Part shown: positions 1-37,232 of the stretch, piece by piece
Layout of the letters: the number at the start of each line of letters is the position of its first letter
Numbering within the stretch: the stretch's first letter is position 1
Program-made: the position numbers and the translations under genes
Notes under the pieces: generated by a model
The model's database searches: none
Told to the model about the DNA's origin: nothing
Seen by the model: the letters and a program-made list of their open reading frames with translations, nothing else
DNA from: a virus
Lineage: Duplodnaviria; Heunggongvirae; Uroviricota; Caudoviricetes
IMG/VR virus record: IMGVR_UViG_2531839665_000022
DNA length: 37,232 nucleotides
Direction: 5' to 3' (one strand)

Positions 1-390
1 TTACTCTTTTTTCTCCGTATCTACATCGGGTTCATCAGCAAATAGCTTGCCCTGCATCCGATCCAGTTCTTCTTTTCTTACCCGCTTAACCACGCTGTAG
101 ACCCACTGAAGCGAAACACCAAATTTGCGGGCCAGTTCATGGTGATTACGTCCGTTAAACTCCCTGAAGATTTCCCGGTCGCGCTGACTGACCTTCCATA
201 CCATGCCCATCGGGAAATAAACGTTTTGCCCGCCCCAGACCTGCATCATGCGGTTCGCGACGGCCTGACCAATCTGGTCGGCAATTGCGGGCTCAATATC
301 AATAATCTCGCGAACGGTCTCAGAGGTATGCTGTGCCAGTTCCACCAGGAGTTCCGGCCCTTTACTTCGAAACTGATTCAGGTCGCTCAT
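1..390 (-). CDS. Mor/C-family transcriptional activator (middle/late operon regulator)
   Basis: 129-aa ORF, same length as Mu Mor; C-terminal HTH-like region (GRNHHELARKFGVSLQWVYSVVKR); last gene of the minus-strand early operon, directly after the GemA-like gene as in Mu. Stop codon is at window positions 1-3. Confidence 0.7.
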   Translation of the reverse strand: MSDLNQFRSKGPELLVELAQHTSETVREIIDIEPAIADQIGQAVANRMMQVWGGQNVYFPMGMVWKVSQRDREIFREFNGRNHHELARKFGVSLQWVYSVVKRVRKEELDRMQGKLFADEPDVDTEKKE

Positions 391-853
391 GTTTTACTCC
401 CGCAGCTCTGCGCTGCCACTTCTTCAGTTTCTCAATAACACTGCTTGCCTGTTCAGTATTGAGCCAGCGCAGGGCGCTGATGCCCGTTTCCCGCTTGATC
501 CACCGCGCTAATGCATTTTCTGAACGGTCACGAACAATGCCGGCAGCAGCCATTTCAAGCCATAGCGCACGGATTTTCCTGGATTGCGGATGGTTATCCA
601 GCGGTAAACCGGAGCTGGCTTTTCCTGCAGGCCTAACGCGAAAGCCTTTCCTTTTCATGGATTCCAGCACGCAGTTTAGTTGTGTGGTATCCATTCCTTT
701 GGTTGAGGCTTTACCGGTCAGCCCCTGTAACATCTGGCGGTAGGTGTCTTCATCCATACCCAGTTCATTACGGGCAATATGAATGAGCTGGATAAGACGT
801 TGTTTAGTCATCATCGTTGCTCCTTCTGCCTGCATCACCGATATAATCGACAT
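362..853 (-). CDS. GemA-like protein (Mu gp16 family)
   Basis: N-terminal KQRLIQLIHIARNELGMDEDTYRQML matches the conserved GemA/gp16 N-terminal signature; position just upstream of the mor-like gene. Start is ambiguous among several in-frame Met codons. Confidence 0.65.
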   Translation of the reverse strand: MSIISVMQAEGATMMTKQRLIQLIHIARNELGMDEDTYRQMLQGLTGKASTKGMDTTQLNCVLESMKRKGFRVRPAGKASSGLPLDNHPQSRKIRALWLEMAAAGIVRDRSENALARWIKRETGISALRWLNTEQASSVIEKLKKWQRRAAGVKHERPESVSK

Positions 854-1019
854 ATAAAGGAAGTGCCACAGGCCAGCACAGGAACATCACCGACCAGCTA
901 ATCCAGTAACCGGCACCACTGTAACGTGAATAAAACCCTGAACGGCGGTGCAGTTCAGCAGTACACCAACCGACAAAACAATACCAGAACAGGGCACATA
1001 CAACAGATTCAGTCGTCAT
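804..1019 (-). CDS. small hydrophobic protein, unknown function
   Basis: Internal ATG at 1017-1019 of the 804..1175 ORF gives about 71 aa with two hydrophobic segments; start overlaps the stop of the upstream ORF in the style of translational coupling. Confidence 0.35.
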   Translation of the reverse strand: MTTESVVCALFWYCFVGWCTAELHRRSGFYSRYSGAGYWISWSVMFLCWPVALPLYVDYIGDAGRRSNDDD

Positions 1020-1239
1020 TCTGAATATCCCCCCAACTGATATGAATATTACGGGCAGCAATGACAGGGTCTTTATTCCACCATGCACCTGACATGTATT
1101 TTTCAACCTGTTCGCGTCCGGCAATAACACCAATTGTGATCCCCGGCCTGACGTTCTTAAAAAAGGCGCGGGCAAAAAGGTATCTGGCAGATATTCGGCA
1201 GGCTTTTAATTTCCGGCTGTTACCTGATAACGTAATCAT
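1009..1239 (-). CDS. hypothetical early protein
   Basis: 76-aa ORF packed in the minus-strand early operon; 4-bp overlap with the upstream gene. No recognisable domain. Confidence 0.35.
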   Translation of the reverse strand: MITLSGNSRKLKACRISARYLFARAFFKNVRPGITIGVIAGREQVEKYMSGAWWNKDPVIAARNIHISWGDIQNDD

Positions 1240-1919
1240 CTGGCCTCCAGTTTCTGCTGTTCCCGCCCACTGACCGGTCGGTGCAGTCTGACGTTCTGCC
1301 CTTCTCGAAACCCCGCATAGCGCGAGGCGTCGCCATTGCGACTTCTTCCCGGTTTACGCGCCCTGGTGGTTTGCGTCTGCGGGTATTTATGTTCCAGCCA
1401 CTGCTGCATCAGTTCACGTTCGTCATCGGTCAGGGCGAAGGACTGTATTTCACTGATAACGGCCAGCACCCAGCCTTCAGCAAACTGGTCTCCACGGCTG
1501 GTGCGGGTGGCGGTTTTTATTCTTTTGTTCTGTGCACTGATATACTGCTGACGCGCCTTTTTCAGCTGACGGGCCAGCACATCCCAGGTGTACGCGGCCA
1601 GTGCGGCCCGTTCCCGGTTGCCGTAGAACCCCACCCCCGGATATGTGCCGGGGTGAATGATGGAGTTAACACCAAATGCCTCGCGGATGATGTTCATCAG
1701 GCCCAGCATGTAGCGCGGCGGACGGAGGCTGCCTGTCGGCCAGTAGTGACTGATGGTTTCATCAATATCACTCATGGCGATGTCGGAATGTGTGATGCCG
1801 TGAACATCCATCAGTTTACGGGCGCGGCGCAGTGCCAGAGCAGCCTCATGCGGGTTGCCGGATGCTGCCAGCGCCAGCAACTTTTTCAGTTTCTCAATGT
1901 GCTTATCCTGGTCTGTCAT
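1236..1919 (-). CDS. DUF2786-like domain protein
   Basis: N-terminal IEKLKKLLALAASGNPHEAALALRRARKLM resembles the DUF2786 signature common in phage early regions; 227 aa. Confidence 0.55.
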   Translation of the reverse strand: MTDQDKHIEKLKKLLALAASGNPHEAALALRRARKLMDVHGITHSDIAMSDIDETISHYWPTGSLRPPRYMLGLMNIIREAFGVNSIIHPGTYPGVGFYGNRERAALAAYTWDVLARQLKKARQQYISAQNKRIKTATRTSRGDQFAEGWVLAVISEIQSFALTDDERELMQQWLEHKYPQTQTTRARKPGRSRNGDASRYAGFREGQNVRLHRPVSGREQQKLEAR

Positions 1920-2116
1920 TGTTCAGTATCTCCGGTATTTTTTTGCTGTTCCCATGCCCGAACAGCGTCGGACAGCTCTTTCAGGCTGTATGCTGCTTTA
2001 AGCTTTTCCCATAACCACTGCGTCACCACGTGGGTCAGCAGGGCAACCAGGGCGAATCCGGCGCAGATGCACACGGCTATACCAGTAAGCAGGAAAGCCC
2101 ATACCACAATTTCCAT
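1916..2116 (-). CDS. small membrane protein, unknown function
   Basis: ATG at 2114-2116 gives 66 aa (MEIVVWAFLLTGIAVCICAGFALVALLTHVV...) with one clear TM helix; the longer 145-aa reading is a basic, low-complexity extension that overlaps the next gene. Confidence 0.4.
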   Translation of the reverse strand: MEIVVWAFLLTGIAVCICAGFALVALLTHVVTQWLWEKLKAAYSLKELSDAVRAWEQQKNTGDTEQ

Positions 2117-2123
2117 AATGGTG

Positions 2124-2507
2124 TCAGTCACTGGTACCTCCTGTGGTGGTCTGGTCAGGTGCGGCGTGTGTCCTGTGGTATTTCCTGAACCAGTGGTACA
2201 GGGCAGCCAGTTTTCTGTCGATAACTTCAGTTTCCCTGTTGAAGTATTCCTGTGCCTCTTTCTCCTCTTGCGGCGGCAGTTCGCCCGGCCCACACAGGGT
2301 GTTGTAAATCCACGCCATGCCGTTCCTGGCATCACCGGTGGCCCGCCACTCAATCACTGCAGCTTTCATGACGACCAGATTGCGCCCGAAGTACAGGTCC
2401 ACCTCTTCAAATCTCTTGCGCAGGTATTCGTTTTCGTCTTCCAGTACCCGAATACGCTGTGCAGCATCTTCCGGCGTCAGTTGTGGCGTCTGTTCGGTGC
2501 GGTTCAT
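2124..2507 (-). CDS. hypothetical early protein
   Basis: 127-aa ORF with coiled-coil-like N-terminus in the early operon; no recognisable domain. Confidence 0.45.
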   Translation of the reverse strand: MNRTEQTPQLTPEDAAQRIRVLEDENEYLRKRFEEVDLYFGRNLVVMKAAVIEWRATGDARNGMAWIYNTLCGPGELPPQEEKEAQEYFNRETEVIDRKLAALYHWFRKYHRTHAAPDQTTTGGTSD

Positions 2508-2806
2508 ATGATTTCTCCGGTGTATGTGACGCCCAGCCGTGCGGCAAGGCGTTCCAGTTTTTTCTGTTTGTGGAAGTCAATCAGCCGGTCCATTCCCTGA
2601 AGGCGCAGCTGCTCTGTCATGATTTCCACGTCTGCCAGCTCTGCCGCGAGGTCACTTTCGCTGCCCTGTCCGTTCAGGTTGCGGGCGGCACTGGCCGCCA
2701 GTTCAGCGGCCTCTTCTGTCAGTTTCAGGGCCTGTGCGTCCGGCCCGAAACGCTGCAGGGCCAGACGGTAGAGGGCGGTGCGGGTGAGTTCGGTGTTCCG
2801 TGTCAT
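2504..2806 (-). CDS. MazG-like nucleotide pyrophosphohydrolase domain protein
   Basis: 100 aa with paired acidic motifs (LTEEAAELAA ... AAELADVEIMTEQL) typical of small phage MazG-like proteins. Confidence 0.5.
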   Translation of the reverse strand: MTRNTELTRTALYRLALQRFGPDAQALKLTEEAAELAASAARNLNGQGSESDLAAELADVEIMTEQLRLQGMDRLIDFHKQKKLERLAARLGVTYTGEII

Positions 2807-2815
2807 GCCGCGCCC

Positions 2816-3088
2816 TCAGTGTTTCCGGTCGACGGTGATGTTCAGGCCGCCTTCTGCAGTGGTTTCCACCCGGTACGGCACCTCGTGCTCTGCCGTGTGG
2901 GTGAGTGTGTTCATCAGTACCTGCAGGGCAGCCTCCTTTCCGTTGGTTGCCACAATGGCCTGCGTGGCCATGCTGATTAGCGCCGTCAGGACGTGCTTCA
3001 CATCGGTGAGGTCGCGGCATTCACACTCGTTGACATAGTGTTCAACAAGAGTTCGGGTGCGCTGTCGTGCTTCCTGTGGGGTAATCAT
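2816..3088 (-). CDS. hypothetical early protein
   Basis: 90-aa ORF, 4-bp overlap with the downstream gene; no recognisable domain. Confidence 0.4.
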   Translation of the reverse strand: MITPQEARQRTRTLVEHYVNECECRDLTDVKHVLTALISMATQAIVATNGKEAALQVLMNTLTHTAEHEVPYRVETTAEGGLNITVDRKH

Positions 3089-3279
3089 TGCGCGTCCTCC
3101 CTGTCAGGGCGGGAGAATTCCATGACGGGCACGTCCGCCGAAAAATGCTGGCTGCAGTACGGACAGACCAGGGTGACACGTACTGCAGGTACGTGGTACT
3201 TACCGGACATCACGGCGATGGCGCTGTGAAAACGCAGGGCTGTTATATCCCTCTCGCACTGAATACATTTAAATATCAT
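3085..3279 (-). CDS. zinc-ribbon-like small protein
   Basis: 64 aa with two Cys pairs (CIQCERD ... CPYCSQ) spaced like a zinc ribbon. Confidence 0.4.
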   Translation of the reverse strand: MIFKCIQCERDITALRFHSAIAVMSGKYHVPAVRVTLVCPYCSQHFSADVPVMEFSRPDREDAQ

Positions 3280-3376
3280 AATTTAATTCTCCTCTGTTTC
3301 CGGCGTGCAGAAGCCCACGGCGCTGACGCCGGAATAAAAAAGAAAATGTTTTTATTAAATAATTAACGTGGTGTGT

Positions 3377-3907
3377 TTACTGCACATCCTGCTCAAAAGG
3401 AATTATTGAAAAATCCTCAATATCACTTTTTATGGTAATACCGGGAATATTTTTCACGGCGTCCTTTTCATTCAGGATAGCGTCTTTATTTATTTCCTCC
3501 TTTACACGGATAAAGCGCTCAAGCCCCAGACGTCTCAGTAATTCAATAACATTATCCGCCCCACGGATACTGACTGATGGCGGACGGTTTCGCCACTGCA
3601 CCTCGCCGGTGGTGAGGTTAGCGAACTTCACCTTCCCGTTGCCGGTCAGTTCATCACGGTGTGCCTCACACCATGTCTGAATACCGGACTGCAGTTCGGC
3701 CATGCGTTTTTTCAGGCTCTCGGTGAGCGGGGCATAACGTGCGGTGATATCGCCAATGGCGTCATTCATTTCTGTTTCAGCCCTGACCAGTTCACGGTGT
3801 GCGTCACCGAGCAGTCTGATGCCCTCAATGACCTCTTCACGTGTCCCCGGCACCCAGAGTGCTGCTGCGGCCTTGATACGTTTTGCACCTTTTGTACTTT
3901 TTGCCAT
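3377..3907 (-). CDS. gam: Gam-like host-nuclease inhibitor protein
   Basis: 176 aa, collinear with Mu Gam as I recall it: MAK..KRIK.AAA, TEMNDAI..IT, WCEA.RDELT..GKVK.ANL.TG.V.WR.RPPSVSIRG, LGL.RFIR.K.EINK.AIL, GIT.KS.IEDFSIIPFEQ. Confidence 0.85.
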   Translation of the reverse strand: MAKSTKGAKRIKAAAALWVPGTREEVIEGIRLLGDAHRELVRAETEMNDAIGDITARYAPLTESLKKRMAELQSGIQTWCEAHRDELTGNGKVKFANLTTGEVQWRNRPPSVSIRGADNVIELLRRLGLERFIRVKEEINKDAILNEKDAVKNIPGITIKSDIEDFSIIPFEQDVQ

Positions 3908-3934
3908 TTTTTATGATTTCTCCAGTTGTGCTGA

Positions 3935-4204
3935 TTACCACAAAGATTCCGGCCACACGACGCGACAGCCGTGCAGTTCGAAAACGCCCTGACGGAAATA
4001 TCCCCTGTGGTCATGTCCGGTATACAGATAACAGGCCTTTCCCTGCTCAAGCATGCGCATGCAATGCGCACTCCTGGAAACGCGGATGACAGGTTTGTTA
4101 CCCCTGATGGTGATGCTTTGTACATCCGTGTTCGTCGCCTTAAGCGCCATAATGGCTGACTGCACTTTACTGATTTGCTGGTTGATACCTGTGGTGGATT
4201 TCAT
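3935..4204 (-). CDS. hypothetical protein
   Basis: 89-aa ORF between the B-like and Gam-like genes; no recognisable domain. Confidence 0.35.
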   Translation of the reverse strand: MKSTTGINQQISKVQSAIMALKATNTDVQSITIRGNKPVIRVSRSAHCMRMLEQGKACYLYTGHDHRGYFRQGVFELHGCRVVWPESLW

Positions 4205-4206
4205 TA

Positions 4207-5400
4207 TTAAACCCCTTTGACAACGTCAGCGTTGACCTGTGGAACCCCGATTTCAGCGGCCAGATTCATGGCGGCTATTACCAGGTTACTGACGGCCAGC
4301 GGATACAGCAGGCTGACCCTGTTTTTACGATGACTTCCCGGATTGCTCAGGCGGGCACGTATGGCATCCACTGCGCCGGTGTCCATAATGTCCGTCAGTT
4401 GTTTACCGGCCCGTTGCAGTTTGAACGTCAGAAATTCTTCAAGGTGATTGTCCAGAGGCAGAAGTTCGACCACCTCACAGCGCTGAACGACTTCGCGGAC
4501 TTCCATGTTGCGTTCAGACAGTTTTGTCGCCAGTTCCGGCTGGCCAATCAGCACGATGGACAGCAGCTTTTTGAAACCGGACTCCAGCTCAAAAAAGCGT
4601 TTGAGGTGTTTCAGTGTCGGAATGGGCAGACTGTGAGCCTCCTCAATCACCAGAACGTGGCTGAACCCCGCCTGGTTGCTGTCTTTCAGGACGCGATGCA
4701 ACTGGCGAAAGCGGGCGTCCTGACTGCGTCTGATGCTTTCCAGTGGTGCGATGGTACTGATAATGGCTTCGGCAATCGCTGCTGCCTTCAGAGTTTTCCC
4801 TTTCACATCGTTGTCTTCCATAGCGATGATGTATGGCTCGATAACAATCACTGGCGCATTCTCGCGGTTGATACGTTCAGTCAGGTCACGGCGCAGCGTG
4901 GATTTACCCGCACCGGACTCACCGATGACGGCCATAAACCCACCATGACGGGCTGTCTGGTACAACGCCTCACGCACGTAGCGAATGTCTGGTGTGGTGA
5001 ACACATCATCAGAACCCTGCATGGCTTCGTCGGCGAACGGGTCACGGAAAAGACCAAACGCTTTTTTGGTTGCTGGAAATAACACCTGTTTTTTGAGTAA
5101 CATATTCTCTTCCTCACTGAGGCTCGTTTTATCTGTGGTACCCGCTGTACGGGGCGTGGCCGCGCCCTGTACAGCATCAAAACTCTTCGCTGTATCAATC
5201 CCCTGACTTTCCAGCCAGGACGCAAGACGCCGGCGCACTTCTCCGGGGCTGGTGCGGGGCCACGCGTTATGATTCACAATCTGGGCCAGCGTGGCCTCAG
5301 AAACATCGACAGCTCTCGCCACCACCGCCTGTGGAATACGGGCCTCTTTCAGTTGCTGCTTCAGTACCAGCATGTTTCCCTCCTCAGTTGCCGTTAACAA
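4207..5400 (-). CDS. AAA+ ATPase, Mu B-like transposition target-capture protein
   Basis: N-terminal HTH-like segment, Walker A (VIGESGAGKST), Walker B-like (HVLVIEEAHSL); lies immediately after the transposase gene with a 17-bp overlap. Confidence 0.75.
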   Translation of the reverse strand: MLTATEEGNMLVLKQQLKEARIPQAVVARAVDVSEATLAQIVNHNAWPRTSPGEVRRRLASWLESQGIDTAKSFDAVQGAATPRTAGTTDKTSLSEEENMLLKKQVLFPATKKAFGLFRDPFADEAMQGSDDVFTTPDIRYVREALYQTARHGGFMAVIGESGAGKSTLRRDLTERINRENAPVIVIEPYIIAMEDNDVKGKTLKAAAIAEAIISTIAPLESIRRSQDARFRQLHRVLKDSNQAGFSHVLVIEEAHSLPIPTLKHLKRFFELESGFKKLLSIVLIGQPELATKLSERNMEVREVVQRCEVVELLPLDNHLEEFLTFKLQRAGKQLTDIMDTGAVDAIRARLSNPGSHRKNRVSLLYPLAVSNLVIAAMNLAAEIGVPQVNADVVKGV

Positions 5401-7153
5401 TGCTGATAACGCTGCTGCGGGCCGGCGTGGTCAGCGTGGCCATGACTTCATCCAGTGCGGCTTCCGGTACGCCGTCCGGATACTGTGCCGTTAACTGGCG
5501 GTAATGTTCCGGCGTCCAGGTAAGGCCGTCGGCGCTGAACTTATCGCGCAGGGCTTTCGCGGCCTCCACATGAGTCATGGGACGTTGTTCAGTGCGCAGC
5601 CCGCGTACGTCAGAGGCCTGACCTCGCTTCGGTATACAGGCCGGAAGTGTGGCGTCATCAATATGTTTATATGGGTCAAGCCGCCCGCCGAACGGCAGCG
5701 CCTTCGCCTTGCGTGCGGCAGCTGCATCTGCGGCGTTGTCTGTACCGGTGACCAGCGCTTCGGTTTCTTTTGCCGCCATCTGCGCCGGGGTTTCCGGCAG
5801 GGCTTTGTAACTTTCGCCAAATACCGCCGCGCTTTCAGCAAAGCCAAACTCGTTCTTTCTGACCTCTTCGACCAGGAAGAACGCCTCGTGGCCGTCCTCA
5901 CCGGTCAGAACCACCTGTGCCACATCGCTGCGCCACGGGTTACGGGTAATCATCAGTTTTTCACCGACCAGTACGCCCGGTACCGTTGATACGTCAAATT
6001 CAGTGCCCCGGAACGAGACACGAAGTTTTGGCGTGACTTTGCGGAGTTCTGGTGTCGCCACAGCCAGTTCACGGCATACCTCAACGGAAGGCGCTTTTTT
6101 CAGCTGCTCAGCAGTAATCTTCAGCCAGATATCCGTGCGGGTTTTACCGTGGCGGCTGTGAACAGCCGTGGCGTTAAAGTGGCTGCGCCATTTCGCGGCC
6201 AGCGCGTTGAGTTCTTCCAGACTGTGAACCGGCCGGAACTTCAGACCCGGCTCCAGCTTGCGTTCGATAATGTCACGCGCCTTTTCCACCTGTCCGGTGG
6301 CGCGGGCGTTATGCGGCTTGTGTGCTATCAGGTCGATGCCCAGTGAGCGGCACATGTTTTTCGTCATACCCGCGGTGTTTGCCGAGCCGGGGTCGAGATA
6401 GAGTATTTTCGGCACGCCGTGCAGCACGTCTGCGCCGCCACGCTCCTGCATGGCGTTGATAAGCACAGAACACAGGTTCTCACCGGATTCCGCACCCGTC
6501 ACATACTCAACGTAAATCCAGCCGCTGGCATGGTCGGTAATCTCGTAACTCCACACGCGGTCACTGGCGATACAGGCAAGGTTAGCGGGCTTGTTCTTGT
6601 AGAACTTCGCGCTGTCCATCACCTGCAGTCCTTTGTGTCCATTACTCAGGTAGTAAAGCGTGCAGAGCGAGGCATCAATCTGCCAGACATGATTGGGATG
6701 CAGACTGGCCACTTCGGTATGCGGCGCAGGGGCATCCAGTTGTTCCGGGTGCAGGCCATAGTTACGCAGGGCTCGGCTGATGGCATCTTCGGACAACGGG
6801 AAAAACTCACCGGTGGTTTCATCTGTTCTGCCTGCGGAGATAAAGCCATTAGCCCGCAGGGTTTCCACTGCATCCGCGATGGAATAGAGACGCTTACCGT
6901 TCTTGCGGGTGGCCTCACGCAGTGTGGCAGATATCAGCGCGGCTTCGTCGCGGGTCAGGGCGCTGCGCCCGGCATCGGCGCGTTTTTTGCGTTTATCAGT
7001 CACAGAGACCTCCTTCAGCCTGCGCAGCAGAGTGGCGCGGGACATGCCAAGTTCAGCACAGGCAGCGTCGTATATTGCACCGCGTTTACCATGCCCCGCG
7101 TCACGTGCCGCGCGGGCGACATAAACCAGTCGTTCAGTCAGGGCAGCATTCAT
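5384..7153 (-). CDS. DDE transposase, Mu A-like (integrase-core fold)
   Basis: 589 aa; N-terminal HTH (MSRATLLRRLKEV), candidate catalytic residues in the HVWQIDAS and ILYLDPGSANTAG segments, followed by the B-like ATPase. Confidence 0.8.
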   Translation of the reverse strand: MNAALTERLVYVARAARDAGHGKRGAIYDAACAELGMSRATLLRRLKEVSVTDKRKKRADAGRSALTRDEAALISATLREATRKNGKRLYSIADAVETLRANGFISAGRTDETTGEFFPLSEDAISRALRNYGLHPEQLDAPAPHTEVASLHPNHVWQIDASLCTLYYLSNGHKGLQVMDSAKFYKNKPANLACIASDRVWSYEITDHASGWIYVEYVTGAESGENLCSVLINAMQERGGADVLHGVPKILYLDPGSANTAGMTKNMCRSLGIDLIAHKPHNARATGQVEKARDIIERKLEPGLKFRPVHSLEELNALAAKWRSHFNATAVHSRHGKTRTDIWLKITAEQLKKAPSVEVCRELAVATPELRKVTPKLRVSFRGTEFDVSTVPGVLVGEKLMITRNPWRSDVAQVVLTGEDGHEAFFLVEEVRKNEFGFAESAAVFGESYKALPETPAQMAAKETEALVTGTDNAADAAAARKAKALPFGGRLDPYKHIDDATLPACIPKRGQASDVRGLRTEQRPMTHVEAAKALRDKFSADGLTWTPEHYRQLTAQYPDGVPEAALDEVMATLTTPARSSVISIVNGN

Positions 7154-7156
7154 TGG

Positions 7157-8068
7157 TTATGCCTCCAGCCCGTTAATCTGTGGCGTCGGCTCAGTCAGCC
7201 ATGAAGGCGCTGCATTGCCTGTTGGCTCGTCCGGCAGGTCAAATGTGGAGCGCAGGCTACGCGCTGTGCTTTCCAGTTGACAGACCAGGCCTGCCATGAA
7301 GTCTCTGGGGGTATCAATCATGTTTTCAGCACAATATGCGCACAGTGTCTCAAAAGCGCTGGACAGTCGAACGGCGATAGCAGATTCCGCCTCAACCGCT
7401 AATGCTGTCACTTCCGCCCGCAGCTTCTTAACCTCCTCATCAGGCTCAGGCGGCTGAATACGGGATTTCTTTTCCAGTCTGGTAGAGAGAGAATCAATTT
7501 TTTCATTTTTATCGGCGAGTACGCGCTGTTGTGCTGCGTTGGTTTCGCGCGCTTCGCGCAGGGCCTGGCGAAGTTCGCGTACTGACATGCGATCAACGTC
7601 GTCAAGCGTCAGGCCGGCAACTGTGCCGCCGTCGGCCAGTTCGGCAAGCTCTTCGTCGTCTTCTGTCATTAATTCGAAAAGTTTGGCTTTTCCCAAATGT
7701 GCCAACGTTGGCACATTTGGTTTCAGCGCCGGGGATAAGTATTTTGTCGATGCTTGCATCATTCTCACAGATGTCCGGTATGCCAGCCCCAACTCACTTT
7801 CAAGAATCTTTATAAACTCCCCGTGTGGTTCATTTTCCTTAAGGATTATCAGCCGCTTACCTGCCTCCAGCATGGCCTCAGCGCTCTGTGCCATATAAAA
7901 GCGTGCCTCATGGACAACACGATCGCGCTCATAGGGCAGACCATCGCCGAACTGTTGCATGATTTCCATGCGATGCTGTGTCATGGCGTTTAGACTGACA
8001 TTGAGATCATCCGACAGCGGTACCTCGACGTTCAGTTCAGTGCTAACCGGTGATTTGGTGCGTCCCAT
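7157..8068 (-). CDS. hypothetical early protein with coiled-coil region
   Basis: 303-aa ORF between the regulators and the transposase; acidic and coiled-coil-like middle; no domain I can name. Confidence 0.45.
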   Translation of the reverse strand: MGRTKSPVSTELNVEVPLSDDLNVSLNAMTQHRMEIMQQFGDGLPYERDRVVHEARFYMAQSAEAMLEAGKRLIILKENEPHGEFIKILESELGLAYRTSVRMMQASTKYLSPALKPNVPTLAHLGKAKLFELMTEDDEELAELADGGTVAGLTLDDVDRMSVRELRQALREARETNAAQQRVLADKNEKIDSLSTRLEKKSRIQPPEPDEEVKKLRAEVTALAVEAESAIAVRLSSAFETLCAYCAENMIDTPRDFMAGLVCQLESTARSLRSTFDLPDEPTGNAAPSWLTEPTPQINGLEA

Positions 8069-8078
8069 TGATTACTCC

Positions 8079-8387
8079 TTACAAACGACTACCTGAAATA
8101 ACACGTTGGTTGATTTCGTTAATGCGATCCTGTGCACGTGCCATCTCGTTACTGTGGGCCATGGCGATCTGCAGCAACTGGATGCCTGGTGCGAAACGCC
8201 CGTTTTCTAGTTTCAGAGCCAACCCTTCTTCAATGAGCGTGTTAAGTGCCCGGTTGATGTTTGCCGGTGATTCGTGCAGTGCAACCGCTAGTTCCCCGTT
8301 AGAAACACCGTTCAAAGCGTGGCCACGTAAGGCCTTAAGAACGCGCAAAATACGGGTACCTGAGCTTGATGTATTTGGTTTATTCAT
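8079..8387 (-). CDS. winged-helix DNA-binding protein (IclR/MarR-like HTH)
   Basis: 102 aa; RILRVLKALRGHALNGVSNGELAVALHESPANINRALNTLIEEGLAL looks like a winged-helix HTH. Confidence 0.5.
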   Translation of the reverse strand: MNKPNTSSSGTRILRVLKALRGHALNGVSNGELAVALHESPANINRALNTLIEEGLALKLENGRFAPGIQLLQIAMAHSNEMARAQDRINEINQRVISGSRL

Positions 8388-8614
8388 GACGCCTCCTTAA
8401 GGATACCGGGGGTAACTTCTTTACCTATTGCAACCGATAGATCTCGCAAAATCCGATAAGTCAAACGACCGCGAGGTAGTTCACTTTTACCAGCCCAGCG
8501 ACTGACTGCCTGGGTGACTGTTCGTGGTTCATAGCCCGCGTTAAGCGCGAACTGGCGCAAGCTACTGCCTCGTTCAACCAGCCGTGCCCGAACTTGTTGT
8601 TTGTTCATATGCAC
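8384..8614 (-). CDS. Ner-like DNA-binding protein
   Basis: 76 aa, first gene of the minus-strand early operon; SLRQFALNAGYEPRTVTQAVSRW parallels the Mu Ner HTH segment as I recall it; divergent from the repressor gene. Confidence 0.55.
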   Translation of the reverse strand: MHMNKQQVRARLVERGSSLRQFALNAGYEPRTVTQAVSRWAGKSELPRGRLTYRILRDLSVAIGKEVTPGILKEAS

Positions 8615-8696
8615 CGTGTTCCTGTTAGGTTATGATGTACTCTATTGGGTCTATTGTACACACCCAAATGAGTGTGTCAAATTGAGATATGTTCAA
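8615..8696. promoter_or_regulatory. divergent early/repressor promoter-operator region
   Basis: 82-bp AT-rich spacer between divergent Ner-like and repressor genes; contains a CTATTG direct repeat, a TGTAC/GTACA inverted repeat and the dyad TACACAC-N9-GTGTGTC (8657-8679). Confidence 0.5.
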
Positions 8697-9104
8697 ATGA
8701 GTACAAAAGAGAGATTGCGTGAAGTGATGGATGCTAATGGCATGACAATAAAGGCATTATCTGACTTATCAAAAATTCCATATCGCTCACTTCAAAACTA
8801 TTTGCGTGGAGAGAGAGAACCAAACGCAGAGGCTCTTGTTGCGCTAAGTGCCCATTTGGGTGTATCGATCGATTGGCTACTTACCGGTAAAGAACATATT
8901 CCATCTAAAGAAATTGTTGCTGTACCAACACAACATCAATTCAGCCCGTCAGACCTTAAAATGCTTGAACTTCTAAACCAGTTAGATCCTGAGGTTCGGC
9001 GAGATCTCATGCGAGGCGCTGAAGAAAAACAGCGTGTGATTGAGATGGAAAAACAACTGAAGGAATTATCCGCAACGATTGAGCGGTTAAAAAATGTGGG
9101 TTAA
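8697..9104 (+). CDS. XRE-family HTH repressor (prophage repressor candidate)
   Basis: Start placed at ATG 8697 (MSTKERLREVMDANGMTIKALSDLSKIPYRSLQNYLRGEREP), a classic XRE-type HTH, 135 aa; divergent from the early operon. The upstream 32 codons of the listed 167-aa ORF are hydrophobic and lie within the operator region. Confidence 0.7.
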   Translation: MSTKERLREVMDANGMTIKALSDLSKIPYRSLQNYLRGEREPNAEALVALSAHLGVSIDWLLTGKEHIPSKEIVAVPTQHQFSPSDLKMLELLNQLDPEVRRDLMRGAEEKQRVIEMEKQLKELSATIERLKNVG

Positions 9105-9174
9105 TGTGTTCCTAACGAGAACATATAGCAGAAATTATTTGCCATTAAGCAATAAAAAATAAGGTGGATAGCCA

Positions 9175-10182
9175 ATGTCTGAGCAGACCATTGAAGTTAA
9201 ACACGTTGTAGTTCACATTTTAGACAAACAACAAAATGGAGACGCTTCTGAGAGATTGAGTCCTGAAGAAGGTCTAGTTACTGAAGCCTCTCAGCGCCTT
9301 ATAAACGATATTTGTGCAAAATATGCAGGACGCACAGGTAAAGGTTATGGCTATTTTGAAGGCGATACGGATAACTATCCTATGGAACGAATGGCTGGGG
9401 ACTTTCTCGAAGGTGTTGATGATTTCTACCAAAGTTCCTGCCGAATGATGCATCACCTGACGGAACGTTCTCAGCGAGAAAACATGGCTACTGGTGGTTA
9501 TGTTCTTTTTGCAAATATCGTGATAGGACACAATGAACACCTGTTGATAGCTATTGTAAGCGCTACCATTGGGTCCACTGTCACAGATGATTTTAACATC
9601 CAAGATAGTACCTATCTTGATATTGCTAAGCTGCGTATGGCTGGGCGCATTGACTTAACCGCGTGGGAAAGTGGCGCAGAGCGCTATATCAGTTTTCTTA
9701 AGGGGCAAGGTAATGTTTCAAACTATTTTAAACAGTTCCTAGGCTGTAATGATGTCTTAATCGCCAAACGAGAGTCTGAAAAGTTACGTGACGTTTTAAA
9801 AGCATTTGCGGCAGAGAAAGGACTTGACGGCGCTGAAAAAGATGCATTTCTTAAGAGTGCGTTTGAACACTTACATGCACTAAGTAAGGCTGGTGAACCA
9901 CTTAGTCTTGAAACCCTTGTTAATGCCATTTGGCCCCAGGCTCCCGAGGAGTTATCTGGTAAACTTGCTGCTGAAGAGTTGGAGTTATCGGATGGCTTCG
10001 TTCCTGATGGTCGAGTCATTCGGGCTCTGGTATCTTTTAAAGGCAAGTCTAAATATTGGGAACTTAAGTTTGACCGGGAAGGGAAAACTGAAGGCTATAT
10101 TGATTATGATCCGGAAACAAATATTATCACCCTACGTAATGTACCTGAAGAATTTAGGGAAATGTGGATGACTGAGGTTTAA
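9175..10182 (+). CDS. NdpA/YejK-like nucleoid-associated protein homolog
   Basis: 335 aa, same length as E. coli YejK; collinear motifs as I recall YejK: (V/I)HxLDK near the N-terminus, GGYVLFANIV, and RIDLTAWESGAERYISFLKG...FKQFLG matching RIDLTEWE...RYLTFLKG...FFMDFLG. AT-rich codon usage unlike the flanking phage genes. Confidence 0.6.
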   Translation: MSEQTIEVKHVVVHILDKQQNGDASERLSPEEGLVTEASQRLINDICAKYAGRTGKGYGYFEGDTDNYPMERMAGDFLEGVDDFYQSSCRMMHHLTERSQRENMATGGYVLFANIVIGHNEHLLIAIVSATIGSTVTDDFNIQDSTYLDIAKLRMAGRIDLTAWESGAERYISFLKGQGNVSNYFKQFLGCNDVLIAKRESEKLRDVLKAFAAEKGLDGAEKDAFLKSAFEHLHALSKAGEPLSLETLVNAIWPQAPEELSGKLAAEELELSDGFVPDGRVIRALVSFKGKSKYWELKFDREGKTEGYIDYDPETNIITLRNVPEEFREMWMTEV

Positions 10183-10184
10183 TC

Positions 10185-11390
10185 GTGGCGATTTCATTTG
10201 AGATGCTGACAGCTCTGTATCGTCGTATGGAATTCCAAGAGGGGTTTCGTGTCGGTTCGCTGTTGCTCTTAGATCAGTCCGATTGTGATCTGGTTGATAC
10301 TTTGCTTGATGATCCTCGTGAATATGGTCTTTCTATTGATACAGGCACTATCGCTCCAGGTAACACGATCATCCTACGTGTGACGTCACCACGGAGTGGA
10401 CTGGGACTTGTGTTTTCCACCCATGAAAAATTGCTAAATGCTCCAAAGCATCAGTGCCTTGAGCCAGCTAATTACTTCATCCTAGAAACAAAATTTCGTA
10501 ATGATGATGAAGATATCCCCGTTTTCATCAGCAACTACCGGAAGATTCTCGAGTTCGTTAACCTGCTAAAAGAGGCCGCGGCCTACTTTGATAACTCAAC
10601 TTGTCAGTTAGTTTTTCTGAAAAAAGAAGTTATCAAGCTATTACCGCACTTCGCTGCAGAAAATGTACAAAATTTGCAAAGGGAGTATCTTGATAACCTT
10701 ATAGCTTGTTTCAATGATGATACCCATAAGGATCAGAAGCTAGATATTCTGATTGAAAGTATTCAAGCAGTTAGTGATGGAATTGATTCACCTCTAGTAT
10801 TCGCTTATTTACTGGACAATATTCAGCGTCTGCATGAAAAGTTTCTGAAAGGGTATCGTATCTACTCTTCTGGATTCTCTTATGACAAAGTAATGGATCA
10901 ACTGCGTGCTGCAAAAGTCGAAGAAATGGGTAAAATCCACAAAGCGTTTTCAGATATCCAGAACCATATACTTGGCATTCCTGTTGCCTCTGTTATCGTA
11001 GCTACCCAATTCAAAGTGGCTACGAAATGGTCAGGCCAAGGGATAACAAACACAATAATTCTTCTGGGATGCATTTTTGCTGCAACGTTAATCTGGCTGG
11101 CACTTTCGAACCAGATGCAATCTATAAAGGCCTTAGGCGAAGAAATTGAATACAAAGAAAAACAGATTAATAAGGAATATTCCTTCATTAAAGATGACGT
11201 GGCTGGTGTATTTAGCAGTATTTCTGCGCGACTAGACACGCAGAAACGTACGTTCTGGATTATACGTGGTGTTCTAGTTATGGGAATTATTACCGCTATC
11301 ACTGTTTATTTTTGGTACACAAAACCAGCCCTTGACTTCATGCAGTACTTGATTCACTGCATGAAGTCTTACTATTCGGTCAAAAGTTGA
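10185..11390 (+). CDS. hypothetical protein with two C-terminal transmembrane helices
   Basis: 401 aa, starts 3 bp after the NdpA-like stop (operon partner); soluble N-terminal region then TM helices GITNTIILLGCIFAATLIWLALS and FWIIRGVLVMGIITAITVYFWY; AT-rich; no domain I can name. Confidence 0.5.
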   Translation: MAISFEMLTALYRRMEFQEGFRVGSLLLLDQSDCDLVDTLLDDPREYGLSIDTGTIAPGNTIILRVTSPRSGLGLVFSTHEKLLNAPKHQCLEPANYFILETKFRNDDEDIPVFISNYRKILEFVNLLKEAAAYFDNSTCQLVFLKKEVIKLLPHFAAENVQNLQREYLDNLIACFNDDTHKDQKLDILIESIQAVSDGIDSPLVFAYLLDNIQRLHEKFLKGYRIYSSGFSYDKVMDQLRAAKVEEMGKIHKAFSDIQNHILGIPVASVIVATQFKVATKWSGQGITNTIILLGCIFAATLIWLALSNQMQSIKALGEEIEYKEKQINKEYSFIKDDVAGVFSSISARLDTQKRTFWIIRGVLVMGIITAITVYFWYTKPALDFMQYLIHCMKSYYSVKS

Positions 11391-12150
11391 GGATAATGAG
11401 TTCCTTCTTGCGACTGGATTTGCCAGTGATCTTGAGGTTGTAGCTGATATCAACCGACTGAATATTTAGACCGTTGAATGCCTGCCGCATTTCCGGGATA
11501 TCGTTCACCGATATAATCATCTTCCCTTTGATCCTGCGTGCTAAATCTGCCATATGATCATAATTTTCTAGTCCGAACTCCACACCATAACCTTCCGTTC
11601 CCCAGTATGGAGGGTCACAGTAGAACAACGTATGCGGGCGATCATATCGTTCTATGCACTGTTGCCAGTCCATGTGTTCTATGACCGTTCTGGAAAGCCG
11701 CAGGTGTGCCGCTGACAGTTCTTCTTCAATACGCAGCAGGTTGAAGCGTGGCGGGGATATGGTGGAGGTACCAAAGCTGTGCTCCGCCACCTTGCCCCCA
11801 AACGCCTGCTTCTGAAGGTAATAGAACCGTGCTGCACGCTGGATATCCGTCAGTGTTTCTTCCGGGGTGATCTGCAGCCATTTGTAGATCTGCCGGCTGA
11901 CCAGCGCCCATTTGAACTGGCGTACAAATTCTTCCAGATGATGTTTTACCACCCGATACAGGTTCACCAGCTCACCGTTGATATCATTAATGACTTCGAT
12001 CTTGCCGGGTACCTTAAGAAAATAGAGCGCTGCTGCCCCACAAAACGGCTCCACATAACATTCATGCGCCGGAAACAGCGGCAGGATGTGTTTTGCAAGG
12101 CGGCGTTTGCCACCAATCCATGGAACGATGGGTAATGTCTGCATTTTCAT
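11380..12150 (-). CDS. DNA adenine methyltransferase (Dam family)
   Basis: 256 aa; SAM-binding motif EPFCGAAALYF and catalytic DPPY motif (FYCDPPYW); convergent with and overlapping the upstream plus-strand gene by 11 bp. Confidence 0.8.
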   Translation of the reverse strand: MKMQTLPIVPWIGGKRRLAKHILPLFPAHECYVEPFCGAAALYFLKVPGKIEVINDINGELVNLYRVVKHHLEEFVRQFKWALVSRQIYKWLQITPEETLTDIQRAARFYYLQKQAFGGKVAEHSFGTSTISPPRFNLLRIEEELSAAHLRLSRTVIEHMDWQQCIERYDRPHTLFYCDPPYWGTEGYGVEFGLENYDHMADLARRIKGKMIISVNDIPEMRQAFNGLNIQSVDISYNLKITGKSSRKKELIILNF

Positions 12151-12397
12151 AATCTGTAAGCCTTTTACAATTATAAAAAATATGGCAGGCTAGTCTGGTC
12201 TCGCGAGACTGACTGAACCTTGGTCGGCTCACAGCGCATTCCTGTGGGGCGATGGCCAGCCCGGTGTTCGGGTACCGGGCTGGTCGTTCTTTCAAAGCCA
12301 TCATGCAGTGCACGTTTACATCTTCACTATTAACGCTGTTTAAAATCCGTATCCCGCCACATTTGTGATGCTGTCTCCACCAAACGAGGAGACACAC

Positions 12398-12748
12398 ATG
12401 AAAAACCTGAAAAAATTCATTCCCCCTGTTAAAAAAACTCGCCTCAGCGGCTGGATGCTGACCTCAGTGCTGTTGCTGGGCATCATCGCTCTGGTCTCGC
12501 CACAGCAGTTGCCTGTTGTGATCTACAAGCTGGCACTCATCACGCTGGCAGCAGTGCTGGGTTACTGGCTTGACCGTTCGCTCTTCCCCAAAGCCCGTCC
12601 CGGTCAGTACCTGAAACATGACGACAGACTGATGGCTGAAGGGCGTTTCCCTGTGCAGACCGGCCTTCACCTTGTATTTTCTGCTGCGTTAATCCGCCGT
12701 GCACTGATTGTTGCAGCGGTCTGTCTGGCTGTGGCAACAGGACTGTGA
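12398..12748 (+). CDS. putative holin-like membrane protein
   Basis: ATG 12398 preceded by GAGGAGA RBS; 116 aa with 2-3 hydrophobic helices; sits immediately upstream of the endolysin. Confidence 0.45.
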   Translation: MKNLKKFIPPVKKTRLSGWMLTSVLLLGIIALVSPQQLPVVIYKLALITLAAVLGYWLDRSLFPKARPGQYLKHDDRLMAEGRFPVQTGLHLVFSAALIRRALIVAAVCLAVATGL

Positions 12749-13479
12749 CCATGAACTGGCCTCAAATCACCCTCATTATTCTGTTCGCCTTTGGTCTGGG
12801 CGTAACCGCCATCAGACACGGAGAACCACGTAACGATAAATACAGCTTCTGGTGGCAGCTTGCTGGCAACCTGGTGATTGTCTGGCTGCTCTGGTGTGGC
12901 GGCTTCTTCAGTCAGGCCCGCGCAGCGCAGCCTCCGCAGGCTGCGCTGCAGTATCGCGATGATGTGATCCGTAATGCCCGGCTTGAATGGGGACTGTCTG
13001 CGCCGGTGGCCGATTTCGCCGCGCAACTGCATCAGGAAAGCGGCTGGCGACCTGATGCGGTCTCGCCGGCTGGCGCTCAGGGACTGGCGCAGTTCATGCC
13101 TGCCACTGCCGACTGGATAAGCCAGTTGATACCGATGCTGAGCAGTCGTGAGCCGTTTAATCCTGCATGGGCTATCCGGGCGCTGGTCAGCTATGACCGC
13201 TGGCTGTGGCAGCGCGTCAGCGCCGCCAACGACTGCGAGCGTATGGCCATGACACTGTCGGGCTATAACGGTGGTCTGGGCTGGGTACAACGGGACAGGC
13301 GGCTTGCATCACAGAAAGGTCTGGACAGCACCCGCTGGTTCGGACATGTCGCCACGGTGAATGCCGGACGCAATGCGGCCAGCTGGCGGGAGAACCGCCA
13401 TTATCCGCAGCGCATCCTGCGCGAACTGGCACCGCGATATCTCACATGGGGAGGCAGCAGTTGTGTGGCATCTGGTTAA
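12745..13479 (+). CDS. lytic transglycosylase endolysin (SLT domain) with N-terminal signal-anchor
   Basis: SLT catalytic signature HQESGWRPDAVSPAGAQGLAQFMPATA; N-terminal hydrophobic segment ITLIILFAFGLGVTAI suggests a SAR-type endolysin. Start is GTG 12745 or ATG 12751. Confidence 0.75.
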   Translation: MTMNWPQITLIILFAFGLGVTAIRHGEPRNDKYSFWWQLAGNLVIVWLLWCGGFFSQARAAQPPQAALQYRDDVIRNARLEWGLSAPVADFAAQLHQESGWRPDAVSPAGAQGLAQFMPATADWISQLIPMLSSREPFNPAWAIRALVSYDRWLWQRVSAANDCERMAMTLSGYNGGLGWVQRDRRLASQKGLDSTRWFGHVATVNAGRNAASWRENRHYPQRILRELAPRYLTWGGSSCVASG

Positions 13480-14113
13480 AAAGCTGCCGTGGCGCGGCAT
13501 TCTGCTGGCCATTCTTATCAATGCCTTTCTGGTCGGCCTGTATGCCATGGGATACAGAAGTGGTCATGACTCTGCAAAGCGTGACGGTGATACCGCGCTC
13601 AGTCAGTTGCAGTCAGCATTTGACGCGTACAAAACGGAGCAGGCAACGCTTGAGAATGCTGCGCTGCGGGCCTGGGCCAGACGGTATCAGGAGCAGGTGG
13701 CCGCCGGGCAGCGGGCTGAAGCCGGTTATCTTGAGCAGATTGCTCAACTGGAGAGCCGGAATAAACAACTACAGGGGCAAATTAACGATGTCACACAGCG
13801 CTGGATTGATGAAAAAGGTAAGAGCCATCCCATTGAGTGCGTGTTTACTCGCGGTTTCGTGCGCCAGTACAACGCCGCACTCGGATATGACAATGCATCC
13901 GTCGACACCGGTCATTCAGACTCAGTTGCCGCCGCTGGCACCCGCTCTGGCACAGCGACCGGGCAACCTGAAACCACTGACACCCGGTTACGCGATTCGG
14001 GTGTCTCCCAGCGTGACGTTCTCGCCAACATCATCGACAACGCAGGACAATGTCGTCGCTGGCGGAACCAGATAAACGCGTTACTGGATGAACGGGAAGG
14101 ATTACAGAAATGA
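13463..14113 (+). CDS. i-spanin (Rz-like)
   Basis: GTG 13463 preceded by GGAGG; N-terminal TM helix (ILLAILINAFLVGLY) then coiled-coil-rich periplasmic region; contains an embedded lipoprotein ORF in another frame. Confidence 0.55.
   Translation: MWHLVKKLPWRGILLAILINAFLVGLYAMGYRSGHDSAKRDGDTALSQLQSAFDAYKTEQATLENAALRAWARRYQEQVAAGQRAEAGYLEQIAQLESRNKQLQGQINDVTQRWIDEKGKSHPIECVFTRGFVRQYNAALGYDNASVDTGHSDSVAAAGTRSGTATGQPETTDTRLRDSGVSQRDVLANIIDNAGQCRRWRNQINALLDEREGLQK
13809..14075 (+). CDS. o-spanin (Rz1-like lipoprotein), embedded in the i-spanin gene
   Basis: MKKVRAIPLSACLLAVSC has a lipobox (LAVSC) followed by a proline-rich mature region; lies wholly inside the Rz-like gene in a different frame. 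Confidence 0.55.
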   Translation: MKKVRAIPLSACLLAVSCASTTPHSDMTMHPSTPVIQTQLPPLAPALAQRPGNLKPLTPGYAIRVSPSVTFSPTSSTTQDNVVAGGTR

Positions 14114-14436
14114 CACTGCAGGTTGAATTCTGGACGGTGGTGAGTTTTCTGCTCACCTTCATGGGGTTTGTGGGAGGGCTCGCCAAATGGTTGTTCAGTA
14201 AAACAGAAGAACGCCAGGCGGCACGATTCGCCTCCCTTGAACAGGCCCTGCAACAATCCGCCTCCAACTGGGGCGAGCTGGAAAAAGAATTTATGCGATT
14301 TAAAGCGGATTTACCGCTGAATTATGTCCGTCGAGAGGATTATATCCGTGGCCAGACAGTCATTGAGGCCAAACTGGACGCGCTTTATAACAAACTGGAA
14401 GTGGTACAGCAGTACCGCAATACCGGAGGTCAATAA
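14110..14436 (+). CDS. membrane-anchored coiled-coil protein (Mu gp25-like position)
   Basis: 108 aa, N-terminal TM helix (FWTVVSFLLTFMGFVGGLAKWLF) then coiled coil; position after the lysis genes. Confidence 0.4.
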   Translation: MTLQVEFWTVVSFLLTFMGFVGGLAKWLFSKTEERQAARFASLEQALQQSASNWGELEKEFMRFKADLPLNYVRREDYIRGQTVIEAKLDALYNKLEVVQQYRNTGGQ

Positions 14437-14747
14437 TGGTCGATATTACCCGGGTACGCCGCGAATCCCTGCGCTGGAGTCTGCTGGTTGCCCTGAACAA
14501 GACCCGCCCTTACACCGCCAGCGAGACGCTGCTGCTGGATGTGTCCCGTGCCATCTACCCGGACACCACACCGCTGGAACTGCGCCGCGAACTGGATTAT
14601 CTGGCTGACCGTAAAATGGTTGATCTGGAGAAAAAACCTTCTGGCGACTGGTTTGCTGACCTGACCCGCCTCGGCGTAGACCTGGTGGAATACACCGTGG
14701 AATGTGGTCCGGGTATTGCCCGCCCGGAAAAGTACTGGAGTGAATAA
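14436..14747 (+). CDS. hypothetical late protein
   Basis: 103-aa ORF, translationally coupled (ATG overlaps the previous stop); no domain I can name. Confidence 0.4.
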   Translation: MVDITRVRRESLRWSLLVALNKTRPYTASETLLLDVSRAIYPDTTPLELRRELDYLADRKMVDLEKKPSGDWFADLTRLGVDLVEYTVECGPGIARPEKYWSE

Positions 14748-15292
14748 TGGCCAGACGCAGCACAATAGAAAAGCTGCCGGAAGACGTGCGCCGCTGGCTT
14801 GAACGGGCGCTGACTGAATCCGGCTTCAGCGGGTATAACGAGCTGGAGTCCCTGCTGCGTGAGCGGGGGTACGTTATCAGCAAATCCGCTATCCATCGCT
14901 ATGGACAGAAGATTGAGCGCCGCTATGGTGCTATCCGTGCGGCAACAGAAGCGGCCCGCATGCTGACCGAAGGCGCAGCAGACGATCAGGATGCGCGTTC
15001 GGAGGCTGTGATAGCCCTTATTCAGACCGAGCTGTTCGAGAGTATTGTCCAGTTGCAGGAGGCGGAAGAAGGCGAAGTCGATCCTAAAGAACGCGTGGCC
15101 CTGCTGTCGAAGGTGGCGAAGAATGTGGCTACGCTGTCCCGCGCGTCCGTCAACCTCAAAAAGTTCCAGTCTGAAGTACGGGCCAGAGCGCAGCAGGCAG
15201 CCAGCAACGCCGAGAAAATTGCCCGTAAGGGGGGACTGTCAAGCGACGCAGTACAGGCGCTTCGTCGCGAGATTCTGGGGATTGCCACATGA
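14747..15292 (+). CDS. terminase small subunit-like protein
   Basis: 181 aa immediately upstream of the large terminase; N-terminal MARRSTIEKLPEDVRRWLERAL then helical region, as in small terminases of Mu-like phages. Confidence 0.5.
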   Translation: MARRSTIEKLPEDVRRWLERALTESGFSGYNELESLLRERGYVISKSAIHRYGQKIERRYGAIRAATEAARMLTEGAADDQDARSEAVIALIQTELFESIVQLQEAEEGEVDPKERVALLSKVAKNVATLSRASVNLKKFQSEVRARAQQAASNAEKIARKGGLSSDAVQALRREILGIAT

Positions 15293-16884
15293 CAAAATCA
15301 TCCGGAGTGATTTTAAACGCCGCTGGCGGCGGCCCCGAAGGGATGAGTCCCATGGACGGGAGGAATAACCTTGCTCCCGTTTTGCCTGATACCTCGGCGC
15401 TGGATGCCCCTCCCGTTCTGTTGCCTTACCAGCAGCGCTGGGTGGCAGACACCTCTCCGCTTAAGGTGATAGAAAAGAGCCGTCGTACCGGTATTACATG
15501 GGCTGAGGCATCCGATAACGTACTGACCGCCGCCTCTTCTGCGTCAGCAGGCGGGATGAATGTGTATTACATCGCCTATAACCAGGACATGACCGTCGAA
15601 TACATTCAGGCGTGTGCGATGTGGGCACGGGCATTCAACTATGCGGCCAGTGAAATTGAAGAAGGATTCTGGGAAGAGGACGACGACGACAAACACATCA
15701 GGACTTACACCATCAAATTTCCTGACTCCGGCTTTCGTATTGTTGCGCTCTCCAGCCGCCCGTCTAACCTGCGTGGCCGTCAGGGTATTATTGTTATCGA
15801 CGAAGCGGCGTTCCATGAGCAACTGGACGAACTGCTGAAAGCGGCGCTGGCGATGCTTATCTGGGGGGGAAAGGTACGCGTTATCTCCACCCATGACGGT
15901 GACGACAATCCGTTCAATACGCTTATCGGGGATATCCGTGCCGGACGTCAGGGAGGCAGCGTACATCGCATCACTTTCCGGGAAGCCGTATCTGAGGGGC
16001 TGTTCCGGCGCGTTTGTCTGCGCACCGGGAAGGAATGGTCAGAGGCATCCGAGCAGGCCTGGATGGCGTCGGTGTACAAATTCTACGCTGCCGGCGCATC
16101 CGAAGAGCTTGACTGTATTCCGGCCAACGGTGGCGGCGCCTGGCTGTCCCGTGCCCTGATAGAGTCCCGCATGTCCGCTGATACGCCGGTATTGCGTCTG
16201 ACCTGTCAGGAAGGTTATGAACTGCTGTCTGATGAGGTTCGCTTCCACGAGACACAGGACTGGCTTGATGAGCATCTGAAACCCTTGCTGGAGGCACTCC
16301 CCGCTGATGCCCGCTCTTTCCTGGGGCGCGACTTTGGCCGTAGCGGTGATTTGTCGGTGGACTATCCCCTGCTGCAGGAGAAGAACCTGGTACGACGCGT
16401 GCCATTCGTACTGGAGCTGCGTAACGTGCCGTTCAGACAGCAGGAGCAAATCACCTGGTATCTGATGGATGGCCTGCCCGGTCTGCTGGGTGCAGCGTTT
16501 GATGCCCGTGGTAATGGTGCCTATCTGGCTGAATACGCCATGCAGCGCTACGGCTCCAGCCGGGTTCAGCAGGTGATGCCAACTGAAGGCTGGTACCGGG
16601 AGCATATGCCTCCGGTCAAAGCTGCACTGGAAGACGGTAACCTGGTGGACTTACCAAAGGATGAAGACACACTGGATGACCTGCGGGCCGTTCAGGTGGT
16701 GAACGGTGTCCCCCGCGTGCCGGAGCAACGCTCAAAAGCAAAGGCTGACGGTGGTAAACGCCACGGGGATTCAGCCATCGCACTGGCGCTGGCGTATTTC
16801 GCCAGCCGTGAAATTAACAAAGGGCCGGTGAAGGCAAGCTCACGCTGTCGTCGTCAGGCGGCCCGTATGCTGGAGGGATTCTGA
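15289..16884 (+). CDS. terminase large subunit
   Basis: 531 aa; ATPase-like region (VIDEAAFHEQ Walker B-like) and C-terminal acidic nuclease-like region; precedes the portal gene. Confidence 0.75.
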   Translation: MTKSSGVILNAAGGGPEGMSPMDGRNNLAPVLPDTSALDAPPVLLPYQQRWVADTSPLKVIEKSRRTGITWAEASDNVLTAASSASAGGMNVYYIAYNQDMTVEYIQACAMWARAFNYAASEIEEGFWEEDDDDKHIRTYTIKFPDSGFRIVALSSRPSNLRGRQGIIVIDEAAFHEQLDELLKAALAMLIWGGKVRVISTHDGDDNPFNTLIGDIRAGRQGGSVHRITFREAVSEGLFRRVCLRTGKEWSEASEQAWMASVYKFYAAGASEELDCIPANGGGAWLSRALIESRMSADTPVLRLTCQEGYELLSDEVRFHETQDWLDEHLKPLLEALPADARSFLGRDFGRSGDLSVDYPLLQEKNLVRRVPFVLELRNVPFRQQEQITWYLMDGLPGLLGAAFDARGNGAYLAEYAMQRYGSSRVQQVMPTEGWYREHMPPVKAALEDGNLVDLPKDEDTLDDLRAVQVVNGVPRVPEQRSKAKADGGKRHGDSAIALALAYFASREINKGPVKASSRCRRQAARMLEGF

Positions 16885-18377
16885 TGGCGAGGGGTATCTG
16901 GGTTTCACCCGATGAATTTGTTGCTTTTTCTGAGCCTCAGAAATCACTGACCGCGCAGATTGCCTCCCGCAGCCGCGCGATCGACTTTTACGGACTGGGC
17001 ATGTATCTGCCCAATCCTGATCCCATTCTCAAGGCTCAGGGACGGGATATCCGTATCTACCGCGAACTGCGCACCGACCCGCTGGTTGGGGGCTGTATCC
17101 GCAGACGTAAAGCAGCGCTCAAATCACTGGAGCGTGGACTGGAGCGCGGTCACGCTTCTGCCCGGGTCTTCCGTTTCATCCGCGACATGCTCGACGATCT
17201 GGATCTGTCCCGCATCATCGGTGAGATGAGTGATGCCGTGCTCTACGGGTATCAGCCCTGTGAAATCATGTGGGGCCGTTCGGTCAGGGCGTGGGCAGTG
17301 ACGGATATTGTCGGTAAACCGCCTGAGTGGTTTCAGTTTGATACGGACAACTGCCTGCGCTTCCGGGCACGTGATGCGGGTGTGGAGGGTGAGCTGCTGT
17401 CACCGTCAAAATTCGTGGTGCCGGCACAGGATGCCTCGTATGACAATCCTTACGGTTTCCCGGACCTGTCCATGTGCTTCTGGCCGGTCGCCTTCAAGAA
17501 AGGCGGGATGAAATTCTGGCTCCGCTTTGCCGAAAAGTTTGGCTCCCCGTGGGTGATCGGTAAGCACCCGAGGGGTGCAAATGATGCAGAGATTGAAAAA
17601 CTGCTGGACTCCATGGAGCAGATGGTGGAGGACGCGGTGGCCGCCATCCCCGATGACAGCAGCATCGAACTCAAAGCCGCGGATGGTAAGGCGGACAGCA
17701 GCGAGGTATTCCGCGAGCTGATCACACTGTCACGCAGTGAGATCTCCATTGCATTACTTGGTCAGAATCAGACCACGGAAGCGAACAGTAACAAGGCCTC
17801 TGCACAGGCCGGGCTGGAGGTAACGGCTGATATCCGCGATGCGGATGCGGACATCATTCAGGCAGCAGTGAATCAGGTTATCAGAACGGTGGTCACCCTG
17901 AACTTCGGCGATGTGCCGTGTCCGGTCTGGGCCATGTGGGAACAGGAGACCATTGATGACACCCGCGCCACCCGCGACGAAAAACTCACCCGCGCGGGAC
18001 TGCGCCTGACCCCGCAGTACTTCATGCGGGAGTACCAGCTGCAGGAGGGGGATATTGACCTCTCTGATGCACCGGTTGCGGACGGGGCAGTGCCTGCGGA
18101 ATTTGCCGAGGCGATAAGCGCCGATCATGATGCACAACAGCAGCTTGACGACGCGCTGGACATTCTGATGAACGGAGGTGTGTTAAATAGCACGCTGGAA
18201 CCCGTCCTGGCACCTCTGTTTAAGCGGGTCGAAAATGGGGTTAACCCGTCTGAGCTGCTGGGCGAACTGGCGGAGCTCTACCCTCAGATGAACACGGACG
18301 ATCTGCAGGAACGGTTGGCCCGCATTCTCTTTGTGGCAAATATCTGGGGGCGTCTGCATGAGCGTGACAACGGCTGA
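16884..18377 (+). CDS. portal protein (Mu gp29-like)
   Basis: 497 aa, size and position typical of a Mu-like portal between terminase and head-morphogenesis genes. Confidence 0.75.
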   Translation: MARGIWVSPDEFVAFSEPQKSLTAQIASRSRAIDFYGLGMYLPNPDPILKAQGRDIRIYRELRTDPLVGGCIRRRKAALKSLERGLERGHASARVFRFIRDMLDDLDLSRIIGEMSDAVLYGYQPCEIMWGRSVRAWAVTDIVGKPPEWFQFDTDNCLRFRARDAGVEGELLSPSKFVVPAQDASYDNPYGFPDLSMCFWPVAFKKGGMKFWLRFAEKFGSPWVIGKHPRGANDAEIEKLLDSMEQMVEDAVAAIPDDSSIELKAADGKADSSEVFRELITLSRSEISIALLGQNQTTEANSNKASAQAGLEVTADIRDADADIIQAAVNQVIRTVVTLNFGDVPCPVWAMWEQETIDDTRATRDEKLTRAGLRLTPQYFMREYQLQEGDIDLSDAPVADGAVPAEFAEAISADHDAQQQLDDALDILMNGGVLNSTLEPVLAPLFKRVENGVNPSELLGELAELYPQMNTDDLQERLARILFVANIWGRLHERDNG

Positions 18378-19179
18378 ACTGGCGTACTGCATGACGCTTC
18401 CCCCGAAGCGGGCAATCAGCTACCTGAAGTCCAAAGGGTATCAGATTACCTGGGACTGGGAAGAAATGTGGCAGGAAGCCCATGCCCGCGCCTTTACCGT
18501 CGCTAAAGTGACCCGCCTGGATATCCTGGAAGATATTCGTGGGGCACTGCAGCAGGCTGTCGATGAAGGAAAAACCGATCGCTGGTTCCGACAGGAGCTG
18601 GAGCCGGCGCTGAAGCGCAAGGGATGGTGGGGACCGCGTGACACGACTGACCCGGTAACGGGTGAGCCGGTCACCATTCAGCAGGGCAGTCCGTGGCGGC
18701 TCGATACCATCTTTCGCACCAATATGTCCGTACTCTACAGCGCCGGTCGTTGGGCGGAACAGATGGAAAACGTCGACGACAGGCCGTACTGGATGTATAC
18801 CGGCATCAACGACAGCCATACCCGCAGGAGCCATCTGGCGCTGCATGGTCTGGTGCTGCGCTGGGATGACCCGTTCTGGCAGGCATTTTACCCGCCGAAC
18901 GGCTGGCGCTGCCGCTGTAGTGTGATTGCCCTGAGTGCGGCGGATGTCCGTGCCCGTGGCCTGAAGGTTATCAGCTCCGGCTCTGCCATGGGCCAGGAAC
19001 TGAAACTGGTCTCAGAGAAAACCGGCGAAATGCGGAACGTGGCCACCTTTATTACCGGCACCACGAAGGTGACCACCGACGTCGGCTGGTCTTATGCACC
19101 GGGGGCAGCATACCGTCCCGACCTGGCCCGCTATCAGGGTACGCTTCAGCCACTGGCACAACAGGAACTGAGAGGATAA
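18358..19179 (+). CDS. head morphogenesis protein (Mu F-like)
   Basis: ATG 18358 (MSVTTAEL); conserved F-like C-terminal region (YTGINDSHTRRSHLALHG...RCRCS); follows the portal. Confidence 0.75.
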   Translation: MSVTTAELAYCMTLPPKRAISYLKSKGYQITWDWEEMWQEAHARAFTVAKVTRLDILEDIRGALQQAVDEGKTDRWFRQELEPALKRKGWWGPRDTTDPVTGEPVTIQQGSPWRLDTIFRTNMSVLYSAGRWAEQMENVDDRPYWMYTGINDSHTRRSHLALHGLVLRWDDPFWQAFYPPNGWRCRCSVIALSAADVRARGLKVISSGSAMGQELKLVSEKTGEMRNVATFITGTTKVTTDVGWSYAPGAAYRPDLARYQGTLQPLAQQELRG

Positions 19180-19181
19180 CA

Positions 19182-19640
19182 ATGGCTTCCGATAACCTGG
19201 TCAGTATCACCATTAACGATAAATCCCTGCGCCGGAGCCTCCGTGCGCTGGATCTGGCTGCCACAGACATGGAGCCCGCGATGCGCAAAATCGCCGGAAC
19301 CCTGCTGGCGGAAACACAGTTTAACTTTCTTGATGAGGGGCGTCCGGGGTGGATGCCCTCGCTGGCAGCGGAAGAACGTGACGGGCAGACACTGCAGGAT
19401 ACCGGGCGTCTGATGGGGTCAGTATCAACCGACCATGACGACCGGCAGGCTGTTGTGGGGACCAACGTTGTTTACGGTGCCATTCACCAGTTCGGGGGTA
19501 AAACGGGGCGTAATGAGTCTGTTGAACTTCCGGCCCGCCCGTTCCTGCCGGTGACGGGGGATGGAGAACTACAGCCTGAAGTGGTAATCCCCATCCTCGA
19601 TACCATTGTCCGCCATCTTGAATCAGCGGCCCGTCGCTGA
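19182..19640 (+). CDS. virion morphogenesis protein (Mu G-like)
   Basis: 152 aa with the VVYGAIHQFGG motif typical of this family. Confidence 0.65.
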   Translation: MASDNLVSITINDKSLRRSLRALDLAATDMEPAMRKIAGTLLAETQFNFLDEGRPGWMPSLAAEERDGQTLQDTGRLMGSVSTDHDDRQAVVGTNVVYGAIHQFGGKTGRNESVELPARPFLPVTGDGELQPEVVIPILDTIVRHLESAARR

Positions 19641-19685
19641 GTTTTCTCTCTTCAGGCGGGTGATTTATCATTGCCAGCGAATGAG

Positions 19686-19726
19686 GGGCTGTATTACCTT
19701 TATAAAGGCTTTACAGCCTCTGTTTT
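19686..19726 (+). terminator. stem-loop followed by T-run downstream of the G-like gene
   Basis: GGCTGTA-tta-CCTTTATAAAGG-ctt-TACAGCC nested palindrome followed by TCTGTTTT. Confidence 0.4.
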
Positions 19727-19854
19727 ATAACCGCCTCCGGTTCACCGCATTGCTTTCCCTGTCCTTCTCCCCTGATGTTTTCTAAAGCAGATTAAAATCG
19801 CCGGGCCTGCATTTCTCACAAACTGTCTCCGACAACATAACGCGGGACAGCAAA

Positions 19855-20970
19855 ATGTCAGCCATTCACATTTTTAAAGCCGGTACTCATACCGATATGC
19901 ACGGCAAAAAACTGCCGTTCACGCCAGACGATCTTGCCGCCTGCGTGAAAGCCTATGACCCGTCCGTCCATGAAGCACCACTCGTGATTGGTCATCCCAG
20001 AACGGAAGACCCGGCGTGGGGCTGGGTGAAAGCCCTGTCGCTCAGCGGCGTCGATCTGATGGCAGAGCCTGCCCAGCTGGACCCGCAGTTTGCTGAGATG
20101 GTCACCGACGGACGATTCAAAAAAGTGTCCGCCTCTTTCTACCTCCCGGATTCACCGTCCAATCCGAAGCCCGGCGTGCTCTACCTTCGCCATGTGGGCT
20201 TTCTCGGGGCACAGCCACCTTCCGTCAAAGGGCTGAAACAGGTGTCCTTCAGTGAGCAGGAAGAAGGTGTGGTGGAGTTCGCCGACTGGCAGGCCATCAC
20301 GAATGCCTCCCTGTGGGGAAAGCTGCGCGATTTTCTGATCGCCCGCTTCAGTCTGGACGAGGCAGAAAAAGTCCTGCCGGAATGGCAGCTCAACAGTCTG
20401 CGCGAAGAGGCGTACCGCGACACACTGTCGCAGGATGCAGCAGGTGCACAATTCAGTGAGACAGGCCCGGAGCCGTCTTCCGCAAGTAACGAGGAATCAT
20501 CGATGACAAAAGAAGAGATTGAAGCCCTTCAGGAGGAGAACCGCCGCCTGAAGCAGCAGGCTGCTGATCGCGATGCGCGTGATGCACAGGTCAGACAGGA
20601 GCAACTGCATAAGGACAATGTGGCCTTTGCAGAAAAACTGGTCGCAGAGGGGCGTCTGGCTCCCCGCGCCTCCTCCGTGGTGGTTGCCCTGCTGGATGCC
20701 GTCGCCGGTGGCGACAAGCCGGTGGAGTTTGCTGAGGGGGAAAGCCGCACACCGCTGGCCACCGCCTTCCGTTCATTGCTCTCCGACGGGGAGCCGGTGA
20801 TGAACTTCGCCGAACAGGCCACAAAGGATCGTGTCGGCGACGCGGTGAAGGTGGATGTGGCGGAGTTTGCGGAAGCCGATCCTGAGCGTCTGGCCCTGCA
20901 TCAGAAAGCAGTGGCCCTGTCCAAAAAAGAAGGCATCAGCTATGAGGCTGCTGTCGCACGCTGCCTGTAA
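19855..20970 (+). CDS. head protease/scaffold protein (Mu I-like)
   Basis: 371 aa; conserved N-terminal region then an acidic, coiled-coil scaffold-like C-terminus; position before the major head gene. Confidence 0.7.
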   Translation: MSAIHIFKAGTHTDMHGKKLPFTPDDLAACVKAYDPSVHEAPLVIGHPRTEDPAWGWVKALSLSGVDLMAEPAQLDPQFAEMVTDGRFKKVSASFYLPDSPSNPKPGVLYLRHVGFLGAQPPSVKGLKQVSFSEQEEGVVEFADWQAITNASLWGKLRDFLIARFSLDEAEKVLPEWQLNSLREEAYRDTLSQDAAGAQFSETGPEPSSASNEESSMTKEEIEALQEENRRLKQQAADRDARDAQVRQEQLHKDNVAFAEKLVAEGRLAPRASSVVVALLDAVAGGDKPVEFAEGESRTPLATAFRSLLSDGEPVMNFAEQATKDRVGDAVKVDVAEFAEADPERLALHQKAVALSKKEGISYEAAVARCL

Positions 20971-20984
20971 TTTAAGGAGAGAGC

Positions 20985-21938
20985 ATGTCTGATTACTTAA
21001 AAGGTAAACGTGTCGTTGATCCGGTACTGACCAGTATCGCCCGAGGCTATAAAAATGCCGCATTCATTGGCGAACGTATTTTCCCCGTCGTGCTGACGGA
21101 CAAGGAAGGCGTGCGTGTGCCGACCTTCGGGAAAACCGCCTTTGTGGAATATGACACCGAGCGTGCCGTCGGGGCGGACAGCAATGTTCTGGTCCGTGAG
21201 AAAACCGGCACGCTTGATCTGGTGCTGGGTGAGCACGATCTGGCTGCGCCAGTGGACTATCGCGAACAGGCGGAGTCCATGTTTAACGAGGAGAGCAAGG
21301 CCATCCGTCGCGCCACGAATGGCGTGAATCTGCGCCGTGAACTTATCGCCGCCCGTCTGGCTCAGGATGAAAAGGTCTACCGTACCGGGCACGTTAAAAA
21401 ACTGACAGCCGGCGACCGCTGGGCCGGTGGTAAGGGGGACCCCATCGGGGTAATTGAAGCCGGTATGGAAGCGGTCCGTACGGCCACGGGGCTGCGTCCT
21501 AACCTGATGACCATGGGGGCCGGCGTGATGGCGCTGCTGAAGTTCCACCCGGCAATTCAGGCAGCCATCGGAGCCAACGAACGCAAGCGCATCACCACGG
21601 AGATCCTGCAGGACCTCTTTCAGATCGAAGAGATCGTCATCGGTGCTCCTGTCTCCCTGCCGTCCATGAAAGCGGCAATGGATAAGGACAGCGTGCCGAC
21701 GGATATCTGGGGAGACAATCTGATGCTGCACTACGTCGGCAAGCCGCAGCCGGGGGCGGACAGCGCGGACGAGAACGAGCCGTCCTTCGGCTACACCCTG
21801 CGCCGTAAGGGGATGCCTGTTGCCGACAAGTACGACGGAGCCGGCGGCAAGGTGAAGTACTGCCGTTATACCGATATCTACAAAGTCGCCGTGGTTGGTG
21901 GCGATGCCGGGTATCTCATTACCGGTATCAGTAAATAA
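20985..21938 (+). CDS. major head subunit (Mu T-like)
   Basis: 317 aa, strong GGAG RBS, position after the I-like gene; N-terminus MSDYLKGKRVVDPVLTSIARGYKN typical of T-like capsid proteins. Confidence 0.8.
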   Translation: MSDYLKGKRVVDPVLTSIARGYKNAAFIGERIFPVVLTDKEGVRVPTFGKTAFVEYDTERAVGADSNVLVREKTGTLDLVLGEHDLAAPVDYREQAESMFNEESKAIRRATNGVNLRRELIAARLAQDEKVYRTGHVKKLTAGDRWAGGKGDPIGVIEAGMEAVRTATGLRPNLMTMGAGVMALLKFHPAIQAAIGANERKRITTEILQDLFQIEEIVIGAPVSLPSMKAAMDKDSVPTDIWGDNLMLHYVGKPQPGADSADENEPSFGYTLRRKGMPVADKYDGAGGKVKYCRYTDIYKVAVVGGDAGYLITGISK

Positions 21939-21947
21939 GGAGGCGTT

Positions 21948-22286
21948 ATGGGAACCACTCAGCAGGTCATTCTGATCACAACCGTAACGGCAGGGGCCGC
22001 ACTGGCACAGCAGCGTTTTGTCGGGGCAGATAATACCCCCTGTAAAGCCGGTGCCGCAGCGCTCGGGGTTGCCGAAGTGGATGCTGTTACCGGCGACAGC
22101 ACGCCGGTGAGCGTTCTGGGCATTATTGCTGTCGAGGCCGGGGCCGCTGTCAGCCGTGGTGTGGCTGTTCAGTCAGATGCTCAGGCCAGAGCCGTGCCGC
22201 AGTCCGGCGACGGTAAATCCTGTGGTATTGCACTTGATGAAGCCGGGGGTGAAGGCGACGTCATTCGTATCCTGCGCGGGGTGTGA
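21948..22286 (+). CDS. Gly/Ala-rich small head-associated protein
   Basis: 112 aa, low-complexity Ala/Gly/Val-rich, located directly after the major capsid gene. Confidence 0.4.
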   Translation: MGTTQQVILITTVTAGAALAQQRFVGADNTPCKAGAAALGVAEVDAVTGDSTPVSVLGIIAVEAGAAVSRGVAVQSDAQARAVPQSGDGKSCGIALDEAGGEGDVIRILRGV

Positions 22287-22287
22287 C

Positions 22288-22734
22288 ATGTACTGCACCC
22301 TGGAGGATTTGCTTGCGCAGGTGCCGGAACGAACGCTGATCGAGCTCACCAGTGAAGAGATGGACTTCGACTCGCCTGCAACAGTGAATACCCGTGTGGT
22401 GGACAGCTGTATCCGCTATGCCGACGAGCTGATTGATGCCCATCTGCGCGGACGCTATATCCTGCCACTGGCAGAGATACCGACTGTTCTGCGGGACATT
22501 GCCATCACGCTGGTCCGTTACCGGCTCTACGCCCGCCGCCCGGAAGGTGACCTCCCGGATACGGTGAAGGATGACCACAAAGAAGCGCTGCGGCAACTCA
22601 GGGAGTTACGTGATAACAGGCTCACGCTGGGGCTGCCGTCCACTCAGAAAGATGTGCCTGAGCCTGGCGAGTTTCGTGTACGCAGCCGCCCGGCCACTTT
22701 CGGCGGTCGTGACGGTTTACTGGAGAAATACTGA
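22288..22734 (+). CDS. head-tail connector-region protein (Mu gp36-like position)
   Basis: ATG 22288 (MYCTLEDLLAQ); 148 aa; the listed 22126 start would overlap the previous gene across frames. Confidence 0.45.
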   Translation: MYCTLEDLLAQVPERTLIELTSEEMDFDSPATVNTRVVDSCIRYADELIDAHLRGRYILPLAEIPTVLRDIAITLVRYRLYARRPEGDLPDTVKDDHKEALRQLRELRDNRLTLGLPSTQKDVPEPGEFRVRSRPATFGGRDGLLEKY

Positions 22735-23198
22735 TGAACGTTCTGCCCGTCCTTGATGCGGTACTGGCCCGGTTACGCGAGAAGCTGCCGCAACTGCAGG
22801 TGGAGTACTTCCCGGAGAAACCGGCTGAATATCGCCTGAACCATCCGGTTGGCGCGTTGCTGCTGAGCTATGCCGGTTCGCGCTTTGACAGGCCGGATGA
22901 TACCGGTGCGGTGATCCAGTCTCAGACTATCCAGCTCTGCGTCACGGTGGTCTTCCGCCAGCTCAACGGTAAAAAAGGGGCGATTAATGTCCTGGATGCT
23001 GTCCGCCGCATTCTCGGCGGCCACACCCCGCCCGGCTGCCGCCGCCGTATCTGGCTGACCCGCGAGGTGTTTATCGGTGAAGTCAGGGGGCTGTGGCAAT
23101 ACGCCCTCGACTTCGCGACTGAAAGCGTCTTTATCGAAGACAGCGATTTACCGTCCGGCCCGCTGTTAACCGAAGTGAACTATGAGGAAAGCGAGTGA
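22734..23198 (+). CDS. hypothetical head-tail joining protein (Mu gp37-like position)
   Basis: 154 aa, translationally coupled to the previous gene. Confidence 0.45.
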   Translation: MNVLPVLDAVLARLREKLPQLQVEYFPEKPAEYRLNHPVGALLLSYAGSRFDRPDDTGAVIQSQTIQLCVTVVFRQLNGKKGAINVLDAVRRILGGHTPPGCRRRIWLTREVFIGEVRGLWQYALDFATESVFIEDSDLPSGPLLTEVNYEESE

Positions 23199-23449
23199 TG
23201 AAAGAATACCGCTATTCCGGCCCGGCCAGCGGCGTCACGCTGTCGGACGGAACCGAAATCCTGCTCTGGCCGGGGAAGACGGTTTCCCTGCCGGAGGAGC
23301 ATGAATACGTGAAGGTACTGGTGGCGCTGAAGCATCTGACGCCGGTACCAGAAGATACTAAACCCGCCGTCACACCGGCTGTGCAGTCACCAAAGCGCAG
23401 AAGCAGCAGTGACAGCGAAGTGAAAACGGAGGACTCCCATGGCAGCTAA
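23195..23449 (+). CDS. hypothetical small protein
   Basis: 84 aa, overlaps neighbours by a few bp in the late operon. Confidence 0.4.
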   Translation: MMKEYRYSGPASGVTLSDGTEILLWPGKTVSLPEEHEYVKVLVALKHLTPVPEDTKPAVTPAVQSPKRRSSSDSEVKTEDSHGS

Positions 23450-24866
23450 CTATCTGCATGGCGTCGAAACCATTGAGGTGGAAAACGGAGCCCGCCCGGT
23501 TAAAACGGTGAAATCTGCCGTTATTGGCCTGATTGGTACCGCCCCGATGGGGGATGTCAATACGCTGGTACAGTGCCTGTCTGAGAAAGACGCTGCGGCA
23601 TTTGGCAGCCAGTTCACCGGCTTTACCATTCCGCAGGCGCTGGATGCGATTTATGACCATGGTGCAGGCACCGTTCTGGTCATTAACGTACTCGATCCGT
23701 CTGTGCATAAAACCGCTGTGGTCAGTGAGAATGTGTCGTTCGACAAGGCGACAGGCAGAGCCCGGCTGGCTAATCCGGTGGTCGCGCAACTGGTACTGAA
23801 ACCGGACAGCGACGGTCAGCCTTATGTTGAAGGTCAGGACTACTCGCTTGATGCACAGACCGGGGTGATTACTAACCTGGGTAAAAGCATTGCTGCAGAT
23901 GCAACGGTGAAGGCCAGCTATAACTATGCTGATCCGACCAAAGTCACCCCGGCTGATATCATCGGTACCGTTAACGCTGCAGGCAACCGTACCGGCATGA
24001 AGCTGCTTAACGACAGTTTTAACCTGTTTGGCTACTTCGCCAAAATCCTGATTGCTCCGGTATTCTGCACCCAGAACAGCGTCTCGGTTGAGCTTATCGC
24101 CATGGCTGAGAAACTGGGAGCAGTAACCTATATTGATGCGCCGGTTGGTACCACTTTTGCGCAGGCTCTGGCGGGACGTGGCCCGGAAGGCACCATTAAC
24201 TTTAATACCAGCTCTGACCGTGTCCGCCTGTGCTACCCGCATGTGAAGGTATATGACCCGGTGACGAACACGGAGCGTCTGGAGCCACTGAGCCAGCGTG
24301 CGGCGGGCCTGCGTGCCAAAGTCGACCTGGACAAAGGGTACTGGTGGTCATCCTCCAATCAGGAAATTCTGGGGATCACCGGCGTGGAGCGCCAGCTGTC
24401 GGCAATGATTGACGATCCGCAGAGCGAGGTGAACCTGCTTAACGAACAGGGGATCACCACGGTATTCAGCAGTTACGGCAGCGGCCTTCGTCTGTGGGGT
24501 AACCGGACGGCAGCATGGCCAACGGTCACCCATATGCGTAACTTTGAGAACGTTCGCCGCACCGGTGATGTGATCAACGAGTCCATTCGTTACTTCAGCC
24601 AGCAGTACATCGACATGCCGATTACTCAGGCGCTGATTGATGCACTGACGGAGTCGGTCAACGCCTACGGTCGCAAAATGACTGGTGATGGTGCGGTACT
24701 GGGCTTCCGTTGCTGGTTTGATCCGGCCCGCAATCCGGAGACGGAGCTGGCCGCCGGGCACCTGTTGCTGAGCTACAAATATACGCCACCACCGCCGCTG
24801 GAGCGACTGACGTTTGAGACTGAAATCACCTCGGAATACCTGTTAACCCTGAAAGGGGGCAACTGA
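23439..24866 (+). CDS. tail sheath protein
   Basis: 475 aa, position and size of a contractile tail sheath gene, followed by the tube gene. Confidence 0.8.
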   Translation: MAANYLHGVETIEVENGARPVKTVKSAVIGLIGTAPMGDVNTLVQCLSEKDAAAFGSQFTGFTIPQALDAIYDHGAGTVLVINVLDPSVHKTAVVSENVSFDKATGRARLANPVVAQLVLKPDSDGQPYVEGQDYSLDAQTGVITNLGKSIAADATVKASYNYADPTKVTPADIIGTVNAAGNRTGMKLLNDSFNLFGYFAKILIAPVFCTQNSVSVELIAMAEKLGAVTYIDAPVGTTFAQALAGRGPEGTINFNTSSDRVRLCYPHVKVYDPVTNTERLEPLSQRAAGLRAKVDLDKGYWWSSSNQEILGITGVERQLSAMIDDPQSEVNLLNEQGITTVFSSYGSGLRLWGNRTAAWPTVTHMRNFENVRRTGDVINESIRYFSQQYIDMPITQALIDALTESVNAYGRKMTGDGAVLGFRCWFDPARNPETELAAGHLLLSYKYTPPPPLERLTFETEITSEYLLTLKGGN

Positions 24867-25387
24867 TGTCAAAGATTGAGATAAACCGAATCACGAATGC
24901 CAACATCTATCTGGATGGTACTAACCTGCTGGGACGGGCTGAGGAAGTTAAACTCCCCGATGTCTCCATGATTATGCAGGAGCACAAGGCACTGGGGATG
25001 GTGGGTAAGGTGGAACTCCCGGCTGGTTTTGACAAACTGGAAGGCGAAATCAAATGGAACAGCTTTTACCGCGATGCGATGTTGTCTGCCGCGAACCCGT
25101 ACAAGTCGCTGGCGCTGCAGTGTCGCTCCAGCGTCCAGCGCTACAGCTCGCAGGGGCTGATCGACGAAATCCCGCTGGTCACCTTCCTGACAATTATGTT
25201 CAAGAAGAACCCGCTGGGGACGTTCAAACAGCACGAGAACGCCGAGTTCTCCAGTAGCTTCACCTGCACGTATATCAGACAGGTACTGGATGGTGAAGAG
25301 TTGCTGCAACTGGACTATCTGGCCAACATCTTCCGCGTCGGTGGCGTTGATCAACTGACTGACTATCGAATCAATATCGGGGGCTGA
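24866..25387 (+). CDS. tail tube protein
   Basis: 173 aa immediately after the sheath gene, typical size and position. Confidence 0.75.
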   Translation: MSKIEINRITNANIYLDGTNLLGRAEEVKLPDVSMIMQEHKALGMVGKVELPAGFDKLEGEIKWNSFYRDAMLSAANPYKSLALQCRSSVQRYSSQGLIDEIPLVTFLTIMFKKNPLGTFKQHENAEFSSSFTCTYIRQVLDGEELLQLDYLANIFRVGGVDQLTDYRINIGG

Positions 25388-25389
25388 CG

Positions 25390-25671
25390 GTGAGTGTTGA
25401 ACTGACTGACAAAGGAGGGCGATGTGCGTCACTGGGCATGTCAAATGGTACGTGGTTTACCCTCCTTGATATTCCGGGGGTGGAGACCCTCTTTAATACC
25501 CGTAAAACCAATGACCCGATTGACTGCACACGTTCAAAGGCCCGCAAACTGGCCGATTTGATTGAAGCATGGGAGCCGCCCGACCAGTGGTTCTCCGGCA
25601 CCGGCAACTCTGAGGGAAAGGCGCTTCTCATCGCTTTCCTGCGTAACTGCAAGGGTTTTCGCACTTGCTGA
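25390..25671 (+). CDS. hypothetical small protein (uncertain)
   Basis: 93-aa ORF between the tube gene and a strong terminator; no RBS evident; may be 3' UTR instead. Confidence 0.25.
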   Translation: MSVELTDKGGRCASLGMSNGTWFTLLDIPGVETLFNTRKTNDPIDCTRSKARKLADLIEAWEPPDQWFSGTGNSEGKALLIAFLRNCKGFRTC

Positions 25672-25677
25672 CATCAC

Positions 25678-25700
25678 AGGGGCTCCGGCCCCTTCTTTTT
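25678..25700 (+). terminator. rho-independent terminator after the sheath/tube genes
   Basis: AGGGGCTCC-GGCCCCT hairpin followed by TCTTTTT. Confidence 0.6.
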
Positions 25701-25762
25701 AATCCCCTTTAATATCCGTCACGTCCACCGCCAGACATACTGCTCTGAATTTACAAAGGAGT

Positions 25763-26104
25763 ATGATCATGTCACAGACCCAGTCCGATACTTTTACGCT
25801 GTCTTATCCTTTCACCACTGCTGCAGGTACCAGAATTGAACAGATTGAACTGAAACGCCTGACAGTAAAAGACCTGAAGCAGGTGCGCAAAATCAACAAA
25901 GACCCGACAGACTGGGACGAACCACTGATTGCCCGTAGCACCGGTATCCTCCCGGAAGACCTCGATAACATGGATCTTGCCGACTATATGGAGCTGCAGA
26001 AACGATTTCAGAAAATCACTGGGCTGGGCAAGAGCGACAAAAACACTGATGCAGGTGCAGGGCCTGCTGGCGAGATGGTTCAGGTTTCAACCGGGGGAGA
26101 TTGA
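25763..26104 (+). CDS. tail assembly chaperone (P2 gpE-like)
   Basis: 113 aa between tube and tape measure genes, strong RBS AAGGAG; overlapped at its 3' end by a second ORF in another frame. Confidence 0.65.
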   Translation: MIMSQTQSDTFTLSYPFTTAAGTRIEQIELKRLTVKDLKQVRKINKDPTDWDEPLIARSTGILPEDLDNMDLADYMELQKRFQKITGLGKSDKNTDAGAGPAGEMVQVSTGGD

Positions 26105-26186
26105 TGCCCTCGATACTGACGATCTGGAGATGTGGCTGGAGCAGGCTGAAGAGCAAATCAAAAGCGAGTTCGGCGACAATCAGTAA
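25929..26186 (+). CDS. frameshift extension of the tail assembly chaperone (E'-like)
   Basis: Open frame overlapping the chaperone 3' end and extending 82 bp beyond it (ALDTDDLEMWLEQAEEQIKSEFGDNQ); no independent start or RBS; only the part after the shift site would be translated. Confidence 0.45.
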   Translation: MPVAPVSSRKTSITWILPTIWSCRNDFRKSLGWARATKTLMQVQGLLARWFRFQPGEIDALDTDDLEMWLEQAEEQIKSEFGDNQ

Positions 26187-26279
26187 CAACGTATCACTTA
26201 ACAGCCGCCAGTCGCGGCTGTTCTGCATGGGTTTCAGACACTTCCCTTCCGTTTTTTTTGCTTTCAGAGGATAGCCACC

Positions 26280-28745
26280 GTGGCCAGTGAATTTTCAGTC
26301 GGCGTCATTATTGGCGGCATTGTCGGGAGCAGCTTCCGCTCAGCCGTCAGTGGCACCCGACGCGCCCTTGATTCCCTTGGTGATACCTCCCGCCGTCTGC
26401 AGGAACGCCAGAATGCCTTAACCCGGGCAACAGAACGTTATGGTCAACTGGGTTCTTCCCGGATGCAGCATCTCAACAGCGAGTTGCTGCGGGTAAGCCG
26501 CACCATGGAGCAAATTGAACGTCAGCAGCGCCGTCTGTCAGCAGTATCAGCCACCGGTGATGCGTTGAAGGCTAACCGCCTGGCGCTCTATGGTCAGGGT
26601 GCAGAAACCTATGCTATTGGCAGAACGCTGGGCGCACCGGTCATGGCCTCGGTTAAACAATATGCCTCGTTTGAATCACAGTTGCGGGATATCAGTGTCA
26701 CAGGAGACCTGGATGCAAAACAGGAACGTGCAATTGGCCAGGCTATCAGACAGGCCTCGCTGAAGGTTAACCAACTGCAGGAGTCTCTGTTAGGGGGAGT
26801 CGGACAATTAGTTGCTGATGGTATGGCCCCCGAACGGGCAGCAACGTTTGCAGAGATGCTTGGAAAGACCGCTACAGCAACCAAAGCCGATATGACCGAC
26901 CTTGCCAAAATGACTTATGCCTTCAGCGATGCACTCAGAATCACTGATGCGAAAGAACTTGAACAGGCGTTTGGTATTGCGGCAACAGGAGCCAAACTTG
27001 GGTCATTTGAGCTGAAGGATATGGCAAAAGCATTACCCGGTATGGCTAAAGCCTTCGCTGCTCGTGGTATTTATGGAAAAGATGCGATTACCCAGATTGT
27101 TGCCAGTCTGGAGGTCGGTAAAGGTAGTGGCTCTGCAGAGGAAGCGGTCACCAATATGTCCAACTGGCTGGCAGCAATGGGCCGCGGAGATACCATCCAG
27201 AAATATGCTAAAGCCGGGGTGGATTACCAGGGGTCAATGCAGAATTACGTCGCTCAGGGTTTTTCGCAGTACGAAGCTTCACTGATGATTGCCAACCGTT
27301 TTATCGACAGTAAAGGCAAAGCGTTCTTGCAGCAATGGAAAGCTGCAGGAGCAAGAGGCGATCAGGAAGGTCAGCAGAAACTCATGGAGTCATTTGGTCT
27401 GGCTGAGGTCTTTACCGATATTCAGACTGTCAACCATTTACTGTCAATGCGACAGGGCTGGGATAAATACCTTTCCAGTAAGCAGGAAATGAATACTCCG
27501 GCTGCAATGTCTACCCTGGATAAGGATGCTGCAAAGCAGAATGATACGCTTGAAGGTCGCTGGCGCAGAATGCAGATCGGCTTTAATGATTCTGCTATCA
27601 GCATCGGGCAATCCTTGCGTCCGGCTTTGCTCCAGTTGGGTGAAACATTTATTCCTTTAATGGACAGTGTTGGCAAATGGATAGCGGCAAATCCGCAGCT
27701 CGTCAGCAGCACCATAAAGGTTGTGGGCGCATTACTCGCTTTCAGGATGGCCACTATCGGTCTCAAGCTTGGGCTGAATCTCCTTCTTTCCCCCTTTGTA
27801 AGCGTCTGGAAAAATGCTGTTTTACTTCGGGCCAACTGGCTTCGTCTGACGCTCGCACTGGGGGAAGGCGGTAAACTCCGCTGGCTGGTGACAGGCTTTG
27901 GTGCTGTCGCCAGAGGAGCCAGAACACTGGGTGGTGTGCTCTCAGGGGGGCTGGTTCGCGGAATTATGAGCGCCGGGCGTGCCGTTCTCTGGATTGGCCG
28001 GGCGCTGCTGATGAATCCCATCGGTCTCGTTATCACCGCCGTCGCGGCAGCAGCTTACCTTATCTACCGCAACTGGGGCGCAGTCAGTAGCTGGTTTAAA
28101 CAGCGCTGGGCTGACATTCAGGAAGCCTTTAACGGCGGCATCGTGGGAATTGGTAAACTGCTGGTTAACTGGTCTCCGGCTGGTCTGCTTTATAAAGCCT
28201 TTGCGGCTGCGCTGAAATATCTCGGCGTTGATCTGCCGGCGAAATTCACCGACTTCGGTGGTCATCTTATTGACGGGTTGATAAATGGCATCAGAAACAA
28301 ATGGGCGTCACTCAAAACCAGCGTAACCGGAATGGGTGACAGCATCAGTGACTGGTTCAGCGAAAAGCTGGGCATCCATTCACCGAGTCGCGTGTTTATG
28401 GGCTTTGGTGACAATATCGCGCAGGGTGCCGCCATTGGCCTGCAACGGACCACTCCGCTTGCTGCACTGGCCGGGCAGCGCCTGGCCGCTGAAATGACAC
28501 CGGATGTTCCCCGTATCCCGTCGCCGGAAATCATGGCTGCCGGATATTCAGGCCGTGGCGCAACTGCAACCGGCGGTGGAGCGTCTGGCGGTATCCAGGT
28601 CAGCTTTAATCCTCAGTTTTTCCTCAATGGTAAGGAAACCGCAGCGCCTGCCGGGCTGGCTGGTGCCCTGAATATGAGCCTGCATGAGCTGGAAAAAATG
28701 CTGGAGCGTCTGCTGGCTCAGAAACAACGTAAGGAGTACAGCTGA
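26280..28745 (+). CDS. tail tape measure protein
   Basis: 821 aa, largest late gene, coiled-coil-rich N-terminal half and hydrophobic central segments. Confidence 0.8.
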   Translation: MASEFSVGVIIGGIVGSSFRSAVSGTRRALDSLGDTSRRLQERQNALTRATERYGQLGSSRMQHLNSELLRVSRTMEQIERQQRRLSAVSATGDALKANRLALYGQGAETYAIGRTLGAPVMASVKQYASFESQLRDISVTGDLDAKQERAIGQAIRQASLKVNQLQESLLGGVGQLVADGMAPERAATFAEMLGKTATATKADMTDLAKMTYAFSDALRITDAKELEQAFGIAATGAKLGSFELKDMAKALPGMAKAFAARGIYGKDAITQIVASLEVGKGSGSAEEAVTNMSNWLAAMGRGDTIQKYAKAGVDYQGSMQNYVAQGFSQYEASLMIANRFIDSKGKAFLQQWKAAGARGDQEGQQKLMESFGLAEVFTDIQTVNHLLSMRQGWDKYLSSKQEMNTPAAMSTLDKDAAKQNDTLEGRWRRMQIGFNDSAISIGQSLRPALLQLGETFIPLMDSVGKWIAANPQLVSSTIKVVGALLAFRMATIGLKLGLNLLLSPFVSVWKNAVLLRANWLRLTLALGEGGKLRWLVTGFGAVARGARTLGGVLSGGLVRGIMSAGRAVLWIGRALLMNPIGLVITAVAAAAYLIYRNWGAVSSWFKQRWADIQEAFNGGIVGIGKLLVNWSPAGLLYKAFAAALKYLGVDLPAKFTDFGGHLIDGLINGIRNKWASLKTSVTGMGDSISDWFSEKLGIHSPSRVFMGFGDNIAQGAAIGLQRTTPLAALAGQRLAAEMTPDVPRIPSPEIMAAGYSGRGATATGGGASGGIQVSFNPQFFLNGKETAAPAGLAGALNMSLHELEKMLERLLAQKQRKEYS

Positions 28746-29629
28746 TGTTTGCCGTACTGGGTGATATTGAGTTTGAACTGATTACCTACTGGGACGGCTT
28801 CGAGGCCACGTTTGGCGTCGATTATGCGGAGCATGCCCGCATCGAGGGTAAACCCGGCCTGCAGTTTGTCGGCGACAGGCTGGACGAAATCCAGATAAGC
28901 CTGGTCTTCCATCAGCATTATTGTGTGCCCGACGTGGAGCTGGCGAGAGTGCGAACAGCCATGAAGGCCCATCAGGCACTGGCGCTGGTCTTCGGCAACG
29001 GTGACTATCGCGGCTGGTTCGTGATTACCGATGTGACCGCAACCAGCGAGCAGACAGACAGCACCGGTAACGTGCTGGCTGTCAGTGCCACCGTGTCTCT
29101 CCGGGAATACACCGGTGACCCGAAAAATCCTCTGCAACCGCCGGCAATACGCAGGCAGGTTCCCGGTGCCGGAGCTGTATCGGGTGCTGTTCCATCGCCT
29201 TCCGGGGTGGCGCAGTTCGTCCGTAACGGCGTCAACTATGCGAAACAGGCGCAGTCTGTACTCCAGACCACTATCAGTGCCGTTCGGGTGGCGCAGAAAA
29301 TGAAGGGTAACCCCGTTGTCGCGCTGACCCGTGTGCCTGGACTGATGAGCGGACTGGGTAATATATCCGGAGCTCTGGGGAAAAGTGTTCCGGCGTTTAA
29401 TGCACTCTCTGAATCCATGCCCGATGCCATCAGTCTGGCCAGAACAGCCAGTGAGGCAGCCACGTATGTACAGCAGGCGCAGTCGGCGCTGAGTGGTGTG
29501 GACAAAAGAAATATTGCAGGTGCTCTGGATACCGTTTCCGGGCAGCTTAACGCCGCCGGCACAGCATTCAACCGCATGTCTCCGGGATTAAGTGCAATGG
29601 CCGCCAGAATACTGACGAGGAGTGTGTGA
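28745..29629 (+). CDS. tail protein (P2 gpU-like / Mu N-like)
   Basis: 294 aa directly after the tape measure; N-terminal region resembles the gpU tail protein family, with a C-terminal extension. Confidence 0.5.
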   Translation: MFAVLGDIEFELITYWDGFEATFGVDYAEHARIEGKPGLQFVGDRLDEIQISLVFHQHYCVPDVELARVRTAMKAHQALALVFGNGDYRGWFVITDVTATSEQTDSTGNVLAVSATVSLREYTGDPKNPLQPPAIRRQVPGAGAVSGAVPSPSGVAQFVRNGVNYAKQAQSVLQTTISAVRVAQKMKGNPVVALTRVPGLMSGLGNISGALGKSVPAFNALSESMPDAISLARTASEAATYVQQAQSALSGVDKRNIAGALDTVSGQLNAAGTAFNRMSPGLSAMAARILTRSV

Positions 29630-29841
29630 TGTTTCTTGAACATATTACCCGTGACGGAGAGCGCTGGGATTCGCTGGCATGGCAGTACTACGGTGACCCG
29701 CTGGGCTATCCCCGGATTATTGCAGCCAATCCGCACGTGGCCATTACGCCGGTGCTGCCCTCCGGGGTGTTGTTACTGATCCCGGTTATTGAGGCTGAAG
29801 ATGCCCGCACAGAAGAGGATGTTGCTCCATGGCTGAGATAA
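29626..29841 (+). CDS. tail protein X-like
   Basis: 71 aa, size and position of P2 gpX-like proteins; 4-bp overlap with the upstream gene. Confidence 0.55.
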   Translation: MMFLEHITRDGERWDSLAWQYYGDPLGYPRIIAANPHVAITPVLPSGVLLLIPVIEAEDARTEEDVAPWLR

Positions 29842-30983
29842 ACAGTACTGCGCAAGACGTATCAGCGTTAACCGGCGTCAGCGATGTGCTGACGCCGGTG
29901 TTCACTCTGTGGTATCTGCAGAAAAATATCACCTCTGATATCGCGCCTTATGTCACCCGTGTGACCTGGAGCGATAACATCAAAAATGAGTCCGATACCA
30001 TTGAGGTGGAGCTGGATGACACCGATGGTCGCTGGCTGGATAAGTGGTATCCGGGCAAGGGTGACACGCTGACGCTGAAAATGGGTTATCAGGGCGAGAA
30101 ACTGCTGTCCTGCGGTACATTCTCAATAGACGAGATCGAAGTGAGTTCGCCCGCGTCCGTTGTCGCTATCCGTGGGGTGGCCACCTCGGTTAACAGTGCT
30201 CTGCGGACTAAATCCAGCCGTGGTTTTGAGAACACCACGCTGGCAGCTGTTGCGGGGCGGATTGCCAGAAAGCACCGACTGAAACTGGTGGGCAGCATTG
30301 AGTCCATCAAAATCGACCGGGTGACCCAGTATGCTGAAACCGACGTGGGTTTTCTGCGCCGGCTGGCCAGCGAGTATGGTTATGCAGTGAAAGTGGTCAG
30401 TGACCAGTTGATTTTTTCTCATCTGGCCACACTGCGCAGTCAGGAGCCGGTCAGGCAGTTAAAACCGCAGGATGTGGCCTGCTTTTCCCTGCGTGACACC
30501 ATCAACCGGGTCTATAAATCTGCAAAGGTAAAACACCAGAAAAGCAGCAGTAAAAAACTGATCGTCTACGAAGCTGATGGTGGTACCCGTGAAAGCGACA
30601 AAAAGCTCAAAGGCGGTAAGGTTACCAGCGCTGACTCACTTAAAGTTAACAGCCGCGTCAGCGACCCGGACAGTGCCCGGATTAAAGCGGATTCAGCACT
30701 GGCCAGACATAACGAATACCAGCAGAACGGCTCCCTGACGCTGACGGGAACGCCTCAACTGACAGCAGGCAACAAAATTGAACTGGTGGGCTTTGGACAG
30801 TTATCCGGTCCATGGCTGATAATCACTGCCCGCCATGCGTTTGAGCGTAACAGCGGCTACACCACAGAGCTGGAAGTGGCACGGGGGCCAGTCACAAGAG
30901 GGAAAAAACAAAAAACTCAGAAACTCACGGTTTATCACCCGGATGGCAGTACATCGACGGTGATTAAGGAGAAGAAAAAATGA
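29829..30983 (+). CDS. tail/baseplate hub protein (P2 gpD-like / Mu P-like)
   Basis: 384 aa, size, position and general sequence character of the late control D / Mu P family. Confidence 0.7.
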   Translation: MAEINSTAQDVSALTGVSDVLTPVFTLWYLQKNITSDIAPYVTRVTWSDNIKNESDTIEVELDDTDGRWLDKWYPGKGDTLTLKMGYQGEKLLSCGTFSIDEIEVSSPASVVAIRGVATSVNSALRTKSSRGFENTTLAAVAGRIARKHRLKLVGSIESIKIDRVTQYAETDVGFLRRLASEYGYAVKVVSDQLIFSHLATLRSQEPVRQLKPQDVACFSLRDTINRVYKSAKVKHQKSSSKKLIVYEADGGTRESDKKLKGGKVTSADSLKVNSRVSDPDSARIKADSALARHNEYQQNGSLTLTGTPQLTAGNKIELVGFGQLSGPWLIITARHAFERNSGYTTELEVARGPVTRGKKQKTQKLTVYHPDGSTSTVIKEKKK

Positions 30984-31507
30984 CTGGTGTCACCCGTCAG
31001 ATCGGTACGGTCAGTGCCGTTGATGCCGACAGGGTTCAGGCCCGCGTTCGTCTGCCTGAATGCGATAATCTGCGCACAAACTGGCTTAACGTGCTACAGC
31101 GCAATACCCAGGATAACAAGGATTACTGGCTCCCTGACGTGGGGGAGCAGGTTGAGGTGCTGCTCGATGCCAACGGCGAGGATGGTGTTATTCTGGGCGC
31201 GGTGTACTCAGACGTCGATAAACCGCCGTTCAGTGATAAAAACGTCCGGGGTACGAAATACGCTGATGGCGCGGAGTTCAGTTATAACCGCGCGACCCAT
31301 ACGCTGACGGTCAGAGGAGGTATTGAGCGTATCGTGGTGGAGGTTGCCGCTGATATCTCTCTCAAAGGGAAAAACCTCGACCTCACGGGAGTTACCACGA
31401 TCAACGGCCCCGCGACACTCAATGGTGATCTGGAAATCAACGGAAGCGCCCATGCAACGGGTAACATATTTGCTGATGGTCAGAACTCTAATCACCATTC
31501 CCATTGA
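30980..31507 (+). CDS. baseplate spike protein (gpV-like)
   Basis: 175 aa; N-terminal OB-fold-like region and C-terminal repetitive region (LDLTGVTTINGPATLNGDLEINGSAHATGNI); His-rich C-terminal tail. Confidence 0.7.
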   Translation: MTGVTRQIGTVSAVDADRVQARVRLPECDNLRTNWLNVLQRNTQDNKDYWLPDVGEQVEVLLDANGEDGVILGAVYSDVDKPPFSDKNVRGTKYADGAEFSYNRATHTLTVRGGIERIVVEVAADISLKGKNLDLTGVTTINGPATLNGDLEINGSAHATGNIFADGQNSNHHSH

Positions 31508-31563
31508 ACCTTCTTAAACGCCTTTAATATCGGCGCTTACTTCCCGGGGGCAATACTGCCTCC

Positions 31564-31911
31564 ATGAAAACGACCTCAGTATTCTGGCAACCAGCTCTGC
31601 AGGCTCCCGGCGAAATCGTCCGGGGGCTGGATGATATCCGGCAGTCCATCCAGATCATCCTGCGGACTCCCCGCGGCAGCGACCCGCATCGCCCGGAGTT
31701 CGGCAGCAATCTGCACCTTTATATCGACTGGCCTGTCGGCCGGGCCATTCCGCATGTGGTTCGCGAATCCGTCGATGCCATCAGGCGCTGGGAACCCCGC
31801 TGCCAGCTTATGTCGGTTAAACCCGCCGTCGACGGCGAACATCTTACGCTCCGGGTGAGCTGGAAAGGCTCAGACGGACAACCCCGTACTCAGGAACTGC
31901 TATGGCGCTGA
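31564..31911 (+). CDS. baseplate wedge protein (GPW/gp25 family)
   Basis: 115 aa with the family signature RTPRGSDPHRPEFGSNL. Confidence 0.75.
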   Translation: MKTTSVFWQPALQAPGEIVRGLDDIRQSIQIILRTPRGSDPHRPEFGSNLHLYIDWPVGRAIPHVVRESVDAIRRWEPRCQLMSVKPAVDGEHLTLRVSWKGSDGQPRTQELLWR

Positions 31912-33005
31912 CAGAACCCGATTTTATTGAACGCGATGCCGATAAAATCACGGCAGAAATGATTGCGAAGTATGAAGCGGATACCGGAAAAACGCTGTAC
32001 CCGGCACAGGCTGAACGTCTGCTGATTGACCTGTGGGCCTATCGCGAAATGCTGGTCAGGGTGGCAGTACAGGAGGCGGCGAAGCAGAATCTGGTCGCTT
32101 TTTCCCGTGAGCCGATGATTGATTACCTCGGTGAACTGGTCGGTGTATACCGCCTTGCCGCGCAGCCTGCCACCACCACACTTCAGTTCTCTGTGGATGA
32201 GGCACTGGCCATTGATGTGCTGATCCCGGCAGGCACCCGCGTCAGCGCTTCCGACAGTATTATTTTTGCCACCGATACAGACGTGGTGCTGAAGGCCGGA
32301 TTGCTGCTGGTCAATGTCACGGCCACCTGTACCGAGCCGGGTACCGCTGGCAACGGCTGGCAACCGGCGCAGGTCAGTCAGTTACTCGATGAGATTGATA
32401 ACATTGACCTGCTGGTGACCAATCTGACGGCCAGCTCTGGCGGTTCAGAGCAGGAAGACGATGACCGGCTCCGGGAGCGTATCAGGCTGGCCCCGGAGTC
32501 ATTCACCAATGCCGGAAGCCGTGGTGCATACCGTTTTCATGCTATGGGGGCGCATCCCGGCATTGTCGACGTTGCTGTTCTTTCTCCCGCTCCCGGCACT
32601 GTCGAGCTGTATCCGCTGCTCAGCACTGGTCTGCCGGACAGCAGTATCCTCACTCTGGTAGAGAGTTTCTGTTCTGACGAAAAAGTCAGACCACTCACTG
32701 ATACCGTGCGGGCTAAAACACCTGTTCAGGTGGATTACACCATTGAAGCCAGGATTACGATCTATCGTGATCAGGATGCAAGGTTGGTAAAGGACAACGC
32801 TAACAGCGCCATACAGAACTGGGTGGCATCCCGTACCGCCACGCTGGGGCGCGATATTGTTCCCAGCCAGATTATCAGCGTGTTGTCCGTTTCCGGGGTG
32901 TACCAGGTCGAACTGGTGACACCGGCACTGAGGGTGGTGGCAGAAAACGAATGGGCAAACTGTACGGCGATCACTCTTAACATGACCGGGGTGTCCGATG
33001 GCTGA
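31902..33005 (+). CDS. baseplate J-like protein
   Basis: 367 aa, follows the gp25-like gene; size and order as in P2 J / Mu gp47. Confidence 0.75.
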   Translation: MALTEPDFIERDADKITAEMIAKYEADTGKTLYPAQAERLLIDLWAYREMLVRVAVQEAAKQNLVAFSREPMIDYLGELVGVYRLAAQPATTTLQFSVDEALAIDVLIPAGTRVSASDSIIFATDTDVVLKAGLLLVNVTATCTEPGTAGNGWQPAQVSQLLDEIDNIDLLVTNLTASSGGSEQEDDDRLRERIRLAPESFTNAGSRGAYRFHAMGAHPGIVDVAVLSPAPGTVELYPLLSTGLPDSSILTLVESFCSDEKVRPLTDTVRAKTPVQVDYTIEARITIYRDQDARLVKDNANSAIQNWVASRTATLGRDIVPSQIISVLSVSGVYQVELVTPALRVVAENEWANCTAITLNMTGVSDG

Positions 33006-33576
33006 GGTGCTACAACTCCCGCCACCGCTTGAGGGTGATATCAGTCTCAGAACGCTGGGAAGACTGGCCGGACGGCTGGATAACATCGACCTGAGCGTAC
33101 TGATGGTCGGTCTCGTCGATATTGTCGACAGTTCCGCGCTGCCATGGCTTGGCGAGCAGTTCTCGCTGTTCGGCGATGGCTGGGAACTGGCGGAATCGGA
33201 CGATGTACGCCGCATGCTTATCAAATCCGCTATCGAGCTACACCGCTATAAAGGAACACCGTGGTCAATCCGGGAAATTATCCGCCGTTTTGGCTTCGGC
33301 GAAGTGGATCTGATTGAAGGTACGGGGCAGATTGGCTATGACGGCAGACACACGTACAACGGGCTTTTCGTCCATGGTGATGCACAAGCCTGGGCAGTCT
33401 ATCGCGTCATCTTTCAACAACCCATCACTAACGATCAGGCGGCGCTGTTACGTCAGACGCTTGCTGCCTTTGCTCCGGCTCGCTGTCATCTGGCAAGTCT
33501 GGAATATCAGTCTGTCGCCATTCGATACAACAGTACTACCTGTTATGACGGTAGTTACAACCACGGGAGCAGTTAA
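32998..33576 (+). CDS. baseplate/tail protein (P2 gpI-like)
   Basis: 192 aa directly upstream of the tail fibre gene, overlapping the J-like gene by 8 bp. Confidence 0.65.
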   Translation: MAEVLQLPPPLEGDISLRTLGRLAGRLDNIDLSVLMVGLVDIVDSSALPWLGEQFSLFGDGWELAESDDVRRMLIKSAIELHRYKGTPWSIREIIRRFGFGEVDLIEGTGQIGYDGRHTYNGLFVHGDAQAWAVYRVIFQQPITNDQAALLRQTLAAFAPARCHLASLEYQSVAIRYNSTTCYDGSYNHGSS

Positions 33577-33578
33577 TT

Positions 33579-34502
33579 ATGGCAAATCTACCCGAAACCC
33601 CGCAGTGGGAAAGCGGCATCTACCAGATTGAGGTCTCTGACCCCGTTCTGGGCGGACCTGACGGAATTTCTAACCGCCAGGCTAAACAACTGGCCAGCCG
33701 AACGTCATACCTCAAACAGAAGGTCGAAAAAAGCGGAACAGACCTGGCTGCACATATCGCGGCAGTTGACCCGCATACCCAGTACGCGACGAAAGCCAGT
33801 CCGACATTCACCGGCACACCAACAGCACCTACACCTGCAAATGGTGATAACAGCAAAAAGCTGGCGACGACGGAGTTTGTGGCCAAAGCACTTGCGGCAC
33901 TTGCAGGCAGCGCCCCTGAGACACTGGATACGCTTAAAGAGCTGGCTGACGCTCTCGGTAATGATCCAAACTTTGCGACTACGGTACTGAACAAGCTGGC
34001 GGAAAAGCTGGCTAAAGACCAGAACGGCGCAGATATTCCTGAGCCTGCGCTGTTTGTCAAAAACCTTGGTTTGGGGGAAGGCTCAGCGCTGCCCGTTGGT
34101 GTGCCCGTTCCGTGGCCCTCAGCCACACCGCCAGCAGGGTGGCTGAAATGTAACGGCGCAGCATTTTCTTCTGAAATGTACCCCAATCTGGCAAAGGCTT
34201 ATCCTACAAATAAATTACCGGATTTACGGGGTGAGTTTATTCGCGGCTGGGATGACGGGCGGGGAATTGATTCAGGACGTACTCTACTTTCGTTACAGGG
34301 CGATATGTTTAAATCGCACAGTCATTACTTCCGTGAAATATGGGGTGCAAATGGACCAGATGGAACTGGTGGACCGTACATTGTCGGGGCGGATACAAAC
34401 GGTTCGAGAATAAATTTAGGCACTATAGAAACCAGTGCACCTGGTGGTTCAGAAACCCGTCCCCGTAACATTGCATTTAATTACATCGTAAGAGCCGTAT
34501 GA
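33579..34502 (+). CDS. tail fibre protein with exchangeable collar-domain tip (cassette 1 currently fused)
   Basis: 307 aa; N-terminal conserved fibre region; from codon about 165 it enters the repeated segment GEGSALPVGVPVPWPSATPPAGWLKCNGAAFSSEMYP...LPDLRGEFIRGWDDGRGID and ends with RPRNIAFNYIVRA (phage tail collar domain signature). Confidence 0.8.
   Translation: MANLPETPQWESGIYQIEVSDPVLGGPDGISNRQAKQLASRTSYLKQKVEKSGTDLAAHIAAVDPHTQYATKASPTFTGTPTAPTPANGDNSKKLATTEFVAKALAALAGSAPETLDTLKELADALGNDPNFATTVLNKLAEKLAKDQNGADIPEPALFVKNLGLGEGSALPVGVPVPWPSATPPAGWLKCNGAAFSSEMYPNLAKAYPTNKLPDLRGEFIRGWDDGRGIDSGRTLLSLQGDMFKSHSHYFREIWGANGPDGTGGPYIVGADTNGSRINLGTIETSAPGGSETRPRNIAFNYIVRAV
34054..34280 (+). repeat. 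cassette-1 recombination site plus shared 5' homology block
   Basis: 26-bp site TTGTCAAAAACCTTGGTTTGGGGGAA (34054-34079) with the perfect dyad AAACC-TT-GGTTT; left half resembles the hix/gix half-site consensus as I recall it; followed by about 200 bp nearly identical to three other copies. Confidence 0.6.
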
Positions 34503-34722
34503 AAACGTTGGTTTGGGGGAAGGCTCTGCACTGCCCGTTGGTGTGCCCGTTCCGTGGCCCTCAGCCACACCGCCAGCAGGGTGGCTGAAATGTAACGGTG
34601 CAGCATTTTCTTCTGAAATGTACCCCAAACTGGCAAAAGCCTACCCCGCGAATAAATTACCGGATTTACGGGGTGAGTTTATTCGCGGCTGGGATGACGG
34701 GCGGGGAATTGATTCAGGGCGT
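34496..34722 (+). repeat. cassette-2 recombination site plus shared 5' homology block (direct copy)
   Basis: Site CGTATGAAAACGTTGGTTTGGGGGAA (34496-34521), right half identical to site 1; overlaps the stop codon of the fused fibre gene. Confidence 0.55.
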
Positions 34723-35016
34723 TCCTTGCTTAATGCACAATCACATTCGGTTATAGATCATATTCACTATATGGAGTTATGGACTGGTGAAGGGCTTGCC
34801 GCAAATAGCACCCGTGCAGGAACAAACCCTGGTATACTGGCTACATACGGTGATGGCGGGATTGTTAAAACAGATGAGTCAGGTGTAAAAGTTCCATCTT
34901 CACTACGTGCTATTGGCACTCGTGGTGTTTATAGATTAGGTGCCAACGGAGGGAATACAGGAACGGAAAACCGCCCCCGTAATATTGCGTTTAACTATAT
35001 TGTAAGGGCTACTTAA
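34513..35016 (+). CDS. alternative tail-fibre tip cassette 2 (collar domain), not fused in this orientation
   Basis: 167 aa starting with the same about 70-aa segment as the fibre tip and ending RPRNIAFNYIVRAT, with a distinct middle; directly downstream of a hix-like site; no own RBS. Confidence 0.65.
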   Translation: MGEGSALPVGVPVPWPSATPPAGWLKCNGAAFSSEMYPKLAKAYPANKLPDLRGEFIRGWDDGRGIDSGRSLLNAQSHSVIDHIHYMELWTGEGLAANSTRAGTNPGILATYGDGGIVKTDESGVKVPSSLRAIGTRGVYRLGANGGNTGTENRPRNIAFNYIVRAT

Positions 35017-35633
35017 TGAATAATGCTGCTGCAGTACTTGATCAGAATGGTATCGCTATAACTGCAGGCGATATTACCGTTTATAACTACGATGCTGAAA
35101 ACCGTGAATATCTCTCTGCCACTGTTGAGTATCTCGCTTATGGTGTTGGAATTCCGGCTCACTCATGCATTGACGCGCCACCAGAAAAACGCCCCGGCTT
35201 CGCTGTCTGTCGTGATACCGACCAGAACATCTGGAAATATGTTCCAGACCACAGAGGCGAAACGGTTTACAGCACAGAGAATGGTAACGCTGTGCAAATC
35301 ACACAACCGGGAGATTACCCTCCTGATACGACGGTGAAACAGCCAGCTACTATCTATGATGTCTGGGATGGTGAGACCTGGGTGACAGATGCGGGACGAC
35401 AGCACGCAGCAGAACTGGAAGCTGCCGGAGCGCATCGTCAGCAACTTGAGGAACAGGCAATGGCATCTGTTGAGCTTATAAATCTCAAACTACGAGCCGG
35501 ACGCCGATTGACGCCCCAGGAGACGGAAAAACTAAACGCCGTGCTTGATTTCATAGATGTGCTTAATGCGACTGACATCAGCACTGCACCGGATATCAAC
35601 TGGCCGGAAATGCCTCTGGCAGCAGCCAGTTGA
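35016..35633 (+). CDS. tail fibre assembly protein (Mu U / P2 G-like)
   Basis: 205 aa; N-terminus MNNAAAVLDQNGIAITAGDITVYNYDAENREY typical of tail-fibre assembly chaperones. Confidence 0.7.
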   Translation: MNNAAAVLDQNGIAITAGDITVYNYDAENREYLSATVEYLAYGVGIPAHSCIDAPPEKRPGFAVCRDTDQNIWKYVPDHRGETVYSTENGNAVQITQPGDYPPDTTVKQPATIYDVWDGETWVTDAGRQHAAELEAAGAHRQQLEEQAMASVELINLKLRAGRRLTPQETEKLNAVLDFIDVLNATDISTAPDINWPEMPLAAAS

Positions 35634-35639
35634 ATATAA

Positions 35640-36116
35640 CTAAGCCGCCCTCACGATATAGTTAAATGCAATATTGCGGGGGCGGGTTTCACTACCACCT
35701 GTGTTACCAATACTTCCTCGTGAATGAAGCGTTGGTGATGGAGTCAAACTCCCTCCTGTATTTGTGGCATCAAGCCCCCTGCCTTGTGTATATGTTTTTT
35801 TGAAAATCGTAGCCAACTCCCATTCATCTTTTGTGTCATATCCATCGTTAGCTACAACAATATGGCGGTGTTTTTCCAACATCCCGTTTTGAATGCTCAA
35901 TAAAGCGCGTGCCGCATCAATTCCTCGCCCATCATCCCAGCCACGGATAAATTCTCCGCGTAAATCCGGTAATTTATTCGCGGGGTAGGCTTTTGCCAGT
36001 TTGGGGTACATTTCAGAAGAAAATGCTGCACCGTTACATTTCAGCCAGCCCGTTGGTGGTGTTGCTAAGGGCCACGGAACGGGCACACCAACGGGCAGTG
36101 CAGAGCCTTCCCCCAA
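35640..36116 (-). CDS. alternative tail-fibre tip cassette 3 (collar domain), inverted orientation
   Basis: 158 aa on the minus strand with the same shared N-terminal segment and C-terminal RPRNIAFNYIVRAA, distinct middle. Confidence 0.65.
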   Translation of the reverse strand: MGEGSALPVGVPVPWPLATPPTGWLKCNGAAFSSEMYPKLAKAYPANKLPDLRGEFIRGWDDGRGIDAARALLSIQNGMLEKHRHIVVANDGYDTKDEWELATIFKKTYTQGRGLDATNTGGSLTPSPTLHSRGSIGNTGGSETRPRNIAFNYIVRAA

Positions 36117-36133
36117 ACCAACGTTTCTATGCC
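35907..36133 (-). repeat. cassette-3 recombination site plus shared homology block (inverted copy)
   Basis: Reverse complement of 36108-36133 is GGCATAGAAACGTTGGTTTGGGGGAA; inverted relative to sites 1 and 2. Confidence 0.55.
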
Positions 36134-36588
36134 GCTCTTACGATGTAATTAAATGCAATATTACGCGGACGAGCTGATACATAAGCCCACCAGTCATATT
36201 TTTGTGCACCTTTACTGGATGCATCAAATATCCACTTTTTGCCATTTATGGCCCCCCATTGATTAGAGCTTAAAGTGTCACCAAATCCGTATTGTGTTGA
36301 GCTGAGTGAACTGATATCCCCAGTATCATTATCATCAAAACCGGAGACGATAGTGCCTTCCTGAAATGAAAGTATCTCTCGTCCTGCATCAATACCTCGT
36401 CCGTCATCCCAGCCACGAATAAACTCACCCCGTAAATCCGGTAATTTATTCGCGGGGTAGGCTTTTGCCAGTTTGGGGTACATTTCAGAAGAAAATGCTG
36501 CGCCGTTACATTTCAGCCACCCTGCTGGCGGTGTGGCTGAGGGCCACGGAACGGGCACACCAACGGGCAGCGCTGAGCCTTCCCCCAA
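36127..36588 (-). CDS. alternative tail-fibre tip cassette 4 (collar domain), inverted orientation
   Basis: 153 aa on the minus strand with the same shared N-terminal segment and C-terminal RPRNIAFNYIVRAA, distinct middle. Confidence 0.65.
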   Translation of the reverse strand: MGEGSALPVGVPVPWPSATPPAGWLKCNGAAFSSEMYPKLAKAYPANKLPDLRGEFIRGWDDGRGIDAGREILSFQEGTIVSGFDDNDTGDISSLSSTQYGFGDTLSSNQWGAINGKKWIFDASSKGAQKYDWWAYVSARPRNIAFNYIVRAA

Positions 36589-36605
36589 ACCAACGTTTTC
36601 GTCTT
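36379..36605 (-). repeat. cassette-4 recombination site plus shared homology block (inverted copy)
   Basis: Reverse complement of 36580-36605 is AAGACGAAAACGTTGGTTTGGGGGAA; inverted relative to sites 1 and 2; 55 bp upstream of the invertase gene. Confidence 0.55.
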
Positions 36606-36659
36606 AACTCCCACCTATACCAGCTATGTATTTTTAACAAAACAAAGAGGATATTTTTC

Positions 36660-37232
36660 ATGCAAATTGGCTACATTCGTGTGTCAACAAATGACCAGAA
36701 TACAGATTTACAACGAAACGCACTGAACTGCGCAGGATGTGAACTGATTTTTGAGGATAAAATCAGCGGAACAAAGTCAGCCCGACCGGGATTGAAAAAG
36801 CTGCTCAGAACGTTATCAGAAGGAGATACGCTCGTTGTCTGGAAGCTGGACAGGCTGGGCAGAAGCATGAAACACCTCATCACTCTTATTGAGGAACTGC
36901 GGGAAAAAGGGGTTAACTTCCGTAGTCTTACAGACAGCATTGATACGTCAACACCCATGGGACGTTTCTTTTTTCACGTCATGGGGGCTTTAGCGGAAAT
37001 GGAGCGTGAATTAATAGTTGAACGAACACTGGCCGGACTTGAAGCAGCACGTGCACAGGGGCGTATTGGTGGACGTCGTCCGAAACTGACAAAAGAGCAA
37101 CATGAACAAATAGCAAGGCTGATCAAAAATGGCTATAGCAGGAAACAGTTGGCAATTATTTACGATATCGGTATATCGACGATTTATCGTTATCACCCTG
37201 TAGAGGAACTTCAAACTCAAGCTGAGTTGTAA
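36660..37232 (+). CDS. serine-recombinase DNA invertase (Gin/Hin/Cin/Pin family)
   Basis: 190 aa from ATG 36660; N-terminal catalytic motif MQIGYIRVSTNDQNTDLQ with the conserved serine, resolvase-type core (VVWKLDRLGRS), C-terminal HTH (GYSRKQLAIIYDIGISTIYRY); adjacent to the cassette array. Confidence 0.9.
   Translation: MQIGYIRVSTNDQNTDLQRNALNCAGCELIFEDKISGTKSARPGLKKLLRTLSEGDTLVVWKLDRLGRSMKHLITLIEELREKGVNFRSLTDSIDTSTPMGRFFFHVMGALAEMERELIVERTLAGLEAARAQGRIGGRRPKLTKEQHEQIARLIKNGYSRKQLAIIYDIGISTIYRYHPVEELQTQAEL

Follow-up and report, generated by a model that had tools for sequence, protein, structure and literature searches.

The stretch of DNA analysed here (the window, 37,232 nt) is very probably a transposable myovirus prophage of E. 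coli, of BcepMu type and nearly complete. This kind of prophage is ordinary and already catalogued, and it is kin of the Burkholderia phage BcepMu rather than of Mu itself. BLAST found BcepMu homologues for 34 of the 55 window genes, collinear and on identical strands, whereas only 10 of the 55 have matches in Mu. All 55 reading frames are open, with 0 internal stops.

Gene content and layout

Positions 1-8608 encode, all on the minus strand, Mor, GemA and Gam, the transposition proteins (an AAA+ "B-like" ATPase and a DDE transposase) and a pair of small HTH proteins; the plus strand carries the repressor gene followed by lysis, head and P2-type tail genes (Table 1). The window is bounded by two stop codons, that of the Mor gene at its start and that of the invertase gene at its end. 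The gene identities and strands given in an earlier sequence-only reading agree with Pfam, PHROGs and BLAST, and its view of a BcepMu-like layout instead of the co-directional Mu order was confirmed by the collinear BcepMu matches and by the records of BcepMu and Pseudomonas phage B3, which both exhibit the same two-cluster layout. The divergence that it had placed at 8.6-12.4 kb exists, but its true point is the 88-bp gap at 8609-8696 and not the whole of that stretch. In BcepMu, the bottom strand holds genes 1-13 and the top strand genes 17-52, and lysogeny is controlled at genes 16/17 (PMC2771037). Since the two-cluster layout is common to BcepMu and B3, it is ancestral to the group and not a local inversion.

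Table 1. Coordinates and supporting evidence of the features in the window
Feature	Position	Strand	Evidence
Mor/C-family transcription activator	1..390	-	PF08765 E 1e-43; 54% to BcepMu gp01
GemA-like protein	362..811	-	PF06252 E 1e-40; 45% to BcepMu gp02, 36% to Mu GemA
Eight small early genes, no assigned function	804..3279	-	Pfam, PHROGs
Gam, host-nuclease inhibitor	3377..3907	-	PF07352 E 1e-40; 62% to Mu Gam
Transposition ATPase, B analogue, ExeA/GspA-like AAA+	4207..5373	-	AAA_22 E 3e-20; phrog_296 'DNA transposition protein' E 3e-92; 59% to BcepMu gp08
DDE transposase, BcepMu/B3 type	5384..7153	-	rve Pfam family; 68% to BcepMu gp09, 56% to B3 transposase
DUF3102 protein	7157..8068	-	PF11300; 41% to BcepMu gp10
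HTH regulator resembling BcepMu gp12	8079..8387	-	HTH_IclR E 2e-5; 35% to BcepMu gp12
HTH regulator, BcepMu gp16 family, Ner position	8384..8608	-	TIGR04111 BcepMu_gp16 29.1 bits, below cut-off 34
Divergent control region	8609..8696	.	88-bp gap
Cro/CI-type repressor	8697..9104	+	HTH_3 PF01381 E 2e-12; weak DicA/RstR subfamily matches
NA37/YejK-like nucleoid-associated protein	9175-10182	+	NA37 E 1e-80; phrog_5023
401-aa protein with C-terminal membrane helices	10185-11390	+	predicted TM at about residues 287-309, 356-377
D12-class DNA adenine methyltransferase (Dam)	11380..12150	-	PF02086 E 7e-28
Candidate late-promoter element 1, TTAAAATCC	12340..12348	+	TTAAWATCS motif, upstream of lysis genes
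Lysis cassette: holin, SLT endolysin, Rz-like spanin	12398-14113	+	Holin_2-3 E 6e-41, SLT E 1e-14, phrog_1403
Small terminase (Mu gp27 family), TerL, Mu-type portal, F-like, G-like	14747..19640	+	Phage_Mu_Gp27 E 1e-56, Portal_Mu E 6e-90, Phage_Mu_F E 2e-25; 44-67% to BcepMu gp27-31, 27-49% to Mu
Hairpin and U-run, probable terminator after G, then candidate late-promoter element 2 (19792-19800)	19684..19800	+	
Head protease/scaffold (Mu I analogue), major capsid protein, head-tail connector genes	19855..23449	+	45-53% to BcepMu gp32-38; weak Phage_cap_E match
P2-type contractile tail/baseplate: sheath, tube, chaperone, tape measure, U, X, D, V, W, J, I	23439..33576	+	28-77% to BcepMu gp39-51, sheath 77%; Phage_TAC_7; RefSeq names
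Candidate late-promoter elements	25709-25717; 31524-31532	+	TTAAWATCS; within tail/baseplate region
Tail-fibre gene and invertible multi-cassette segment	33579..36598	.	inverted repeats of 220-265 nt, 82-96%
Tail-fibre assembly gene (sole one)	35016-35633		Caudo_TAP
Gin-family serine DNA invertase, 190 aa	36660..37232	+	Resolvase E 2e-51 and HTH_7; 75% to Mu Gin

Concerning the early genes, the operon opens with the two HTH genes, the second of which, at the Ner position, gives only a faint match to HTH_35 (Ner family; E 0.007 versus 1.5e-27 for Mu Ner). The DUF3102 gene is conserved directly upstream of the transposase gene, in the position of B3 ORF13. The transposase was compared with its family across 69 phage records. 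Its residues D160, D254 and E290 form an invariant DD(35)E triad; rve is its only Pfam match and none to the Mu-specific domains was found, whereas Mu A itself matches four Mu-specific Pfam families. The ATPase, with an intact Walker A motif (GESGAGKS, residues 151-158), has no match to Mu B. The A-like, B-like and Ner-like genes of the sequence-only reading are thus present, but as functional or positional analogues only and not as homologues of the Mu genes. BLAST detected no counterpart of Gam in BcepMu and no match in BcepMu or Mu for the eight small early genes, a block that differs among the sister prophages and includes a DUF2786/DUF7168 protein (1236-1919) and a member of a MazG-like NTP pyrophosphohydrolase fragment family (2504-2806). 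Among the late genes, the lysis cassette is accompanied by two small conserved genes (together 12398..14747; 50-61% to BcepMu gp21-26).

That the window might be a true Mu relative (Muvirus) with its early region inverted in this one element is very improbable. The matches to Mu lie in Mor, GemA, Gam, TerL (49%), F (47%) and Gin, and the invertible tail-fibre segment resembles the Mu G segment; however, Mu A, B, Ner, c, Kil, Com and Mom are all without a match among the window genes, nucleotide similarity to Mu is about 3%, and the transposase, the ancestral layout and a target duplication of 6 bp, not 5 bp, likewise speak against it, such that this reading is refuted for practical purposes.

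The lineage integrates by transposition at many chromosomal sites

The same prophage is situated at seven different loci in seven E. coli genomes, where its insertions split unrelated genes. The tips are identical (5'-TG...CA-3'), the target duplication is an exact 6 bp in 7/7 copies, and each end of each sister copy exhibits two repeats of about 23 bp, as in BcepMu, with the core G(A/C)GATA(A/T)(A/T)T at nt 12-20 and 35-43 from each tip, in BcepMu likewise. Imperfect end repeats of 23 bp have been reported for BcepMu and phiE255 (PMC2920897). With the sister copies as evidence, the lineage integrates by transposition at many chromosomal sites.

The ends and the target duplication of the window itself were inferred from these prophages, which are 97-99.7% identical to it, and place the ends of the element 162 bp beyond the window on the Mor side and 78 bp beyond it on the invertase side. 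A search for terminal repeats within the window returned none, and the sequence-only reading had correctly assumed them to lie outside; the TG...CA termini with repeated binding sites that it proposed to look for were found in the seven sister copies, whereas the 5-bp duplication that it expected was not. Neither was its suggestion of a late activator C hidden beyond the window borne out: with its ends that close, the element could not accommodate C as a second gene, and the gene at 1-390, the last of the leftward early operon, is the only Mor/C homologue; Mu Mor (E 9e-13) matches no other gene of the window, and neither does Mu C (E 5e-12).

Integration of a P2-like or other temperate prophage at a specific site, with the recombinase at the right end as integrase, has hardly any probability. 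The serine recombinase gene in that place and the P2-type tail module would accord with it, but the recombinase is a Gin-type invertase with four gix-like sites flanking the fibre cassettes, and the insertion sites differ in all seven genomes. The element contains no tyrosine integrase, and it is flanked by no site-specific integrase or att site, which by the sequence-only reading would have spoken against its layout; that layout stands. Equally negligible is the chance, raised in the same place, of two unrelated remnants abutting near 9-12 kb, one contributing the early and transposition genes on the left and the other P2-like late genes on the right. There, GC content dips to 0.41-0.45 and strand polarity switches, and the tail genes are P2-like; yet a single TG...CA-bounded unit of 36.8-38.2 kb, with one pair of matching ends and one duplication per locus, moves whole to all seven loci, BcepMu collinearity spans the junction, and the dip corresponds to inserted cargo, which only 19 genomes have, compared with about 640 for the backbone. 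The collinearity and the unit moving whole refute this reading.

An element of BcepMu type that is nevertheless defective and no longer mobile, a relic retained for the sake of its cargo or to supply tailocins, is unlikely but deserves some weight. Sister copies contain frameshifts, IS66 insertions or truncated right ends, and the tape measure protein is of 821 aa in the window versus 983 or 896 aa in sister copies. On the other side stand the uninterrupted frames, the intact catalytic residues and Walker A motif, and the relatives PhiKM and KP12, deposited as isolated phages; furthermore, the near-identical copies at many sites, at most three per genome, imply recent mobility of the lineage. 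Among 5426 complete E. coli genomes, the transposition genes of this BcepMu-type element were found at 709 places, distributed over 640 genomes (again with no more than three copies in any of them), so that roughly one genome in nine holds a related prophage.

Control elements, cargo and proposed life cycle

The divergent control region contains a candidate leftward early promoter (TTGACA-16-TACAAT; 8680..8653, minus strand) agreeing with the consensus at 11/12 positions. The repressor occupies the position of BcepMu gp17 and B3 ORF18; no S24 peptidase domain was detected in it. A second divergent gap extends over 12151-12397. The window contains exactly four occurrences of the motif TTAAWATCS, all on the plus strand and in gaps before late gene blocks, but its statistics are inflated, as it was derived after those four gaps had been viewed. 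Related sequences are situated at the corresponding sites of BcepMu, where those of lysis and head deviate from the motif at two positions. Terminator-like hairpins precede two of the motifs (19792 and 25709); the hairpin after G (-20.5 kcal/mol, z -2.9) has TTTATAAAGGCTTTAC in common with the equivalent BcepMu hairpin.

The Dam gene is also found in sister prophages and in PhiKM, but not in BcepMu. Next to it, the nucleoid-associated protein (NAP) and the 401-aa protein, whose N-terminal part has a pI of 5.1, are encoded by a bicistronic pair (2 bp apart, GC 0.41-0.45) that also exists in Paraburkholderia, Shewanella and a Citrobacter lambdoid prophage. A type II PANGU defence, consisting of the NAP Pag2A and the membrane effector Pag2B, was recently described (bioRxiv 10.64898/2026.04.06.716658); PADLOC 2023 contains no model for it. 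By analogy, the cargo pair is of type II PANGU architecture: a YejK/NA37-type NAP comes first and a protein second whose N-terminal part is acidic and whose C-terminal part has transmembrane helices, and the pair is mobile across taxa in prophage moron slots. The comparison with the E. coli system tested there is one of architecture.

In the life cycle proposed here, the repressor would shut a presumably strong leftward promoter in the 88-bp gap of the lysogen, and the cargo pair adjacent to it would probably shield the lysogen from other phages. Derepression would switch on the leftward early operon, i.e., the HTH regulators, the DUF3102 protein, transposase, ATPase, Gam, accessory genes, GemA and, last, the Mor/C-type activator. 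Transposase and ATPase would replicate the genome via repeated transposition into the host chromosome, with Gam guarding DNA ends meanwhile, and the Mor/C protein would then activate about four late units read rightwards, one each for lysis and packaging, for the head, for the tail, and for baseplate and fibres. The Mu-type terminase may package headfuls from integrated copies, for which host flanks are to be expected on virion DNA, and the Gin-type invertase would shuffle the four tail-fibre tips.

Comparison with known phages and recombination systems

The element is most similar to BcepMu (Bcepmuvirus) and phiE255, with which it shares two divergent clusters with lysogeny control at their interface, TG...CA tips with two repeats of about 23 bp per end, homologous Mor, GemA, AAA+ ATPase, rve transposase, gp10/DUF3102 and gp12, as well as homologous holin-SLT-Rz lysis genes, Mu-type packaging and head genes and a P2-type tail. 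At the nucleotide level, the element and BcepMu are only about 23% similar, by which the element is to be regarded as a family-level relative and, under the 70% rule, no congener. It adds Gam, Dam, the Gin invertase with the invertible tail-fibre segment and the NAP/membrane cargo, it is without the HU-like, SSB-like and DUF3164 genes and the right-end acyltransferase of BcepMu, and the repressor and gp16 immunity region cannot be aligned by BLAST.

Escherichia phage PhiKM (PQ738613; filed by GenBank under Bcepmuvirus), Klebsiella phage KP12 and Phi06_2974 B belong to the same enterobacterial lineage, with nucleotide identities of 95.7%, 86% and 85.5%, respectively, over 78-84% of the first 25 kb. 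PhiKM differs in its immunity/cargo region, which has no NAP/membrane pair, and its record, a partial one, shows no invertase gene. Pseudomonas phage B3 (Beetrevirus) has the same leftward series of HTH, regulator, DUF3102, transposase and ATPase genes through to GemA and Mor, and the same rightward order of repressor, lysis and head genes, but B3 is a siphovirus, its tail module is unrelated, and nucleotide similarity is about 7%.

Mu (Muvirus) resembles the element in its replicative-transposition lifestyle (presumed for the latter), in homologous Mor/C, GemA, Gam, TerL, portal, F and G, in Gin and an invertible fibre segment, and in about four activator-dependent late units. It differs in unrelated A, B, Ner and c proteins, co-directional early and late genes, separate Mor and C, a 5-bp duplication, three binding sites per end, Mom/Com and tail genes of its own.

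The BcepMu transposase has been assigned to the Tn552/IS1604-type DDE family (PMC2771037, PMC2628397). Via this published assignment, the element resembles such transposons in its rve core, the adjacent AAA+ ATPase gene and short repeated end sites, but it is a 37-kb phage and no transposon. Duplications made by Tn552 are of 6-7 bp.

Concerning the tail fibres, the likeness is to the Gin/Cin/Pin/Min systems (Mu G segment, P1 C segment, e14, p15B). The invertase is of the Gin family, with the catalytic-serine motif YIRVSTNDQ, and the crossover core AAACC-NN-GGTTT, here gix-like as AAAC(C/G)TTGGTTT (34061, 34503, 36115 and 36587), starts each of the four alternative C-terminal cassettes; homology begins at this core, and each of the cassettes contains a Collar domain. 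Two cassettes lie on the minus strand (35640-36116 and 36127-36588), as expected for an invertible segment. Whereas the Mu G segment is two-state, the segment in the window, judged invertible from its sequence, possesses four sites, four cassettes and one assembly gene, and we take the multi-site Min arrangement of p15B to be nearer to it than that of Mu.

Gene layout and relationship to BcepMu and B3

The gene map was drawn from a six-frame ORF list, with gene identities assigned by Pfam, PHROGs and NCBIfam (table). Leftward genes occupy the first part of the window, and the repressor gene, the lysis, head and tail genes follow in rightward direction, succeeded by an inverted pair of tail-fibre cassettes and the recombinase gene. 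All reading frames are uninterrupted; the transposase exhibits D160, D254 and E290 in DD(35)E spacing, invariant in comparison with BcepMu and Pseudomonas phage B3, the ATPase a Walker A motif, and the invertase the catalytic-serine motif YIRVSTNDQ. The gene identities and strands given by the sequence-only reading (early genes minus, late genes plus) are confirmed, as are the limits of the window at the stop codons of the Mor gene (start) and the invertase gene (end). Divergence from the region of 8.6-12.4 kb, as proposed there, also holds, but its exact site does not: the polarity switches within the 88-bp gap 8609-8696. The stretch from 9.2 to 12.15 kb consists of low-GC cargo (GC 0.41-0.45) and the Dam-type methylase gene; two prophage remnants abutting near 9-12 kb are excluded.

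Features of the window and their positions
Feature	Position	Strand	Assignment
Minus-strand block, 17 genes	1-8608	-	six-frame ORF list
Mor	1-390	-	Pfam/PHROGs/NCBIfam
GemA	362-811	-	Pfam/PHROGs/NCBIfam
Early-operon small-gene block	1916-2806		
Gam	3377-3907	-	Pfam/PHROGs/NCBIfam
AAA_22 ATPase	4207-5373	-	Pfam/PHROGs/NCBIfam
rve-only transposase	5384-7153	-	Pfam/PHROGs/NCBIfam
DUF3102 protein	7157-8068		
Two small HTH proteins	8079-8608	-	Pfam/PHROGs/NCBIfam
Candidate leftward promoter	8653-8680		TTGACA-16-TACAAT
HTH_3 repressor	from 8697	+	Pfam/PHROGs/NCBIfam
Cargo gene 1 (nucleoid-associated protein)	9175-10182		NA37/YejK-type, E 1e-80
Cargo gene 2 (401-aa membrane protein)	10185-11390		
Dam-type methyltransferase	11380-12150	-	
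Lysis, head and tail genes	12398-35633	+	
Holin, SLT endolysin, Rz		+	Pfam/PHROGs/NCBIfam
Mu gp27-type small terminase, Mu-type portal, Mu F		+	Pfam/PHROGs/NCBIfam
P2-type tail		+	Pfam/PHROGs/NCBIfam
TTAAWATCS before lysis/packaging genes	12340	+	candidate late promoter
TTAAWATCS before head genes	19792	+	candidate late promoter
TTAAWATCS before tail genes	25709	+	candidate late promoter
TTAAWATCS before baseplate/fibre genes	31524	+	candidate late promoter
Hairpin and U-run, G-like/protease gap	19684-19730		probable terminator
Tape measure	26280-28745		
Tail-fibre region	34061-36598		
Tail-fibre assembly gene	35016-35633		
Resolvase/HTH_7 invertase	ends 37232		Pfam/PHROGs/NCBIfam

When the 55 translated genes of the window were searched against the genomes of BcepMu and Mu, 34 found homologues in BcepMu, collinear and on identical strands, such that gene order and orientation equal those of BcepMu genes 1-13 and 17-52. 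Identities amount to 54% for Mor, 45% for GemA, 59% for the ATPase, 68% over 581 aa for the transposase (BcepMu gp09), 41% for gp10 and 35% for gp12 on the early side, and to 50% for the holin, 61% for SLT, 67% for TerS, 62% for TerL, 59% for the portal, 77% for the sheath and 62% for gpI on the late side. The transposase of B3 is 56% identical to that of the window, and the B3 record exhibits the same divergent layout. BcepMu itself is described as two clusters on opposite strands (genes 1-13 and 17-52) with lysogeny control at their interface, and as possessing a transposase of the Tn552/IS1604 type and TG...CA ends (PMC2771037); the link of the window-type transposase to Tn552 itself is an assignment from the literature (PMC2771037). 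The collinearity with BcepMu and the shared layout of B3, together with the published organization of BcepMu, support the interpretation of the layout as BcepMu-like and not in the order of Mu.

Matches to Mu are restricted to 10 of the 55 genes, namely Mor, GemA, Gam (62%), TerL (49%), portal, F, G, a baseplate protein, a stretch of 25 aa of S, and Gin (75%), and tblastn with Mu A, B, Ner, c, Kil, Com and Mom yielded no match in the window. Concerning the transposase, rve is the sole Pfam family in the window protein, in BcepMu gp09 and in B3 ORF12, while Mu A, as a control, was matched by the Mu-specific families DDE_2, HTH_Tnp_Mu_1/2 and Mu-transpos_C; Phage-MuB_C and the other Mu-specific Pfam families were found in the positive Mu control and not in the window. 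The ATPase, whose gene adjoins that of the transposase, is ExeA/GspA-like with matches to AAA_22 and phrog_296, and the protein in the position of Ner belongs by a sub-threshold NCBIfam match to the BcepMu gp16 family. The names "A-like", "B-like" and "Ner-like" of the sequence-only reading are therefore apt for analogues in function or position, but not in the sense of homology to Mu. A sequence search of the transposase and the ATPase against solved structures gave no useful match.

In ICTV practice, the threshold for a genus is about 70% nucleotide similarity. The one-way nucleotide similarity of the window is around 73% to Escherichia phage PhiKM, filed by GenBank under Bcepmuvirus, and around 23% to BcepMu, which lies below the level of Bcepmuvirus in the strict sense. 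Judged from sequence by this 70% measure, the prophage is a member of the BcepMu group outside the immediate genus of the type species. PhiKM (95.7%), Klebsiella phage KP12 (86%) and Phi06_2974 B are the closest phage records. Among E. coli chromosomes, identity to the first 25 kb of the window reaches 99.7% (MS20655), and 575 of 5426 complete genomes cover at least 80% of this part. Taken by themselves, the two transposition genes occur at 709 places in 640 of these 5426 genomes, including JJ1886 (ST131) and ABU 83972, with at most three copies per genome. A literature search for a description of this prophage lineage in ST131 found nothing specific. The window is an ordinary BcepMu-type transposable prophage of an already known kind, of which near-identical copies are public, and its divergent layout, a published hallmark of BcepMu/B3-type transposable phages, is of little value as a discovery.

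BcepMu (6485-7438) and B3 (7341-8267) share with the window a DUF3102 protein gene at the same place, immediately between the genes of the small regulator and the transposase; Mu has no counterpart. The gene for the Dam-type methyltransferase and the cargo effector gene are convergent, with an overlap of 11 bp; the former is kept in the sister E. coli prophages and PhiKM and missing from BcepMu. The early-operon small-gene block differs among prophage copies, and in E. coli TUM13754 a single gene for a MazG-like NTP pyrophosphohydrolase (2999-3304) is situated where the window has three genes. The tape-measure protein comprises 821 aa in the window versus 983 or 896 aa in sister prophages, a difference that points to variants in tail length or to a deletion within the gene.

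Element ends and insertion sites

Since the window does not contain the ends of the element, seven E. coli genomes carrying the same prophage (97-99.7% identical to the window) were read for them. In all seven, the element begins with TGATTAGACTTG, ends with CGCGGCGCATCA, and is flanked by an exact target duplication of 6 bp (ACGACC, ATGCGT, CGTTCT, ACGTGA, GCTCGC, TGAAGG, GTCACC) instead of the 5 bp previously expected; its length ranges from 36.8 to 38.2 kb. The insertion loci are all different and lie within yccM, emrA, cbrA, a reverse-transcriptase gene and a lambdoid tail gene, or, in two of the seven, between genes (chbG/katE and yhfW/php). Given seven loci, each with a 6-bp duplication, a site-specific integrase with att sites is excluded. 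As for E1441 and FAM21845, one prophage copy is situated inside the tail gene of another (lambdoid) prophage, the other inside the reverse-transcriptase gene.

Each end carries two tandem sites of around 23 bp, in which the core G(A/C)GATA(A/T)(A/T)T occupies nt 12-20 and 35-43 counted from the tip. This is consistent with published imperfect repeats of 23 bp in BcepMu and phiE255 (PMC2920897). The ends of BcepMu exhibit the same architecture, left being similar to left and right to right. The 5'-TG...CA-3' termini with repeated end sites that the sequence-only reading proposed to look for do exist in these close relatives. According to the sister prophages, the left tip is located 162 bp outside position 1 of the window and the right tip 78 bp past the window end, and the window's own tips are predicted to be TGATTAGACTTGAGATAAATG around 162 bp to the left and ...GCGCGGCGCATCA around 78 bp to the right. 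Within the window, one-mismatch matches to the end motif occur at chance level only, such that internal transposase-binding sites are unsupported; the terminal repeats are located outside, as had been noted. The late activator C that was considered to be possibly hidden there as well finds no room, because 162 bp and 78 bp do not accommodate a further gene.

The practical value lies in annotation: such prophages are routinely labelled merely as "integrase catalytic domain" and "ExeA family" protein, and precise calls of their ends, of the 6-bp duplication and of the disrupted genes (among them yccM, emrA and cbrA) are now possible.

Tail-fibre cassettes and cargo beside the repressor

The tail-fibre region contains a single assembly gene and four alternative C-terminal cassettes, each opening with a Collar domain and starting at a gix-like core, AAAC(C/G)TTGGTTT, with two cores per orientation. 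Inversion systems of the Gin family combine a small serine invertase with inverted sites of AAACC-NN-GGTTT core flanking alternative fibre ends; both are present in the window, and the region is predicted to be invertible by a Gin-type system.

The cargo pair, with 2 bp between its genes, consists of the nucleoid-associated protein (NAP) and a protein whose N-terminal part is acidic and whose C-terminal part has two or three predicted membrane helices. Of the roughly 640 E. coli genomes that carry this prophage family, only 19 contain the pair, the common variant of the slot having three small ORFs in its place; in JJ1886, an IS66 element is inserted in the slot. Elsewhere, the pair lies beside an Mrr-like nuclease in Paraburkholderia and between Q and holin in a lambdoid prophage of Citrobacter, and it is also present in Shewanella. 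Type II PANGU, described in a 2026 preprint that includes a system from uropathogenic E. coli, combines a NAP sensor with a membrane effector and aborts infection upon phage degradation of the host genome (bioRxiv 10.64898/2026.04.06.716658); a YejK-domain system is also among the validated hits of DefensePredictor. The window shares the adjacent genes for a YejK-like NAP and an effector with acidic N-terminal domain and C-terminal TM region, and by this gene architecture, the feature compared with Pag2A/Pag2B, the pair appears type II PANGU-like. PADLOC gave only a weak KwaA-like match on the membrane part (E 8e-5), and a reading as Kiwa was not adopted. In a fold search, the protein of 401 aa (AF2 model, pLDDT 81) had no PDB match below E 0.4.

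If the PANGU-like reading is true, a transposing phage, with its host chromosome intact, would serve as carrier of a defence that senses when other phages destroy the host genome, and the prophage's own transposition would not trigger it. The repressor-adjacent slot of such prophages is a place to seek defence cargo.

Proposed regulation and comparison with Mu

The near-consensus candidate leftward promoter in the gap 8609-8696 directly faces the repressor gene and lies 17 bp from its start codon; a dyad ACACAC...GTGTGT between and over its hexamers is a possible operator. Upon derepression, leftward transcription would pass through the regulators, the DUF3102 protein, transposase, ATPase, Gam and small genes, and last reach the single Mor/C-type activator. 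The motif TTAAWATCS occurs exactly four times in the 37 kb, always on the plus strand and in the gap before a late block, with 0.77 copies expected, a count that overstates significance because the pattern was derived post hoc from those gaps. Related sequences stand at the equivalent places in BcepMu, with TTAATATCC before the gpW gene and GATTAAAAGACC before the holin and protease genes. TTAAWATCS looks like a -10 box that lacks a -35 box, the form expected of promoters that depend on an activator, and the four sites are candidate Mor/C-dependent late promoters by their sequence and placement.

Terminator-like hairpins precede two of the four sites (19792 and 25709). The gap that separates the G-like gene from the protease gene contains a strong hairpin with U-run, and so does its equivalent in BcepMu (18729-18760), with TTTATAAAGGCTTTAC common to both though the surrounding DNA is not alignable. 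The strong gyrase site of Mu has the same position, and a Mu-like site was considered; a terminator is the simpler reading, since hairpin and U-run occur in both phages, and the structure is probably a terminator.

The Mu-type TerS, TerL, portal and F imply that integrated copies would be packaged by the headful, a mode documented for BcepMu (PMC2771037, PMC2920897). In the BcepMu group, virion DNA bears random host DNA at its two ends (PMC2771037), and the same would be predicted for this element. A proposal to which we assign slightly less than an even chance is that the slot beside the repressor carries a working type II PANGU-like abortive-infection pair expressed in the lysogen and, separately, that one Mor/C-type activator may directly drive all four late units. 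The by-products of most use are the exact ends together with the duplication of 6 bp, the candidate element for late promoters, and the cargo resembling PANGU.

As in the BcepMu group generally, head genes (Mu-type terminase, portal, F) are joined in the window to a P2-type tail module; in comparison with BcepMu, the lineage has gained a Mu-like Gam, the Dam methylase and the Gin-type invertase with its putatively invertible tail-fibre region. Early, middle and late genes are co-directional in Mu, whereas they diverge in the window, and the target duplication is 5 bp in Mu, whereas it is 6 bp in all seven sister copies read. Mu possesses separate Mor and C genes, whereas queries with either match solely the gene at 1-390 in the window; if this one Mor/C-type activator drives the four late units, the cascade would have two tiers versus three in Mu.

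Follow-up and report, generated by a model that had tools for sequence, protein, structure and literature searches.

A mosaic accessory slot of eight small genes between Gam and GemA in a common Mu-like Escherichia coli prophage

Positions 804-3279 of the window (the whole 37,232-nt stretch analyzed here, IMG/VR record IMGVR_UViG_2531839665_000022) are an ordinary, swappable accessory slot in a common Mu-like E. coli prophage, itself BcepMu-like (Bcepmuvirus). Eight back-to-back minus-strand genes, O1 to O8 (64, 90, 100, 127, 71, 227, 76 and 71 aa in order), fill the slot between Gam and GemA. The reading that we consider probable is that this is an accessory ("semi-essential-like") early-operon segment of the transposable prophage, flanked by the transposition genes and Gam at one end and by the GemA and Mor regulators at the other, and combining a semi-core (O1, O3, O6 and O8) with swappable modules (O2, O4, O5 and O7). 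A first-pass annotation had assigned the segment to the position of the Mu semi-essential region, and this assignment holds: the segment has both the same-strand early-operon place between Gam and GemA-Mor and the variable gene content of such a region.

Of 5,426 complete E. coli genomes, 640 carry the locus; in the prophage of E. coli MS20655 (99.9% identical), PGAP called the same eight CDSs and no others. The upstream boundary is the host-nuclease inhibitor Gam (3377-3907, minus strand; PF07352 at 1e-40; 62% identical to Mu Gam), replaced at the same position by a DUF3164 protein in relatives from Klebsiella and other hosts. The downstream boundary is GemA of the gp16 family (362-811, minus strand, with the PGAP start; PF06252 at 1.3e-40; 36% identical to Mu GemA), which overlaps the O8 stop by 8 nt; the final early-operon gene encodes a middle-operon activator (1-390, minus strand) that PGAP places in the Mor family and that is 31% identical to Mu Mor. 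The entire early arm is inverted relative to the late genes. Annotation of the window yields phage genes only, and an Rfam scan of the whole window at gathering thresholds gave no match. The evident cargo of the prophage is a low-GC block at 8.6-12.1 kb, away from the slot.

O1 to O8 are all genuine protein-coding genes, lie on one strand and, with few exceptions, have overlapping stop and start codons. Coding sequence takes up 99.6% of 804-3279; neighbors overlap by 4, 4, 8, 4, 4 and 11 nt, and gaps occur at just two places, after Gam (97 nt) and between O2 and O3 (9 nt). The tight, mostly overlapping packing described at first pass is borne out by the ORFs and PGAP; of the size range given there, 66-227 aa, the upper end stands, while the smallest protein is the 64-aa O1 (66 aa being O5 counted from an inner ATG). 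All eight ORFs match PHROG families (E from 5.5e-16 to 8e-76), and none has an NCBIfam match. Amino-acid-changing substitutions are fewer than silent ones in seven of the eight genes (O1-O3 and O5-O8); for O4, whose copies are 97-100% identical, no ratio is computable. In comparisons with Klebsiella KP12 and Phi06_2974 B the genes keep their length and frame at pN/pS values of 0.20-0.61, and in other genera frames and lengths are retained at 41-86% identity.

A possible objection is that some of these ORFs are chance open frames in GC-rich DNA. Long alternative-frame ORFs do occur here, O7 and O8 have no codon-position GC bias, and the dN/dS of O7 within E. coli is based on very few substitutions. 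But the PHROG families, the low pN/pS and conserved frames across genera, and the overlapping start and stop codons of neighbors largely refute the objection already, and we regard it as extremely improbable. One such alternative frame, a 439-aa antisense ORF (1281-2600, plus strand), is spurious and absent from divergent relatives. Within the segment, neither promoter-like sites (1, with 3.1 expected by chance) nor terminator-like sites (5, with 4.7 expected) exceed chance; by analogy with Mu, a single early transcript, made upon induction or infection, would carry O1 to O8, and their translation would be coupled.

The gene content of the slot is mosaic. We found 15 presence/absence patterns among 71 IMG/VR relatives; the full eight-gene pattern occurs in only three of these and in six of the 5,426 E. 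coli genomes. Three architectures of the slot were seen in E. coli, with 8, 7 and 6 ORFs. Across 23 genome loci the interval ranges from no detectable homologue (about 400 bp, in Brenneria) to about 3 kb of genes. PF04447 and Lar_restr_allev domains fill the same slot in relatives, the latter in relative L096 rather than in the window. Since the slot is mosaic, and in relatives also carries a Lar-type restriction-alleviation domain and a dATP/dGTP pyrophosphohydrolase, the label of host-interaction hotspot is reasonable. That much of the proposed anti-defense/host-takeover locus stands; the anti-defense part has position and association in its favor, and no match to a known anti-defense family was found. 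Amid this turnover O1, O3, O6 and O8 are retained in most relatives and change mostly synonymously, and their distribution argues that this semi-core most likely serves the phage's own early program. Homology indicates that the slot exchanges modules with lambdoid exo-xis/nin-type regions: O2, O4 (Ea22-type), O5 and O7 would come and go by recombination, and would be partly common to the accessory genes of those regions. Their most likely role is to influence host physiology or the choice between lysis and lysogeny.

Of the semi-core, O1 (3085-3279, minus strand; phrog_3401 at 1.7e-40) is a 64-aa zinc-ribbon protein (CIQC...CPYC), as had been proposed; its cysteine pairs are conserved in KP12 and Phi06_2974 B at 56-58% identity, its dN/dS against E. 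coli variants is 0.06-0.13, and it is near-universal in the lineage (70 of 71 complete intervals). O8 (804-1019, minus strand; phrog_6436 at 5.5e-16) is a 71-aa, aromatic-rich, probably membrane-associated protein, 83-86% identical in KP12 and Phi06_2974 B with pN/pS 0.20, and with dN/dS 0.20 against E. coli variants. It has two deeply diverged alleles, and the one 42% identical to the window copy is found in PhiKM and many E. coli. Of the two small membrane proteins originally listed, O5 is well founded (maximum Kyte-Doolittle score over 19 residues, 2.63), whereas O8 is only moderately hydrophobic (1.51).

O5 (1916-2131, minus strand; phrog_3958 at 2.3e-35), a single-pass membrane protein of 71 aa (66 from the inner ATG), belongs to the swappable set; it also has two alleles, the common one being 70% identical to the window copy with dN/dS 0.38, and it is missing in some relatives, such as E. 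coli architecture C. The acidic 90-aa O2 (2816-3088, minus strand; phrog_3691 at 1.3e-54) is the fastest-evolving gene of the eight: in Phi06_2974 B it is 41% identical at equal length with pN/pS 0.61, and against E. coli variants its dN/dS is 0.2-0.6. It is variably present, missing from many relatives, and without match in Pfam and PDB sequence searches. The basic 76-aa O7 (1009-1239, minus strand; phrog_3681 at 2.1e-53) is missing from about 40% of relatives; it has 45% GC and no codon-position bias, is 73% identical in KP12 with pN/pS 0.28, and shows dN/dS of 0.28-0.77 within E. coli, from just 2-8 substitutions. A PDB sequence search with O7 gave no significant match. Of the three unknowns listed at first pass, one, O4, carries an Ead/Ea22-type C-terminal module (below).

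O6 (1236-1919, minus strand) is a basic 227-aa protein with two Pfam domains above threshold, DUF2786 (PF10979, 43.0 bits against a threshold of 23.9), which had already been suspected, and DUF7168 (PF23771, 91.2 bits against 25.5). Its dN/dS against E. coli variants lies in the span 0.04-0.13 (the joint range with O1), and its position upstream of GemA is conserved across phage genera, out to Pseudomonas transposable phages. Its predicted core resembles, and may be, a KH domain, a type defined by a beta-alpha-alpha-beta-beta-alpha fold with a GXXG loop between the two helices; through this basic core O6 probably binds nucleic acid or a host protein. Sequence searches of the PDB, with the single sequence and with a profile, gave nothing significant, and no functional study turned up in the literature under DUF2786, DUF7168 or the RefSeq accessions.

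O3 (2504-2806, minus strand; 100 aa) had been called MazG-like, and this is upheld by its fold model, its acidic motif EExxE...ExxD and its match to the PHROG NTP-pyrophosphohydrolase family phrog_2245 (5.7e-34). The predicted model fits the superfamily's helical bundle, with three helices of which the C-terminal one is long, making O3 a candidate small all-alpha NTP pyrophosphohydrolase of the MazG/PRA-PH type. Among 17 homologues, conservation is at least 90% at E31, E32 and D59, while E56 does not vary and E35 is present; dN/dS against E. coli variants is 0.12-0.18. Of the Pfam families weighed (PF01503 and PF03819) neither reaches its curated gathering threshold: for PRA-PH, O3 scores 15 bits where 21.3 are needed. 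Matches to PRA-PH at E<0.1 occur in 10 of 17 family members (best 0.0012). Searches of the PDB by single sequence and profile gave nothing significant, and the profiles of the O3 family and of the PF04447 protein found in relatives are not significantly similar. O3 is confined to temperate Mu-like elements of Enterobacterales. TBLASTN at E<=1 against 50,697 phage records hit six, four of temperate or prophage type and two fragmentary gut-metagenome contigs.

MazG-type enzymes cleave the alpha-beta phosphoanhydride bond of (d)NTPs or alarmones, and are not expected to cleave the phosphodiester bonds of cyclic-nucleotide messengers. The suggestion that O3 degrades second messengers must for this reason be restricted to pyrophosphate-bearing signals. 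O3 probably cleaves this bond in (d)NTPs, non-canonical NTPs or (p)ppGpp, using Mg2+ that would be held by its EExxE/ExxD residues; through such hydrolysis it would reshape the nucleotide or alarmone pool.

O4 (2124-2507, minus strand; 127 aa) consists of a short coiled coil and the C-terminal module of Stx-phage Ead/Ea22-like proteins. Its identity to the C-terminal part of NP_049469, the ead/Ea22-like protein of phage 933W, is 57% (56.6%), and modules of its type match in 97 phage records, including 933W, VT2-Sakai and other Stx phages. The gene is rare: only 6 of the 5,426 E. coli genomes have it, while the locus is present in 640. O4 has no Pfam match at E<0.1 and lacks the N-terminal Ead/Ea22 domain (PF13935); its 59%-identical homologue P0058 has this domain at residues 5-65, ahead of most of the sequence that it has in common with O4. 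Published work points to a role of Ea22 in lysis-lysogeny (PMC7093339, PMC10834534). No PDB chain matches O4 by sequence, which agrees with the reported difference between the C-terminal domains of lambda Ea22 and the Stx-phage type (PMC10834534). PADLOC labels O4 "DpdH" (5e-92, model PDLC02890), its lone match among the eight ORFs. We reject this label as the artefact of a mislabeled model: PDLC02890 has just 127 positions and equally matches the 933W Ea22-like C-terminal domain, DpdH is described with an ATPase domain (PMC11888242), and the phage-only annotation of the window speaks against a dpdA-K 7-deazaguanine island.

The rival to be taken most seriously is an anti-defense island, in which most of the eight proteins neutralize host immune systems; O3, for example, would clear an alarmone or immune nucleotide, and O2 and O4, both small and acidic, would inhibit defense proteins. 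We consider it unlikely. The argument for it is one of position and association: the locus adjoins the nuclease inhibitor Gam, and the slot is variable and holds the Lar domain in L096; yet none of the eight ORFs matches a known anti-defense family (Lar, ArdA, Ocr, Acr and similar) in Pfam, PHROGs, NCBIfam or PADLOC, a search that the first-pass annotation had itself suggested. O3 has a precedent in Atd1, a MazG-like protein of Pectobacterium phage PcCB7V that is reported to deplete (p)ppGpp and to give protection from TIR-STING toxicity (bioRxiv 10.1101/2022.06.09.495361), but no lytic-phage record of the collection matches O3 at E<=1. The fast evolution of O2 (pN/pS 0.61) and the rare acquisition of O4 would suit this rival, although the Ea22 literature favors the lysis-lysogeny role (PMC7093339, PMC10834534). 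The wide retention and mostly synonymous change of O1, O3, O6 and O8, and the conserved position of O6 across genera, fit phage-intrinsic functions better than arms-race genes.

Very unlikely, in our judgment, is that these are lysogenic-conversion or superinfection-exclusion genes, which the integrated prophage would express so as to help or shield its host, with O3 depleting dNTPs and the membrane proteins O5 and O8 blocking incoming phage. Small membrane proteins are common exclusion factors, and the prophage is frequent in E. coli (640 of 5,426 genomes); MazG-like domains moreover serve as effectors in dNTP-targeting defense systems (bioRxiv 10.64898/2026.01.15.699771). Yet O1 to O8 are embedded in a repressed early operon, probably coupled to their neighbors in translation and without a promoter signal of their own, and the evident cargo lies elsewhere, in the low-GC block.

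Within the accessory-segment reading that we prefer, anti-defense activity of at least one member is possible. A more specific proposal, which we put forward as a rather doubtful one, is that at least one slot gene is a new counter-defense or host-takeover factor and that, separately, O6 is an unrecognized KH-like factor of transposable phages. The best counter-defense candidate would be O3, by destroying some immune or stress nucleotide that carries a pyrophosphate, for example (p)ppGpp, (p)ppApp or viperin-type ddhNTPs; the rare O4 or the fast-evolving O2 could instead inhibit a host protein. By its modeled fold, O6 may be a nucleic-acid-binding factor that transposable phages of several genera share.

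Roughly one complete E. coli genome in eight carries this prophage family, for whose eight Gam-GemA genes no function has been described. The analysis sorts these genes into semi-core and swappable modules and offers testable structural hypotheses for O3 and O6; together with the module exchange, these leave fewer genes to screen for host-takeover or counter-defense activity, in a slot able to hold a Lar-type anti-restriction domain in relatives. A misleading defense-database label is flagged as well. The current understanding of Mu-like phages stands.

Among known proteins, the closest kin of O3 are Sulfolobus MazG (1vmg), PRA-PH (1yvw, 3c90), integron iMazG (2q5z) and DCTPP1/RS21-C6, from which it differs in its sub-threshold Pfam score, its lack of a sequence-level PDB match and its three-helix model with a single long helix at the C-terminus. 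To our knowledge, Atd1 is the one published anti-defense MazG. Both O3 and Atd1 are phage-encoded minimal MazG-type catalytic domains, and by analogy O3 could act on (p)ppGpp similarly. TBLASTN at E<=1 gave no sequence similarity between them, in a 50,697-record collection in which the presence of PcCB7V is unconfirmed; no match to the source phage of Atd1 arose there, since O3 matched only its own prophage group and the two gut-metagenome contigs. O3 comes from temperate Mu-like Enterobacterales elements. O6 has the same two-domain architecture, length and position as JBD25 gp6 and LPB1 ORF15.2 of Pseudomonas/Ralstonia transposable phages, at only 34-37% identity. O4 shares the coiled-coil end and C-terminal domain of the 933W-type Ead/Ea22 homologues, and like those exo-xis-region proteins is an early gene of an accessory region, but they carry the N-terminal PF13935 that it lacks.

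The locus and the Mu semi-essential early region (Mup11-Mup15) occupy the same place, between Gam and GemA-Mor and downstream of transposase A/B, and both are strings of small, mostly uncharacterized, dispensable-looking genes. Gam, GemA and Mor are homologous to those of Mu, but the genes between them are not: O1 to O8 have no homology to the Mu early accessory proteins (gp5-gp9, gp11-gp15), and TBLASTN against Mu bases 1-11000 gave no match better than E 0.13. The inverted early arm is likewise unlike Mu, and resembles BcepMu and B3-type phages. With Escherichia phage PhiKM (95% identical over 76% of the region), Klebsiella KP12, Phi06_2974 B and the IMG/VR relatives, the window shares a common backbone and the O1/O3/O6/O8 semi-core; what sets it apart from other Bcepmuvirus-like elements is the rare O4 module and a different O5 allele.

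The locus between the genes for Gam (3377-3907) and GemA (362-811) is genuine: it is an ordinary early accessory region found in a common family of Mu-like prophages. Among 5,426 complete E. coli genomes, 640 match the interval 700-3400. The 37-kb window is a BcepMu-like transposable prophage of E. coli: a prophage of E. coli MS20655 is 99.9% identical to it, and the nearest sequenced phage is Escherichia phage PhiKM, of the genus Bcepmuvirus. The minus strand carries the early genes, from ~8.4 kb down to base 1, in the order Ner-like HTH protein, DUF3102 protein, transposase A, ExeA-family B-like ATPase, an 89-aa ORF, Gam (PF07352), the eight ORFs studied here (O1-O8), GemA (PF06252) and Mor; the late genes occupy the plus strand from ~12.4 kb. 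Promoter-like and terminator-like sites within O1-O8 do not exceed chance; these ORFs form the accessory segment of this early operon.

Some other parts of the prophage deserve mention. One flank in MS20655 carries a truncated gene for a 4Fe-4S-binding protein (the host flanks are 2455-3447 and 40556-43460 of that locus, L002) and the opposite flank has torS, which is frameshifted, and part of a hypothetical gene. Such flanks fit a transpositional insertion in host genes or close to them. At the right end (window 34500-37232; L002 3523-5800), tail-fibre and tail-fibre-assembly fragments, several of the tail-fibre-region pieces annotated as partial, lie on both strands beside a recombinase-family gene, in what looks like a Gin-type invertible host-range segment. 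A low-GC block (41-47%; 8601-12150), with the CI-like repressor (8601-9104) on one side and the lysis genes on the other, encodes a nucleoid-associated protein of the NA37 type (9175-10182; PF04245, 1e-80), a protein of 401 aa (10185-11390) whose KwaA-like match is only weak (8e-5) and, in convergent orientation, a Dam-type methyltransferase (11380-12150). The block is perhaps a defence cassette or a moron.

The first-pass annotation had described eight small, packed early ORFs between Gam and GemA, and these hold up as genes. All are on the minus strand: O1 (3085-3279, 64 aa), O2 (2816-3088, 90 aa), O3 (2504-2806, 100 aa), O4 (2124-2507, 127 aa), O5 (1916-2131, 71 aa, or 66 from an inner ATG), O6 (1236-1919, 227 aa), O7 (1009-1239, 76 aa) and O8 (804-1019, 71 aa). 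Together they cover 99.6% of 804-3279, with junction overlaps of 4, 4, 8, 4, 4 and 11 nt; gaps occur only after Gam (97 nt) and between O2 and O3 (9 nt). The PGAP annotation of the interval has the same eight CDSs and no others, and every one matches a PHROG family (E values 5.5e-16 to 8e-76). Against other E. coli copies, dN/dS was 0.06-0.13 for O1, 0.21-0.58 for O2, 0.12-0.18 for O3, 0.38 for O5, 0.04-0.11 for O6, 0.20 for O8, and 0.28-0.77 for O7, where only 2-8 substitutions underlie the value. Against two divergent relatives, KP12 of Klebsiella and Phi06_2974 B (41-86% amino acid identity), ORF lengths and frames are kept with pN/pS of 0.20-0.61 (0.28 for O7). The ORFs are conserved as coding sequences. 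The O4 copies are 97-100% identical, and thus no substitution ratio is computable for that gene; for the other seven, substitution patterns support the annotated frames. A 439-aa antisense ORF (1281-2600, plus strand) opposite O6, O5, O4 and O3 was rejected as a gene: it is shorter in other E. coli copies and missing from Klebsiella-type relatives, and is therefore almost certainly spurious.

In 23 genome loci found via Gam, the genes for A, B, Gam, GemA and Mor persist and the content of the slot between Gam and GemA varies. Three architectures occur in E. coli, with eight ORFs (as in the window), seven (lacking O4, the commonest) or six (lacking O4 and O5); Dickeya and Symbiopectobacterium keep O3 alone, one Burkholderiaceae genome has only an O6 homologue, and the ~400-bp Brenneria interval has no detectable homologue. 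A further sample of 80 IMG/VR loci found via GemA, with the interval complete in 71, gave 15 presence/absence patterns among those 71. Just upstream of the slot, a DUF3164 protein (PF11363 at 3e-80; for example 2616-3227 in the relative's locus L030 and 2457-3068 in L072) replaces Gam in 30 IMG/VR loci of Klebsiella and other relatives; judged by sequence the two proteins are unrelated, and we regard this as a non-orthologous swap. The comparison points to a retained semi-core of O1, O3, O6 and O8 and to swappable modules O2, O4, O5 and O7.

O6 bears out the earlier suggestion of a DUF2786-like protein, with scores that pass the threshold for both DUF2786 (43 bits) and DUF7168 (91 bits). Its family comprises 2,206 clusters in a library of 1.84 billion proteins, nearly all of 220-245 aa. 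In the confident AF2 model (pLDDT 93, pTM 0.85), a helical hairpin at the N terminus is followed by an alpha/beta core (strands 52-56, 85-89 and 95-101; helices 69-82 and 102-129), with further helices at the C terminus. The protein is basic (pI 10.1), and we hypothesize from the model that it is KH-like and perhaps nucleic-acid-binding; since no canonical GXXG loop is seen in O6, this label does not place it in a family. There are 171 phage records with a homologue, chiefly transposable phages of Pseudomonas and Ralstonia; the gene lies between those for the DUF3164 protein and GemA in JBD25, and directly upstream of GemA and Mor in LPB1. That the position stays the same in different genera speaks for a function intrinsic to the phage.

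O3 had been called a MazG-like pyrophosphohydrolase that could degrade nucleotide second messengers. Its PHROG match is phrog_2245 "nucleoside triphosphate pyrophosphohydrolase" (5.7e-34), and a 98% identical protein is named NTP pyrophosphohydrolase family protein at NCBI, but its Pfam match to PRA-PH (15 bits) falls under the cutoff of 21.3; among 17 homologues PRA-PH was matched at E<0.1 in 10 and MazG in three. The family is narrow (56 clusters, every named one from Enterobacterales) and conserves E31, E32, E35 ... E56 and D59, the EExxE...ExxD pattern of MazG-type enzymes. PDB sequence and profile searches gave no match, nor did Foldseek give a significant one for the AF2 model (pLDDT 89.9). 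We accept O3, at the level of fold and motif, as a predicted minimal member of the MazG-type NTP pyrophosphohydrolase superfamily. MazG-type enzymes are established to hydrolyse phosphoanhydride bonds, so that cyclic-nucleotide messengers are unlikely substrates; alarmones or modified NTPs are possible ones.

O4 is rare, found in six of 5,426 E. coli genomes and three of the 71 complete IMG/VR intervals. Only two clusters among 5.8 billion proteins matched it, and it has no Pfam match of its own; TBLASTN retrieved 97 phage records, the majority of them Stx phages. There O4 is ~57% identical to the C-terminal region of proteins labelled "ead/Ea22-like family", NP_049469 of 933W among them. In one homologue (P0058) the Pfam Ead_Ea22 domain occupies the N-terminal part (residues 5-65), and O4 shares the segment beyond. 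In lambda and Stx phages, Ea22 reportedly favors lysogeny; its N-terminal domain is followed by a coiled coil and by a C-terminal domain that varies (PMC7093339; PMC10834534). The PADLOC model PDLC02890 "DpdH" matches O4 at 5e-92. We rejected this identification because the model is only 127 positions long and the 933W Ead/Ea22-like protein matches it too, through its C-terminal domain (1.4e-36), whereas DpdH is described with an ATPase domain (PMC11888242). The label looks like a database artefact, a mislabelled prophage-protein model, which could yield false Dpd calls.

For the remaining ORFs, O1 (present in 70 of 71 relatives) has CxxC...CxxC pairs conserved in divergent homologues. O5 contains one segment that scores strongly as transmembrane (Kyte-Doolittle 2.63), and its two alleles share 70% identity; O8 has two hydrophobic, aromatic-rich stretches (maximum 1.51) and two alleles of only 42% identity. 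O2 and O7 matched nothing beyond their own PHROG families. O7 and O8 (804-1239) have 45-47% GC without codon-position bias, unlike O1-O6, whose first and third codon positions have 55-70% GC; together with the divergence of the O8 alleles, this suggests that this end of the slot arose separately.

The first-pass annotation proposed O1-O8 as a candidate anti-defence or host-takeover locus; for the anti-defence reading the case is indirect. The ORFs adjoin Gam, the content of the slot is variable, and one relative (L096, within 3189-4121) carries a Lar_restr_allev domain there (34.7 bits against a cutoff of 28.6). There is also a precedent in Atd1: this MazG-like enzyme of a phage reportedly depletes (p)ppGpp and alleviates the toxicity of TIR-STING (bioRxiv 10.1101/2022.06.09.495361). 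However, searches of Pfam, PHROGs, NCBIfam and PADLOC linked none of the eight ORFs to a known anti-defence family, O3 has no lytic-phage relative detectable at E<=1 among 50,697 phage records, and the semi-core genes are kept with mostly synonymous changes. A new mechanism is neither demonstrated nor strongly implied by O1-O8; the candidates most worth attention are O3 and O6, followed by O2 and O4.

Mu has homologous Gam (62%), GemA (36%) and Mor (31%), and none of its early proteins is similar to O1-O8. In relatives the slot also holds a PF04447 dATP/dGTP pyrophosphohydrolase (E value 4.7e-44, three loci; 3616-4107 in L072), mosaic proteins with a common module at the N terminus, and several small ORFs of unknown function. 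The Lar-type and PF04447 domains are fused to modules also found in a 128-aa KP12 protein, and these fusions are similar to mosaic proteins encoded in the exo-xis regions of lambdoid phages. Some of the swappable modules also occur in lambdoid exo-xis/nin-type regions.

What the first reader, a model, noticed from the sequence alone, without database searches (positions are those of the whole stretch)
9175..11390. AT-rich two-gene island beside the repressor: NdpA/YejK-like protein plus a two-TM partner, possibly a defence or exclusion module
The two genes are separated by 3 bp, are markedly more AT-rich than the phage backbone, and sit at the lysogeny-expressed position next to the repressor where Mu-type phages have no conserved genes. 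The first is a full-length homolog of a host nucleoid-associated DNA-binding protein; the second is an uncharacterised 401-aa protein with two C-terminal TM helices. A DNA-binding sensor paired with a membrane effector fits superinfection-exclusion or abortive-infection logic, but I know of no described system containing an NdpA-family protein.
Basis: partly seen in the sequence, partly recalled or inferred. Interest (0 to 1): 0.75.

Follow-up and report, generated by a model that had tools for sequence, protein, structure and literature searches.

The report
Prophage-borne NAP–membrane defence gene pair
A two-gene cargo cassette in a Mu-like E. coli prophage pairs a YejK-type nucleoid protein with a membrane protein; it is a divergent relative of the recently validated DS-1 / type II PANGU anti-phage systems, so it is most likely a defence module of an already described kind.

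Summary
Window 9125-11398 is a sharply bounded, AT-rich insert (41% GC against 55%) holding two translationally coupled genes: a full-length NA37/YejK-family protein (A, 335 aa) and a 401-aa partner (B). B has an acidic α/β N-terminal domain and C-terminal membrane helices.

DefensePredictor (bioRxiv 2025, Science 2026) validated DS-1, a YejK-domain protein followed by a 404-aa two-TM protein. A 2026 preprint describes PANGU, whose type II is a NAP plus a TM effector with an acidic N-terminal domain.

A and B both hit the NCBIfam DS-1 models significantly, but far below the equivalog cut-offs (about 23% identity). I therefore read this as a distinct subfamily.

The pair is tightly co-conserved: 41 of 46 genome loci found via B, and 52 of 53 viral contigs found via A. 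It rides in cargo slots of Mu-like and lambdoid prophages.

Most likely function: a prophage-encoded abortive-infection system in which the NAP senses loss of host DNA and activates the membrane protein. There is no experimental evidence for this subfamily.

Verdict: new member of a known kind, modest interest.

The parts
9125..11398 (.). Cargo insert (about 2.27 kb, 41.2% GC) between the repressor gene and the 3' end of the Dam methylase gene.
   Evidence: Homology with phage KP12 runs to 9124 and resumes at 11399. Similar breakpoints are seen against other E. coli prophages. This is the lowest-GC stretch of its size in the window.
9161..9168 (+). Shine-Dalgarno-like AAGGTGGA, 6 nt upstream of the ATG of gene A. 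No terminator-like site lies between the repressor stop (9104) and gene A.
   Evidence: Sequence read; terminator scan.
9175..10182 (+). Gene A: a 335-aa NA37/YejK-family nucleoid-associated protein, the putative sensor. It lacks the N-terminal zinc ribbon of DS-1A.
   Evidence: Pfam NA37 1e-80. PHROG 3767 at 7e-117. NCBIfam YejK 186 bits, below the cut-off of 341, and DS1_1_antiphage 63.7 bits at E 1.4e-17, below the cut-off of 330. PDB 9be2 YejK 6.8e-30. hhalign against DS-1A gives 97.8% probability.
10174..10177 (+). GAGG ribosome-binding site for gene B, inside the 3' end of gene A. The stop-to-start gap is 2 nt, which implies translational coupling.
   Evidence: In 41 related loci the A-B gap is -20 to +16 nt.
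10185..11390 (+). Gene B: the 401-aa partner and putative membrane effector. It overlaps the convergent Dam gene by 11 bp.
   Evidence: PHROG 5023 at 2e-142 and no Pfam family. NCBIfam DS1_2_antiphage 75.9 bits at E 3e-21, below the cut-off of 315; all 40 of 40 family members hit that model. hhalign against DS-1B gives 95.7% probability over 273 columns.
10185..10880 (+). B residues 1-232: a cytoplasmic α/β-plus-helical N-terminal domain, acidic (residues 1-260 have net charge -11 and pI 5.0). It is the candidate NAP-binding ('DMK'-like) domain.
   Evidence: AF2 model with pLDDT 93.8 and pTM 0.89. Charge analysis. No structural neighbour in the PDB.
10851..11015 (+). B residues 223-277: the most conserved block of the family (GY..F.SGFSYDKV....AKVEE.GKIHK.FSDIQNQILGIPVATVIVATQ.K). 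It leads into the first hydrophobic segment.
   Evidence: Invariant columns of alignment A1. The same block aligns with DS-1B.
11052..11108 (+). B residues 290-308: predicted transmembrane helix (Kyte-Doolittle 2.33).
   Evidence: it lies within the long helix 284-331 of the AF2 model.
11250..11306 (+). B residues 356-374: predicted transmembrane helix (Kyte-Doolittle 1.95).
   Evidence: it lies within helix 333-378 of the AF2 model.
8697..9104 (+). Context: the HTH_3 / cI-DicA-type repressor gene, same strand and immediately upstream. It is the probable source of lysogenic transcription into the cassette.
   Evidence: Pfam HTH_3 2e-12 and Phage_CI_repr 1.7e-6. PHROG transcriptional-repressor families. 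RefSeq start position.
11380..12150 (-). Context: a convergent Dam-type N6-adenine DNA methyltransferase that forms the right boundary of the insert. It is a backbone gene, not part of the cassette.
   Evidence: Pfam MethyltransfD12 7e-28. It is conserved in relatives that lack the cassette.

Best explanation
The pair is a prophage-carried, two-gene anti-phage system of the NAP-plus-membrane-effector kind (DS-1 / type II PANGU-like).

Proposed working:
1. The cassette is expressed in the lysogen, probably by read-through from the repressor operon (inferred).
2. Protein A, a YejK-type nucleoid-associated protein, sits on the host chromosome (inferred from family membership).
3. When a superinfecting lytic phage degrades host DNA, A is released (shown for Pag1A and Pag2A in the PANGU preprint, inferred here).
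4. Free A binds the acidic cytoplasmic N-terminal domain of B (shown for Pag2A and the Pag2B N-domain, KD 19 nM; inferred here).
5. This switches the C-terminal membrane helices of B into a toxic state, presumably membrane permeabilisation or depolarisation, so the infected cell stops supporting phage growth (abortive infection). The effector step is unknown even for the published systems.

A Mu-like prophage replicates within the host chromosome. A sensor of chromosome destruction would therefore protect the prophage's own interest.
For: Homology to a validated system:
- A and B hit the paired NCBIfam models DS1_1 (E 1.4e-17) and DS1_2 (E 3e-21).
- All 40 of 40 B-family members hit DS1_2.
- BLASTP against the DS-1 proteins gives 8e-9 and 6e-10; hhalign gives 97.8% and 95.7%.
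- DS-1 has the NAP gene first, followed by a 404-aa two-TM protein. It reduced plating of Bas1 by about 7.6 logs and Bas26 by about 2.7 logs.

Architecture matches type II PANGU, a NAP plus a partner with an acidic N-domain and a C-terminal TM region. In that system both genes were required, the phenotype was Abi-like, and the NAP relocalised on T4 infection. Here, B residues 1-260 have net charge -11 and pI 5.0, the C-terminal part has pI 9.25 with 2-3 hydrophobic helices, and DS-1B shows the same pattern.

Co-conservation:
- An NA37 gene lies directly upstream of B in 41 of 46 genome loci.
- B lies directly downstream of A in 52 of 53 viral contigs.
- The A-B gap is -20 to +16 nt, and the divergence of the two proteins co-varies with r = 0.97.

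Mobile cargo behaviour:
- The insert is sharply bounded and AT-rich.
- It is present in 19 of the 637 E. coli genomes that carry the backbone.
- The same cassette sits at the Q/holin site of lambdoid prophages and in a chromosomal island next to an Mrr nuclease.

Expression: it is on the same strand as the repressor, 70 bp downstream, with no terminator-like site between them.

A 40%-identical NAP, WP_077474557.1, is independently scored as defensive by DefensePredictor with log-odds 11.7.
Against: - No experiment exists for this subfamily.
- Similarity to DS-1 is remote: 22-23% identity, with scores 4-5 fold below NCBIfam's equivalog cut-offs.
- The first 70 or so residues of B do not align with DS-1B.
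- PADLOC (2023) has no model for either protein.
- The negative charge of B's N-domain is moderate and varies across the family, from -1 to -15. 'DNA mimicry' is therefore not established.
- A is itself acidic overall (net -19, pI 4.9).
- I could not compare against the PANGU sequences because none are held. Membership of type II PANGU rests on architecture only.
- The published effector mechanism for the TM partner is explicitly unresolved.
- Expression in the lysogen is inferred, not shown.
- DS-1 and PANGU-Ecu have different reported phage spectra, so the trigger may differ between subfamilies.
Confidence: 0.7

Rival explanations
1. Superinfection exclusion rather than abortive infection. 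B acts at the inner membrane to block DNA entry or early steps of incoming phages, with A as a cytoplasmic regulator. The cell survives.
For: B is a membrane protein encoded next to the repressor in a lysogeny-type position. That is typical of prophage exclusion genes (general knowledge). The reduction of Bas1 plating by DS-1 is very strong, 7.6 logs.
Against: PANGU type II behaved as Abi-like: growth arrest at high MOI, and dependence on NAP relocalisation after infection has begun. A strictly coupled, co-evolving cytoplasmic DNA-binding partner is not needed for a simple entry block.
Confidence: 0.1
2. A phage life-cycle function. A is a phage-encoded NAP that remodels or marks DNA for transposition, packaging or gene silencing. 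B tethers it to the membrane or contributes to lysis timing, since the cassette lies next to lysis genes.
For: Transposable phages depend on host NAPs (general knowledge). The cassette lies just upstream of holin/endolysin genes in both Mu-like and lambdoid contexts. It is found in Mu-like phages whose transposases have diverged to 43% identity.
Against: - It is absent from 618 of 637 E. coli genomes carrying related backbones, several of which have an empty or differently filled slot.
- It also occurs in non-phage chromosomal islands.
- In a Salmonella prophage it is antisense to the late operon.
- Its homologue DS-1 protects when cloned alone in MG1655.
Confidence: 0.07
3. A toxin-antitoxin-like addiction module that stabilises the prophage. 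B is a membrane toxin held in check by A.
For: It is a tightly coupled two-gene operon with a membrane protein and a binding partner.
Against: In PANGU neither single gene nor the pair was toxic, and the NAP acts as an activator, not an antitoxin. In the type II system both genes were needed for defence.
Confidence: 0.05

Closest known systems
DS-1 (DefensePredictor; WP_000355468.1 + WP_000150292.1; NCBIfam NF053868 / NF053869)
   Same: - The gene order is the same, with the NA37/YejK-domain protein first and a partner of about 400 aa immediately after.
- Both proteins are homologous to the window pair.
- The partner has the same layout: an acidic N-terminal region of about 260 aa, a basic C-terminal region, and the conserved F-S-x-x-K / IP block before the hydrophobic helices.
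   Different: - Identity is only 22-23%, and scores are 63.7 and 75.9 bits against cut-offs of 330 and 315.
- DS-1A carries an N-terminal CxxC...CxxC zinc ribbon of about 40 aa that A lacks.
- A is closer to housekeeping YejK (186 bits) than to DS-1A.
- The first 70 or so residues of the partners do not align.
- The window cassette is prophage cargo. I did not examine the genomic setting of DS-1.
Type II PANGU (Pag2A + Pag2B; bioRxiv 10.64898/2026.04.06.716658)
   Same: It is a bicistronic operon of a YejK-like NAP and a partner with an acidic N-terminal domain and a C-terminal TM region, from E. coli. The window pair has all of these features.
   Different: No Pag2 sequences are held, so homology could not be tested. 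The preprint never mentions prophages, whereas this subfamily is predominantly prophage cargo. PANGU-Ecu was reported active against T4 and Bas34; nothing is known for the window pair.
Type I PANGU (Pag1A + GRel toxSAS Pag1B)
   Same: It uses a YejK-like NAP as sensor, and its effector carries an acidic NAP-binding domain.
   Different: Its effector is a soluble alarmone synthetase, not a membrane protein. B has no toxSAS domain.
Housekeeping nucleoid-associated protein YejK/NdpA (PDB 9be2; NCBIfam NF001557)
   Same: A is a full-length, collinear homologue.
   Different: A scores 186 bits, below the equivalog cut-off of 341. It is encoded in an AT-rich mobile insert with an obligate partner gene.
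Kiwa (KwaA membrane protein + KwaB DUF4868)
   Same: Both are two-gene systems with a membrane component and a DNA-associated partner. The window B gives a weak KwaA hit (8e-5) over its C-terminal helices.
   Different: Only 3 of 40 family members hit KwaA. A has no DUF4868 signal, and the gene order and domain layouts differ. I treat the hit as similarity between membrane helices, not homology.

Membership tests
DS-1 (NCBIfam equivalogs NF053868 DS1_1 / NF053869 DS1_2) | The NAP component scores at or above the curated cut-off of NF053868 (330 bits). | tested here: not met
   63.7 bits, E 1.4e-17. It is homologous but outside the equivalog.
DS-1 (NCBIfam equivalogs NF053868 DS1_1 / NF053869 DS1_2) | The partner scores at or above the curated cut-off of NF053869 (315 bits). 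| tested here: not met
   75.9 bits, E 3e-21. All 40 of 40 family members hit the model, with a best E of 2.4e-27; the window protein itself is far below the cut-off.
DS-1 (NCBIfam equivalogs NF053868 DS1_1 / NF053869 DS1_2) | Gene order and architecture: an NA37 gene immediately followed by a partner of about 400 aa with C-terminal TM helices. | tested here: met
DS-1 (NCBIfam equivalogs NF053868 DS1_1 / NF053869 DS1_2) | N-terminal zinc ribbon on the NAP, as in DS-1A residues 1-41. | tested here: not met
   The NA37 domain of A starts at residue 12 and there is no Cys cluster.
DS-1 (NCBIfam equivalogs NF053868 DS1_1 / NF053869 DS1_2) | Protects E. coli from phage when expressed. | not testable with these tools
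   This was shown only for DS-1 itself.
Type II PANGU | A YejK-like (NA37) nucleoid-associated protein. | tested here: met
   Pfam NA37 1e-80; PDB YejK 6.8e-30.
Type II PANGU | A bicistronic operon with adjacent genes less than 40 bp apart. | tested here: met
   The gap is 2 nt here and -20 to +16 nt in 41 related loci.
Type II PANGU | A partner with a C-terminal TM domain and an acidic N-terminal ('DMK') domain. | tested here: met
   TM-like helices at 290-308 and 356-374, plus a weaker one at 262-280. The N-terminal 260 aa have net charge -11 and pI 5.0. AF2 models. The acidity is moderate and varies across the family.
Type II PANGU | Sequence homology to Pag2A and Pag2B. | not testable with these tools
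   No sequences or accessions are held for the preprint.
Type II PANGU | High-affinity binding of the NAP to the partner's N-domain; NAP release from the nucleoid on infection; an Abi phenotype requiring both genes. | not testable with these tools
   This needs experiments or multimer modelling, and only single-chain prediction was available.
Housekeeping YejK (NCBIfam NF001557 equivalog) | Scores at or above the cut-off of 341 bits. | tested here: not met
   186.2 bits.
Kiwa (KwaA/KwaB) | A KwaA-family membrane protein plus a DUF4868 KwaB partner. | tested here: not met
   The KwaA hit is 8e-5 in the window protein but is present in only 3 of 40 family members. There is no DUF4868 hit in A.

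The most novel reading that the evidence does not exclude
This prophage-borne subfamily is a separate lineage of NAP-membrane systems. Its NAP is closer to housekeeping YejK than to DS-1A, and its partner's N-terminal domain has no neighbour among solved structures. It may use a different trigger from PANGU's host-genome degradation. For example, it might sense nucleoid changes caused by other transposable or temperate phages. Its C-terminal module may also be a new kind of regulated membrane pore. Working out this pair could then answer the question left open in the PANGU preprint: how a NAP activates a membrane effector.
Probability: 0.12. Interest if true: 0.6.

Novelty: new member of a known kind. 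Interest (0 to 1): 0.3.

Why it matters
It shows that the newly described NAP-based immune strategy is carried as swappable cargo by temperate phages. The carriers include Mu-like phages, next to the repressor, and lambdoid phages, at the Q/holin site. The published descriptions do not discuss this setting.

It also gives a natural, compact, well-conserved E. coli example, present in 19 complete genomes and with hundreds of relatives. That example could be used to study the unresolved effector step of type II systems. The same prophage slot holds several other uncharacterised gene sets that are reasonable candidates for further defence systems.

For genome annotation, 'nucleoid-associated protein' plus 'hypothetical protein' at such sites should be read as a probable defence pair rather than a housekeeping NAP.

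Tried and rejected
- **PADLOC (2023):** no model for A and only a weak KwaA hit for B. Scanning all 40 family members showed KwaA in only 3, so I rejected a Kiwa relationship.
- **AFDB50 fold search:** the library was unavailable.
- **Profile search of the B family against PDB sequences:** nothing found.
- **PANGU sequences or accessions:** none held. I could not decide whether PANGU-Ecu is DS-1-like or window-like.
- **Exact RefSeq proteins (WP_000003711.1, WP_001007984.1) in the DefensePredictor tables:** not found in the held, truncated files.
- **Alternative cargos of the same slot in four relatives and KP12:** no PADLOC hit and only DUF2441 in Pfam.
- **Promoter scan:** no convincing dedicated promoter for gene A. 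The number of promoter-like sites was not above shuffled expectation.
- **Phrase search for DS-1 rows in the EOP table:** failed. I read the table directly instead.
Full report
**What is there**

The window is an almost complete Mu-like transposable prophage of E. coli. An rve-type transposase, an ExeA/MuB-like protein, Gam and Mor are read leftward. A cI/DicA-type repressor is read rightward from the divergent control region, followed by lysis and structural genes.

Gene A (9175..10182, 335 aa) and gene B (10185..11390, 401 aa) lie on the + strand directly after the repressor (8697..9104). They are followed by a convergent Dam-type methyltransferase (11380..12150) that overlaps B by 11 bp.

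A's TAA and B's GTG are separated by 2 nt, with a GAGG 8 nt upstream of the GTG, so the two are translationally coupled. A good Shine-Dalgarno sequence precedes A, and no terminator-like element separates A from the repressor gene.

**Is it an island?**

Yes. Alignment with related prophages places the breakpoints at about 9124 and 11399, so the insert contains exactly these two genes.

Its GC content is 41.2% against 54.9% for the rest of the window. No other 2.27-kb stretch falls below 47.4%. The repressor gene is just as AT-rich, so the low-GC tract begins near 8600.

The backbone segment 7160-13480 is found in 637 of 5426 complete E. coli genomes, but only 19 carry the pair. In relatives the slot is either empty, with the repressor followed directly by Dam in strain Ecol_732, or holds unrelated and uncharacterised genes:
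- 297 + 145 aa in EC5654;
- 328 + 203 aa + DUF2441 in ATCC 43896;
- 328 + 193 aa plus a 158-aa 'ABC ATPase' in AF14;
- a 177-aa ORF in phage KP12.

**What the proteins are**

A is a full-length NA37 protein: Pfam 1e-80, PHROG 3767 at 7e-117, and collinear with the solved YejK structure 9be2 at 6.8e-30. It is not the housekeeping orthologue, scoring 186 bits against a cut-off of 341.

B has no Pfam family but belongs to PHROG 5023. An exhaustive profile search finds 1289 representative clusters at E ≤ 1e-3 and 399 at E ≤ 1e-30.

AlphaFold models give a confident α/β-plus-helical N-terminal domain (residues 1-232, pLDDT 93.8), followed by four long helices. Hydropathy shows strong membrane helices at 290-308 and 356-374, and a weaker, highly conserved one at 262-280. 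The first 260 residues are acidic (net -11, pI 5.0) and the remainder is basic (pI 9.25).

The N-terminal domain has no meaningful neighbour among solved structures.

**Link to described systems**

NCBIfam contains a paired set of models, DS1_1 'nucleoid-associated anti-phage protein' and DS1_2 'anti-phage protein'. A hits the first (E 1.4e-17) and B the second (E 3e-21), both far below the equivalog cut-offs. All 40 B-family members tested hit DS1_2.

These models derive from DS-1 of DefensePredictor (bioRxiv January 2025, Science April 2026; PMC13092281). DS-1 is WP_000355468.1, a 391-aa YejK-domain protein, followed by WP_000150292.1, a 404-aa protein listed with two TM segments. It was validated in MG1655, with -log EOP of 7.6 on Bas1, 2.7 on Bas26 and 1.7 on Bas3 and T3.

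Direct comparison gives 23% identity for each pair (E 8e-9 and 6e-10). Profile comparison gives 97.8% and 95.7% probability.

A second source is the PANGU preprint of April 2026 (10.64898/2026.04.06.716658). It defines NAP-based abortive-infection systems. Type II pairs a YejK-like NAP (Pag2A) with a partner (Pag2B) that has an acidic N-terminal 'DNA-mimicking' domain and a C-terminal TM domain. In that work:
- both genes were required;
- the NAP bound the N-domain at 19 nM;
- the NAP left the nucleoid on T4 infection;
- the way the membrane effector is activated was left open.

The window pair has every architectural feature of type II. I could not test sequence homology because no PANGU sequences are held.

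**Co-conservation and mobility**

Of 46 genome loci retrieved with the B alignment, 41 have an NA37 gene directly upstream on the same strand. The five exceptions are:
- three Cupriavidus loci with a 208-aa ORF matching only B's C-terminal half;
- one locus cut by a contig end;
- one spurious 25-residue hit.

In the reverse direction, 52 of 53 viral contigs retrieved with the A alignment have a B homologue directly downstream.

The A-B gaps range from -20 to +16 nt. This uses the nearest candidate start, which biases gaps toward small values. The two proteins' identities to the window pair co-vary with r = 0.97, part of which is shared phylogeny.

The cassette rides on different backbones. Of the 53 viral contigs, 22 are Mu-like (transposase identity 43-100%; this count includes L061, which has the same repressor, Dam and holin but is cut before the transposase), 20 are lambdoid with the cassette next to the Q antiterminator, and 11 are unclassified. 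It also sits between Q and the holin in Morganella and Salmonella prophages, in both orientations, and next to an Mrr-type nuclease in a Paraburkholderia chromosome.

**Mechanism**

The best-supported reading is a prophage-encoded abortive-infection system.

Shown here: the family membership of A, the architecture of B, the operon coupling, the co-conservation, the cargo behaviour, and the homology to DS-1.

Taken from the literature for relatives: anti-phage activity, the requirement for both genes, NAP-partner binding, and NAP release when the host genome is degraded.

Inferred for this pair: all functional steps, expression from the repressor operon in lysogeny, and membrane damage as the toxic output.

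From general knowledge rather than tests here: Bas26 and Bas34 are, to my recollection, T5-like phages, and T5-like and T-even phages degrade host DNA early. That would fit a genome-integrity trigger.

**Rivals**

The alternatives are an entry-blocking exclusion system, a role in the phage's own DNA transactions or lysis, and an addiction module. They are less likely for three reasons. The cassette is dispensable for most related prophages. It occurs outside phages. Its homologue protects when cloned alone, and in PANGU no construct was toxic.

**Novelty**

The kind is known: DS-1 since January 2025 and PANGU since April 2026. This pair fails the curated DS-1 thresholds, lacks DS-1A's zinc ribbon, and has a NAP closer to YejK than to DS-1A. 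It is best filed as a new, divergent, prophage-associated member of a known kind.

What remains of interest is modest: the prophage-cargo setting, the structurally unassigned N-terminal domain of B, and the unsolved effector step.

Noticed in passing
window 33579-37232: A multi-cassette invertible tail-fibre region. Collar-domain fibre genes lie in both orientations (33579-34502 +, 34513-35016 +, 35640-36116 -, 36127-36588 -), with a tail-fibre assembly gene (35016-35633 +) and a serine resolvase/invertase (ORF 36465-37232 +). Long inverted repeats at 34458-34713/35916-36171, 34060-34299/36360-36599 and 34501-34721/36380-36600 are 92-96% complementary. It looks like a Mu G-segment-type host-range switch with more than two alternatives.
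   Followed up: partly
window 12294-12325: A second variable slot between the Dam gene and the holin. Related E. coli prophages carry about 1.4 kb with three small unannotated ORFs here (L056 3030-4458), and KP12 carries about 1 kb. This window has almost nothing there.
   Followed up: partly
L057 2178-4781; L058 2181-4353; L059 2277-3567; L001 6544-7077: The same repressor-adjacent slot in related prophages holds other uncharacterised gene sets: 328 + 203 aa + DUF2441, 328 + 193 aa + a 158-aa 'ABC transporter ATPase', 297 + 145 aa, and 177 aa. None matches PADLOC or an informative Pfam family. They are candidates for further prophage defence or exclusion cargo.
   Followed up: partly
L045, L046, L047 at 5992-6618: Cupriavidus genomes and a plasmid contig carry a 208-aa ORF equal to only the C-terminal half of B (44% identity to residues 191-392, including the conserved FSYDKV...IPVATVIVATQ block and the TM helices). 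There is no NA37 gene nearby. It is either a decayed remnant or a stand-alone membrane module.
   Followed up: partly
window 1-8614 versus 8697-37232: The early operon (transposase, MuB-like ExeA, Gam, Mor) is transcribed leftward, away from the repressor and late genes, and the repressor sits mid-genome. This differs from canonical Mu, and from memory it resembles the BcepMu-type arrangement.
   Followed up: no
L095, L098, L099, L101, L109, L112 (IMG/VR contigs): Mu-like phages whose transposase is only about 43-46% identical to the window's still carry an A-type NAP (about 40-43% identical) in the same region downstream of the early operon. All but L101 also have a B homologue directly after it (22-26% identical to the window's B). 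Cassette divergence roughly tracks backbone divergence. This hints at a long association with this phage lineage rather than only recent acquisition, despite the AT-rich composition.
   Followed up: partly
window 11380-11390: The 3' ends of gene B and the convergent Dam gene overlap by 11 bp. Homology with relatives lacking the cassette resumes only at 11399-11459, so the insertion remodelled the C-terminal codons of Dam.
   Followed up: no

Follow-up and report, generated by a model that had tools for sequence, protein, structure and literature searches.

The stretch of DNA analysed here (37,232 nucleotides; referred to as the window) is an E. coli prophage of the BcepMu-like transposable type. 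Its DNA methyltransferase gene (11380–12150, minus strand) lies among a YejK/NA37-like gene, a 2-TM gene, a holin gene and an SLT endolysin gene. The reading frame of the 2-TM gene (10185–11390, plus strand) meets that of the methylase tail-to-tail, and their coding ends share 11 bp (11380–11390). An earlier note on this DNA had described the methylase gene as convergent with the accessory island and as overlapping the 2-TM gene by 11 bp, and the reading-frame coordinates agree exactly. We found no terminator between the two genes. The layout of the methylase and 2-TM genes is identical in the RefSeq annotation of E. coli M-17, and the position of the methylase gene is kept among the prophage relatives. 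On the opposite side, the lysis/late operon opens with the holin gene (12398–12748, plus strand; PF13272, 6e-41); the late lysis promoter and the methylase gene have their upstream region in common, as had been noted. The window begins with a gene for a Mor-family late transcription activator (1–390, minus strand; PHROG 532 'late transcriptional activator', 2e-45), which RefSeq labels 'Mor transcription activator family protein' in M-17.

Judged by its translation (256 residues from an ATG start), the methylase gene is intact and encodes an ordinary orphan phage N6-adenine DNA methyltransferase of the D12 class, that is, of the Dam family. It matches PF02086 with 98.4 bits (7e-28; cut-off 22), TIGR00571 with 116.9 bits (cut-off 114.85), PHROG 56 with 4e-100 and the PADLOC model MTase_II with 382 bits. 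The catalytic DPPY motif (LFYCDPPYWG) and the SAM-binding FxGxG motif (VEPFCGAAALYF) are both present and align to those of DpnM and EcoDam. Identity amounts to 88–92% with the methylases of KP12, Phi06_2974B and PhiKM, 88% with the copy in a prophage of the ST131 clone, and 63–67% with the enzymes of B3, VP882 and phiE125 (gp27). A restriction endonuclease gene was found neither among the neighbours of the methylase in the window nor in the relatives examined. The earlier designation as an orphan Dam-family enzyme therefore holds, and the putative role in anti-restriction is plausible. The target sequence cannot be deduced, because the GATC-contacting residues of EcoDam are not conserved: out of the set considered (K9, L122, R124 and P134), K9, L122 and R124 are replaced by P, K and A in the HMMER alignment, whose recognition loop is aligned with uncertainty. 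The score against the EcoDam equivalog profile is 69 bits, below its threshold of 441. Owing to the uncertain loop alignment, GATC may still be the target. Our literature search retrieved no experimental data on the specificity of phiE125 gp27 or of the VP882 methylase.

The ST131 prophage homologue, WP_000783854.1 of the EC958 genome, is very likely M.EcoMIV. Transcription of the M.EcoMIV gene in LB was far below that of dam, and the EC958 methylome contained no methylation motif that could be assigned to the enzyme, which was attributed to its being barely transcribed; nor had a recognition site been determined for homologues of more than 65% identity (PMC4659465). These expression data are consistent with silence of the methylase in lysogens.

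The region upstream of the methylase gene contains a perfect 12-bp palindrome, GTCTCGCGAGAC (12198–12209), as the earlier note had stated. Taken alone, it is not above chance, since the window has 8 perfect 12-mer palindromes compared with 9.1 ± 3.0 in shuffled sequences. It becomes meaningful only through the comparison of related loci. In nearly all relatives a hairpin occupies the same position, each lineage having its own sequence there. This comparison indicates that the palindrome is most likely the first (5′) hairpin of a conserved gene for a small structured RNA, transcribed from the plus strand and divergent from the methylase gene. The predicted RNA is about 100 nucleotides long (12198–12296, both ends being inferred); the covariance model matches the window at 12178–12298 with 95 bits. 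The fold in the window has an energy of −48.7 kcal/mol (z −3.3) and agrees with the consensus structure; a separate folding of the region gave z −4.0.

The RNA is composed of four helices: the 5′ hairpin, a long-range helix (P1) and two further hairpins enclosed by P1. The 5′ strand of P1, GAAC (12215–12218), pairs with GUUC (12286–12289), and among relatives this pairing is found as GAAC/GUUC, GAGC/GCUC, CAGC/GCUG, GGGC/GCCC and GAAGC/GCUUC, with six of the seven P1 pairs changed on both sides. Hairpin 2 (12223–12253) has the core CUCACAG...CUGUGGG and contains several G·U pairs. Hairpin 3 (12254–12285) is a GC-rich stem of 13 bp, in which both-side changes are seen in 10/10 pairs; it is followed by the pyrimidine-rich 3′ tail GUUCUUUC (12286–12293), of which the first four bases provide P1 with its 3′ strand. 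Hairpin 3 and the tail probably constitute the intrinsic terminator of the RNA. The tail is U-poor for a terminator and is paired in P1, and our built-in terminator scan did not detect hairpin 3, probably because the scan over-extends the stem with G–T pairs.

Conservation of the fold was evident in two sets of sequences, in alignments built by the covariance model and hence biased towards the modelled structure. Among 83 distinct copies, the share of paired cells is 93.3%, versus 74.5% in shuffles. Both partners have changed in 26 of 29 pairs, and covariation scores 0.541, compared with 0.211 after shuffling and at most 0.104 when the partners are slid. The independent set of viral contigs, which was retrieved by the hairpin-2 pattern only, yielded 95.8% paired cells (79.7% in shuffles), 24/29 pairs changed on both sides and a covariation score of 0.505 (0.192 in shuffles). 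The RNAalifold consensus has an energy of −36.0 kcal/mol on the plus strand, with compensatory changes in 22 of the 29 pairs, and of −13.9 kcal/mol on the minus strand. The plus strand gives the better fold in 27 of 30 copies. G·U pairs outnumber A·C pairs by 123 to 10, and therefore the RNA runs divergent from the methylase. The pair count and the consensus energies together rule out a structured 5′-UTR on the minus strand as the selected RNA. At gathering and permissive thresholds, Rfam searches of the window and 18 loci gave a single, sub-threshold match, to ctRNA_pGA1 in phiE125; the window itself had no match even at E ≤ 10. On these grounds the RNA, which is unannotated and has no Rfam family, appears to be a member of an undescribed RNA family.

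In most lineages the apex of the 5′ hairpin is a palindrome without a loop, and the relatives display at least 10 different palindromic 4-nt centres, where a free tetraloop would be palindromic in 1 of 16 cases. An RNA hairpin does not need a loop-less apex, so a role at the DNA level may also exist. The strand asymmetry of the 5′ hairpin is weak, 49 copies folding better on the plus and 23 on the minus strand, and the Photorhabdus copies have no palindrome at all. A reading of the palindrome as the target site of the methylase was discarded, given that the palindromes differ among phages whose methylases are 65–90% identical and that several centres lack adenine.

The RNA is predicted to have its own promoter opposite the methylase, based on a conserved TGnTAnnnT pattern. 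In the window the extended −10 element reads TGgCAGGCT (12183–12191; family consensus TGnTAGGCT) and lies about 7 nt ahead of the palindrome, which begins at the predicted +1. A −35-like TTTACA (12164–12169) is located 16 bp from the −10 element and shares bases with the complement of the Shine-Dalgarno region of the methylase gene; many relatives have TTTnCA at a spacing of 16–17 bp. In 145 distinct copies (76 from genomes and 69 from viral contigs), A(−11) is conserved in 99%, T(−7) in 99–100% and T(−12) in about 80%, and within the extended part G(−14) is conserved in 90–96% and T(−15) in 53–78%. The middle positions of the hexamer vary (TAGAAT, TAAGAT, TAAACT, TACGCT and others). Pairing of AGGCU with AGCCU as a base of hairpin 1 that competes with P1 was also considered and largely dropped, as TAGGCT behaves as a −10 hexamer. 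The bases just past the −10 element are complementary to those past the palindrome, and this complementarity covaries. Since a start at 12198 would exclude these covarying bases, either transcription may begin a few bases further upstream or the pairing may serve the sense leader.

The RNA and the methylase travel together. Of the 80 genome loci that have a methylase homologue, 73 also carry the RNA; it invariably lies on the opposite strand, 20–30 nt away from the start codon of either the methylase or a Com-like gene. When viral contigs were searched for the RNA independently of the methylase, an adjoining and divergent D12 methylase gene was seen for 68 of 77 copies; one copy is paired with a PF01555 methylase instead of a D12 enzyme. 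Four RNA copies have no adjoining methylase. Phages B3, VP882 and phiE125 contain the RNA in unrelated backbones, and it occurs in 556 of 5426 complete E. coli genomes (∼10%), including the pandemic ST131 clone. None of the 40 RefSeq E. coli matches listed carries an annotation of the RNA, and in the records of B3, VP882 and PhiKM spurious small ORFs or an over-extended CDS occupy its place. The small RNA VpdS of VP882 measures ∼50 nt. No report of a small RNA at the methylase locus was retrieved from the literature. A gene for a zinc-finger protein of the Mu Com type (PF10122) directly precedes the methylase at ∼18 of the 80 homologous loci and in B3; in many cassettes the Com-type gene overlaps the methylase gene, and it sits between RNA and methylase. 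The 28 nt separating the RNA model from the methylase ATG in the window contain no reading frame. The suggestion of a mom-like function has genuine support: a Com-type gene precedes about a quarter of the homologous methylases as well as that of B3. The window has no com, and its enzyme belongs to the D12 class, not to Mom.

The late operons of the phage have a different motif in common. Perfect copies of TTAA-N6-TTAA occur in the window only at 12330–12343 (TTAACGCTGTTTAA), at 25699–25712 before the tail genes and at 31514–31527, and a copy with one mismatch is found at 19782–19795. All four are intergenic and each is located ahead of a plus-strand late operon; allowing up to one mismatch, the motif has 17 matches where 7.3 are expected. 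It is most likely the late-activator site, with the Mor-family protein encoded at 1–390 as its presumed ligand. The site at 12330–12343 would be centred at about −42.5 of the rightward lysis promoter, whose −10-like GATGCT (12367–12372) is matched, in the alignment with the three remaining sites, by CAAACT, CATACT and AATACT, 23–24 nt past TTAA-N6-TTAA. The same spacing recurs in the leftward direction: a C-A-N-N-N-T hexamer lies 23–24 nt from the motif in copies from E. coli, Klebsiella, Mixta and Erwinia, as well as in those from Photorhabdus, Xenorhabdus, Symbiopectobacterium and Brenneria. From the conserved hexamer and its spacing we infer a Mor-dependent leftward late promoter for the methylase, with the candidate −10 element CATGAT (12300–12305, minus strand) and a predicted start near 12293.

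We consider it somewhat more probable than its negation that the RNA is an antisense brake, which keeps the methylase off until late infection by acting on the leader made from this Mor-dependent leftward promoter. The RNA would start near 12198 and end near 12296, at hairpin 3 and the U-rich tail, and its synthesis would be constitutive, in lysogens as well. The methylase would be a late gene, its leftward promoter using the Mor-type site of the lysis promoter, and its mRNA would have a leader of ∼143 nt that is complementary to the entire RNA. The brake would operate in cis, by interference between face-to-face promoters and by formation of an RNA duplex, such that stray methylase transcripts would be neutralised until strong late transcription overwhelms the RNA. 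Hairpin 3 may in addition halt plus-strand transcription ahead of the holin gene. In B3, VP882 and phiE125, the overlap of the RNA with the methylase mRNA is predicted to arise from read-through of the late operon.

Alternatively, the conserved RNA may be real and have a main job other than control of the methylase, as a regulator of host or phage mRNAs in trans, as a scaffold for proteins or as an anti-defence decoy, with no more than a mobile cassette in common with the methylase. Most cis-antisense RNAs would not need so elaborate a three-helix junction; the sequence GCCUUGG, the CUCACAG/CUGUGGG stem and a GUGUU..GCAC loop are invariant; and the four copies without an adjoining methylase fit such a function. 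A purely cis role also looks costly in B3, VP882 and phiE125, where the RNA is antisense to the end or middle of the late operon; in B3, with the cassette located within the tail operon, strong antisense action would reach the downstream tail genes as well. Against this stand the very tight linkage, the fixed orientation and the constant spacing relative to the methylase operon's first start codon. Moreover, the occurrence of the RNA beside a non-homologous PF01555 methylase speaks for a methylase-related function rather than hitch-hiking, and we regard a main role outside methylase control as unlikely.

Going beyond a simple antisense brake, the RNA and the orphan methylase, sometimes with Com, might form a self-contained, mobile 'RNA-gated epigenetic cassette', in which the RNA acts like an antitoxin that makes the methylase tolerable or addictive for the host, or the loop-less 5′ hairpin serves as a switch at the DNA level. 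We view this extension as speculative and quite unlikely; if it were true, insertion into any late operon of unrelated phages would become possible.

The earlier note had proposed the palindrome as a candidate operator or activator-binding site. As the site of a dimeric regulator acting on either or both of the methylase and lysis promoters, it would account for the dyad symmetry that runs through the centre without a loop in most lineages and for the excess of palindromic centres. Its placement is also suitable: it covers roughly positions +1 to +12 with respect to the predicted RNA promoter, and roughly −35 to −46 with respect to a possible TATAAT (12175–12170) on the methylase strand. The palindrome nevertheless does not recur at any other promoter in the window, where no further copy with up to three mismatches and no half-site stands out, and it is TTAA-N6-TTAA that the late promoters share, for which reason the palindrome was dropped as the Mor site. 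Furthermore, it is swapped for other palindromes or lost in relatives with the same backbone and late-promoter motif, it is kept in unrelated phages although the cassette has no DNA-binding regulator of its own, and its G·T positions are always oriented as wobbles of a plus-strand RNA. The operator reading is hence very unlikely to be correct.

We hold it to be even less probable that the element is mainly a transcription insulator that yields no discrete functional RNA and whose hairpins shield the holin gene from read-through of the repressor/accessory operon, which runs antisense through the methylase. The missing terminator behind the 2-TM gene and the position of hairpin 3 with its U-rich tail just ahead of the lysis promoter, on the plus strand, would suit this function, but hairpins 1 and 2, P1 and the conserved TGnTAnnnT would be superfluous for a terminator. 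An insulator role cannot apply in most other phages, because the element there points towards the end of a late operon. A feature of the DNA itself, such as a cruciform or a recombination or insertion hotspot that moves the methylase cassette, would explain why the cassette boundary falls exactly at the end of hairpin 3 or of its tail, 0–15 nt from the upstream stop codon in many phages, and why mosaic breakpoints in E. coli relatives lie just beyond the element, but it predicts equal folding of both strands and no bias of G·T over A·C (seen: −36.0 versus −13.9 kcal/mol and 123 versus 10), and is highly improbable as the cause of the conservation.

The antisense RNA, if it does gate the methylase, would account for the silence of prophage methylases in methylome studies of lysogens, add an RNA layer to the Mu mom/Com paradigm and define a compact mobile regulatory cassette. 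The methylase is routine; it is the RNA beside it that appears to be new, and well-studied Pseudomonas, Vibrio and Burkholderia phages contain it too. As an enzyme, the methylase belongs to the same family as M.EcoMIV of the ST131 prophage Phi2, the Dam protein (ORF48) of B3, VP882 gp37 and phiE125 gp27, all of them orphans of temperate phages, and shows no material difference from them. The RNA resembles cis-antisense RNAs such as ctRNA_pGA1 (RF00236), lambda OOP and P22 sar in being small and structured and in having its own promoter opposite the target leader and stem-loops that precede a terminator. The copy in phiE125 reaches 38.4 bits over the full RF00236 model, below the gathering score of 45, and the window and seven other loci do not match it. 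Unlike these RNAs, it possesses an extra long-range helix that closes the junction, and it accompanies methylases, not replication or immunity genes.

The predicted late promoters are similar to the Mor/C promoters of Mu in their dyad site centred near −43, their poor −35 element and their number of four late transcription units; they differ in that the site, TTAA-N6-TTAA, is a predicted one here and that one site may serve two divergent promoters. Divergent transcription in the Mu mom promoter region was reportedly described by Sun and Hattman in 1998. With the com-mom operon of Mu, the locus shares a DNA-modification gene that would be expressed late from a promoter dependent on a Mor/C-type activator and, in many homologous cassettes, a Com-type zinc-finger gene directly upstream. 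The enzyme, in contrast, is a SAM-dependent D12 methylase and not Mom, com is missing from the window, and a structured antisense RNA is absent from the known mom circuit. Control of the Dam/OxyR type is absent here, as the region 12151–12400 contains no GATC site. In its logic, the proposed brake nonetheless resembles the multi-layer control of Mu mom.

The methylase gene is itself ordinary; the finding of interest is the neighbouring RNA. The window is a BcepMu-like transposable prophage with phages PhiKM, KP12 and Phi06_2974B as kin, and its 1.2-kb methylase region (11300-12500) is 99.8% identical to an E. coli M-17 prophage adjoining tus/rstB. A leftward early operon (transposase, MuB-like gene, Gam and Mor) is accompanied by a rightward unit of repressor and two accessory genes, followed by the leftward methylase and then by rightward lysis, head and tail genes. 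The earlier note had described an orphan methyltransferase running tail-to-tail into a two-TM gene, and this is borne out: the 256-aa ORF at 11380-12150 (-) overlaps the end of the 2-TM gene at 10185-11390 (+) by 11 bp, and a restriction gene is absent next to it. No terminator separates the rightward repressor/accessory unit from the methylase. The accessory genes (9175-11390, +) code for a nucleoid-associated protein (YejK/NA37) and a 2-TM protein of 401 aa, a pair that also adjoins the methylase in prophages of Mixta (L006) and Brenneria (L022). The pair reaches 64 and 76 bits with the NCBIfam anti-phage models DS1_1 and DS1_2, far under the cut-offs of 330 and 315, and the 2-TM protein gives a weak PADLOC KwaA match; the two are a candidate prophage-borne defence pair.

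The methylase scores 98 bits with Pfam PF02086 and 116.9 with the NCBIfam Dam-subfamily model (cut-off 114.85), passing both; it contains DPPY and FxGxG motifs and also matches PHROG 56 and a PADLOC type II methylase model. At 69 versus 441 bits it does not qualify as the EcoDam equivalog, and in the alignment the EcoDam GATC contacts K9, L122 and R124 fall opposite P, K and A. Phages B3, VP882, phiE125, phi1026b, KS9 and others have homologues with 63-67% identity. A prophage of the same type is present in E. coli ST131 strain EC958; its methylase, WP_000783854.1, very likely corresponds to M.EcoMIV (Forde et al. 2015), as matched via prophage and protein family and not via locus tag. Transcription of M.EcoMIV in LB was far below that of dam, and its motif could not be assigned (PMC4659465); none of its homologues above 65% identity had a known site, according to Forde et al. 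2015 (PMC4659465).

Matches to the methylase in E. coli genomes typically run 145 bp further upstream and end at the equivalent of position 12294, beyond which the prophages differ in gene content. Of 5426 complete E. coli genomes, 556 have the 131-bp segment 12170-12300, in every case near full length and, in all E. coli matches listed, without annotation. Methylase homologues of Serratia, Photorhabdus, Xenorhabdus, Citrobacter, Symbiopectobacterium and Brenneria have diverged copies upstream of them, and such copies are also present in Burkholderia, Chromobacterium, Iodobacter, Nitrosomonas, Methylophilaceae and one Francisella MAG. The stem-loops of this module fold well beyond shuffles (z -4.0).

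RNAalifold analysis of 30 diverse copies yielded four elements, namely hairpin 1 (whose length differs between copies), hairpin 2, hairpin 3 and P1, a long-range helix joining bases after hairpin 1 to the tail after hairpin 3. Compensatory changes were seen in 22 of the 29 predicted pairs; P1, for example, is GAAC/GUUC in E. coli and GAGC/GCUC, CAGC/GCUG, GGGC/GCCC or GAAGC/GCUUC elsewhere. A covariance model built from this alignment detects the RNA in 73 of 80 genome loci, always in the orientation opposite to the methylase. Standard pairs fill 93.3% of cells in 83 distinct genome copies (shuffles 74.5%) and 95.8% in 69 distinct viral-contig copies (shuffles 79.7%), the latter being an independent sample because they were retrieved by the hairpin-2 pattern only. 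Pairs changed on both sides number 26/29 and 24/29, respectively, and covariation scores are 0.541 (shuffles 0.211; slid partners ≤0.104) and 0.505 (shuffles 0.192); both alignments were fitted to the covariance model, which somewhat favours the structure. The strand is clear: there are 123 G.U pairs and 10 A.C pairs, the consensus folds at -36.0 kcal/mol as plus strand and at -13.9 as minus strand, and the plus strand gives the better fold in 27 of 30 copies. The RNA therefore runs divergent from the methylase. We consider it highly probable that a functional plus-strand RNA gene exists. In PhiKM (L001) the deposited methylase CDS (3948-4802) is over-extended at its N-terminus and covers the RNA motif, and tiny hypothetical ORFs are annotated over it in B3 (L086; ORF45/ORF46) and VP882 (L088; gp36); all are probably mis-annotations.

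At the 5′ edge of the model stands a near-invariant TAGGCT (lineage variants TAGAAT, TAAGAT, TAAACT, TACGCT, TAGCCT and TATGAT), a T-A-N-N-N-T pattern with a G two bases upstream almost always, often as TG. In 76 genome and 69 viral-contig copies, respectively, A(-11) is conserved at 99% and 99%, T(-7) at 99% and 100%, T(-12) at ∼80% in both, G(-14) at 90% and 96%, and T(-15) at 53% and 78%. On the RNA strand, this is the sequence signature that an extended -10 promoter has; the predicted element in the window is TGgCAGGCT (12183-12191, +), and TTTACA stands 16 bp upstream (+).

Transcription is predicted to start at ∼12198, exactly where the perfect palindrome GTCTCGCGAGAC (12198-12209) begins, which the earlier note located correctly; the palindrome is thus the 5′-terminal hairpin of a predicted RNA of ∼100 nt. 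By itself it is not above chance (8 perfect 12-bp palindromes in the window, 9.1 ± 3.0 in shuffles), and the window offers no near copy of note. When 12197-12299 is folded, the outcome agrees with the consensus (-48.7 kcal/mol, z -3.3). The stretch separating the -10 from the palindrome also pairs with bases that follow the palindrome, and this pairing covaries, as would suit a slightly earlier RNA start or a role in the sense leader; the strand bias of hairpin 1 is weak. In most lineages a loop-less perfect palindrome makes up the apex of this hairpin, with at least ten different 4-nt palindromic centres (CGCG, TCGA, GTAC, CCGG, GGCC, TGCA, GATC, GCGC, ACGT and AGCT); Photorhabdus copies have a TCAATAA direct repeat in its place. 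A loop-less apex is beyond what an RNA hairpin requires, and possible explanations are an additional role at the DNA level, RNA dimerisation, or quasi-palindrome correction via template switching.

The earlier note had proposed the palindrome as an operator or activator-binding site. That role most likely belongs to TTAA-N6-TTAA, which is perfect in the window only at 12330-12343, 25699-25712 and 31514-31527, with a one-mismatch copy at 19782-19795. All four sites lie between genes, ahead of plus-strand late operons (by position, those for lysis, head, tail and baseplate). An xAxxCT hexamer (GATGCT, CAAACT, CATACT and AATACT) comes 23-24 nt after each site, which places the site at about -42.5, as in the Mor/C promoters of Mu. 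The phage itself has a Mor-family gene, and the four sites likely form the complete map of Mor-dependent late promoters for this phage type. Leftward from the 12330 site, CATGAT (12305-12300) lies at 23-24 nt; relatives have CATCAT, CATCCT, CAGGAT or CAGTAT at this spacing, which is kept even where other genes part the module from the holin gene. A leftward late methylase promoter starting near 12293 is predicted, and transcripts from it would carry a ∼143-nt leader exactly complementary to the RNA.

Outside Enterobacterales the copies have no neighbouring gene in common. The cassette of RNA and methylase mostly lies at the end of, or within, a co-directional late operon, with the RNA 3′ end 0-15 nt from the upstream stop codon; in phiE125 and VP882 it follows tail or lysis genes, and in B3 it is flanked by the tail chaperone and tape-measure genes. 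In a Rubrivivax MAG (L055) a tRNA gene (5064-5136, -) follows it, consistent with a prophage end beside a tRNA attachment site. An unbiased viral-contig scan with a 16-base hairpin-2 pattern gave 120 loci, 77 of them model-positive; the 43 model-negative loci are taken to be chance matches, given the collection size. A D12 methylase is adjacent and divergent at 68 of the 77; one has a PF01555 methylase instead, four have none despite room, and four are cut by a contig end. In the PF01555 case, contig L166, the RNA (1793-1918, +) is paired with a non-homologous N6_N4_Mtase methylase (667-1623, -; 147 bits). A Mu Com-type zinc-finger gene (PF10122, 53-78 bits) lies between RNA and methylase at ∼18 genome loci and in B3. 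In Paludibacterium denitrificans, two copies (L062 and L073, ∼3803-4200) have a Com-like ORF in frame with the methylase, an apparent fusion, and in a third copy of that genome (L072) the two are separate. Methylase homologues of Yersinia pekkanenii (L052) and a Pantoea MAG (L071) have no RNA motif and instead dense upstream GATC clusters (∼3900-4000), for example four GATC in ∼50 nt, which suggests another mode of control, one sensitive to methylation like that of Mu mom.

Computation establishes a conserved, structured plus-strand RNA with a promoter-like signature, tight methylase linkage and recurrent late-promoter motifs. In the mechanism we propose, the RNA would be made constitutively and terminate at hairpin 3, and late methylase expression would come from the leftward Mor-type promoter here and from late-operon read-through in other phages. 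The RNA would suppress leaky methylase expression in lysogens through its full complementarity to the methylase leader and through face-to-face transcription. In this prophage the rightward repressor/accessory transcript would add antisense pressure on the methylase, and hairpin 3 would keep that transcript out of the holin gene. We give this antisense brake slightly better than an even chance; the reported silence of M.EcoMIV in the lysogen fits it.

The interpretation in the earlier note stands in part for the methylase and the mom-like logic, and the role it gave the palindrome does not. In the predicted leader (12141-12179, -), the methylase start region AUGAAAA can pair with upstream UUUUAUAAU/AUUUUCA, the complement of a conserved plus-strand TGAAAAT, leaving the Shine-Dalgarno sequence in the loop; such a hairpin may inhibit translation, reminiscent of the mom leader. 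Rfam holds no family for the RNA, and no tested copy other than that of phiE125 (L087) gives a match. There, the 3′ two-thirds of the RNA (2349-2427, -) span the full model of the counter-transcript family ctRNA_pGA1 (RF00236) at a sub-threshold 38.4 bits, the gathering score being 45.

Follow-up and report, generated by a model that had tools for sequence, protein, structure and literature searches.

A probable +1 frameshift site, CGA_UUU_C, in the tail assembly chaperone gene of a BcepMu-like transposable prophage of Escherichia coli

The window analysed here, the 37,232-nucleotide DNA of IMG/VR virus record IMGVR_UViG_2531839665_000022, carries a Mu-like, transposable prophage of E. coli with a contractile, P2-type tail. 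In its tail module, the gene for the tail assembly chaperone is overlapped by a second open frame, and we read the locus as a gpE/gpE+E' (lambda G/GT-type) chaperone pair of a BcepMu-like transposable E. coli prophage, whose two parts would be joined by a +1 shift of the ribosome. Judging from the open reading frame boundaries of its relatives, this shift very likely takes place near 25992–26041, upstream of a G-run at the end of the chaperone ORF. Its site is probably CGA_UUU_C (26003–26009, plus strand), which was located by conservation and ORF-boundary bracketing and lies about 90 bases upstream of the G-run.

Near-identical E. coli chromosomes are annotated, over the first 25 kb, with an integrase-catalytic-domain transposase, an ExeA-family protein and a DUF935 protein, and the related isolate PhiKM is classified in Bcepmuvirus. 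Of 5,426 complete E. coli genomes, about 646 have matches to window positions 1–25000, some of them holding up to 4 copies; a match of at least 80% identity is found in 642 of the 5,426. The tail module comprises a sheath gene (23439–24866), a P2 FII-like tail tube gene (24866–25387, plus strand; Pfam PF04985, E=2.1e-53), a 93-aa ORF between tube and chaperone (25390–25671; hypothetical in RefSeq), the zero-frame chaperone ORF (25769–26104, plus strand; Pfam PF10109 Phage_TAC_7), which is the analogue of P2 gpE and BcepMu gp41, and the +1-frame extension analogous to E' (26010–26186, plus strand; 58 codons, RKSLGWARATKTLMQVQGLLARWFRFQPGEIDALDTDDLEMWLEQAEEQIKSEFGDNQ, then TAA). Downstream follows the chaperone's partner, the tape measure gene (26280–28745, plus strand; Pfam PF10145, E=1.9e-15), called 'phage tail tape measure protein' by PGAP, and beyond it lie gpU-, gpX- and gpD-like genes. 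Tube and tape measure genes flank two overlapping ORFs, as in the lambda G/GT paradigm.

The chaperone ORF in its longest form spans 25763–26104, with codons starting at positions 2 mod 3, 113 amino acids and a TGA at 26102–26104. It matches PF10109 ('E, or 41 or 14') with E=4.6e-22 and 78.3 bits against a cut-off of 25 bits, and this match, together with its position between the tube and tape measure genes, identifies it as a genuine tail assembly chaperone. Of two in-frame ATGs, at 25763 (113 aa) and 25769 (111 aa), the second is probably the start, giving 111 rather than 113 residues, because the Shine–Dalgarno (SD) sequence AAGGAG at 25756–25761 lies 1 nt from the first and 7 nt from the second and is properly spaced only for the latter. 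PGAP likewise annotates near-identical E. coli genomes with a 'phage tail assembly protein' of 111 aa from ATG 25769. An NCBIfam scan of the chaperone, the 45-aa ORF that opens within the other frame and the fusion of both parts gave zero matches. The overlapping frame, with codons starting at positions 0 mod 3, has no stop from 25929, or from further upstream, until a TAA at 26184–26186. A sequence-only reading of this DNA had described the overlap of these two frames and the net +1 (or −2) shift needed to join them, and both statements were confirmed, as was its placing of a G5 run: CAACCGGGGGAGATTGA occupies exactly 26088–26104, with the five Gs at 26093–26097 (plus strand), where the zero frame reads ACC GGG GGA GAT TGA and the +1 frame CCG GGG GAG (Pro-Gly-Glu).

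That the +1 frame is more than a chance overlap follows from where it varies. Close relatives comprised 78 sequences from IMG/VR and 22 from GTDB genomes, and entropy was computed over the 53 that are unique. Mean entropy at zero-frame positions 1, 2 and 3 was 0.30, 0.19 and 0.82 in the chaperone core and 0.48, 0.09 and 0.02 in 26051–26101. As zero-frame position 1 is +1-frame position 3, variation in the latter segment falls on third positions of +1-frame codons (0.48) and hardly on the first two (0.09 and 0.02), which indicates that purifying selection acts on the +1 frame from about 26051 onwards, starting 14 or more codons before the G-run. In this stretch ahead of the run the +1 frame encodes TLMQVQGLLARWFRFQ, whose residues are preserved while their codons change synonymously: FRFQ is spelled TTC AGG TTT CAA, TTT AGA TTT CAG, TTC CGG TTC CAG or TTT CGG TTT CAA, for which the zero frame reads VQVS, V-stop, VPVP and VSVS, respectively. 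The same residues align with translated residues of P2 E', and hhalign matched the +1 extension to P2-type E' with 92.5% probability and E=4.9e-7. By entropy and by profile comparison, the extension is a conserved coding region and a homologue of P2 E', and the view that the downstream frame continues the chaperone held up in this respect. Its GpE-like domain (PF06528, Phage_P2_GpE; 26067–26165, plus strand) scores below the Pfam cut-off of 23 bits, at 15.6–16.5 bits (E about 0.006–0.011); elsewhere the same model gives 25.6 bits in relative L229, which passes, 19.9 bits in L105 and 78.7 bits in the P2 control.

Between the chaperone core and this domain, a linker (26012–26050) is poorly conserved in both frames. 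Directly after the TTT of the proposed site, the zero frame (ITGLG) is conserved and one +1-frame residue varies between L, R, P and Q, so that the close relatives alone pin the site no finer than about 50 nt. Their bracket runs from −14 (L090) to +33 relative to the TTT, that is, window 25992–26041. Its downstream limit is set by a common allele (P0061, loci L047/L048; 914 contigs) with a TAG at the equivalent of 26039–26041 and a short chaperone of 90 aa. The change that creates this TAG is silent in the +1 frame (ACC to ACT), and it shows the tail of the zero frame to be dispensable.

A finer bracket was obtained from more distant loci. Searches with E' profiles added about 160 further loci, some of them distant, and annotated phages served as additional comparators; frames were assigned by homology and not by ORF length, which misleads in GC-rich loci. 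Among 267 loci with both parts, E' lies in the +1 frame in 261, is fused in frame in 5 and lies in the −1 frame in 1. Bracketing used the 140 unique +1 loci and assumes a homologous site in all of them. Relative to a conserved Phe codon, the closest openings of the +1 ORF in these loci lie 8 nt upstream (17 loci; for example GTG AAG ACC CGA TTT CTG, whose +1 frame contains a TGA) and the closest zero-frame stops 21 nt downstream (L225 and L236; TTT CGC ... GCG TGA), which leaves −8 to +21 nt around this codon as the interval permitted in all 140. In L287 the zero-frame stop lies 18 nt downstream of the TTT, and in the metagenome locus L279 the permitted interval is only 20 nt, with the homologous codon inside it.

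This Phe codon closes the TAC motif D..[DE].{7}F and is TTT in 140 of 140 loci, followed by C in 140 of 140; the amino acid after it varies (Q, L, R or H). Within the shared interval, TTTC is the only invariant stretch among 41 representatives less than 90% identical to one another. The preceding codon is CGA in 127 of the 140, and the other 13 read TTT_CGN. Elsewhere in these loci, the share of TTT among Phe codons is about 50% at low GC and about 18% where the GC content is 0.58 or higher, a rough count since long ORFs in GC-rich DNA include spurious frames. In the 53 close relatives, the wobble positions of CGA TTT C are invariant and the flanking codons vary. The same arrangement and motif recur in distant hosts, namely in a Salmonella prophage (49% identical), in Ralstonia phage YO107_2 (37%) and in the Pseudomonas phages Komp_PAO1_1 (32%) and Bise, and Burkholderia BcepMu and phiE255 share the arrangement with UCC/GCC_UUU_CGC. 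The overlap thus contains a slippery sequence conserved among relatives, in the form of an in-frame UUU followed by a pyrimidine (CGA TTT C, 26003–26009), and UUU_Y is documented to be prone to +1 shifting in bacteria.

The sequence-only reading had placed the shift at the G5 run, and while the direction that it proposed agrees with our results, the site does not. There, tRNA-Gly would re-pair from GGG to GGG by +1, or from GGA to GGG by −2 as in Mu, with ...VSTG(G)EIDALD... as the predicted product. The run permits perfect re-pairing, the zero frame of the window's lineage does extend through it, and Mu gp41, a member of the same Pfam family, reportedly has a verified −2 shift at CGG GGG CGA. 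Only 19 of 139 unique +1-type relatives, however, have a run of at least five Gs with the zero frame open through it; in 51 the zero frame stops upstream of the Pro-Gly/Ser-Glu codons, and in 67 the run is absent (CCG AGT GAG, with a TGA inside those codons). The run is also broken up by CCT and CCA GGGG, variants that leave the amino acids of the +1 frame as they are. In the commonest allele, a TAG precedes it and the chaperone has 104 aa (GAG GTG GTT TAG ATT TCA GCC GGG GGA G), a form also found in Klebsiella phage KP12. Both the Pfam GpE model and the profile–profile comparison have the conserved E' domain begin before the run, which thus lies inside the domain, whereas the shifts of Mu and P2 fall about 17–20 residues before it; a shift at the run would skip the upstream +1-frame residues on which selection acts, and this counts against it. 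We regard a shift at the G5 run as quite improbable. Two loci (L078 and L094) are fused in frame at the run, which may mean that a product joined there is tolerated or may reflect indel errors.

A less improbable though still unlikely alternative is a +1 shift elsewhere in 26010–26050, at sites that differ by lineage. Two A-runs, AAA_A (26012–26015) and A5 (26039–26043), would allow +1 re-pairing of tRNA-Lys, and a site in the poorly conserved linker is compatible with the observed selection. Yet neither run is conserved, even in relatives 84–88% identical, the widespread P0061 allele stops the zero frame at 26039, and the invariance of the CGA TTT C wobble positions would be left unexplained. 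The A5 run (plus strand; GAC AAA AAC) was rejected as a candidate: relatives read GAC GAA AAC, AAC CAG GGC or ACC GAA AGC, and the run falls on the margin of the bracket that the TAG allele sets, or outside it. That there is no recoding at all, the +1 ORF being translated alone (45 aa from ATG 26049) or being an untranslated relic, appears very improbable. PGAP does annotate a separate 45-aa 'GpE family phage tail protein' CDS from ATG 26049 in some genomes, and phiE255 and Klebsiella phage records hold small separate E' ORFs; but relatives have ACG, AAA, ACA or ATT in place of this ATG, which is not preceded by an SD sequence, +1-frame conservation reaches upstream of it, the strong purifying selection is incompatible with a relic, and the annotation of P2 gives E' only as a fusion product.

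Transcriptional slippage, in which an RNA polymerase indel at a homopolymer would supply the shifted mRNA, seems extremely improbable. Public assemblies do hold in-frame fusions at the G5 and A5 runs (P0010 and P0013), which are best explained by homopolymer sequencing errors, and the conserved site is only T3, while productive transcriptional slippage takes runs of about seven or more A or T. In-frame fused chaperone-E' entries comprise P0010, P0011, P0013, P0066 and P0100 as well as L078, L094, L104 and L247. They have 138 aa or similar lengths, are joined at the G5 run, at the A5 run or elsewhere, and mostly come from Logan/ENA read assemblies; we judged them to be homopolymer or assembly errors and set them aside as evidence. 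L104, from a complete Apirhabdus genome, is fused 5 codons upstream of the TTT, and L247 just before the zero-frame stop.

For a shift at CGA_UUU_C, we infer the following course. Most ribosomes would translate the zero frame to the TGA at 26102 and produce the short chaperone, and a minority would shift by +1 at 26003–26009. Either the P-site tRNA-Phe (anticodon GAA) would re-pair from UUU (26006–26008) to its Watson–Crick cognate UUC (26007–26009), or, after the awkward, I:A-decoded CGA, Phe-tRNA would bind UUC directly, out of frame. Both routes would give an identical peptide. The next codon would be AGA at 26010, and the +1 frame would then be read to the TAA at 26184, resulting in a fusion of 82+58 = 140 aa (138 aa from ATG 25769), ...ELQKRF|RKSLGWARATKTLMQVQGLLARWFRFQPGEIDALD...GDNQ. 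Its GpE-like C-terminal domain presumably acts like lambda gpGT and P2 gpE+E', connecting the tape measure protein, coated by the chaperone, with the protein of the tail tube, to which the E' extension is presumed to bind.

Since E. coli tRNA-Phe (GAA) pairs with UUU through a G:U wobble but with UUC through G:C, the +1 move would improve pairing. In the window, UUU is followed in the A site by CAG, the more frequent of the two Gln codons of E. coli, and thus no reason for a pause is apparent. The spacing between SD-like element and shift codon in prfB is 3 nt. A prfB-type site would combine an SD-like element at that spacing with a stop codon in its A site. The window does not resemble such a site: its A-site codon is CAG, and its subgroup has no SD-like element at this distance from the UUU (the upstream sequence is CAGAAA). 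In L157, L199, L224 and L225, GGAG or AAGGAG does occur exactly 3 nt upstream of the UUU (−7 to −4). RNAalifold, applied to 25 diverse sequences from −6 to +110 nt of the TTT, found no conserved downstream RNA structure, only a 5-bp helix of −1.2 kcal/mol without covariation, and single-sequence folds gave no common structure. With neither a conserved RNA structure nor, in the window's subgroup, an SD-like element, the efficiency of shifting is probably low, as is typical of G/GT-type systems (about 3% in lambda, somewhat higher in P2). CGA is decoded via I:A wobble and is among the few codons able to replace GCG in the Ty3 +1 site; its retention in 127 of the 140 loci, GC-rich genomes included, suggests that it contributes to shifting. 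Simple re-pairing of tRNA-Phe may not be the whole mechanism, because the metagenome loci L279, L281 and L283 (at about 640–760) have GTG TTG CGG in place of GTG TTT CGG, with both ORFs intact, and UUG_CGG bars re-pairing of tRNA-Leu; this subclade is the main point that the model does not explain. An SD-like GAGGTG lies upstream of the codon, and L279 has its zero-frame stop immediately behind the CGG.

The closest parallel is gpE/gpE+E' in the FETUD operon of P2. Both loci lie between the tube and tape measure genes, encode a PF10109 TAC domain followed by homologous E' extensions, and have a Phe UUU as shift codon at the end of the TAC domain. A linker precedes the GpE domain in both; counted from the shift Phe, the domain begins at residue 20 in P2, whose shift site is known from experiment, and at 16–20 in this clade, and when both profiles are begun at the shift Phe, hhalign aligns residues 8–47 of this clade with 12–51 of P2. 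In contrast, P2 shifts by −1 on U_UUU_UUG, whereas the window has its extension in the +1 frame, CGA_UUU_C and no T6 run, and its E' stays below the Pfam cut-off, unlike that of P2. A −1 heptamer lies on a Phe codon of the same region in P2, Carl1, phiCTX and Wolbachia WO (GGT TTT TTG), in Smp131 (GGT TTT TTT) and in Vibrio Valp1 (G GGT TTT A). The shift Phe comes 14 residues after the DxxD motif in −1 types such as P2 and 11 in +1 types, and MAFFT sets the P2-type Phe 3 residues further from DxxD. We therefore do not claim an identical alignment column; the −1 and +1 types appear to use a Phe codon in the same region. By this analogy, the window locus would work like P2 E/E' but with a different recoding solution.

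Mu gp41 belongs to the same Pfam TAC family, its extension lies in the same relative frame (+1/−2), and Mu, like the element described here, is transposable. The −2 frameshift that yields gp41-42 from the gp41 gene is said to have been verified by Xu, Hendrix and Duda in 2004; in Mu, the G5 run used for the shift precedes the E'-like domain by about 17 residues, whereas the G5 run of the window is inside the domain, is not conserved and in relatives often lies downstream of the stop. With lambda gpG/gpGT, the locus shares its position and, on our reading, the formation of two products in a fixed ratio, with the chaperone on the tape measure and the extension on the tube; lambda differs in shifting by −1 on G_GGA_AAG, in lacking sequence similarity and in having a siphovirus tail.

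The core UUU_C, with re-pairing of tRNA-Phe to UUC, is shared with bacterial UUU_Ynn +1 sites (an E. coli argI error and Yersinia YopN-TyeA). The influenza PA-X site is UCC_UUU_CGU (PMC3498833), and the amalgavirus +1 motif is UUU_CGN (PMC5052127). High-GC members of the present clade, BcepMu among them, have UCC_UUU_CGC, almost the PA-X cassette, and as in PA-X no downstream structure is evident. The known UUU_Y and UUU_CGN sites belong to cellular genes or eukaryotic RNA viruses, the present candidate to a phage tail chaperone; in its commonest form, the UUU is also preceded by CGA and followed by a codon that is not rare (CAG or CUG). BcepMu itself (AY539836) has the same genus-level tail module, with gp41 as the TAC protein (TCC TTT CGC) and gp42 as the +1-frame E' ORF. 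Its record (L293, 5603–6364) instead pairs different ORFs, gp42 as a lambda-G analogue and gp43 as a slippage-derived T part; on the present reading, gp41 and gp42 would be the E and E' pair joined by +1. The BcepMu gp43 ORF is rich in Arg, Gly and Ala and may be a GC-rich artefact.

The sequence-only reading was right that most known tail-chaperone shifts are −1, but it overstated how unusual any other shift would be, as the reportedly verified −2 shift of Mu illustrates. Reviews list −1, −2 or +1 for tailed phages, +1 is thought very likely in the haloarchaeal virus HSTV-2, and annotated cases in SEA-PHAGES genomes number 350 forward versus 2,368 backward. Non −1 recoding of tail chaperones is already established, and the new part would be +1 at UUU_C for the gpE/E' family; the literature covered, which was incomplete, yielded no account of +1 recoding for this clade of chaperones. 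We suggest, tentatively and at somewhat less than even odds, that CGA_UUU_C (alternatively NNN_UUU_CGN) is a dedicated +1 signal of the P2/BcepMu-type contractile-tail clade, spanning Enterobacterales, Burkholderia, Ralstonia and Pseudomonas and undescribed for phages. Such a signal would dispense with a stop codon or rare codon in the A site, with an SD element and with RNA structure, and inosine:A wobble on CGA would prime tRNA-Phe or the incoming Phe-tRNA for the UUC register. It would be a bacterial counterpart of the influenza PA-X and amalgavirus signals; the gpE family would have solved the two-product problem at one Phe-codon region by both −1 and +1, with Mu's −2 G-run, elsewhere in the gene, as a third solution.

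The predicted long chaperone product, essential in lambda and P2, is missing from the annotation of this prophage family, the 642 E. coli genomes and the BcepMu type phage included: it is omitted or split off as the 45-aa 'GpE family' ORF, and RefSeq E. coli entries are without the fusion. For phage KS10, a search by its authors for repeated runs of A, T or G failed to reveal a slippery sequence (PMC2628397); a TTT_C site would be invisible to a search of that type, which seeks homopolymer runs. KS10 is absent from the matches to the window's chaperone family. The position of a homopolymer run appears to be a poor guide to the shift site, and ORF-boundary bracketing across relatives a better one. 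The more than 140 natural variants of this putative +1 site without a stop codon may offer a model for failure of frame maintenance at UUU_C together with CGA.

A few further features of the locus were noted. The 93-aa ORF between the tube and chaperone genes matches DUF7739 at 25.8 bits, short of the threshold of 27, and P2 lacks a gene there. Between this ORF and the chaperone gene, at 25678–25703, is a GC-rich hairpin, AGGGGCTCCGGCCCCT, followed by TCTTTTTAAT; it resembles an intrinsic terminator, here inside the tail operon. The gap that separates the E' stop from the tape measure gene holds, just behind the stop at 26201–26221, an 8-bp hairpin, ACAGCCGC-CAGTC-GCGGCTGT, which is kept in relatives with different loops and some changes in the stem (for example CAGCCGCATCAGGCGGCTG and GCAGCCGGTAACGGCTGC). 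This second hairpin is without a T-tract, and a T8/T7 length polymorphism occurs 30 nt downstream of it (26252–26259).

Follow-up and report, generated by a model that had tools for sequence, protein, structure and literature searches.

The right end of this BcepMu/SalMu-like transposable prophage (positions 33579-37232 of the window, the whole 37,232-nucleotide stretch of DNA that was analysed) raises the question of whether a single constant tail-fibre part can be joined to any of several receptor-binding tips. The locus contains the 5' part of a tail-fibre gene, four cassettes, one Tfa gene and a complete serine invertase gene (Table 1). A Pfam domain search places Tail_P2_I and Baseplate_J genes upstream of the fibre gene. 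The locus is very probably a Min/Pin/Gin-type multiple DNA-inversion module that alters the tail-fibre receptor-binding tip (probability about 0.9). The parts and their homologies, the natural isomers, the position of the crossover and purifying selection on the cassettes were all observed, and they are taken up in turn below.

Table 1. Features of the tail-fibre locus, with positions in the window.
Feature	Position	Strand	Details
Constant 5' part, Sc	33579..34067	+	Codons 1-163 of tail-fibre gene (ORF 33579-34502); ends ...FVKNL at crossover core
Site A	34054-34079	+	TTGTCAAAAACC TT GGTTTGGGGGAA; core 34066-34067
Cassette n	34068..34502	+	Fused to Sc in the window (307-aa fibre protein); Collar PF07484
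Site B	34496-34521	+	CGTATGAAAACG TT GGTTTGGGGGAA; left half contains cassette n stop codon
Cassette c	34510..35016	+	Silent in the window; without own start codon; Collar PF07484
Tail-fibre assembly gene, Tfa	35016..35633	+	Caudo_TAP PF02413; inside invertible DNA
Cassette d	35640..36119	-	Silent in the window; tail-to-tail with Tfa; Collar PF07484
Site C	36108-36133	-	Minus-strand reading GGCATAGAAACG TT GGTTTGGGGGAA
Cassette e	36127..36591	-	Silent in the window; Collar PF07484; no HxH motif
Site D	36580-36605	-	Outer boundary; minus-strand reading AAGACGAAAACG TT GGTTTGGGGGAA
Serine DNA invertase, Gin/Pin/Min family	36660..37232	+	Complete, 190 aa; Resolvase + HTH_7
Candidate recombinational enhancer	36681..36744	+	Two G-N13-C 15-mers (gene nt 22-36, 71-85); positional match to Mu gin

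All four cassette ORFs match the Pfam Collar family, and the first-pass annotation, made from the sequence alone, had delimited them correctly. The true start of each cassette is the base after the crossover core (34068, 34510 and, on the minus strand, 36119 and 36591). Direct and inverted repeats of 219-265 nt with 82-96% identity join these four starts. In a four-way alignment the first ~230 nt are near-invariant, the middle is non-alignable and the conserved 3' end encodes RPRNIAFNYIVRA, which bears out the near-identical starts, variable middle and common end motif described in that annotation. Cassette n carries an HxH motif (SHSH) and is homologous to 9CUY_c (E 1e-19) and to the T4 gp37 tip 2XGF (E 8e-17). 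The alignment of the cassettes to 2XGF spans the collar plus the C-terminal NIAFNYIVR; this ending, the collar and the HxH motifs are common to the cassettes and the T4 gp37 distal tip/gp12 collar. The cassettes are, however, much shorter than the gp37 tip, at about 145-170 aa, and the HxH motif is missing from cassette e. By sequence they appear to be gp37/gp12-type collar tips, in which a variable distal part is set between the collar and a C-terminal strand that runs back to it. In the tail-fibre gene product, residues 137-167 match the Mu fibre protein S (5YVQ/8JU3). The tips are of the gp37/collar type and not of the Mu S type. The stop codon of cassette c overlaps the Tfa start (TAATG).

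The crossover sites are 26 bp long, counted as 12 + 2 + 12, with two imperfect half-sites around a 2-bp core. There are four, two per strand, and the TT core is identical in each, so that the hix/gix-like sites had been recognized correctly as two direct and two inverted copies. A 20-nt site pattern gives 4 matches where 0.01 would be expected by chance. By manual count, site A is identical to Mu gix at 20 of 26 positions, and it occupies the same place in the fibre gene. The left half of site D, AAGACGAAAACG, stays beside the invertase gene in every locus examined and reads AAGACTAAAACG in the P1-like elements L005 and L017.

The neighbouring gene had been assigned to the Gin family, and this assignment holds. 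The invertase carries Ser9 within the motif YIRVST and aligns along its entire length with the Mu Gin structures 3UJ3 and 4M6F (E ~1e-90). It is 75% identical to Mu Gin, 83-84% identical to e14 Pin and 96% identical to the invertase of a P1-like plasmid. Din systems carry in cis a recombinational enhancer to which Fis binds, as a rule within the 5' end of the invertase gene, and by likeness to Mu Gin and P1 Cin a putative enhancer may lie there in this gene too. The two 15-mers of the candidate are each identical to Mu gin at 14 of 15 bases and sit at the same gene positions (manual count), in a region that is conserved coding sequence anyway. By reference to the Hin and Gin literature they are taken as putative Fis sites.

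The proposal that successive inversions can fuse any of the four tips to the constant part is supported by natural isomers. These are deduced by comparing separate assemblies, and some of the assemblies may represent the consensus of a mixed population. Each predicted fusion protein occurs exactly in public assemblies, with 33 contigs for Sc-n, 13 for Sc-c, 21 for Sc-d and 49 for Sc-e; the Sc-d contigs include E. coli 2014C-3075 and the Sc-e contigs include E. coli A31. The mouse E. coli strains DEF2, FEA3 and 3-72 are 100% identical in the flanks (2.1-3.6 kb) and in the cassettes, yet they have three cassette orders (>f>c[T+]<d<e, >e>f>c[T+]<d and >e>c[T+]<d<f, respectively). The prophage of E. 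coli A31 is 99.8% identical over 4.8 kb, with 100% identical cassettes, and its arrangement (>e>d[T-]<c<k<n) corresponds to a whole-segment inversion of the window's order plus one extra cassette. E. coli 2014C-3075 has a two-cassette derivative of the window's phage with a single Tfa (>d[T-]<c), and several cassette orders are seen among Salmonella Typhi-like chromosomal loci whose 6.6-kb right flank is identical. The first-pass annotation had also set the four tips here against the two of Mu G and P1 C. Four are indeed present, but the number is not special, since the same phage lineage occurs with 2, 4, 5 and 6 cassettes and related arrays have 2-9.

The main agent of these rearrangements might instead be RecA, acting through homologous recombination at the ~230-nt inverted repeats, with the invertase incidental or inactive. 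The repeats are long and 92-96% identical. Their 5' sequences are mosaic, with a synonymous divergence about 10-fold above that of the tips, which shows that homologous exchange takes place in them. Some of the rearrangements may come from this process and not from the invertase. In the mouse strains, however, the SNPs proper to each cassette move with it, the nearest of them lying 21-39 nt to the right of the core, and each left half-site remains with the upstream DNA. The exchanges therefore fall in a stretch of 22-40 bp around the core, bounded on one side by position -1 and on the other by the first SNP, and are not spread over 230 nt. The four cores are identical, as a serine invertase needs, and the invertase is intact, with its exact sequence listed in 9580 blocks of the assembly collection. 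In the related locus of phage FRφ a gin deletion abolishes switching and so locks a fibre locus with three isoforms, only one of which infects the host tested (PMC13418256). RecA as the main driver is thus unlikely, and inversion by the invertase is the preferred explanation.

Less likely still is a fixed arrangement with cassettes 2-4 as duplications in decay, the scenario that the first-pass annotation had set against its own reading. The window by itself shows one arrangement only, and truncated cassettes are found in some relatives (L001, L009, L011). The scenario is contradicted by the four intact cassettes of the window, by the exact fusions and by the many alternative orders. It is also contradicted by purifying selection on the silent cassettes, with a dN/dS of 0.03-0.19 between orthologous cassettes in comparisons with more than a handful of substitutions (0.03-0.12 for cassette d). 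That the cassettes are separate small tail proteins, each made from its own TTG start, is just as unlikely, even though annotation pipelines call CDSs of 153-167 aa ('phage tail protein'), because the TTG falls within the recombination site with no obvious Shine-Dalgarno ahead of it on visual inspection, the products would be without any baseplate-attachment part, the frame runs on from Sc through the site without a break, and every cassette occurs in a full-length fusion.

In the proposed inversion mechanism, late transcription would read the single constant Sc (163 codons), which ends within the 26-bp gix-like site. Each of the four cassettes is promoterless, has no start codon of its own and opens with the TT core and the identical right half-site, and its C-terminal strand RPRNIAFNYIVRA would return to the collar, by homology to gp37. 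The serine invertase would act on two sites of opposite orientation and swap the DNA at their TT cores, so that the intervening DNA inverts and another cassette is put in frame behind Sc. From the state of the window 12 isomers can be reached, with tip n fused in 4, e in 4, c in 2 and d in 2. The system would be expected to depend on Fis and the enhancer, to suppress deletion between direct sites and to alter host range. On a slower scale, rare deletions between direct sites alter the number of cassettes and homologous exchange scrambles the 5' repeats. The latter bears on the suggestion that recombination drives diversification here; the data bear it out in part, as mosaicism or gene conversion of the 5' repeats and as the sharing of whole cassettes between elements, but show no diversification of the variable centres.

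The single Tfa gene complicates this scheme. Tfa and cassettes c and d form one invertible unit, and the c-Tfa-d' unit is constant across all interpretable SalMu-type loci classified. Since Tfa flips with the segment, no state has tip d co-transcribed with it, and for tips n and e this is so in only half of their states, where Tfa and the fused tip can share a transcript. A promoter search found no σ70-like promoter able to express the inverted Tfa; therefore, the states with Tfa in antisense, among them all of those with tip d fused, may yield defective fibres. One possible account, put forward tentatively and with somewhat less than even odds, is that a dedicated Tfa is dispensable for the folding of most collar tips, c + Tfa being a composite tip, or else that Tfa is expressed in both orientations by an unseen route. 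Separately and just as tentatively, Mu-like prophages, P1-like plasmids and e14-like elements that occupy one cell may be able to swap entire tips through the sites they share and the mosaic 5' repeats, and so draw on a common cassette pool across elements.

A common transposable prophage of E. coli and Salmonella thus appears to carry a working multi-tip switch, which would change host range. Assemblies of such strains record an arbitrary isomer, and the annotation of silent cassettes as separate 'phage tail proteins' misleads. Prediction of host range for such phages must weigh every cassette. Engineered phages or tailocins could also draw on the cassette set as a ready supply of small, exchangeable gp37-like tips.

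Mechanistically there is little that is new, since Min-type systems have been known since about 1990; the one of plasmid p15B and P1-like phage-plasmids, with its multiple inversions, was reportedly described by Sandmeier, Iida and Arber in 1990-92. The kind of switch is already known from p15B Min, an EPEC P2-like prophage and Enterobacter phage FRφ, and this locus adds another member. It shares with p15B Min and the P1-like elements a Din-family serine invertase, many sites in both orientations in the 3' end of the fibre gene, and one constant 5' part with several 3' cassettes. As in the Min type, the sites number more than two, so that the invertible segments overlap and one fibre gene has more than two possible 3' ends. 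The likeness to p15B Min drawn in the first-pass annotation is apt, as the P1-like plasmid with the 96% identical invertase, a proxy for p15B itself, has a 9-site, 9-cassette array of the same cassette build with one Tfa at its centre; types d (96%), j (94%) and f (89%) are common to both. The host element here, however, is a transposable BcepMu/SalMu-like prophage and not a P1-like plasmid, there are four cassettes, and the constant fibre part and site A differ (TTGTCAAAAACC here, TTCTTGATTACC there).

Two further prophage fibre switches with more than two tips, likened here by description, are backed by experiment and have other phage backbones. The EPEC P2-like prophage has a 3-repeat, 4-variant switch with a Hin-family invertase, shown by PCR (PMC4272514). 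The FRφ switch is driven by gin, and related loci have up to six paralogues (PMC13418256).

The locus also resembles Mu Gin and P1 Cin, with a homologous invertase adjoining the outer site and a homologous 26-bp site at the same fibre point (..NLGL..). Mu G and P1 C, however, have two sites, two tips and one Tfa per tip. A two-state switch of the Mu G type was rejected, as there are four sites and one Tfa here and even the two-cassette derivative in 2014C-3075 has a single Tfa.

The R64 shufflon (Rci, pilV), to which the first-pass annotation had also compared the locus, follows the same functional logic of one constant 5' part and several invertible 3' cassettes. The comparison fails for the mechanism, and membership was rejected, since a serine invertase acts here on a phage fibre gene, and not the tyrosine recombinase Rci on sfx sites and a pilus adhesin. 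In E. coli K-12, the P segment of e14 Pin has two cassettes. One is of the collar type with a Tfa after it, and the sites have the same right half GGTTTGGGAGAA, but there are only two sites and the second cassette is of an unrelated type.

The array of four tail-fibre cassettes in the window switches, and several independent lines of evidence agree on this. The described elements are confirmed and the reading of a four-tip switch is supported. The proposed mechanism, to which a probability of about 90% is assigned, is that a Din-family invertase acts on a Min-type array and would invert cassettes behind Sc, the constant 5' part of the tail-fibre gene (codons 1-163). Cassette n is fused to Sc in the window, and cassettes c, d and e are silent; types b, f, j and k occur elsewhere. 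The coordinates of the features are collected in the table.

Features of the phage backbone, the cassette array and the crossover sites
Feature	Position	Strand	Remark
Gam	3377-3907	-	early gene
AAA protein	4207-5400	-	early gene
rve transposase	5384-7153	-	early gene
Baseplate_J	31902-33005	+	domain match
Tail_P2_I	32998-33576	+	domain match
Site A	34054-34079	+	TTGTCAAAAACC TT GGTTTGGGGGAA
HxH motif SHSH, cassette n	34300-34330	+	
Site B	34496-34521	+	
Cassette c	34513-35016	+	ORF sharing 3' half of fibre gene
HxH motif DHIH, cassette c	34745-34770	+	
Tfa	35016-35633	+	Caudo_TAP assembly gene between units 2 and 3; sole copy in window
Cassette d	35640-36116	-	ORF sharing 3' half of fibre gene
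HxH motif KHRH, cassette d	35830-35850	-	
Site C	36108-36133	-	
Cassette e	36127-36588	-	ORF sharing 3' half of fibre gene
Site D	36580-36605	-	
Serine recombinase	36660-37232	+	complete, 190 aa; last gene of window

Three E. coli strains from mouse (DEF2, FEA3 and 3-72) carry the prophage at one chromosomal locus, and neither the cassettes nor the flanks, compared over 2.1-3.6 kb, differ between them (100% identity). The cassette order is >f>c[T+]<d<e in DEF2, >e>f>c[T+]<d in FEA3 and >e>c[T+]<d<f in 3-72, where > and < give cassette orientation and [T+] or [T-] that of the tail-fibre assembly gene Tfa. Any of these orders can be derived from the others by two inversions between opposed sites. 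In these isomers the SNPs proper to each cassette, which start 21-39 nt right of the core, stay with it, and the left half-sites, which differ at position -1, remain with the upstream DNA. Therefore, every exchange fell within 22-40 bp containing the core, and the exchanges are not spread along the 230-nt homology. E. coli A31 is 99.8% identical to the window over 4.8 kb, with cassettes n, c, d and e 100% identical, and its order (>e>d[T-]<c<k<n) is the whole-segment inversion of the window between sites A and D plus one further cassette. The order is >d[T-]<c in E. coli 2014C-3075 and >n>e>b>c[T+]<d in E. coli M-17. The exact invertase sequence also occurs in loci whose gene context resembles Salmonella Typhi chromosomes; here the 6.6-kb right flank is identical and the cassette orders differ. 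The exact Sc-n protein precedes many different orders of five to six cassettes. A single fixed arrangement, the alternative raised in the first-pass annotation, does not agree with the several orders found across assemblies with identical flanks and cassettes.

Four predicted fusion proteins, each consisting of Sc residues 1-163 and one cassette, were built and looked up exactly in public assemblies. All were found (Sc-n in 33 contigs, Sc-c in 13, Sc-d in 21 and Sc-e in 49), which bears out the proposal that any of the four tips can be fused to the constant N-terminus. Tip c, fused in none of the sampled loci, had seemed never to be fused until the exact look-up returned its 13 contigs; clustering at 90% had masked the Sc-c fusion under a 167-aa cassette. 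A BLAST of chimeric junctions against E. coli genomes joined nearby pieces, and two-piece rows given as 100% covered are not fusions; one-piece hits alone were counted. Breadth-first enumeration gives 12 isomers reachable from the window state, with n and e fused in 4 each and c and d in 2 each. The contig counts for n:c:d:e are roughly 4:2:2:4 as enumerated, but the match is only illustrative since the contigs come from arrays of different sizes.

Each cassette starts at a 26-bp hix/gix-like site with a 12 + 2 + 12 bp architecture. All four sites were located, two direct and two inverted as had been described, and the 20-nt site pattern gives four matches against 0.01 expected by chance. The TT core and the right half-site are identical in all four. 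The left half-site is formed by upstream DNA; depending on the site, this is the terminal part of Sc, the final codons and stop codon of the cassette before it, or the DNA beside the invertase gene. Mu gix (TTATCCAAAACC TC GGTTTACAGGAA) occupies the equivalent place in Mu S (..NLGL..), so the site is homologous to it and not simply similar. The core is within the Leu codon CTT and all cassettes then read GGT TTG GGG GAA; therefore, any core exchange keeps the reading frame.

The gene next to the array is a Gin-family invertase, as the first-pass annotation had proposed. Along its whole length the protein matches the crystal structures of Mu Gin (E ~1e-90), and Ser9 is present. Sequence identity rises from 75% with Gin through 83-84% with e14 Pin to 96% with the enzyme of a P1-like plasmid. 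Translation starts at the ATG at 36660, which has AGAGGA in front. A 255-aa ORF (36465-37232, +) that runs antisense to cassette e into the invertase frame is an open-frame artefact. Two G-N13-C 15-mers occupy nt 22-36 and 71-85 of the gene, the very positions they have in Mu gin, in the 5' part where Hin, Gin and Cin have their enhancers; this is conserved coding sequence anyway. The region is a candidate enhancer, and the spacing of the candidate Fis 15-mers is 49 bp, compared to 48 bp in the literature.

The four cassettes contain repeats of 219-265 nt, direct and inverted, with 82-96% identity. In their alignment the first ~230 nt hardly vary, the middle cannot be aligned and the end, which encodes RPRNIAFNYIVRA, is conserved; this confirms the earlier description of near-identical starts, variable middles and common ends. 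All four have a Pfam Collar domain. The cassettes show homology to the gp37 tip at the distal end of the T4 long tail fibre (2XGF, E 8e-17), in an alignment that takes in the collar and HxH motifs as well as the C-terminal ..NIAFNYIVR. Further matches to the cassettes are the T4 gp12 collar and chain 9CUY_c, labelled 'short tail fiber' (E 1e-19). By homology to gp37, the chain would leave the collar, make the distal part and come back; this would leave the variable middle exposed at the end, in keeping with a function in receptor binding. HxH motifs are absent from cassette e (36127-36591, -) and from types k, f and b elsewhere, which suggests two structural tip classes in one array. In cassettes n, c and d, HxH resembles the metal-binding needle of T4 gp37. 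Orthologous cassettes across elements have a dN/dS of 0.03-0.19 wherever substitutions suffice to judge; therefore, the silent cassettes are not decaying copies, and the alternative that cassettes 2-4 are decayed duplications is very unlikely.

Cassette number varies within one phage lineage (99.5-99.8% identity, identical cassettes), with 2, 4, 5 or 6 cassettes in loci L098 (A31), L099 (2014C-3075), L011, L012 and L101 compared to window 34054-36605. Cassette k is missing from the window relative to the inverted form of A31, and a deletion between two direct sites would explain its loss. Therefore, the filter against deletion does not seem to be absolute over evolutionary time. The 5' repeats (34068-34271, 34510-34713, 35916-36119 and 36388-36591 of the window, 204 nt each) were compared to those of L002, L007, L017 (a P1-like Salmonella plasmid) and L100. 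Between orthologous cassettes, synonymous divergence in this conserved stretch is ~10x that in the variable parts of the same cassettes (dS 0.39 vs 0.04 for cassette c and 0.33 vs 0.018 for cassette e), and the stretch resembles that of other cassettes in its own array, which indicates gene conversion among paralogues or mosaicism. Of the recombination-driven diversification suggested in the first-pass annotation, recombination at the cassette ends is supported, in the form of homogenisation and whole-tip shuffling; diversification of the centres is not. Cassette types d, j and f are common to the L017 plasmid and Mu-like arrays, which points to a tip pool spanning different mobile elements.

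The c-Tfa-d' unit (34510-36119) is unbroken in every interpretable SalMu-type locus; therefore, Tfa inverts together with c and d. Tfa is always directly downstream of tip c, with the overlap TAATG, and always antisense for tip d; for tips n and e it is in either orientation among the enumerated isomers. In six of the 12 isomers, Tfa and the fibre gene lie on opposite strands, and a promoter scan found no σ70-like promoter for Tfa. The possible readings are that most tips can do without a Tfa of their own, that Tfa is expressed in another way, or that half of the states yield poor fibres. This question and the cassette pool common to several elements are the parts that deserve experiment.

The closest system is presumably the Min multiple-inversion region of p15B and P1-like plasmids. 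The likeness drawn earlier to Min is upheld, but that to shufflons is one of logic only, since shufflons use a tyrosine recombinase. The Salmonella P1-like plasmid pFSIS11814474-2 (L017, 2153-7193) has nine sites, nine cassettes and a single central Tfa, and its invertase is the one with 96% identity. The e14 Pin segment is a two-site version that includes one collar cassette, and in Erwinia tracheiphila a collar cassette and Tfa oppose a second Tfa and cassette, arranged as in Mu G. A species-representative survey returned mostly single pairs of cassette and Tfa and little on arrays. An EPEC P2-like prophage has a fibre switch with three repeats and four variants, shown by PCR (PMC4272514). 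Phage FRφ has three isoforms, one of which alone infects the tested host; gin deletion locks the locus, and related loci reach six paralogues according to its authors (PMC13418256). The principle and close relatives of the array are already described, and the array is a Min-type member.

The window holds a transposable BcepMu/SalMu-type phage, with early genes on the minus strand and late genes, including a Mu-type portal, on the plus strand. Escherichia phage PhiKM is 95.7% identical to its first 25 kb across the aligned 84%. The fibre gene (33579-34502, 307 aa) comes after the baseplate genes. Immediately downstream of the divergent early/late boundary, the phage encodes a protein (9175-10182, +) that is homologous over its full length to the nucleoid-associated protein of 37 kDa (Pfam NA37, E 1e-80). 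The host gene interrupted at the right-hand flank varies by strain in L002-L004 and L098-L100; the insertion points are a SWIM zinc-finger gene, a methyltransferase, otsA and a position adjoining hycI, and such variation would be expected of a transposable phage. L001 (E. coli JB2, 2456-3136), L009, L013 and L015 have cassettes with truncations or frameshifts, either at the fused position or at another one, and the cause may be genuine decay or errors in consensus sequences built from mixed populations of isomers.

Follow-up and report, generated by a model that had tools for sequence, protein, structure and literature searches.

The region between positions 34054 and 37232 of the 37,232-nucleotide stretch of viral DNA analysed here (hereafter the window) is a tail-fibre module for multiple inversion of the Min (p15B) type, borne by a Mu-like transposable prophage. 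It contains four 26-bp crossover sites of the Gin/Pin type, four in-frame collar cassettes (c1 to c4), a serine invertase and one gene for a tail-fibre assembly protein (Tfa). The ratio of Tfa to tips is therefore 1:4 and not 1:2, and c1, the tip now expressed, also lacks a chaperone of its own. The account that we favour, and hold to be probable, is that this Tfa is a generic chaperone which serves the whole module, being shared by the four tips and co-oriented with the fibre gene in 6 of 12 isomers. The one-Tfa arrangement is no peculiarity of this phage; it proved to be the standard layout of Min-type multiple inversion. The type of switch is already known, the Min-type system having been recognized since about 1990, and the window adds another case to it. 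E. coli prophages and P1-like plasmids often carry such modules.

Crossover sites, cassettes and invertase

The fibre gene is preceded by a gpI-like baseplate gene (PF09684). Its constant 5' part occupies positions 33579-34053 on the plus strand (PHROG 3100 tail fibre, E = 2e-131), and the whole expressed ORF extends from 33579 to 34502 (307 amino acids in the ORF list). Exactly four crossover sites were found by sequence and pattern search, versus 0 expected by chance. Two are on the plus strand: s1 (34054-34079; TTGTCAAAAACC TT GGTTTGGGGGAA) lies within the fibre ORF and s2 (34496-34521; CGTATGAAAACG TT GGTTTGGGGGAA) overlaps the stop codon of c1. The other two are on the minus strand: s3 (36108-36133; GGCATAGAAACG TT GGTTTGGGGGAA in the minus-strand reading) overlaps the stop codon of c4, and s4 (36580-36605) bounds the invertible region on its right side and is fixed. 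All four have AAACSTTGGTTTGGGGGAA in common and display the organization of Din-family sites, i.e. two imperfect 12-bp half-sites with a 2-bp core, in inverted orientation. The invertible segments overlap, and both the sites (four) and the alternative in-frame 3' ends (four cassettes) number more than two, with 12 reachable isomers. The four sites, s1 among them, agree with the Din-family 26-bp consensus and with the site of EC958 Phi2 (Table 3 of PMC4134206), and inversion at the same site sequence was observed in EC958 Phi2 by PacBio sequencing (PMC4134206).

A conserved spacer of the Min type (36606-36659, plus strand) separates the last site from the start of the invertase gene (36660-37232, plus strand), whose stop codon is the end of the window. 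The 190-aa product is a serine DNA invertase of the Gin/Pin/Min family, as judged from its matches to PF00239 (E = 1.6e-51), PF02796 (E = 1.3e-13) and PHROG 125 DNA invertase (E = 6e-98); it has the resolvase catalytic domain, the C-terminal HTH and the length of about 190 amino acids that characterize the Din family.

The four cassettes join the constant part in frame at a common GGT TTG GGG GAA, as seen in the sequence and in the alignment, and PF07484 was matched in 4/4 of them with E about 1e-14. On the plus strand, c1 (34080-34502; Pfam Collar, E = 1.1e-14) is followed by c2 (34522-35016; E = 2.1e-14), which is silent in the present isomer and always directly upstream of Tfa. On the minus strand are c3 (35640-36116, of which 35640-36107 lie outside s3; E = 3.9e-14), convergent with Tfa in what we term the 'orphan' position, and c4 (36127-36588, of which 36127-36579 lie outside s4; E = 1.8e-14). 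The collar part and a RPRNIAFNYIVRA end are kept in all cassettes. The motif NIAFNYIVR forms the terminus of 156 out of 160 cassettes and is included in the alignment of the tip to the T4 gp37 tip (2XGF), to which c1 is homologous, as it is to short tail fibres. The alignment also reveals an H-x-H motif in c1-c3 that is missing in c4.

The single Tfa gene in the 12 isomers

The Tfa gene (35016-35633, plus strand) encodes a protein of 205 amino acids that matches PF02413 (E = 9.6e-26; 90.9 bits versus a curated cut-off of 22.1) and PHROG 105 (E = 7e-83). The initial annotation had recognized a single U-like gene after c2, and a six-frame profile search of the 37-kb window indeed returned this Tfa-family ORF only; no second Tfa was found elsewhere in the phage. 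It had also stated that the minus-strand cassettes c3 and c4 have no downstream partner ORF, and this was borne out by the lack of space, of PHROG matches and of annotated genes. The end of c3 is 6 nt from the Tfa stop codon and the end of c4 falls inside the crossover site of c3, so that there is no room for a partner gene after either cassette. Small minus-strand chaperone ORFs that might have been missed were sought and none was found: the minus-strand ORFs of 93, 53 and 49 amino acids inside Tfa gave zero PHROG matches, antisense open stretches inside Tfa are not conserved across 122 Tfa genes, and the NCBI PGAP annotation of near-identical loci contains no extra gene. A hidden minus-strand chaperone is thereby ruled out. 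In a sequence search against solved structures, Tfa had no match, the Mu Tfa complex 5YVQ included.

The ATG of Tfa overlaps the c2 stop codon (TAATG, 35014-35018) and has an AAGGG Shine-Dalgarno sequence 7 nt upstream. Tfa is thus directly downstream of c2; in the present isomer it is not so placed relative to c1, c3 or c4, and it never is relative to c3. Enumeration of the reachable isomers gave 12, with Tfa in sense orientation to the fibre gene in 6 and antisense in 6. It is in sense in every c2 isomer, in no c3 isomer and, for c1 and c4, in half of the isomers; the sense position behind c4 or c1 is reached by two-step inversions, and c3 alone is obligatorily Tfa-antisense. The expectation of the initial annotation that the chaperone may lie antisense after inversion therefore holds for half of the isomers, and also in nature (prophage loci L005-L009, L091 and L096), but it does not extend to the half of the c4 and c1 isomers in which Tfa is in sense. 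Among the natural isomers are some in which Tfa is antisense to a fibre gene tipped by c3 or c4. A fifth, cryptic site between Tfa and c3, which would flip Tfa alone, is ruled out by the recovery of only the 4 sites with up to 3 mismatches allowed. A 50-nt inverted repeat of cassette 3' ends (86%) is present on both sides of Tfa. None of the loci compared has a window-type Tfa re-oriented behind c3.

That inversion occurs is indicated, indirectly, by comparison of related prophages, which hold the c2-Tfa-c3 unit in differing isomeric states. This unit is colinear in loci L001-L009 (95.6-99.6% identity), and the same cassette set is ordered c4> x> c2> T> in L004, F-c4> c3> <T <c2 in L005 and F-c3> <T <c2 <c4 <x <c1 in L009. 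In the three-site prophage shufflon of EPEC, four variants co-exist (PMC4272514). The published data on inversion at homologous loci thus include long reads and PCR. The arrangement is not restricted to these close relatives: all loci with 3-9 cassettes have exactly one Tfa, located between two convergent cassettes, and this layout was seen in Mu-like, P2-like and P1-like phage-plasmid backgrounds. In each of the 13 loci that have c3 convergent with Tfa, the cassette is intact; its 18 synonymous and 4 non-synonymous differences from the L001 copy denote strong purifying selection (p about 1e-8). Locus L023 holds c3 in a non-orphan position, and the selection could partly act while cassettes sit elsewhere after recombination, as in that locus.

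How the antisense isomers obtain Tfa has several possible answers. One is expression independent of orientation, in all 12 isomers, either from a promoter of Tfa itself within c2 or leftward from the fixed flank beside the invertase. Purifying selection on c3 in its obligately antisense position speaks for it, as do the retention of the embedded-Tfa layout in three unrelated phage backgrounds and the spacer ahead of the invertase, whose class is present in all multi-cassette loci and is replaced by a different one in two-arm loci. However, a scan of positions 33400-37232 identified zero sigma-70-like promoters on the plus strand, although activator-dependent late promoters are not recognizable in this way; the sole minus-strand match is inside c2 and faces away from Tfa, the spacer, when inspected by eye, offered only poor -10/-35 matches, and the TAATG overlap is typical of a gene read from an upstream fibre transcript. 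We consider this explanation unlikely. No terminator between cassettes was found.

A second answer takes the layout as a frozen accident, the six antisense isomers giving fibre-less, non-infectious particles that are tolerated as the price of bet-hedging. It reads the gene order in the simplest way, and the promoter scan detected no route to expression in cis. Moreover, Tfa homologues are required for fibre assembly in Mu and P2. In T4 too, a Tfa homologue is essential to fibre assembly (PMC9659904). Nevertheless, c3 would then never be of use, although it has stayed intact and is subject to purifying selection, and the loss of half of the isomers would be a heavy cost for so widely conserved a layout. 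We doubt this interpretation, which would derive the layout from a two-arm c>T> <T'<c' ancestor in which one Tfa was lost and the cassettes were amplified.

Specificity of Tfa and the favoured account

The idea of a generic chaperone is well supported by sequence comparisons, according to which the Tfa sequence does not track the tip insert: 158 pairs were found in which the Tfas are at least 90% identical and yet the tip inserts are less than 35% identical (Spearman correlation 0.18). The N-domain of the window type was present in 114/114 unique Tfas behind collar tips, irrespective of the insert, and absent from 67/69 Tfa-family ORFs that do not follow such a tip; similarity in the C-domain was retained in 51 of these 67. 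At the level of sequence, Tfa consists of two modules, a fibre-type-specific N-domain and a family-wide C-domain. The fibre-binding function has been assigned to the N-domain (North et al. 2019, as reported in PMC9608196), and lambda Tfa can replace T4 gp38 for the folding of gp37 (PMC9659904).

The initial annotation had proposed that either collar-domain tips fold without the chaperone or one generic chaperone is independently expressed. As a general rule the first option is contradicted, since one-cassette arms almost always have their own Tfa, those with c3-type tips included. As to the second, the generic nature of Tfa is upheld by its independence from the insert, but its independent expression is not, no promoter having been found. 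In four P2-like loci with collar-tipped fibres, Tfa is absent within 8 kb, and one of these loci (L258, Rahnella) has a c4-type insert; they point toward Tfa-free folding, so that fibre assembly may not strictly need the chaperone.

These loci also bear on a narrower role, in which Tfa would be dedicated to c2 and the c1, c3 and c4 tips would fold without it. The translational coupling of Tfa to c2, a constant linkage, agrees with such a role, as do the Tfa-less P2-like clusters and the absence from c4 of the H-x-H motif of the other tips. Against it, c3-type tips in two-arm invertons (96-97% identical in the insert) have their own Tfa, of this subclass, directly behind them, and selection on these Tfa genes is purifying (pN/pS 0.23). 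In one-cassette contexts c1-like and c4-like tips have a Tfa as well (L042, L099 and L100), and the N-domain of Tfa is independent of the insert. We judge a Tfa restricted to c2 to be quite improbable.

In the favoured account of a Tfa shared by the module, the serine invertase would recombine the four 26-bp sites and thereby fuse any of four C-terminal cassettes, with collar domains of the T4 gp37 / lambda Stf type, in frame to the constant stem. One chaperone would be enough for the module because Tfa belongs to a collar-specific subclass whose N-terminal (fibre-binding) domain does not co-vary with the receptor-binding insert; Tfa would recognize features common to the cassettes, namely the invariant collar part of ~70 amino acids and the RPRNIAFNYIVRA C-terminus. 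The Tfa gene is carried by the invertible segment c2-c3; it is coupled to c2 in translation, has its own Shine-Dalgarno sequence and would therefore be co-transcribed with the fibre gene in 6/12 isomers. In the sense isomers other than those of c2, 0.5-1.5 kb of untranslated cassette would precede Tfa, and Rho-dependent polarity could lower its expression. The six antisense isomers would have no route to Tfa in cis. They would then rely on another prophage for a collar-class Tfa in trans, on chaperone-free folding of lower efficiency or on an undetected promoter. Purifying selection on c3, which is never co-oriented with Tfa, suggests that c3-tipped fibres work, so some source of Tfa, or independence from it, must exist.

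The same selection on an obligately antisense cassette leaves room for a further reading, to which we attach a low probability: an undescribed supply of chaperone in every isomer, or the orientation of Tfa acting as a second switch. In the former case, an activator-dependent promoter may lie in the cassette that precedes Tfa, or a leftward one in the conserved spacer on the invertase side. In the latter, Tfa may stay at the tip as Mu Tfa does, and c1 and c4 fibres may then be either Tfa-capped or uncapped and differ in receptor behaviour.

Relation to known systems

The closest parallel is the Min system of plasmid p15B and of P1-like phage-plasmids, reportedly described by Sandmeier, Iida and Arber in 1990-1992. 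In both it and the window, a Din-family serine invertase acts with more than two 26-bp sites and overlapping invertible segments, and alternative 3' ends are joined to a constant 5' part of a fibre gene. The p15B system has six sites and 240 isomers, against four sites and 12 isomers here, and resides in a P1-type plasmid prophage, whereas the window module occupies the right end of a transposable, Mu-like phage whose fibre is short (307 amino acids). The P1-like plasmids resemble the window in having one Tfa between convergent cassettes, the same 6-nt spacing between Tfa and cassette and the same pre-invertase spacer, with 7-8 collar cassettes. The module matched 221 plasmid records, mostly of non-mobilizable replicons, of 91-102 kb among the matches listed; the best match covered 60% of the query at 88% identity with identical gene order. 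The plasmid p15B itself was not identified among the plasmid records compared.

As in Mu (Gin) and P1 (Cin), the invertase adjoins the invertible segment and the C-terminal part of the fibre is swapped by inversion. The order baseplate-fibre-Tfa-invertase at the right end is Mu-like, and Mu also has a Tfa-family chaperone (U) downstream of the tip. However, in Mu and P1 there are two sites, and each of the two arms has its chaperone (S-U, S'-U'), whereas the window has four sites and one chaperone. The Mu tips are not of the collar type; the match to Mu S is confined to residues 137-167 of the constant stem, ahead of the collar tip. The Pin P segment of e14 and similar two-arm invertons do have tips of the collar type, and the Tfa behind them is about 60% identical to that of the window (65% nucleotide identity in the case of e14 tfaE). 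They share with the window the right half-site and a related invertase. Unlike the window, they have two arms with a Tfa each (C> T> <T) and another class of pre-invertase spacer.

The R64 / IncI shufflon (Rci, PilV) is comparable in its multiple invertible segments and alternative adhesin C-termini, but it acts on a pilus adhesin and involves no chaperone gene. It employs a tyrosine recombinase and 19-bp sfx sites. The term 'shufflon' was used by Goldberg et al. for a related prophage locus (PMC4272514). The T4 gp37-gp38 and lambda Stf-Tfa pairs have a homologous tip with receptor specificity in an insert of 30-70 amino acids, as in the window, and likewise an assembly protein of 184-207 amino acids encoded directly downstream (PMC9659904); there, one tip is served by one chaperone without inversion, whereas in the window four tips are accompanied by a single invertible chaperone gene. 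Such invertons are described in the literature, in which no discussion of the single-chaperone issue was found.

Fibre tips and chaperones are the parts that are swapped when phages and tailocins are re-targeted. A Tfa subclass indifferent to the insert implies that collar-type tips would be exchangeable with the chaperone left unchanged, an exchange that natural shufflons appear to exploit. The fate of the isomers in which the sole chaperone gene is inverted, that of c3 above all, bears on the cost and efficiency of bet-hedging switches.

Gene order and crossover sites of the invertible block

The window is a Mu-like transposable prophage with an rve-type transposase (5384-7153, minus strand), an AAA_22 MuB-like ATPase (4207-5400, minus strand), a Mu portal, Mu gp27 and a contractile sheath. 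Its transposition genes (window 4207-8068) lie on the minus strand, opposite the structural genes, whereas in Mu the two groups are co-oriented; a homologue of the 37-kDa nucleoid-associated protein, complete in length (9175-10182, plus strand; PF04245, E = 1e-80), separates the leftward early region from the rightward late genes. At the right end, a gpI-like baseplate protein is followed by a 307-aa tail-fibre gene (33579-34502), the invertible block and a serine invertase, whose end coincides exactly with that of the window.

Pfam 'Phage tail collar' tips (E about 1e-14) were found in the C-terminal 140 aa of the fibre (cassette c1) and in three further ORF fragments: c2 (34513-35016, plus strand), c3 (35640-36116, minus strand) and c4 (36127-36588, minus strand). 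A crossover site of Gin/Pin type, 26 bp long (12 bp, TT, GGTTTGGGGGAA), heads each cassette: s1 (34054-34079) and s2 (34496-34521) on the plus strand, s3 (36108-36133) and s4 (36580-36605) on the minus strand. With up to three mismatches allowed, a search of the 37 kb returned exactly these four sites and no other, against a chance expectation of 0. The sequence matches the Din-family consensus and the site of EC958 Phi2, where inversion was observed in PacBio reads (PMC4134206). Since the GGT TTG GGG GAA frame is common to all four sites, any cassette joins the constant stem in frame. An ATG at 34499-34501, overlapping the c1 stop codon (ATGA) at a position where termination-reinitiation could happen, opens a short frame of about 29 codons through s2, which is not in phase with c2 and is probably meaningless. 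Across about 100 loci, the spacer that separates the last site from the invertase ATG (window 36606-36659) comes in two discrete types of sequence: every multi-cassette (Min-type) locus, be its background Mu-, P2- or P1-like, has the first, and two-arm (Pin/e14-type) loci share the second.

In an alignment of the four tips, an N-part of about 70 aa and the C-terminus RPRNIAFNYIVRA are invariant and the variable part is an insert of 60-90 aa; the common C-terminal motif closes 156/160 cassettes. The tips are homologous to the T4 gp37 tip (2XGF), terminal NIAFNYIVR strand included, and also to short tail fibres. Just past the collar part, an H-x-H motif is present in c1 (SHSH), c2 (DHIH) and c3 (KHRH) and absent from c4, whose insert may fold differently or be without the metal site known from gp37-type tips.

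One chaperone gene in twelve isomers

The only tail-fibre assembly (Tfa) family ORF of the window is 35016-35633, on the plus strand (PF02413, 90.9 bits; PHROG 105, E = 7e-83), so that the single U-like gene of the initial annotation is confirmed. The gene starts at an ATG overlapping the stop codon of c2 (TAATG), and an AAGGG stands 7 nt before this start. Because the c3 stop lies on the opposite strand 6 nt from the Tfa stop, and the c4 stop falls within s3, no partner gene fits after c3 or c4, where the initial annotation had seen none. No second Tfa was found in the window, antisense ORFs inside Tfa showed neither a family match nor conservation, and the NCBI annotation of near-identical loci contains no extra gene, including on the minus strand, where a missed chaperone had been considered. 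The expressed tip c1 likewise has no chaperone of its own, a point absent from the initial annotation.

On the assumption that the invertase recombines two sites only when they are in inverted orientation, we enumerated twelve reachable isomers. Tfa is antisense to the fibre gene in six of them, which bears out the initial suggestion that it may lie in antisense. The arrangement depends on the tip expressed: c2 (two isomers) always has Tfa in sense, c3 (two isomers) always in antisense, and c1 and c4 (four isomers each) have it twice in either orientation. Antisense is obligatory for c3 alone, since there is no site between Tfa and c3. The conserved 3' ends of c2 (34966-35015) and c3 (35641-35690) form a 50-nt, 86% inverted repeat flanking Tfa, at which rare homologous recombination would turn Tfa to sit behind c3; no natural example of this was seen.

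Natural isomers confirm that enumerated states occur. A colinear c2-Tfa-c3 unit (95.6-99.6% identity) is shared by L009/L054, which carry the four cassettes of the window plus one (F-c3> <Tfa <c2 <c4 <x <c1, where F is the constant stem and x an extra cassette), by L005 (F-c4> c3> <Tfa <c2), by L007 (F-c3> <Tfa <c2, then further cassettes) and by L004 (c4> x> c2> Tfa>). Four variants of a three-site prophage shufflon co-exist in EPEC (Goldberg et al., PMC4272514). On one IMG/VR contig (L101 and L162), the unit C85> T219> <c3 occurs twice, palindromically, adjoining the invertase; this is either a true duplication or an assembly artefact from mixed inversion isomers.

Tip class and the need for a chaperone

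About 190 IMG/VR and RefSeq loci, retrieved via their tips and not via Tfa, were annotated (88 groups after clustering). Across about 60 Enterobacterales species, 75 of 90 judgeable tips have Tfa directly downstream; those without it are inner cassettes of loci with several cassettes, and four P2-like clusters related to one another. Where tips of c3 type (insert 96-97% identical) stand in two-arm invertons (L013-L022), a Tfa gene of the window's subclass comes immediately after them, and these Tfa genes are under purifying selection (pN/pS 0.23); c1-like and c4-like tips in one-cassette contexts also have a Tfa (L042, L099, L100). Collar tips are thus mostly accompanied by Tfa, and folding without it, one of the options raised initially, is unlikely as a rule. 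In the four exceptional tail clusters (L217, L233, L258 and L262, from Rahnella contaminans, R. laticis and two MAGs), gpI is followed by a collar-tipped fibre (about 330 aa; about 7450-8480 of the locus) and then directly by the sheath, and no Tfa was found within 8 kb. The tip insert of the R. laticis cluster is clearly homologous to that of c4; it is therefore possible that collar tips are chaperone-free or served in trans.

Tfa identity is only loosely related to insert identity (Spearman 0.18, 82 unique tip/Tfa pairs), and 158 pairs combine Tfas at least 90% identical with inserts less than 35% identical. The window-type N-terminal domain is present in 114/114 unique Tfas that come immediately after a collar tip (median identity 59%) and absent from 67 of the 69 Tfa-family ORFs located elsewhere; 51 of these 67 keep C-domain similarity. 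In the model of North et al. (2019), as relayed in PMC9608196, the N-domain binds the C-terminal region of the fibre and the conserved C-domain drives trimerisation. Read in this way, the findings above and the shared cassette ends suggest that the chaperone would read the class of the tip and not its insert. Given that T4 gp38 is replaceable by lambda Tfa in gp37 folding (PMC9659904), one gene could plausibly serve four tips.

Antisense isomers and the Min-type family

No cis route to Tfa was found in the six antisense isomers: a scan of the block detected no sigma-70-like promoter on the strand needed and no terminator. The proposal of a generic chaperone expressed independently is supported as to its generic nature, by the N-domain and insert data, and not as to independent expression; overall, the initial observation stands and its interpretation is partly supported. 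Obligately antisense c3 is nevertheless intact in 13/13 such loci, and the two c3 lineages in this position, mutual closest relatives at 90% nucleotide identity, differ in the insert by 18 synonymous and 4 non-synonymous changes (p about 1e-8), a pattern which argues that c3-tipped fibres would be in use. Tfa could then come from an activator-dependent promoter that escaped detection, or be provided in trans, collar-class Tfa genes (e14 tfaE included) being detectable at the DNA level in 2337/5426 E. coli genomes; the tips could also fold independently of a chaperone, as the Tfa-less P2-like clusters would allow. Alternatively, selection on the cassettes may act in other positions, after recombination: c3 is in a non-orphan position in L023, and a nearly identical c3 (99-100% nucleotide identity) adjoins a different Tfa in L011, L012 and L032.

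Among the annotated IMG/VR and RefSeq loci, one-cassette arms have their own Tfa directly after them (usual two-arm pattern C> T> <T' V), and loci with 3 to 9 cassettes always have exactly one, between two convergent cassettes, whether the background is Mu-like, P2-like or P1-like. One P1-like phage-plasmid, from Salmonella, with 7-8 cassettes and one Tfa, has the same 6-nt convergent spacing and pre-invertase spacer as the window. The exact c2-Tfa-c3 unit occurs in 19/5426 complete E. coli genomes and parts of the module in 2064/5426. The layout is the Min-type organisation of p15B, reportedly described by Sandmeier et al. in 1990-92, and the module belongs to this multiple-inversion family, already known and common in E. 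coli. One invertible chaperone gene is a general property of the family that has seemingly gone undiscussed, and it leaves a modest, testable question.
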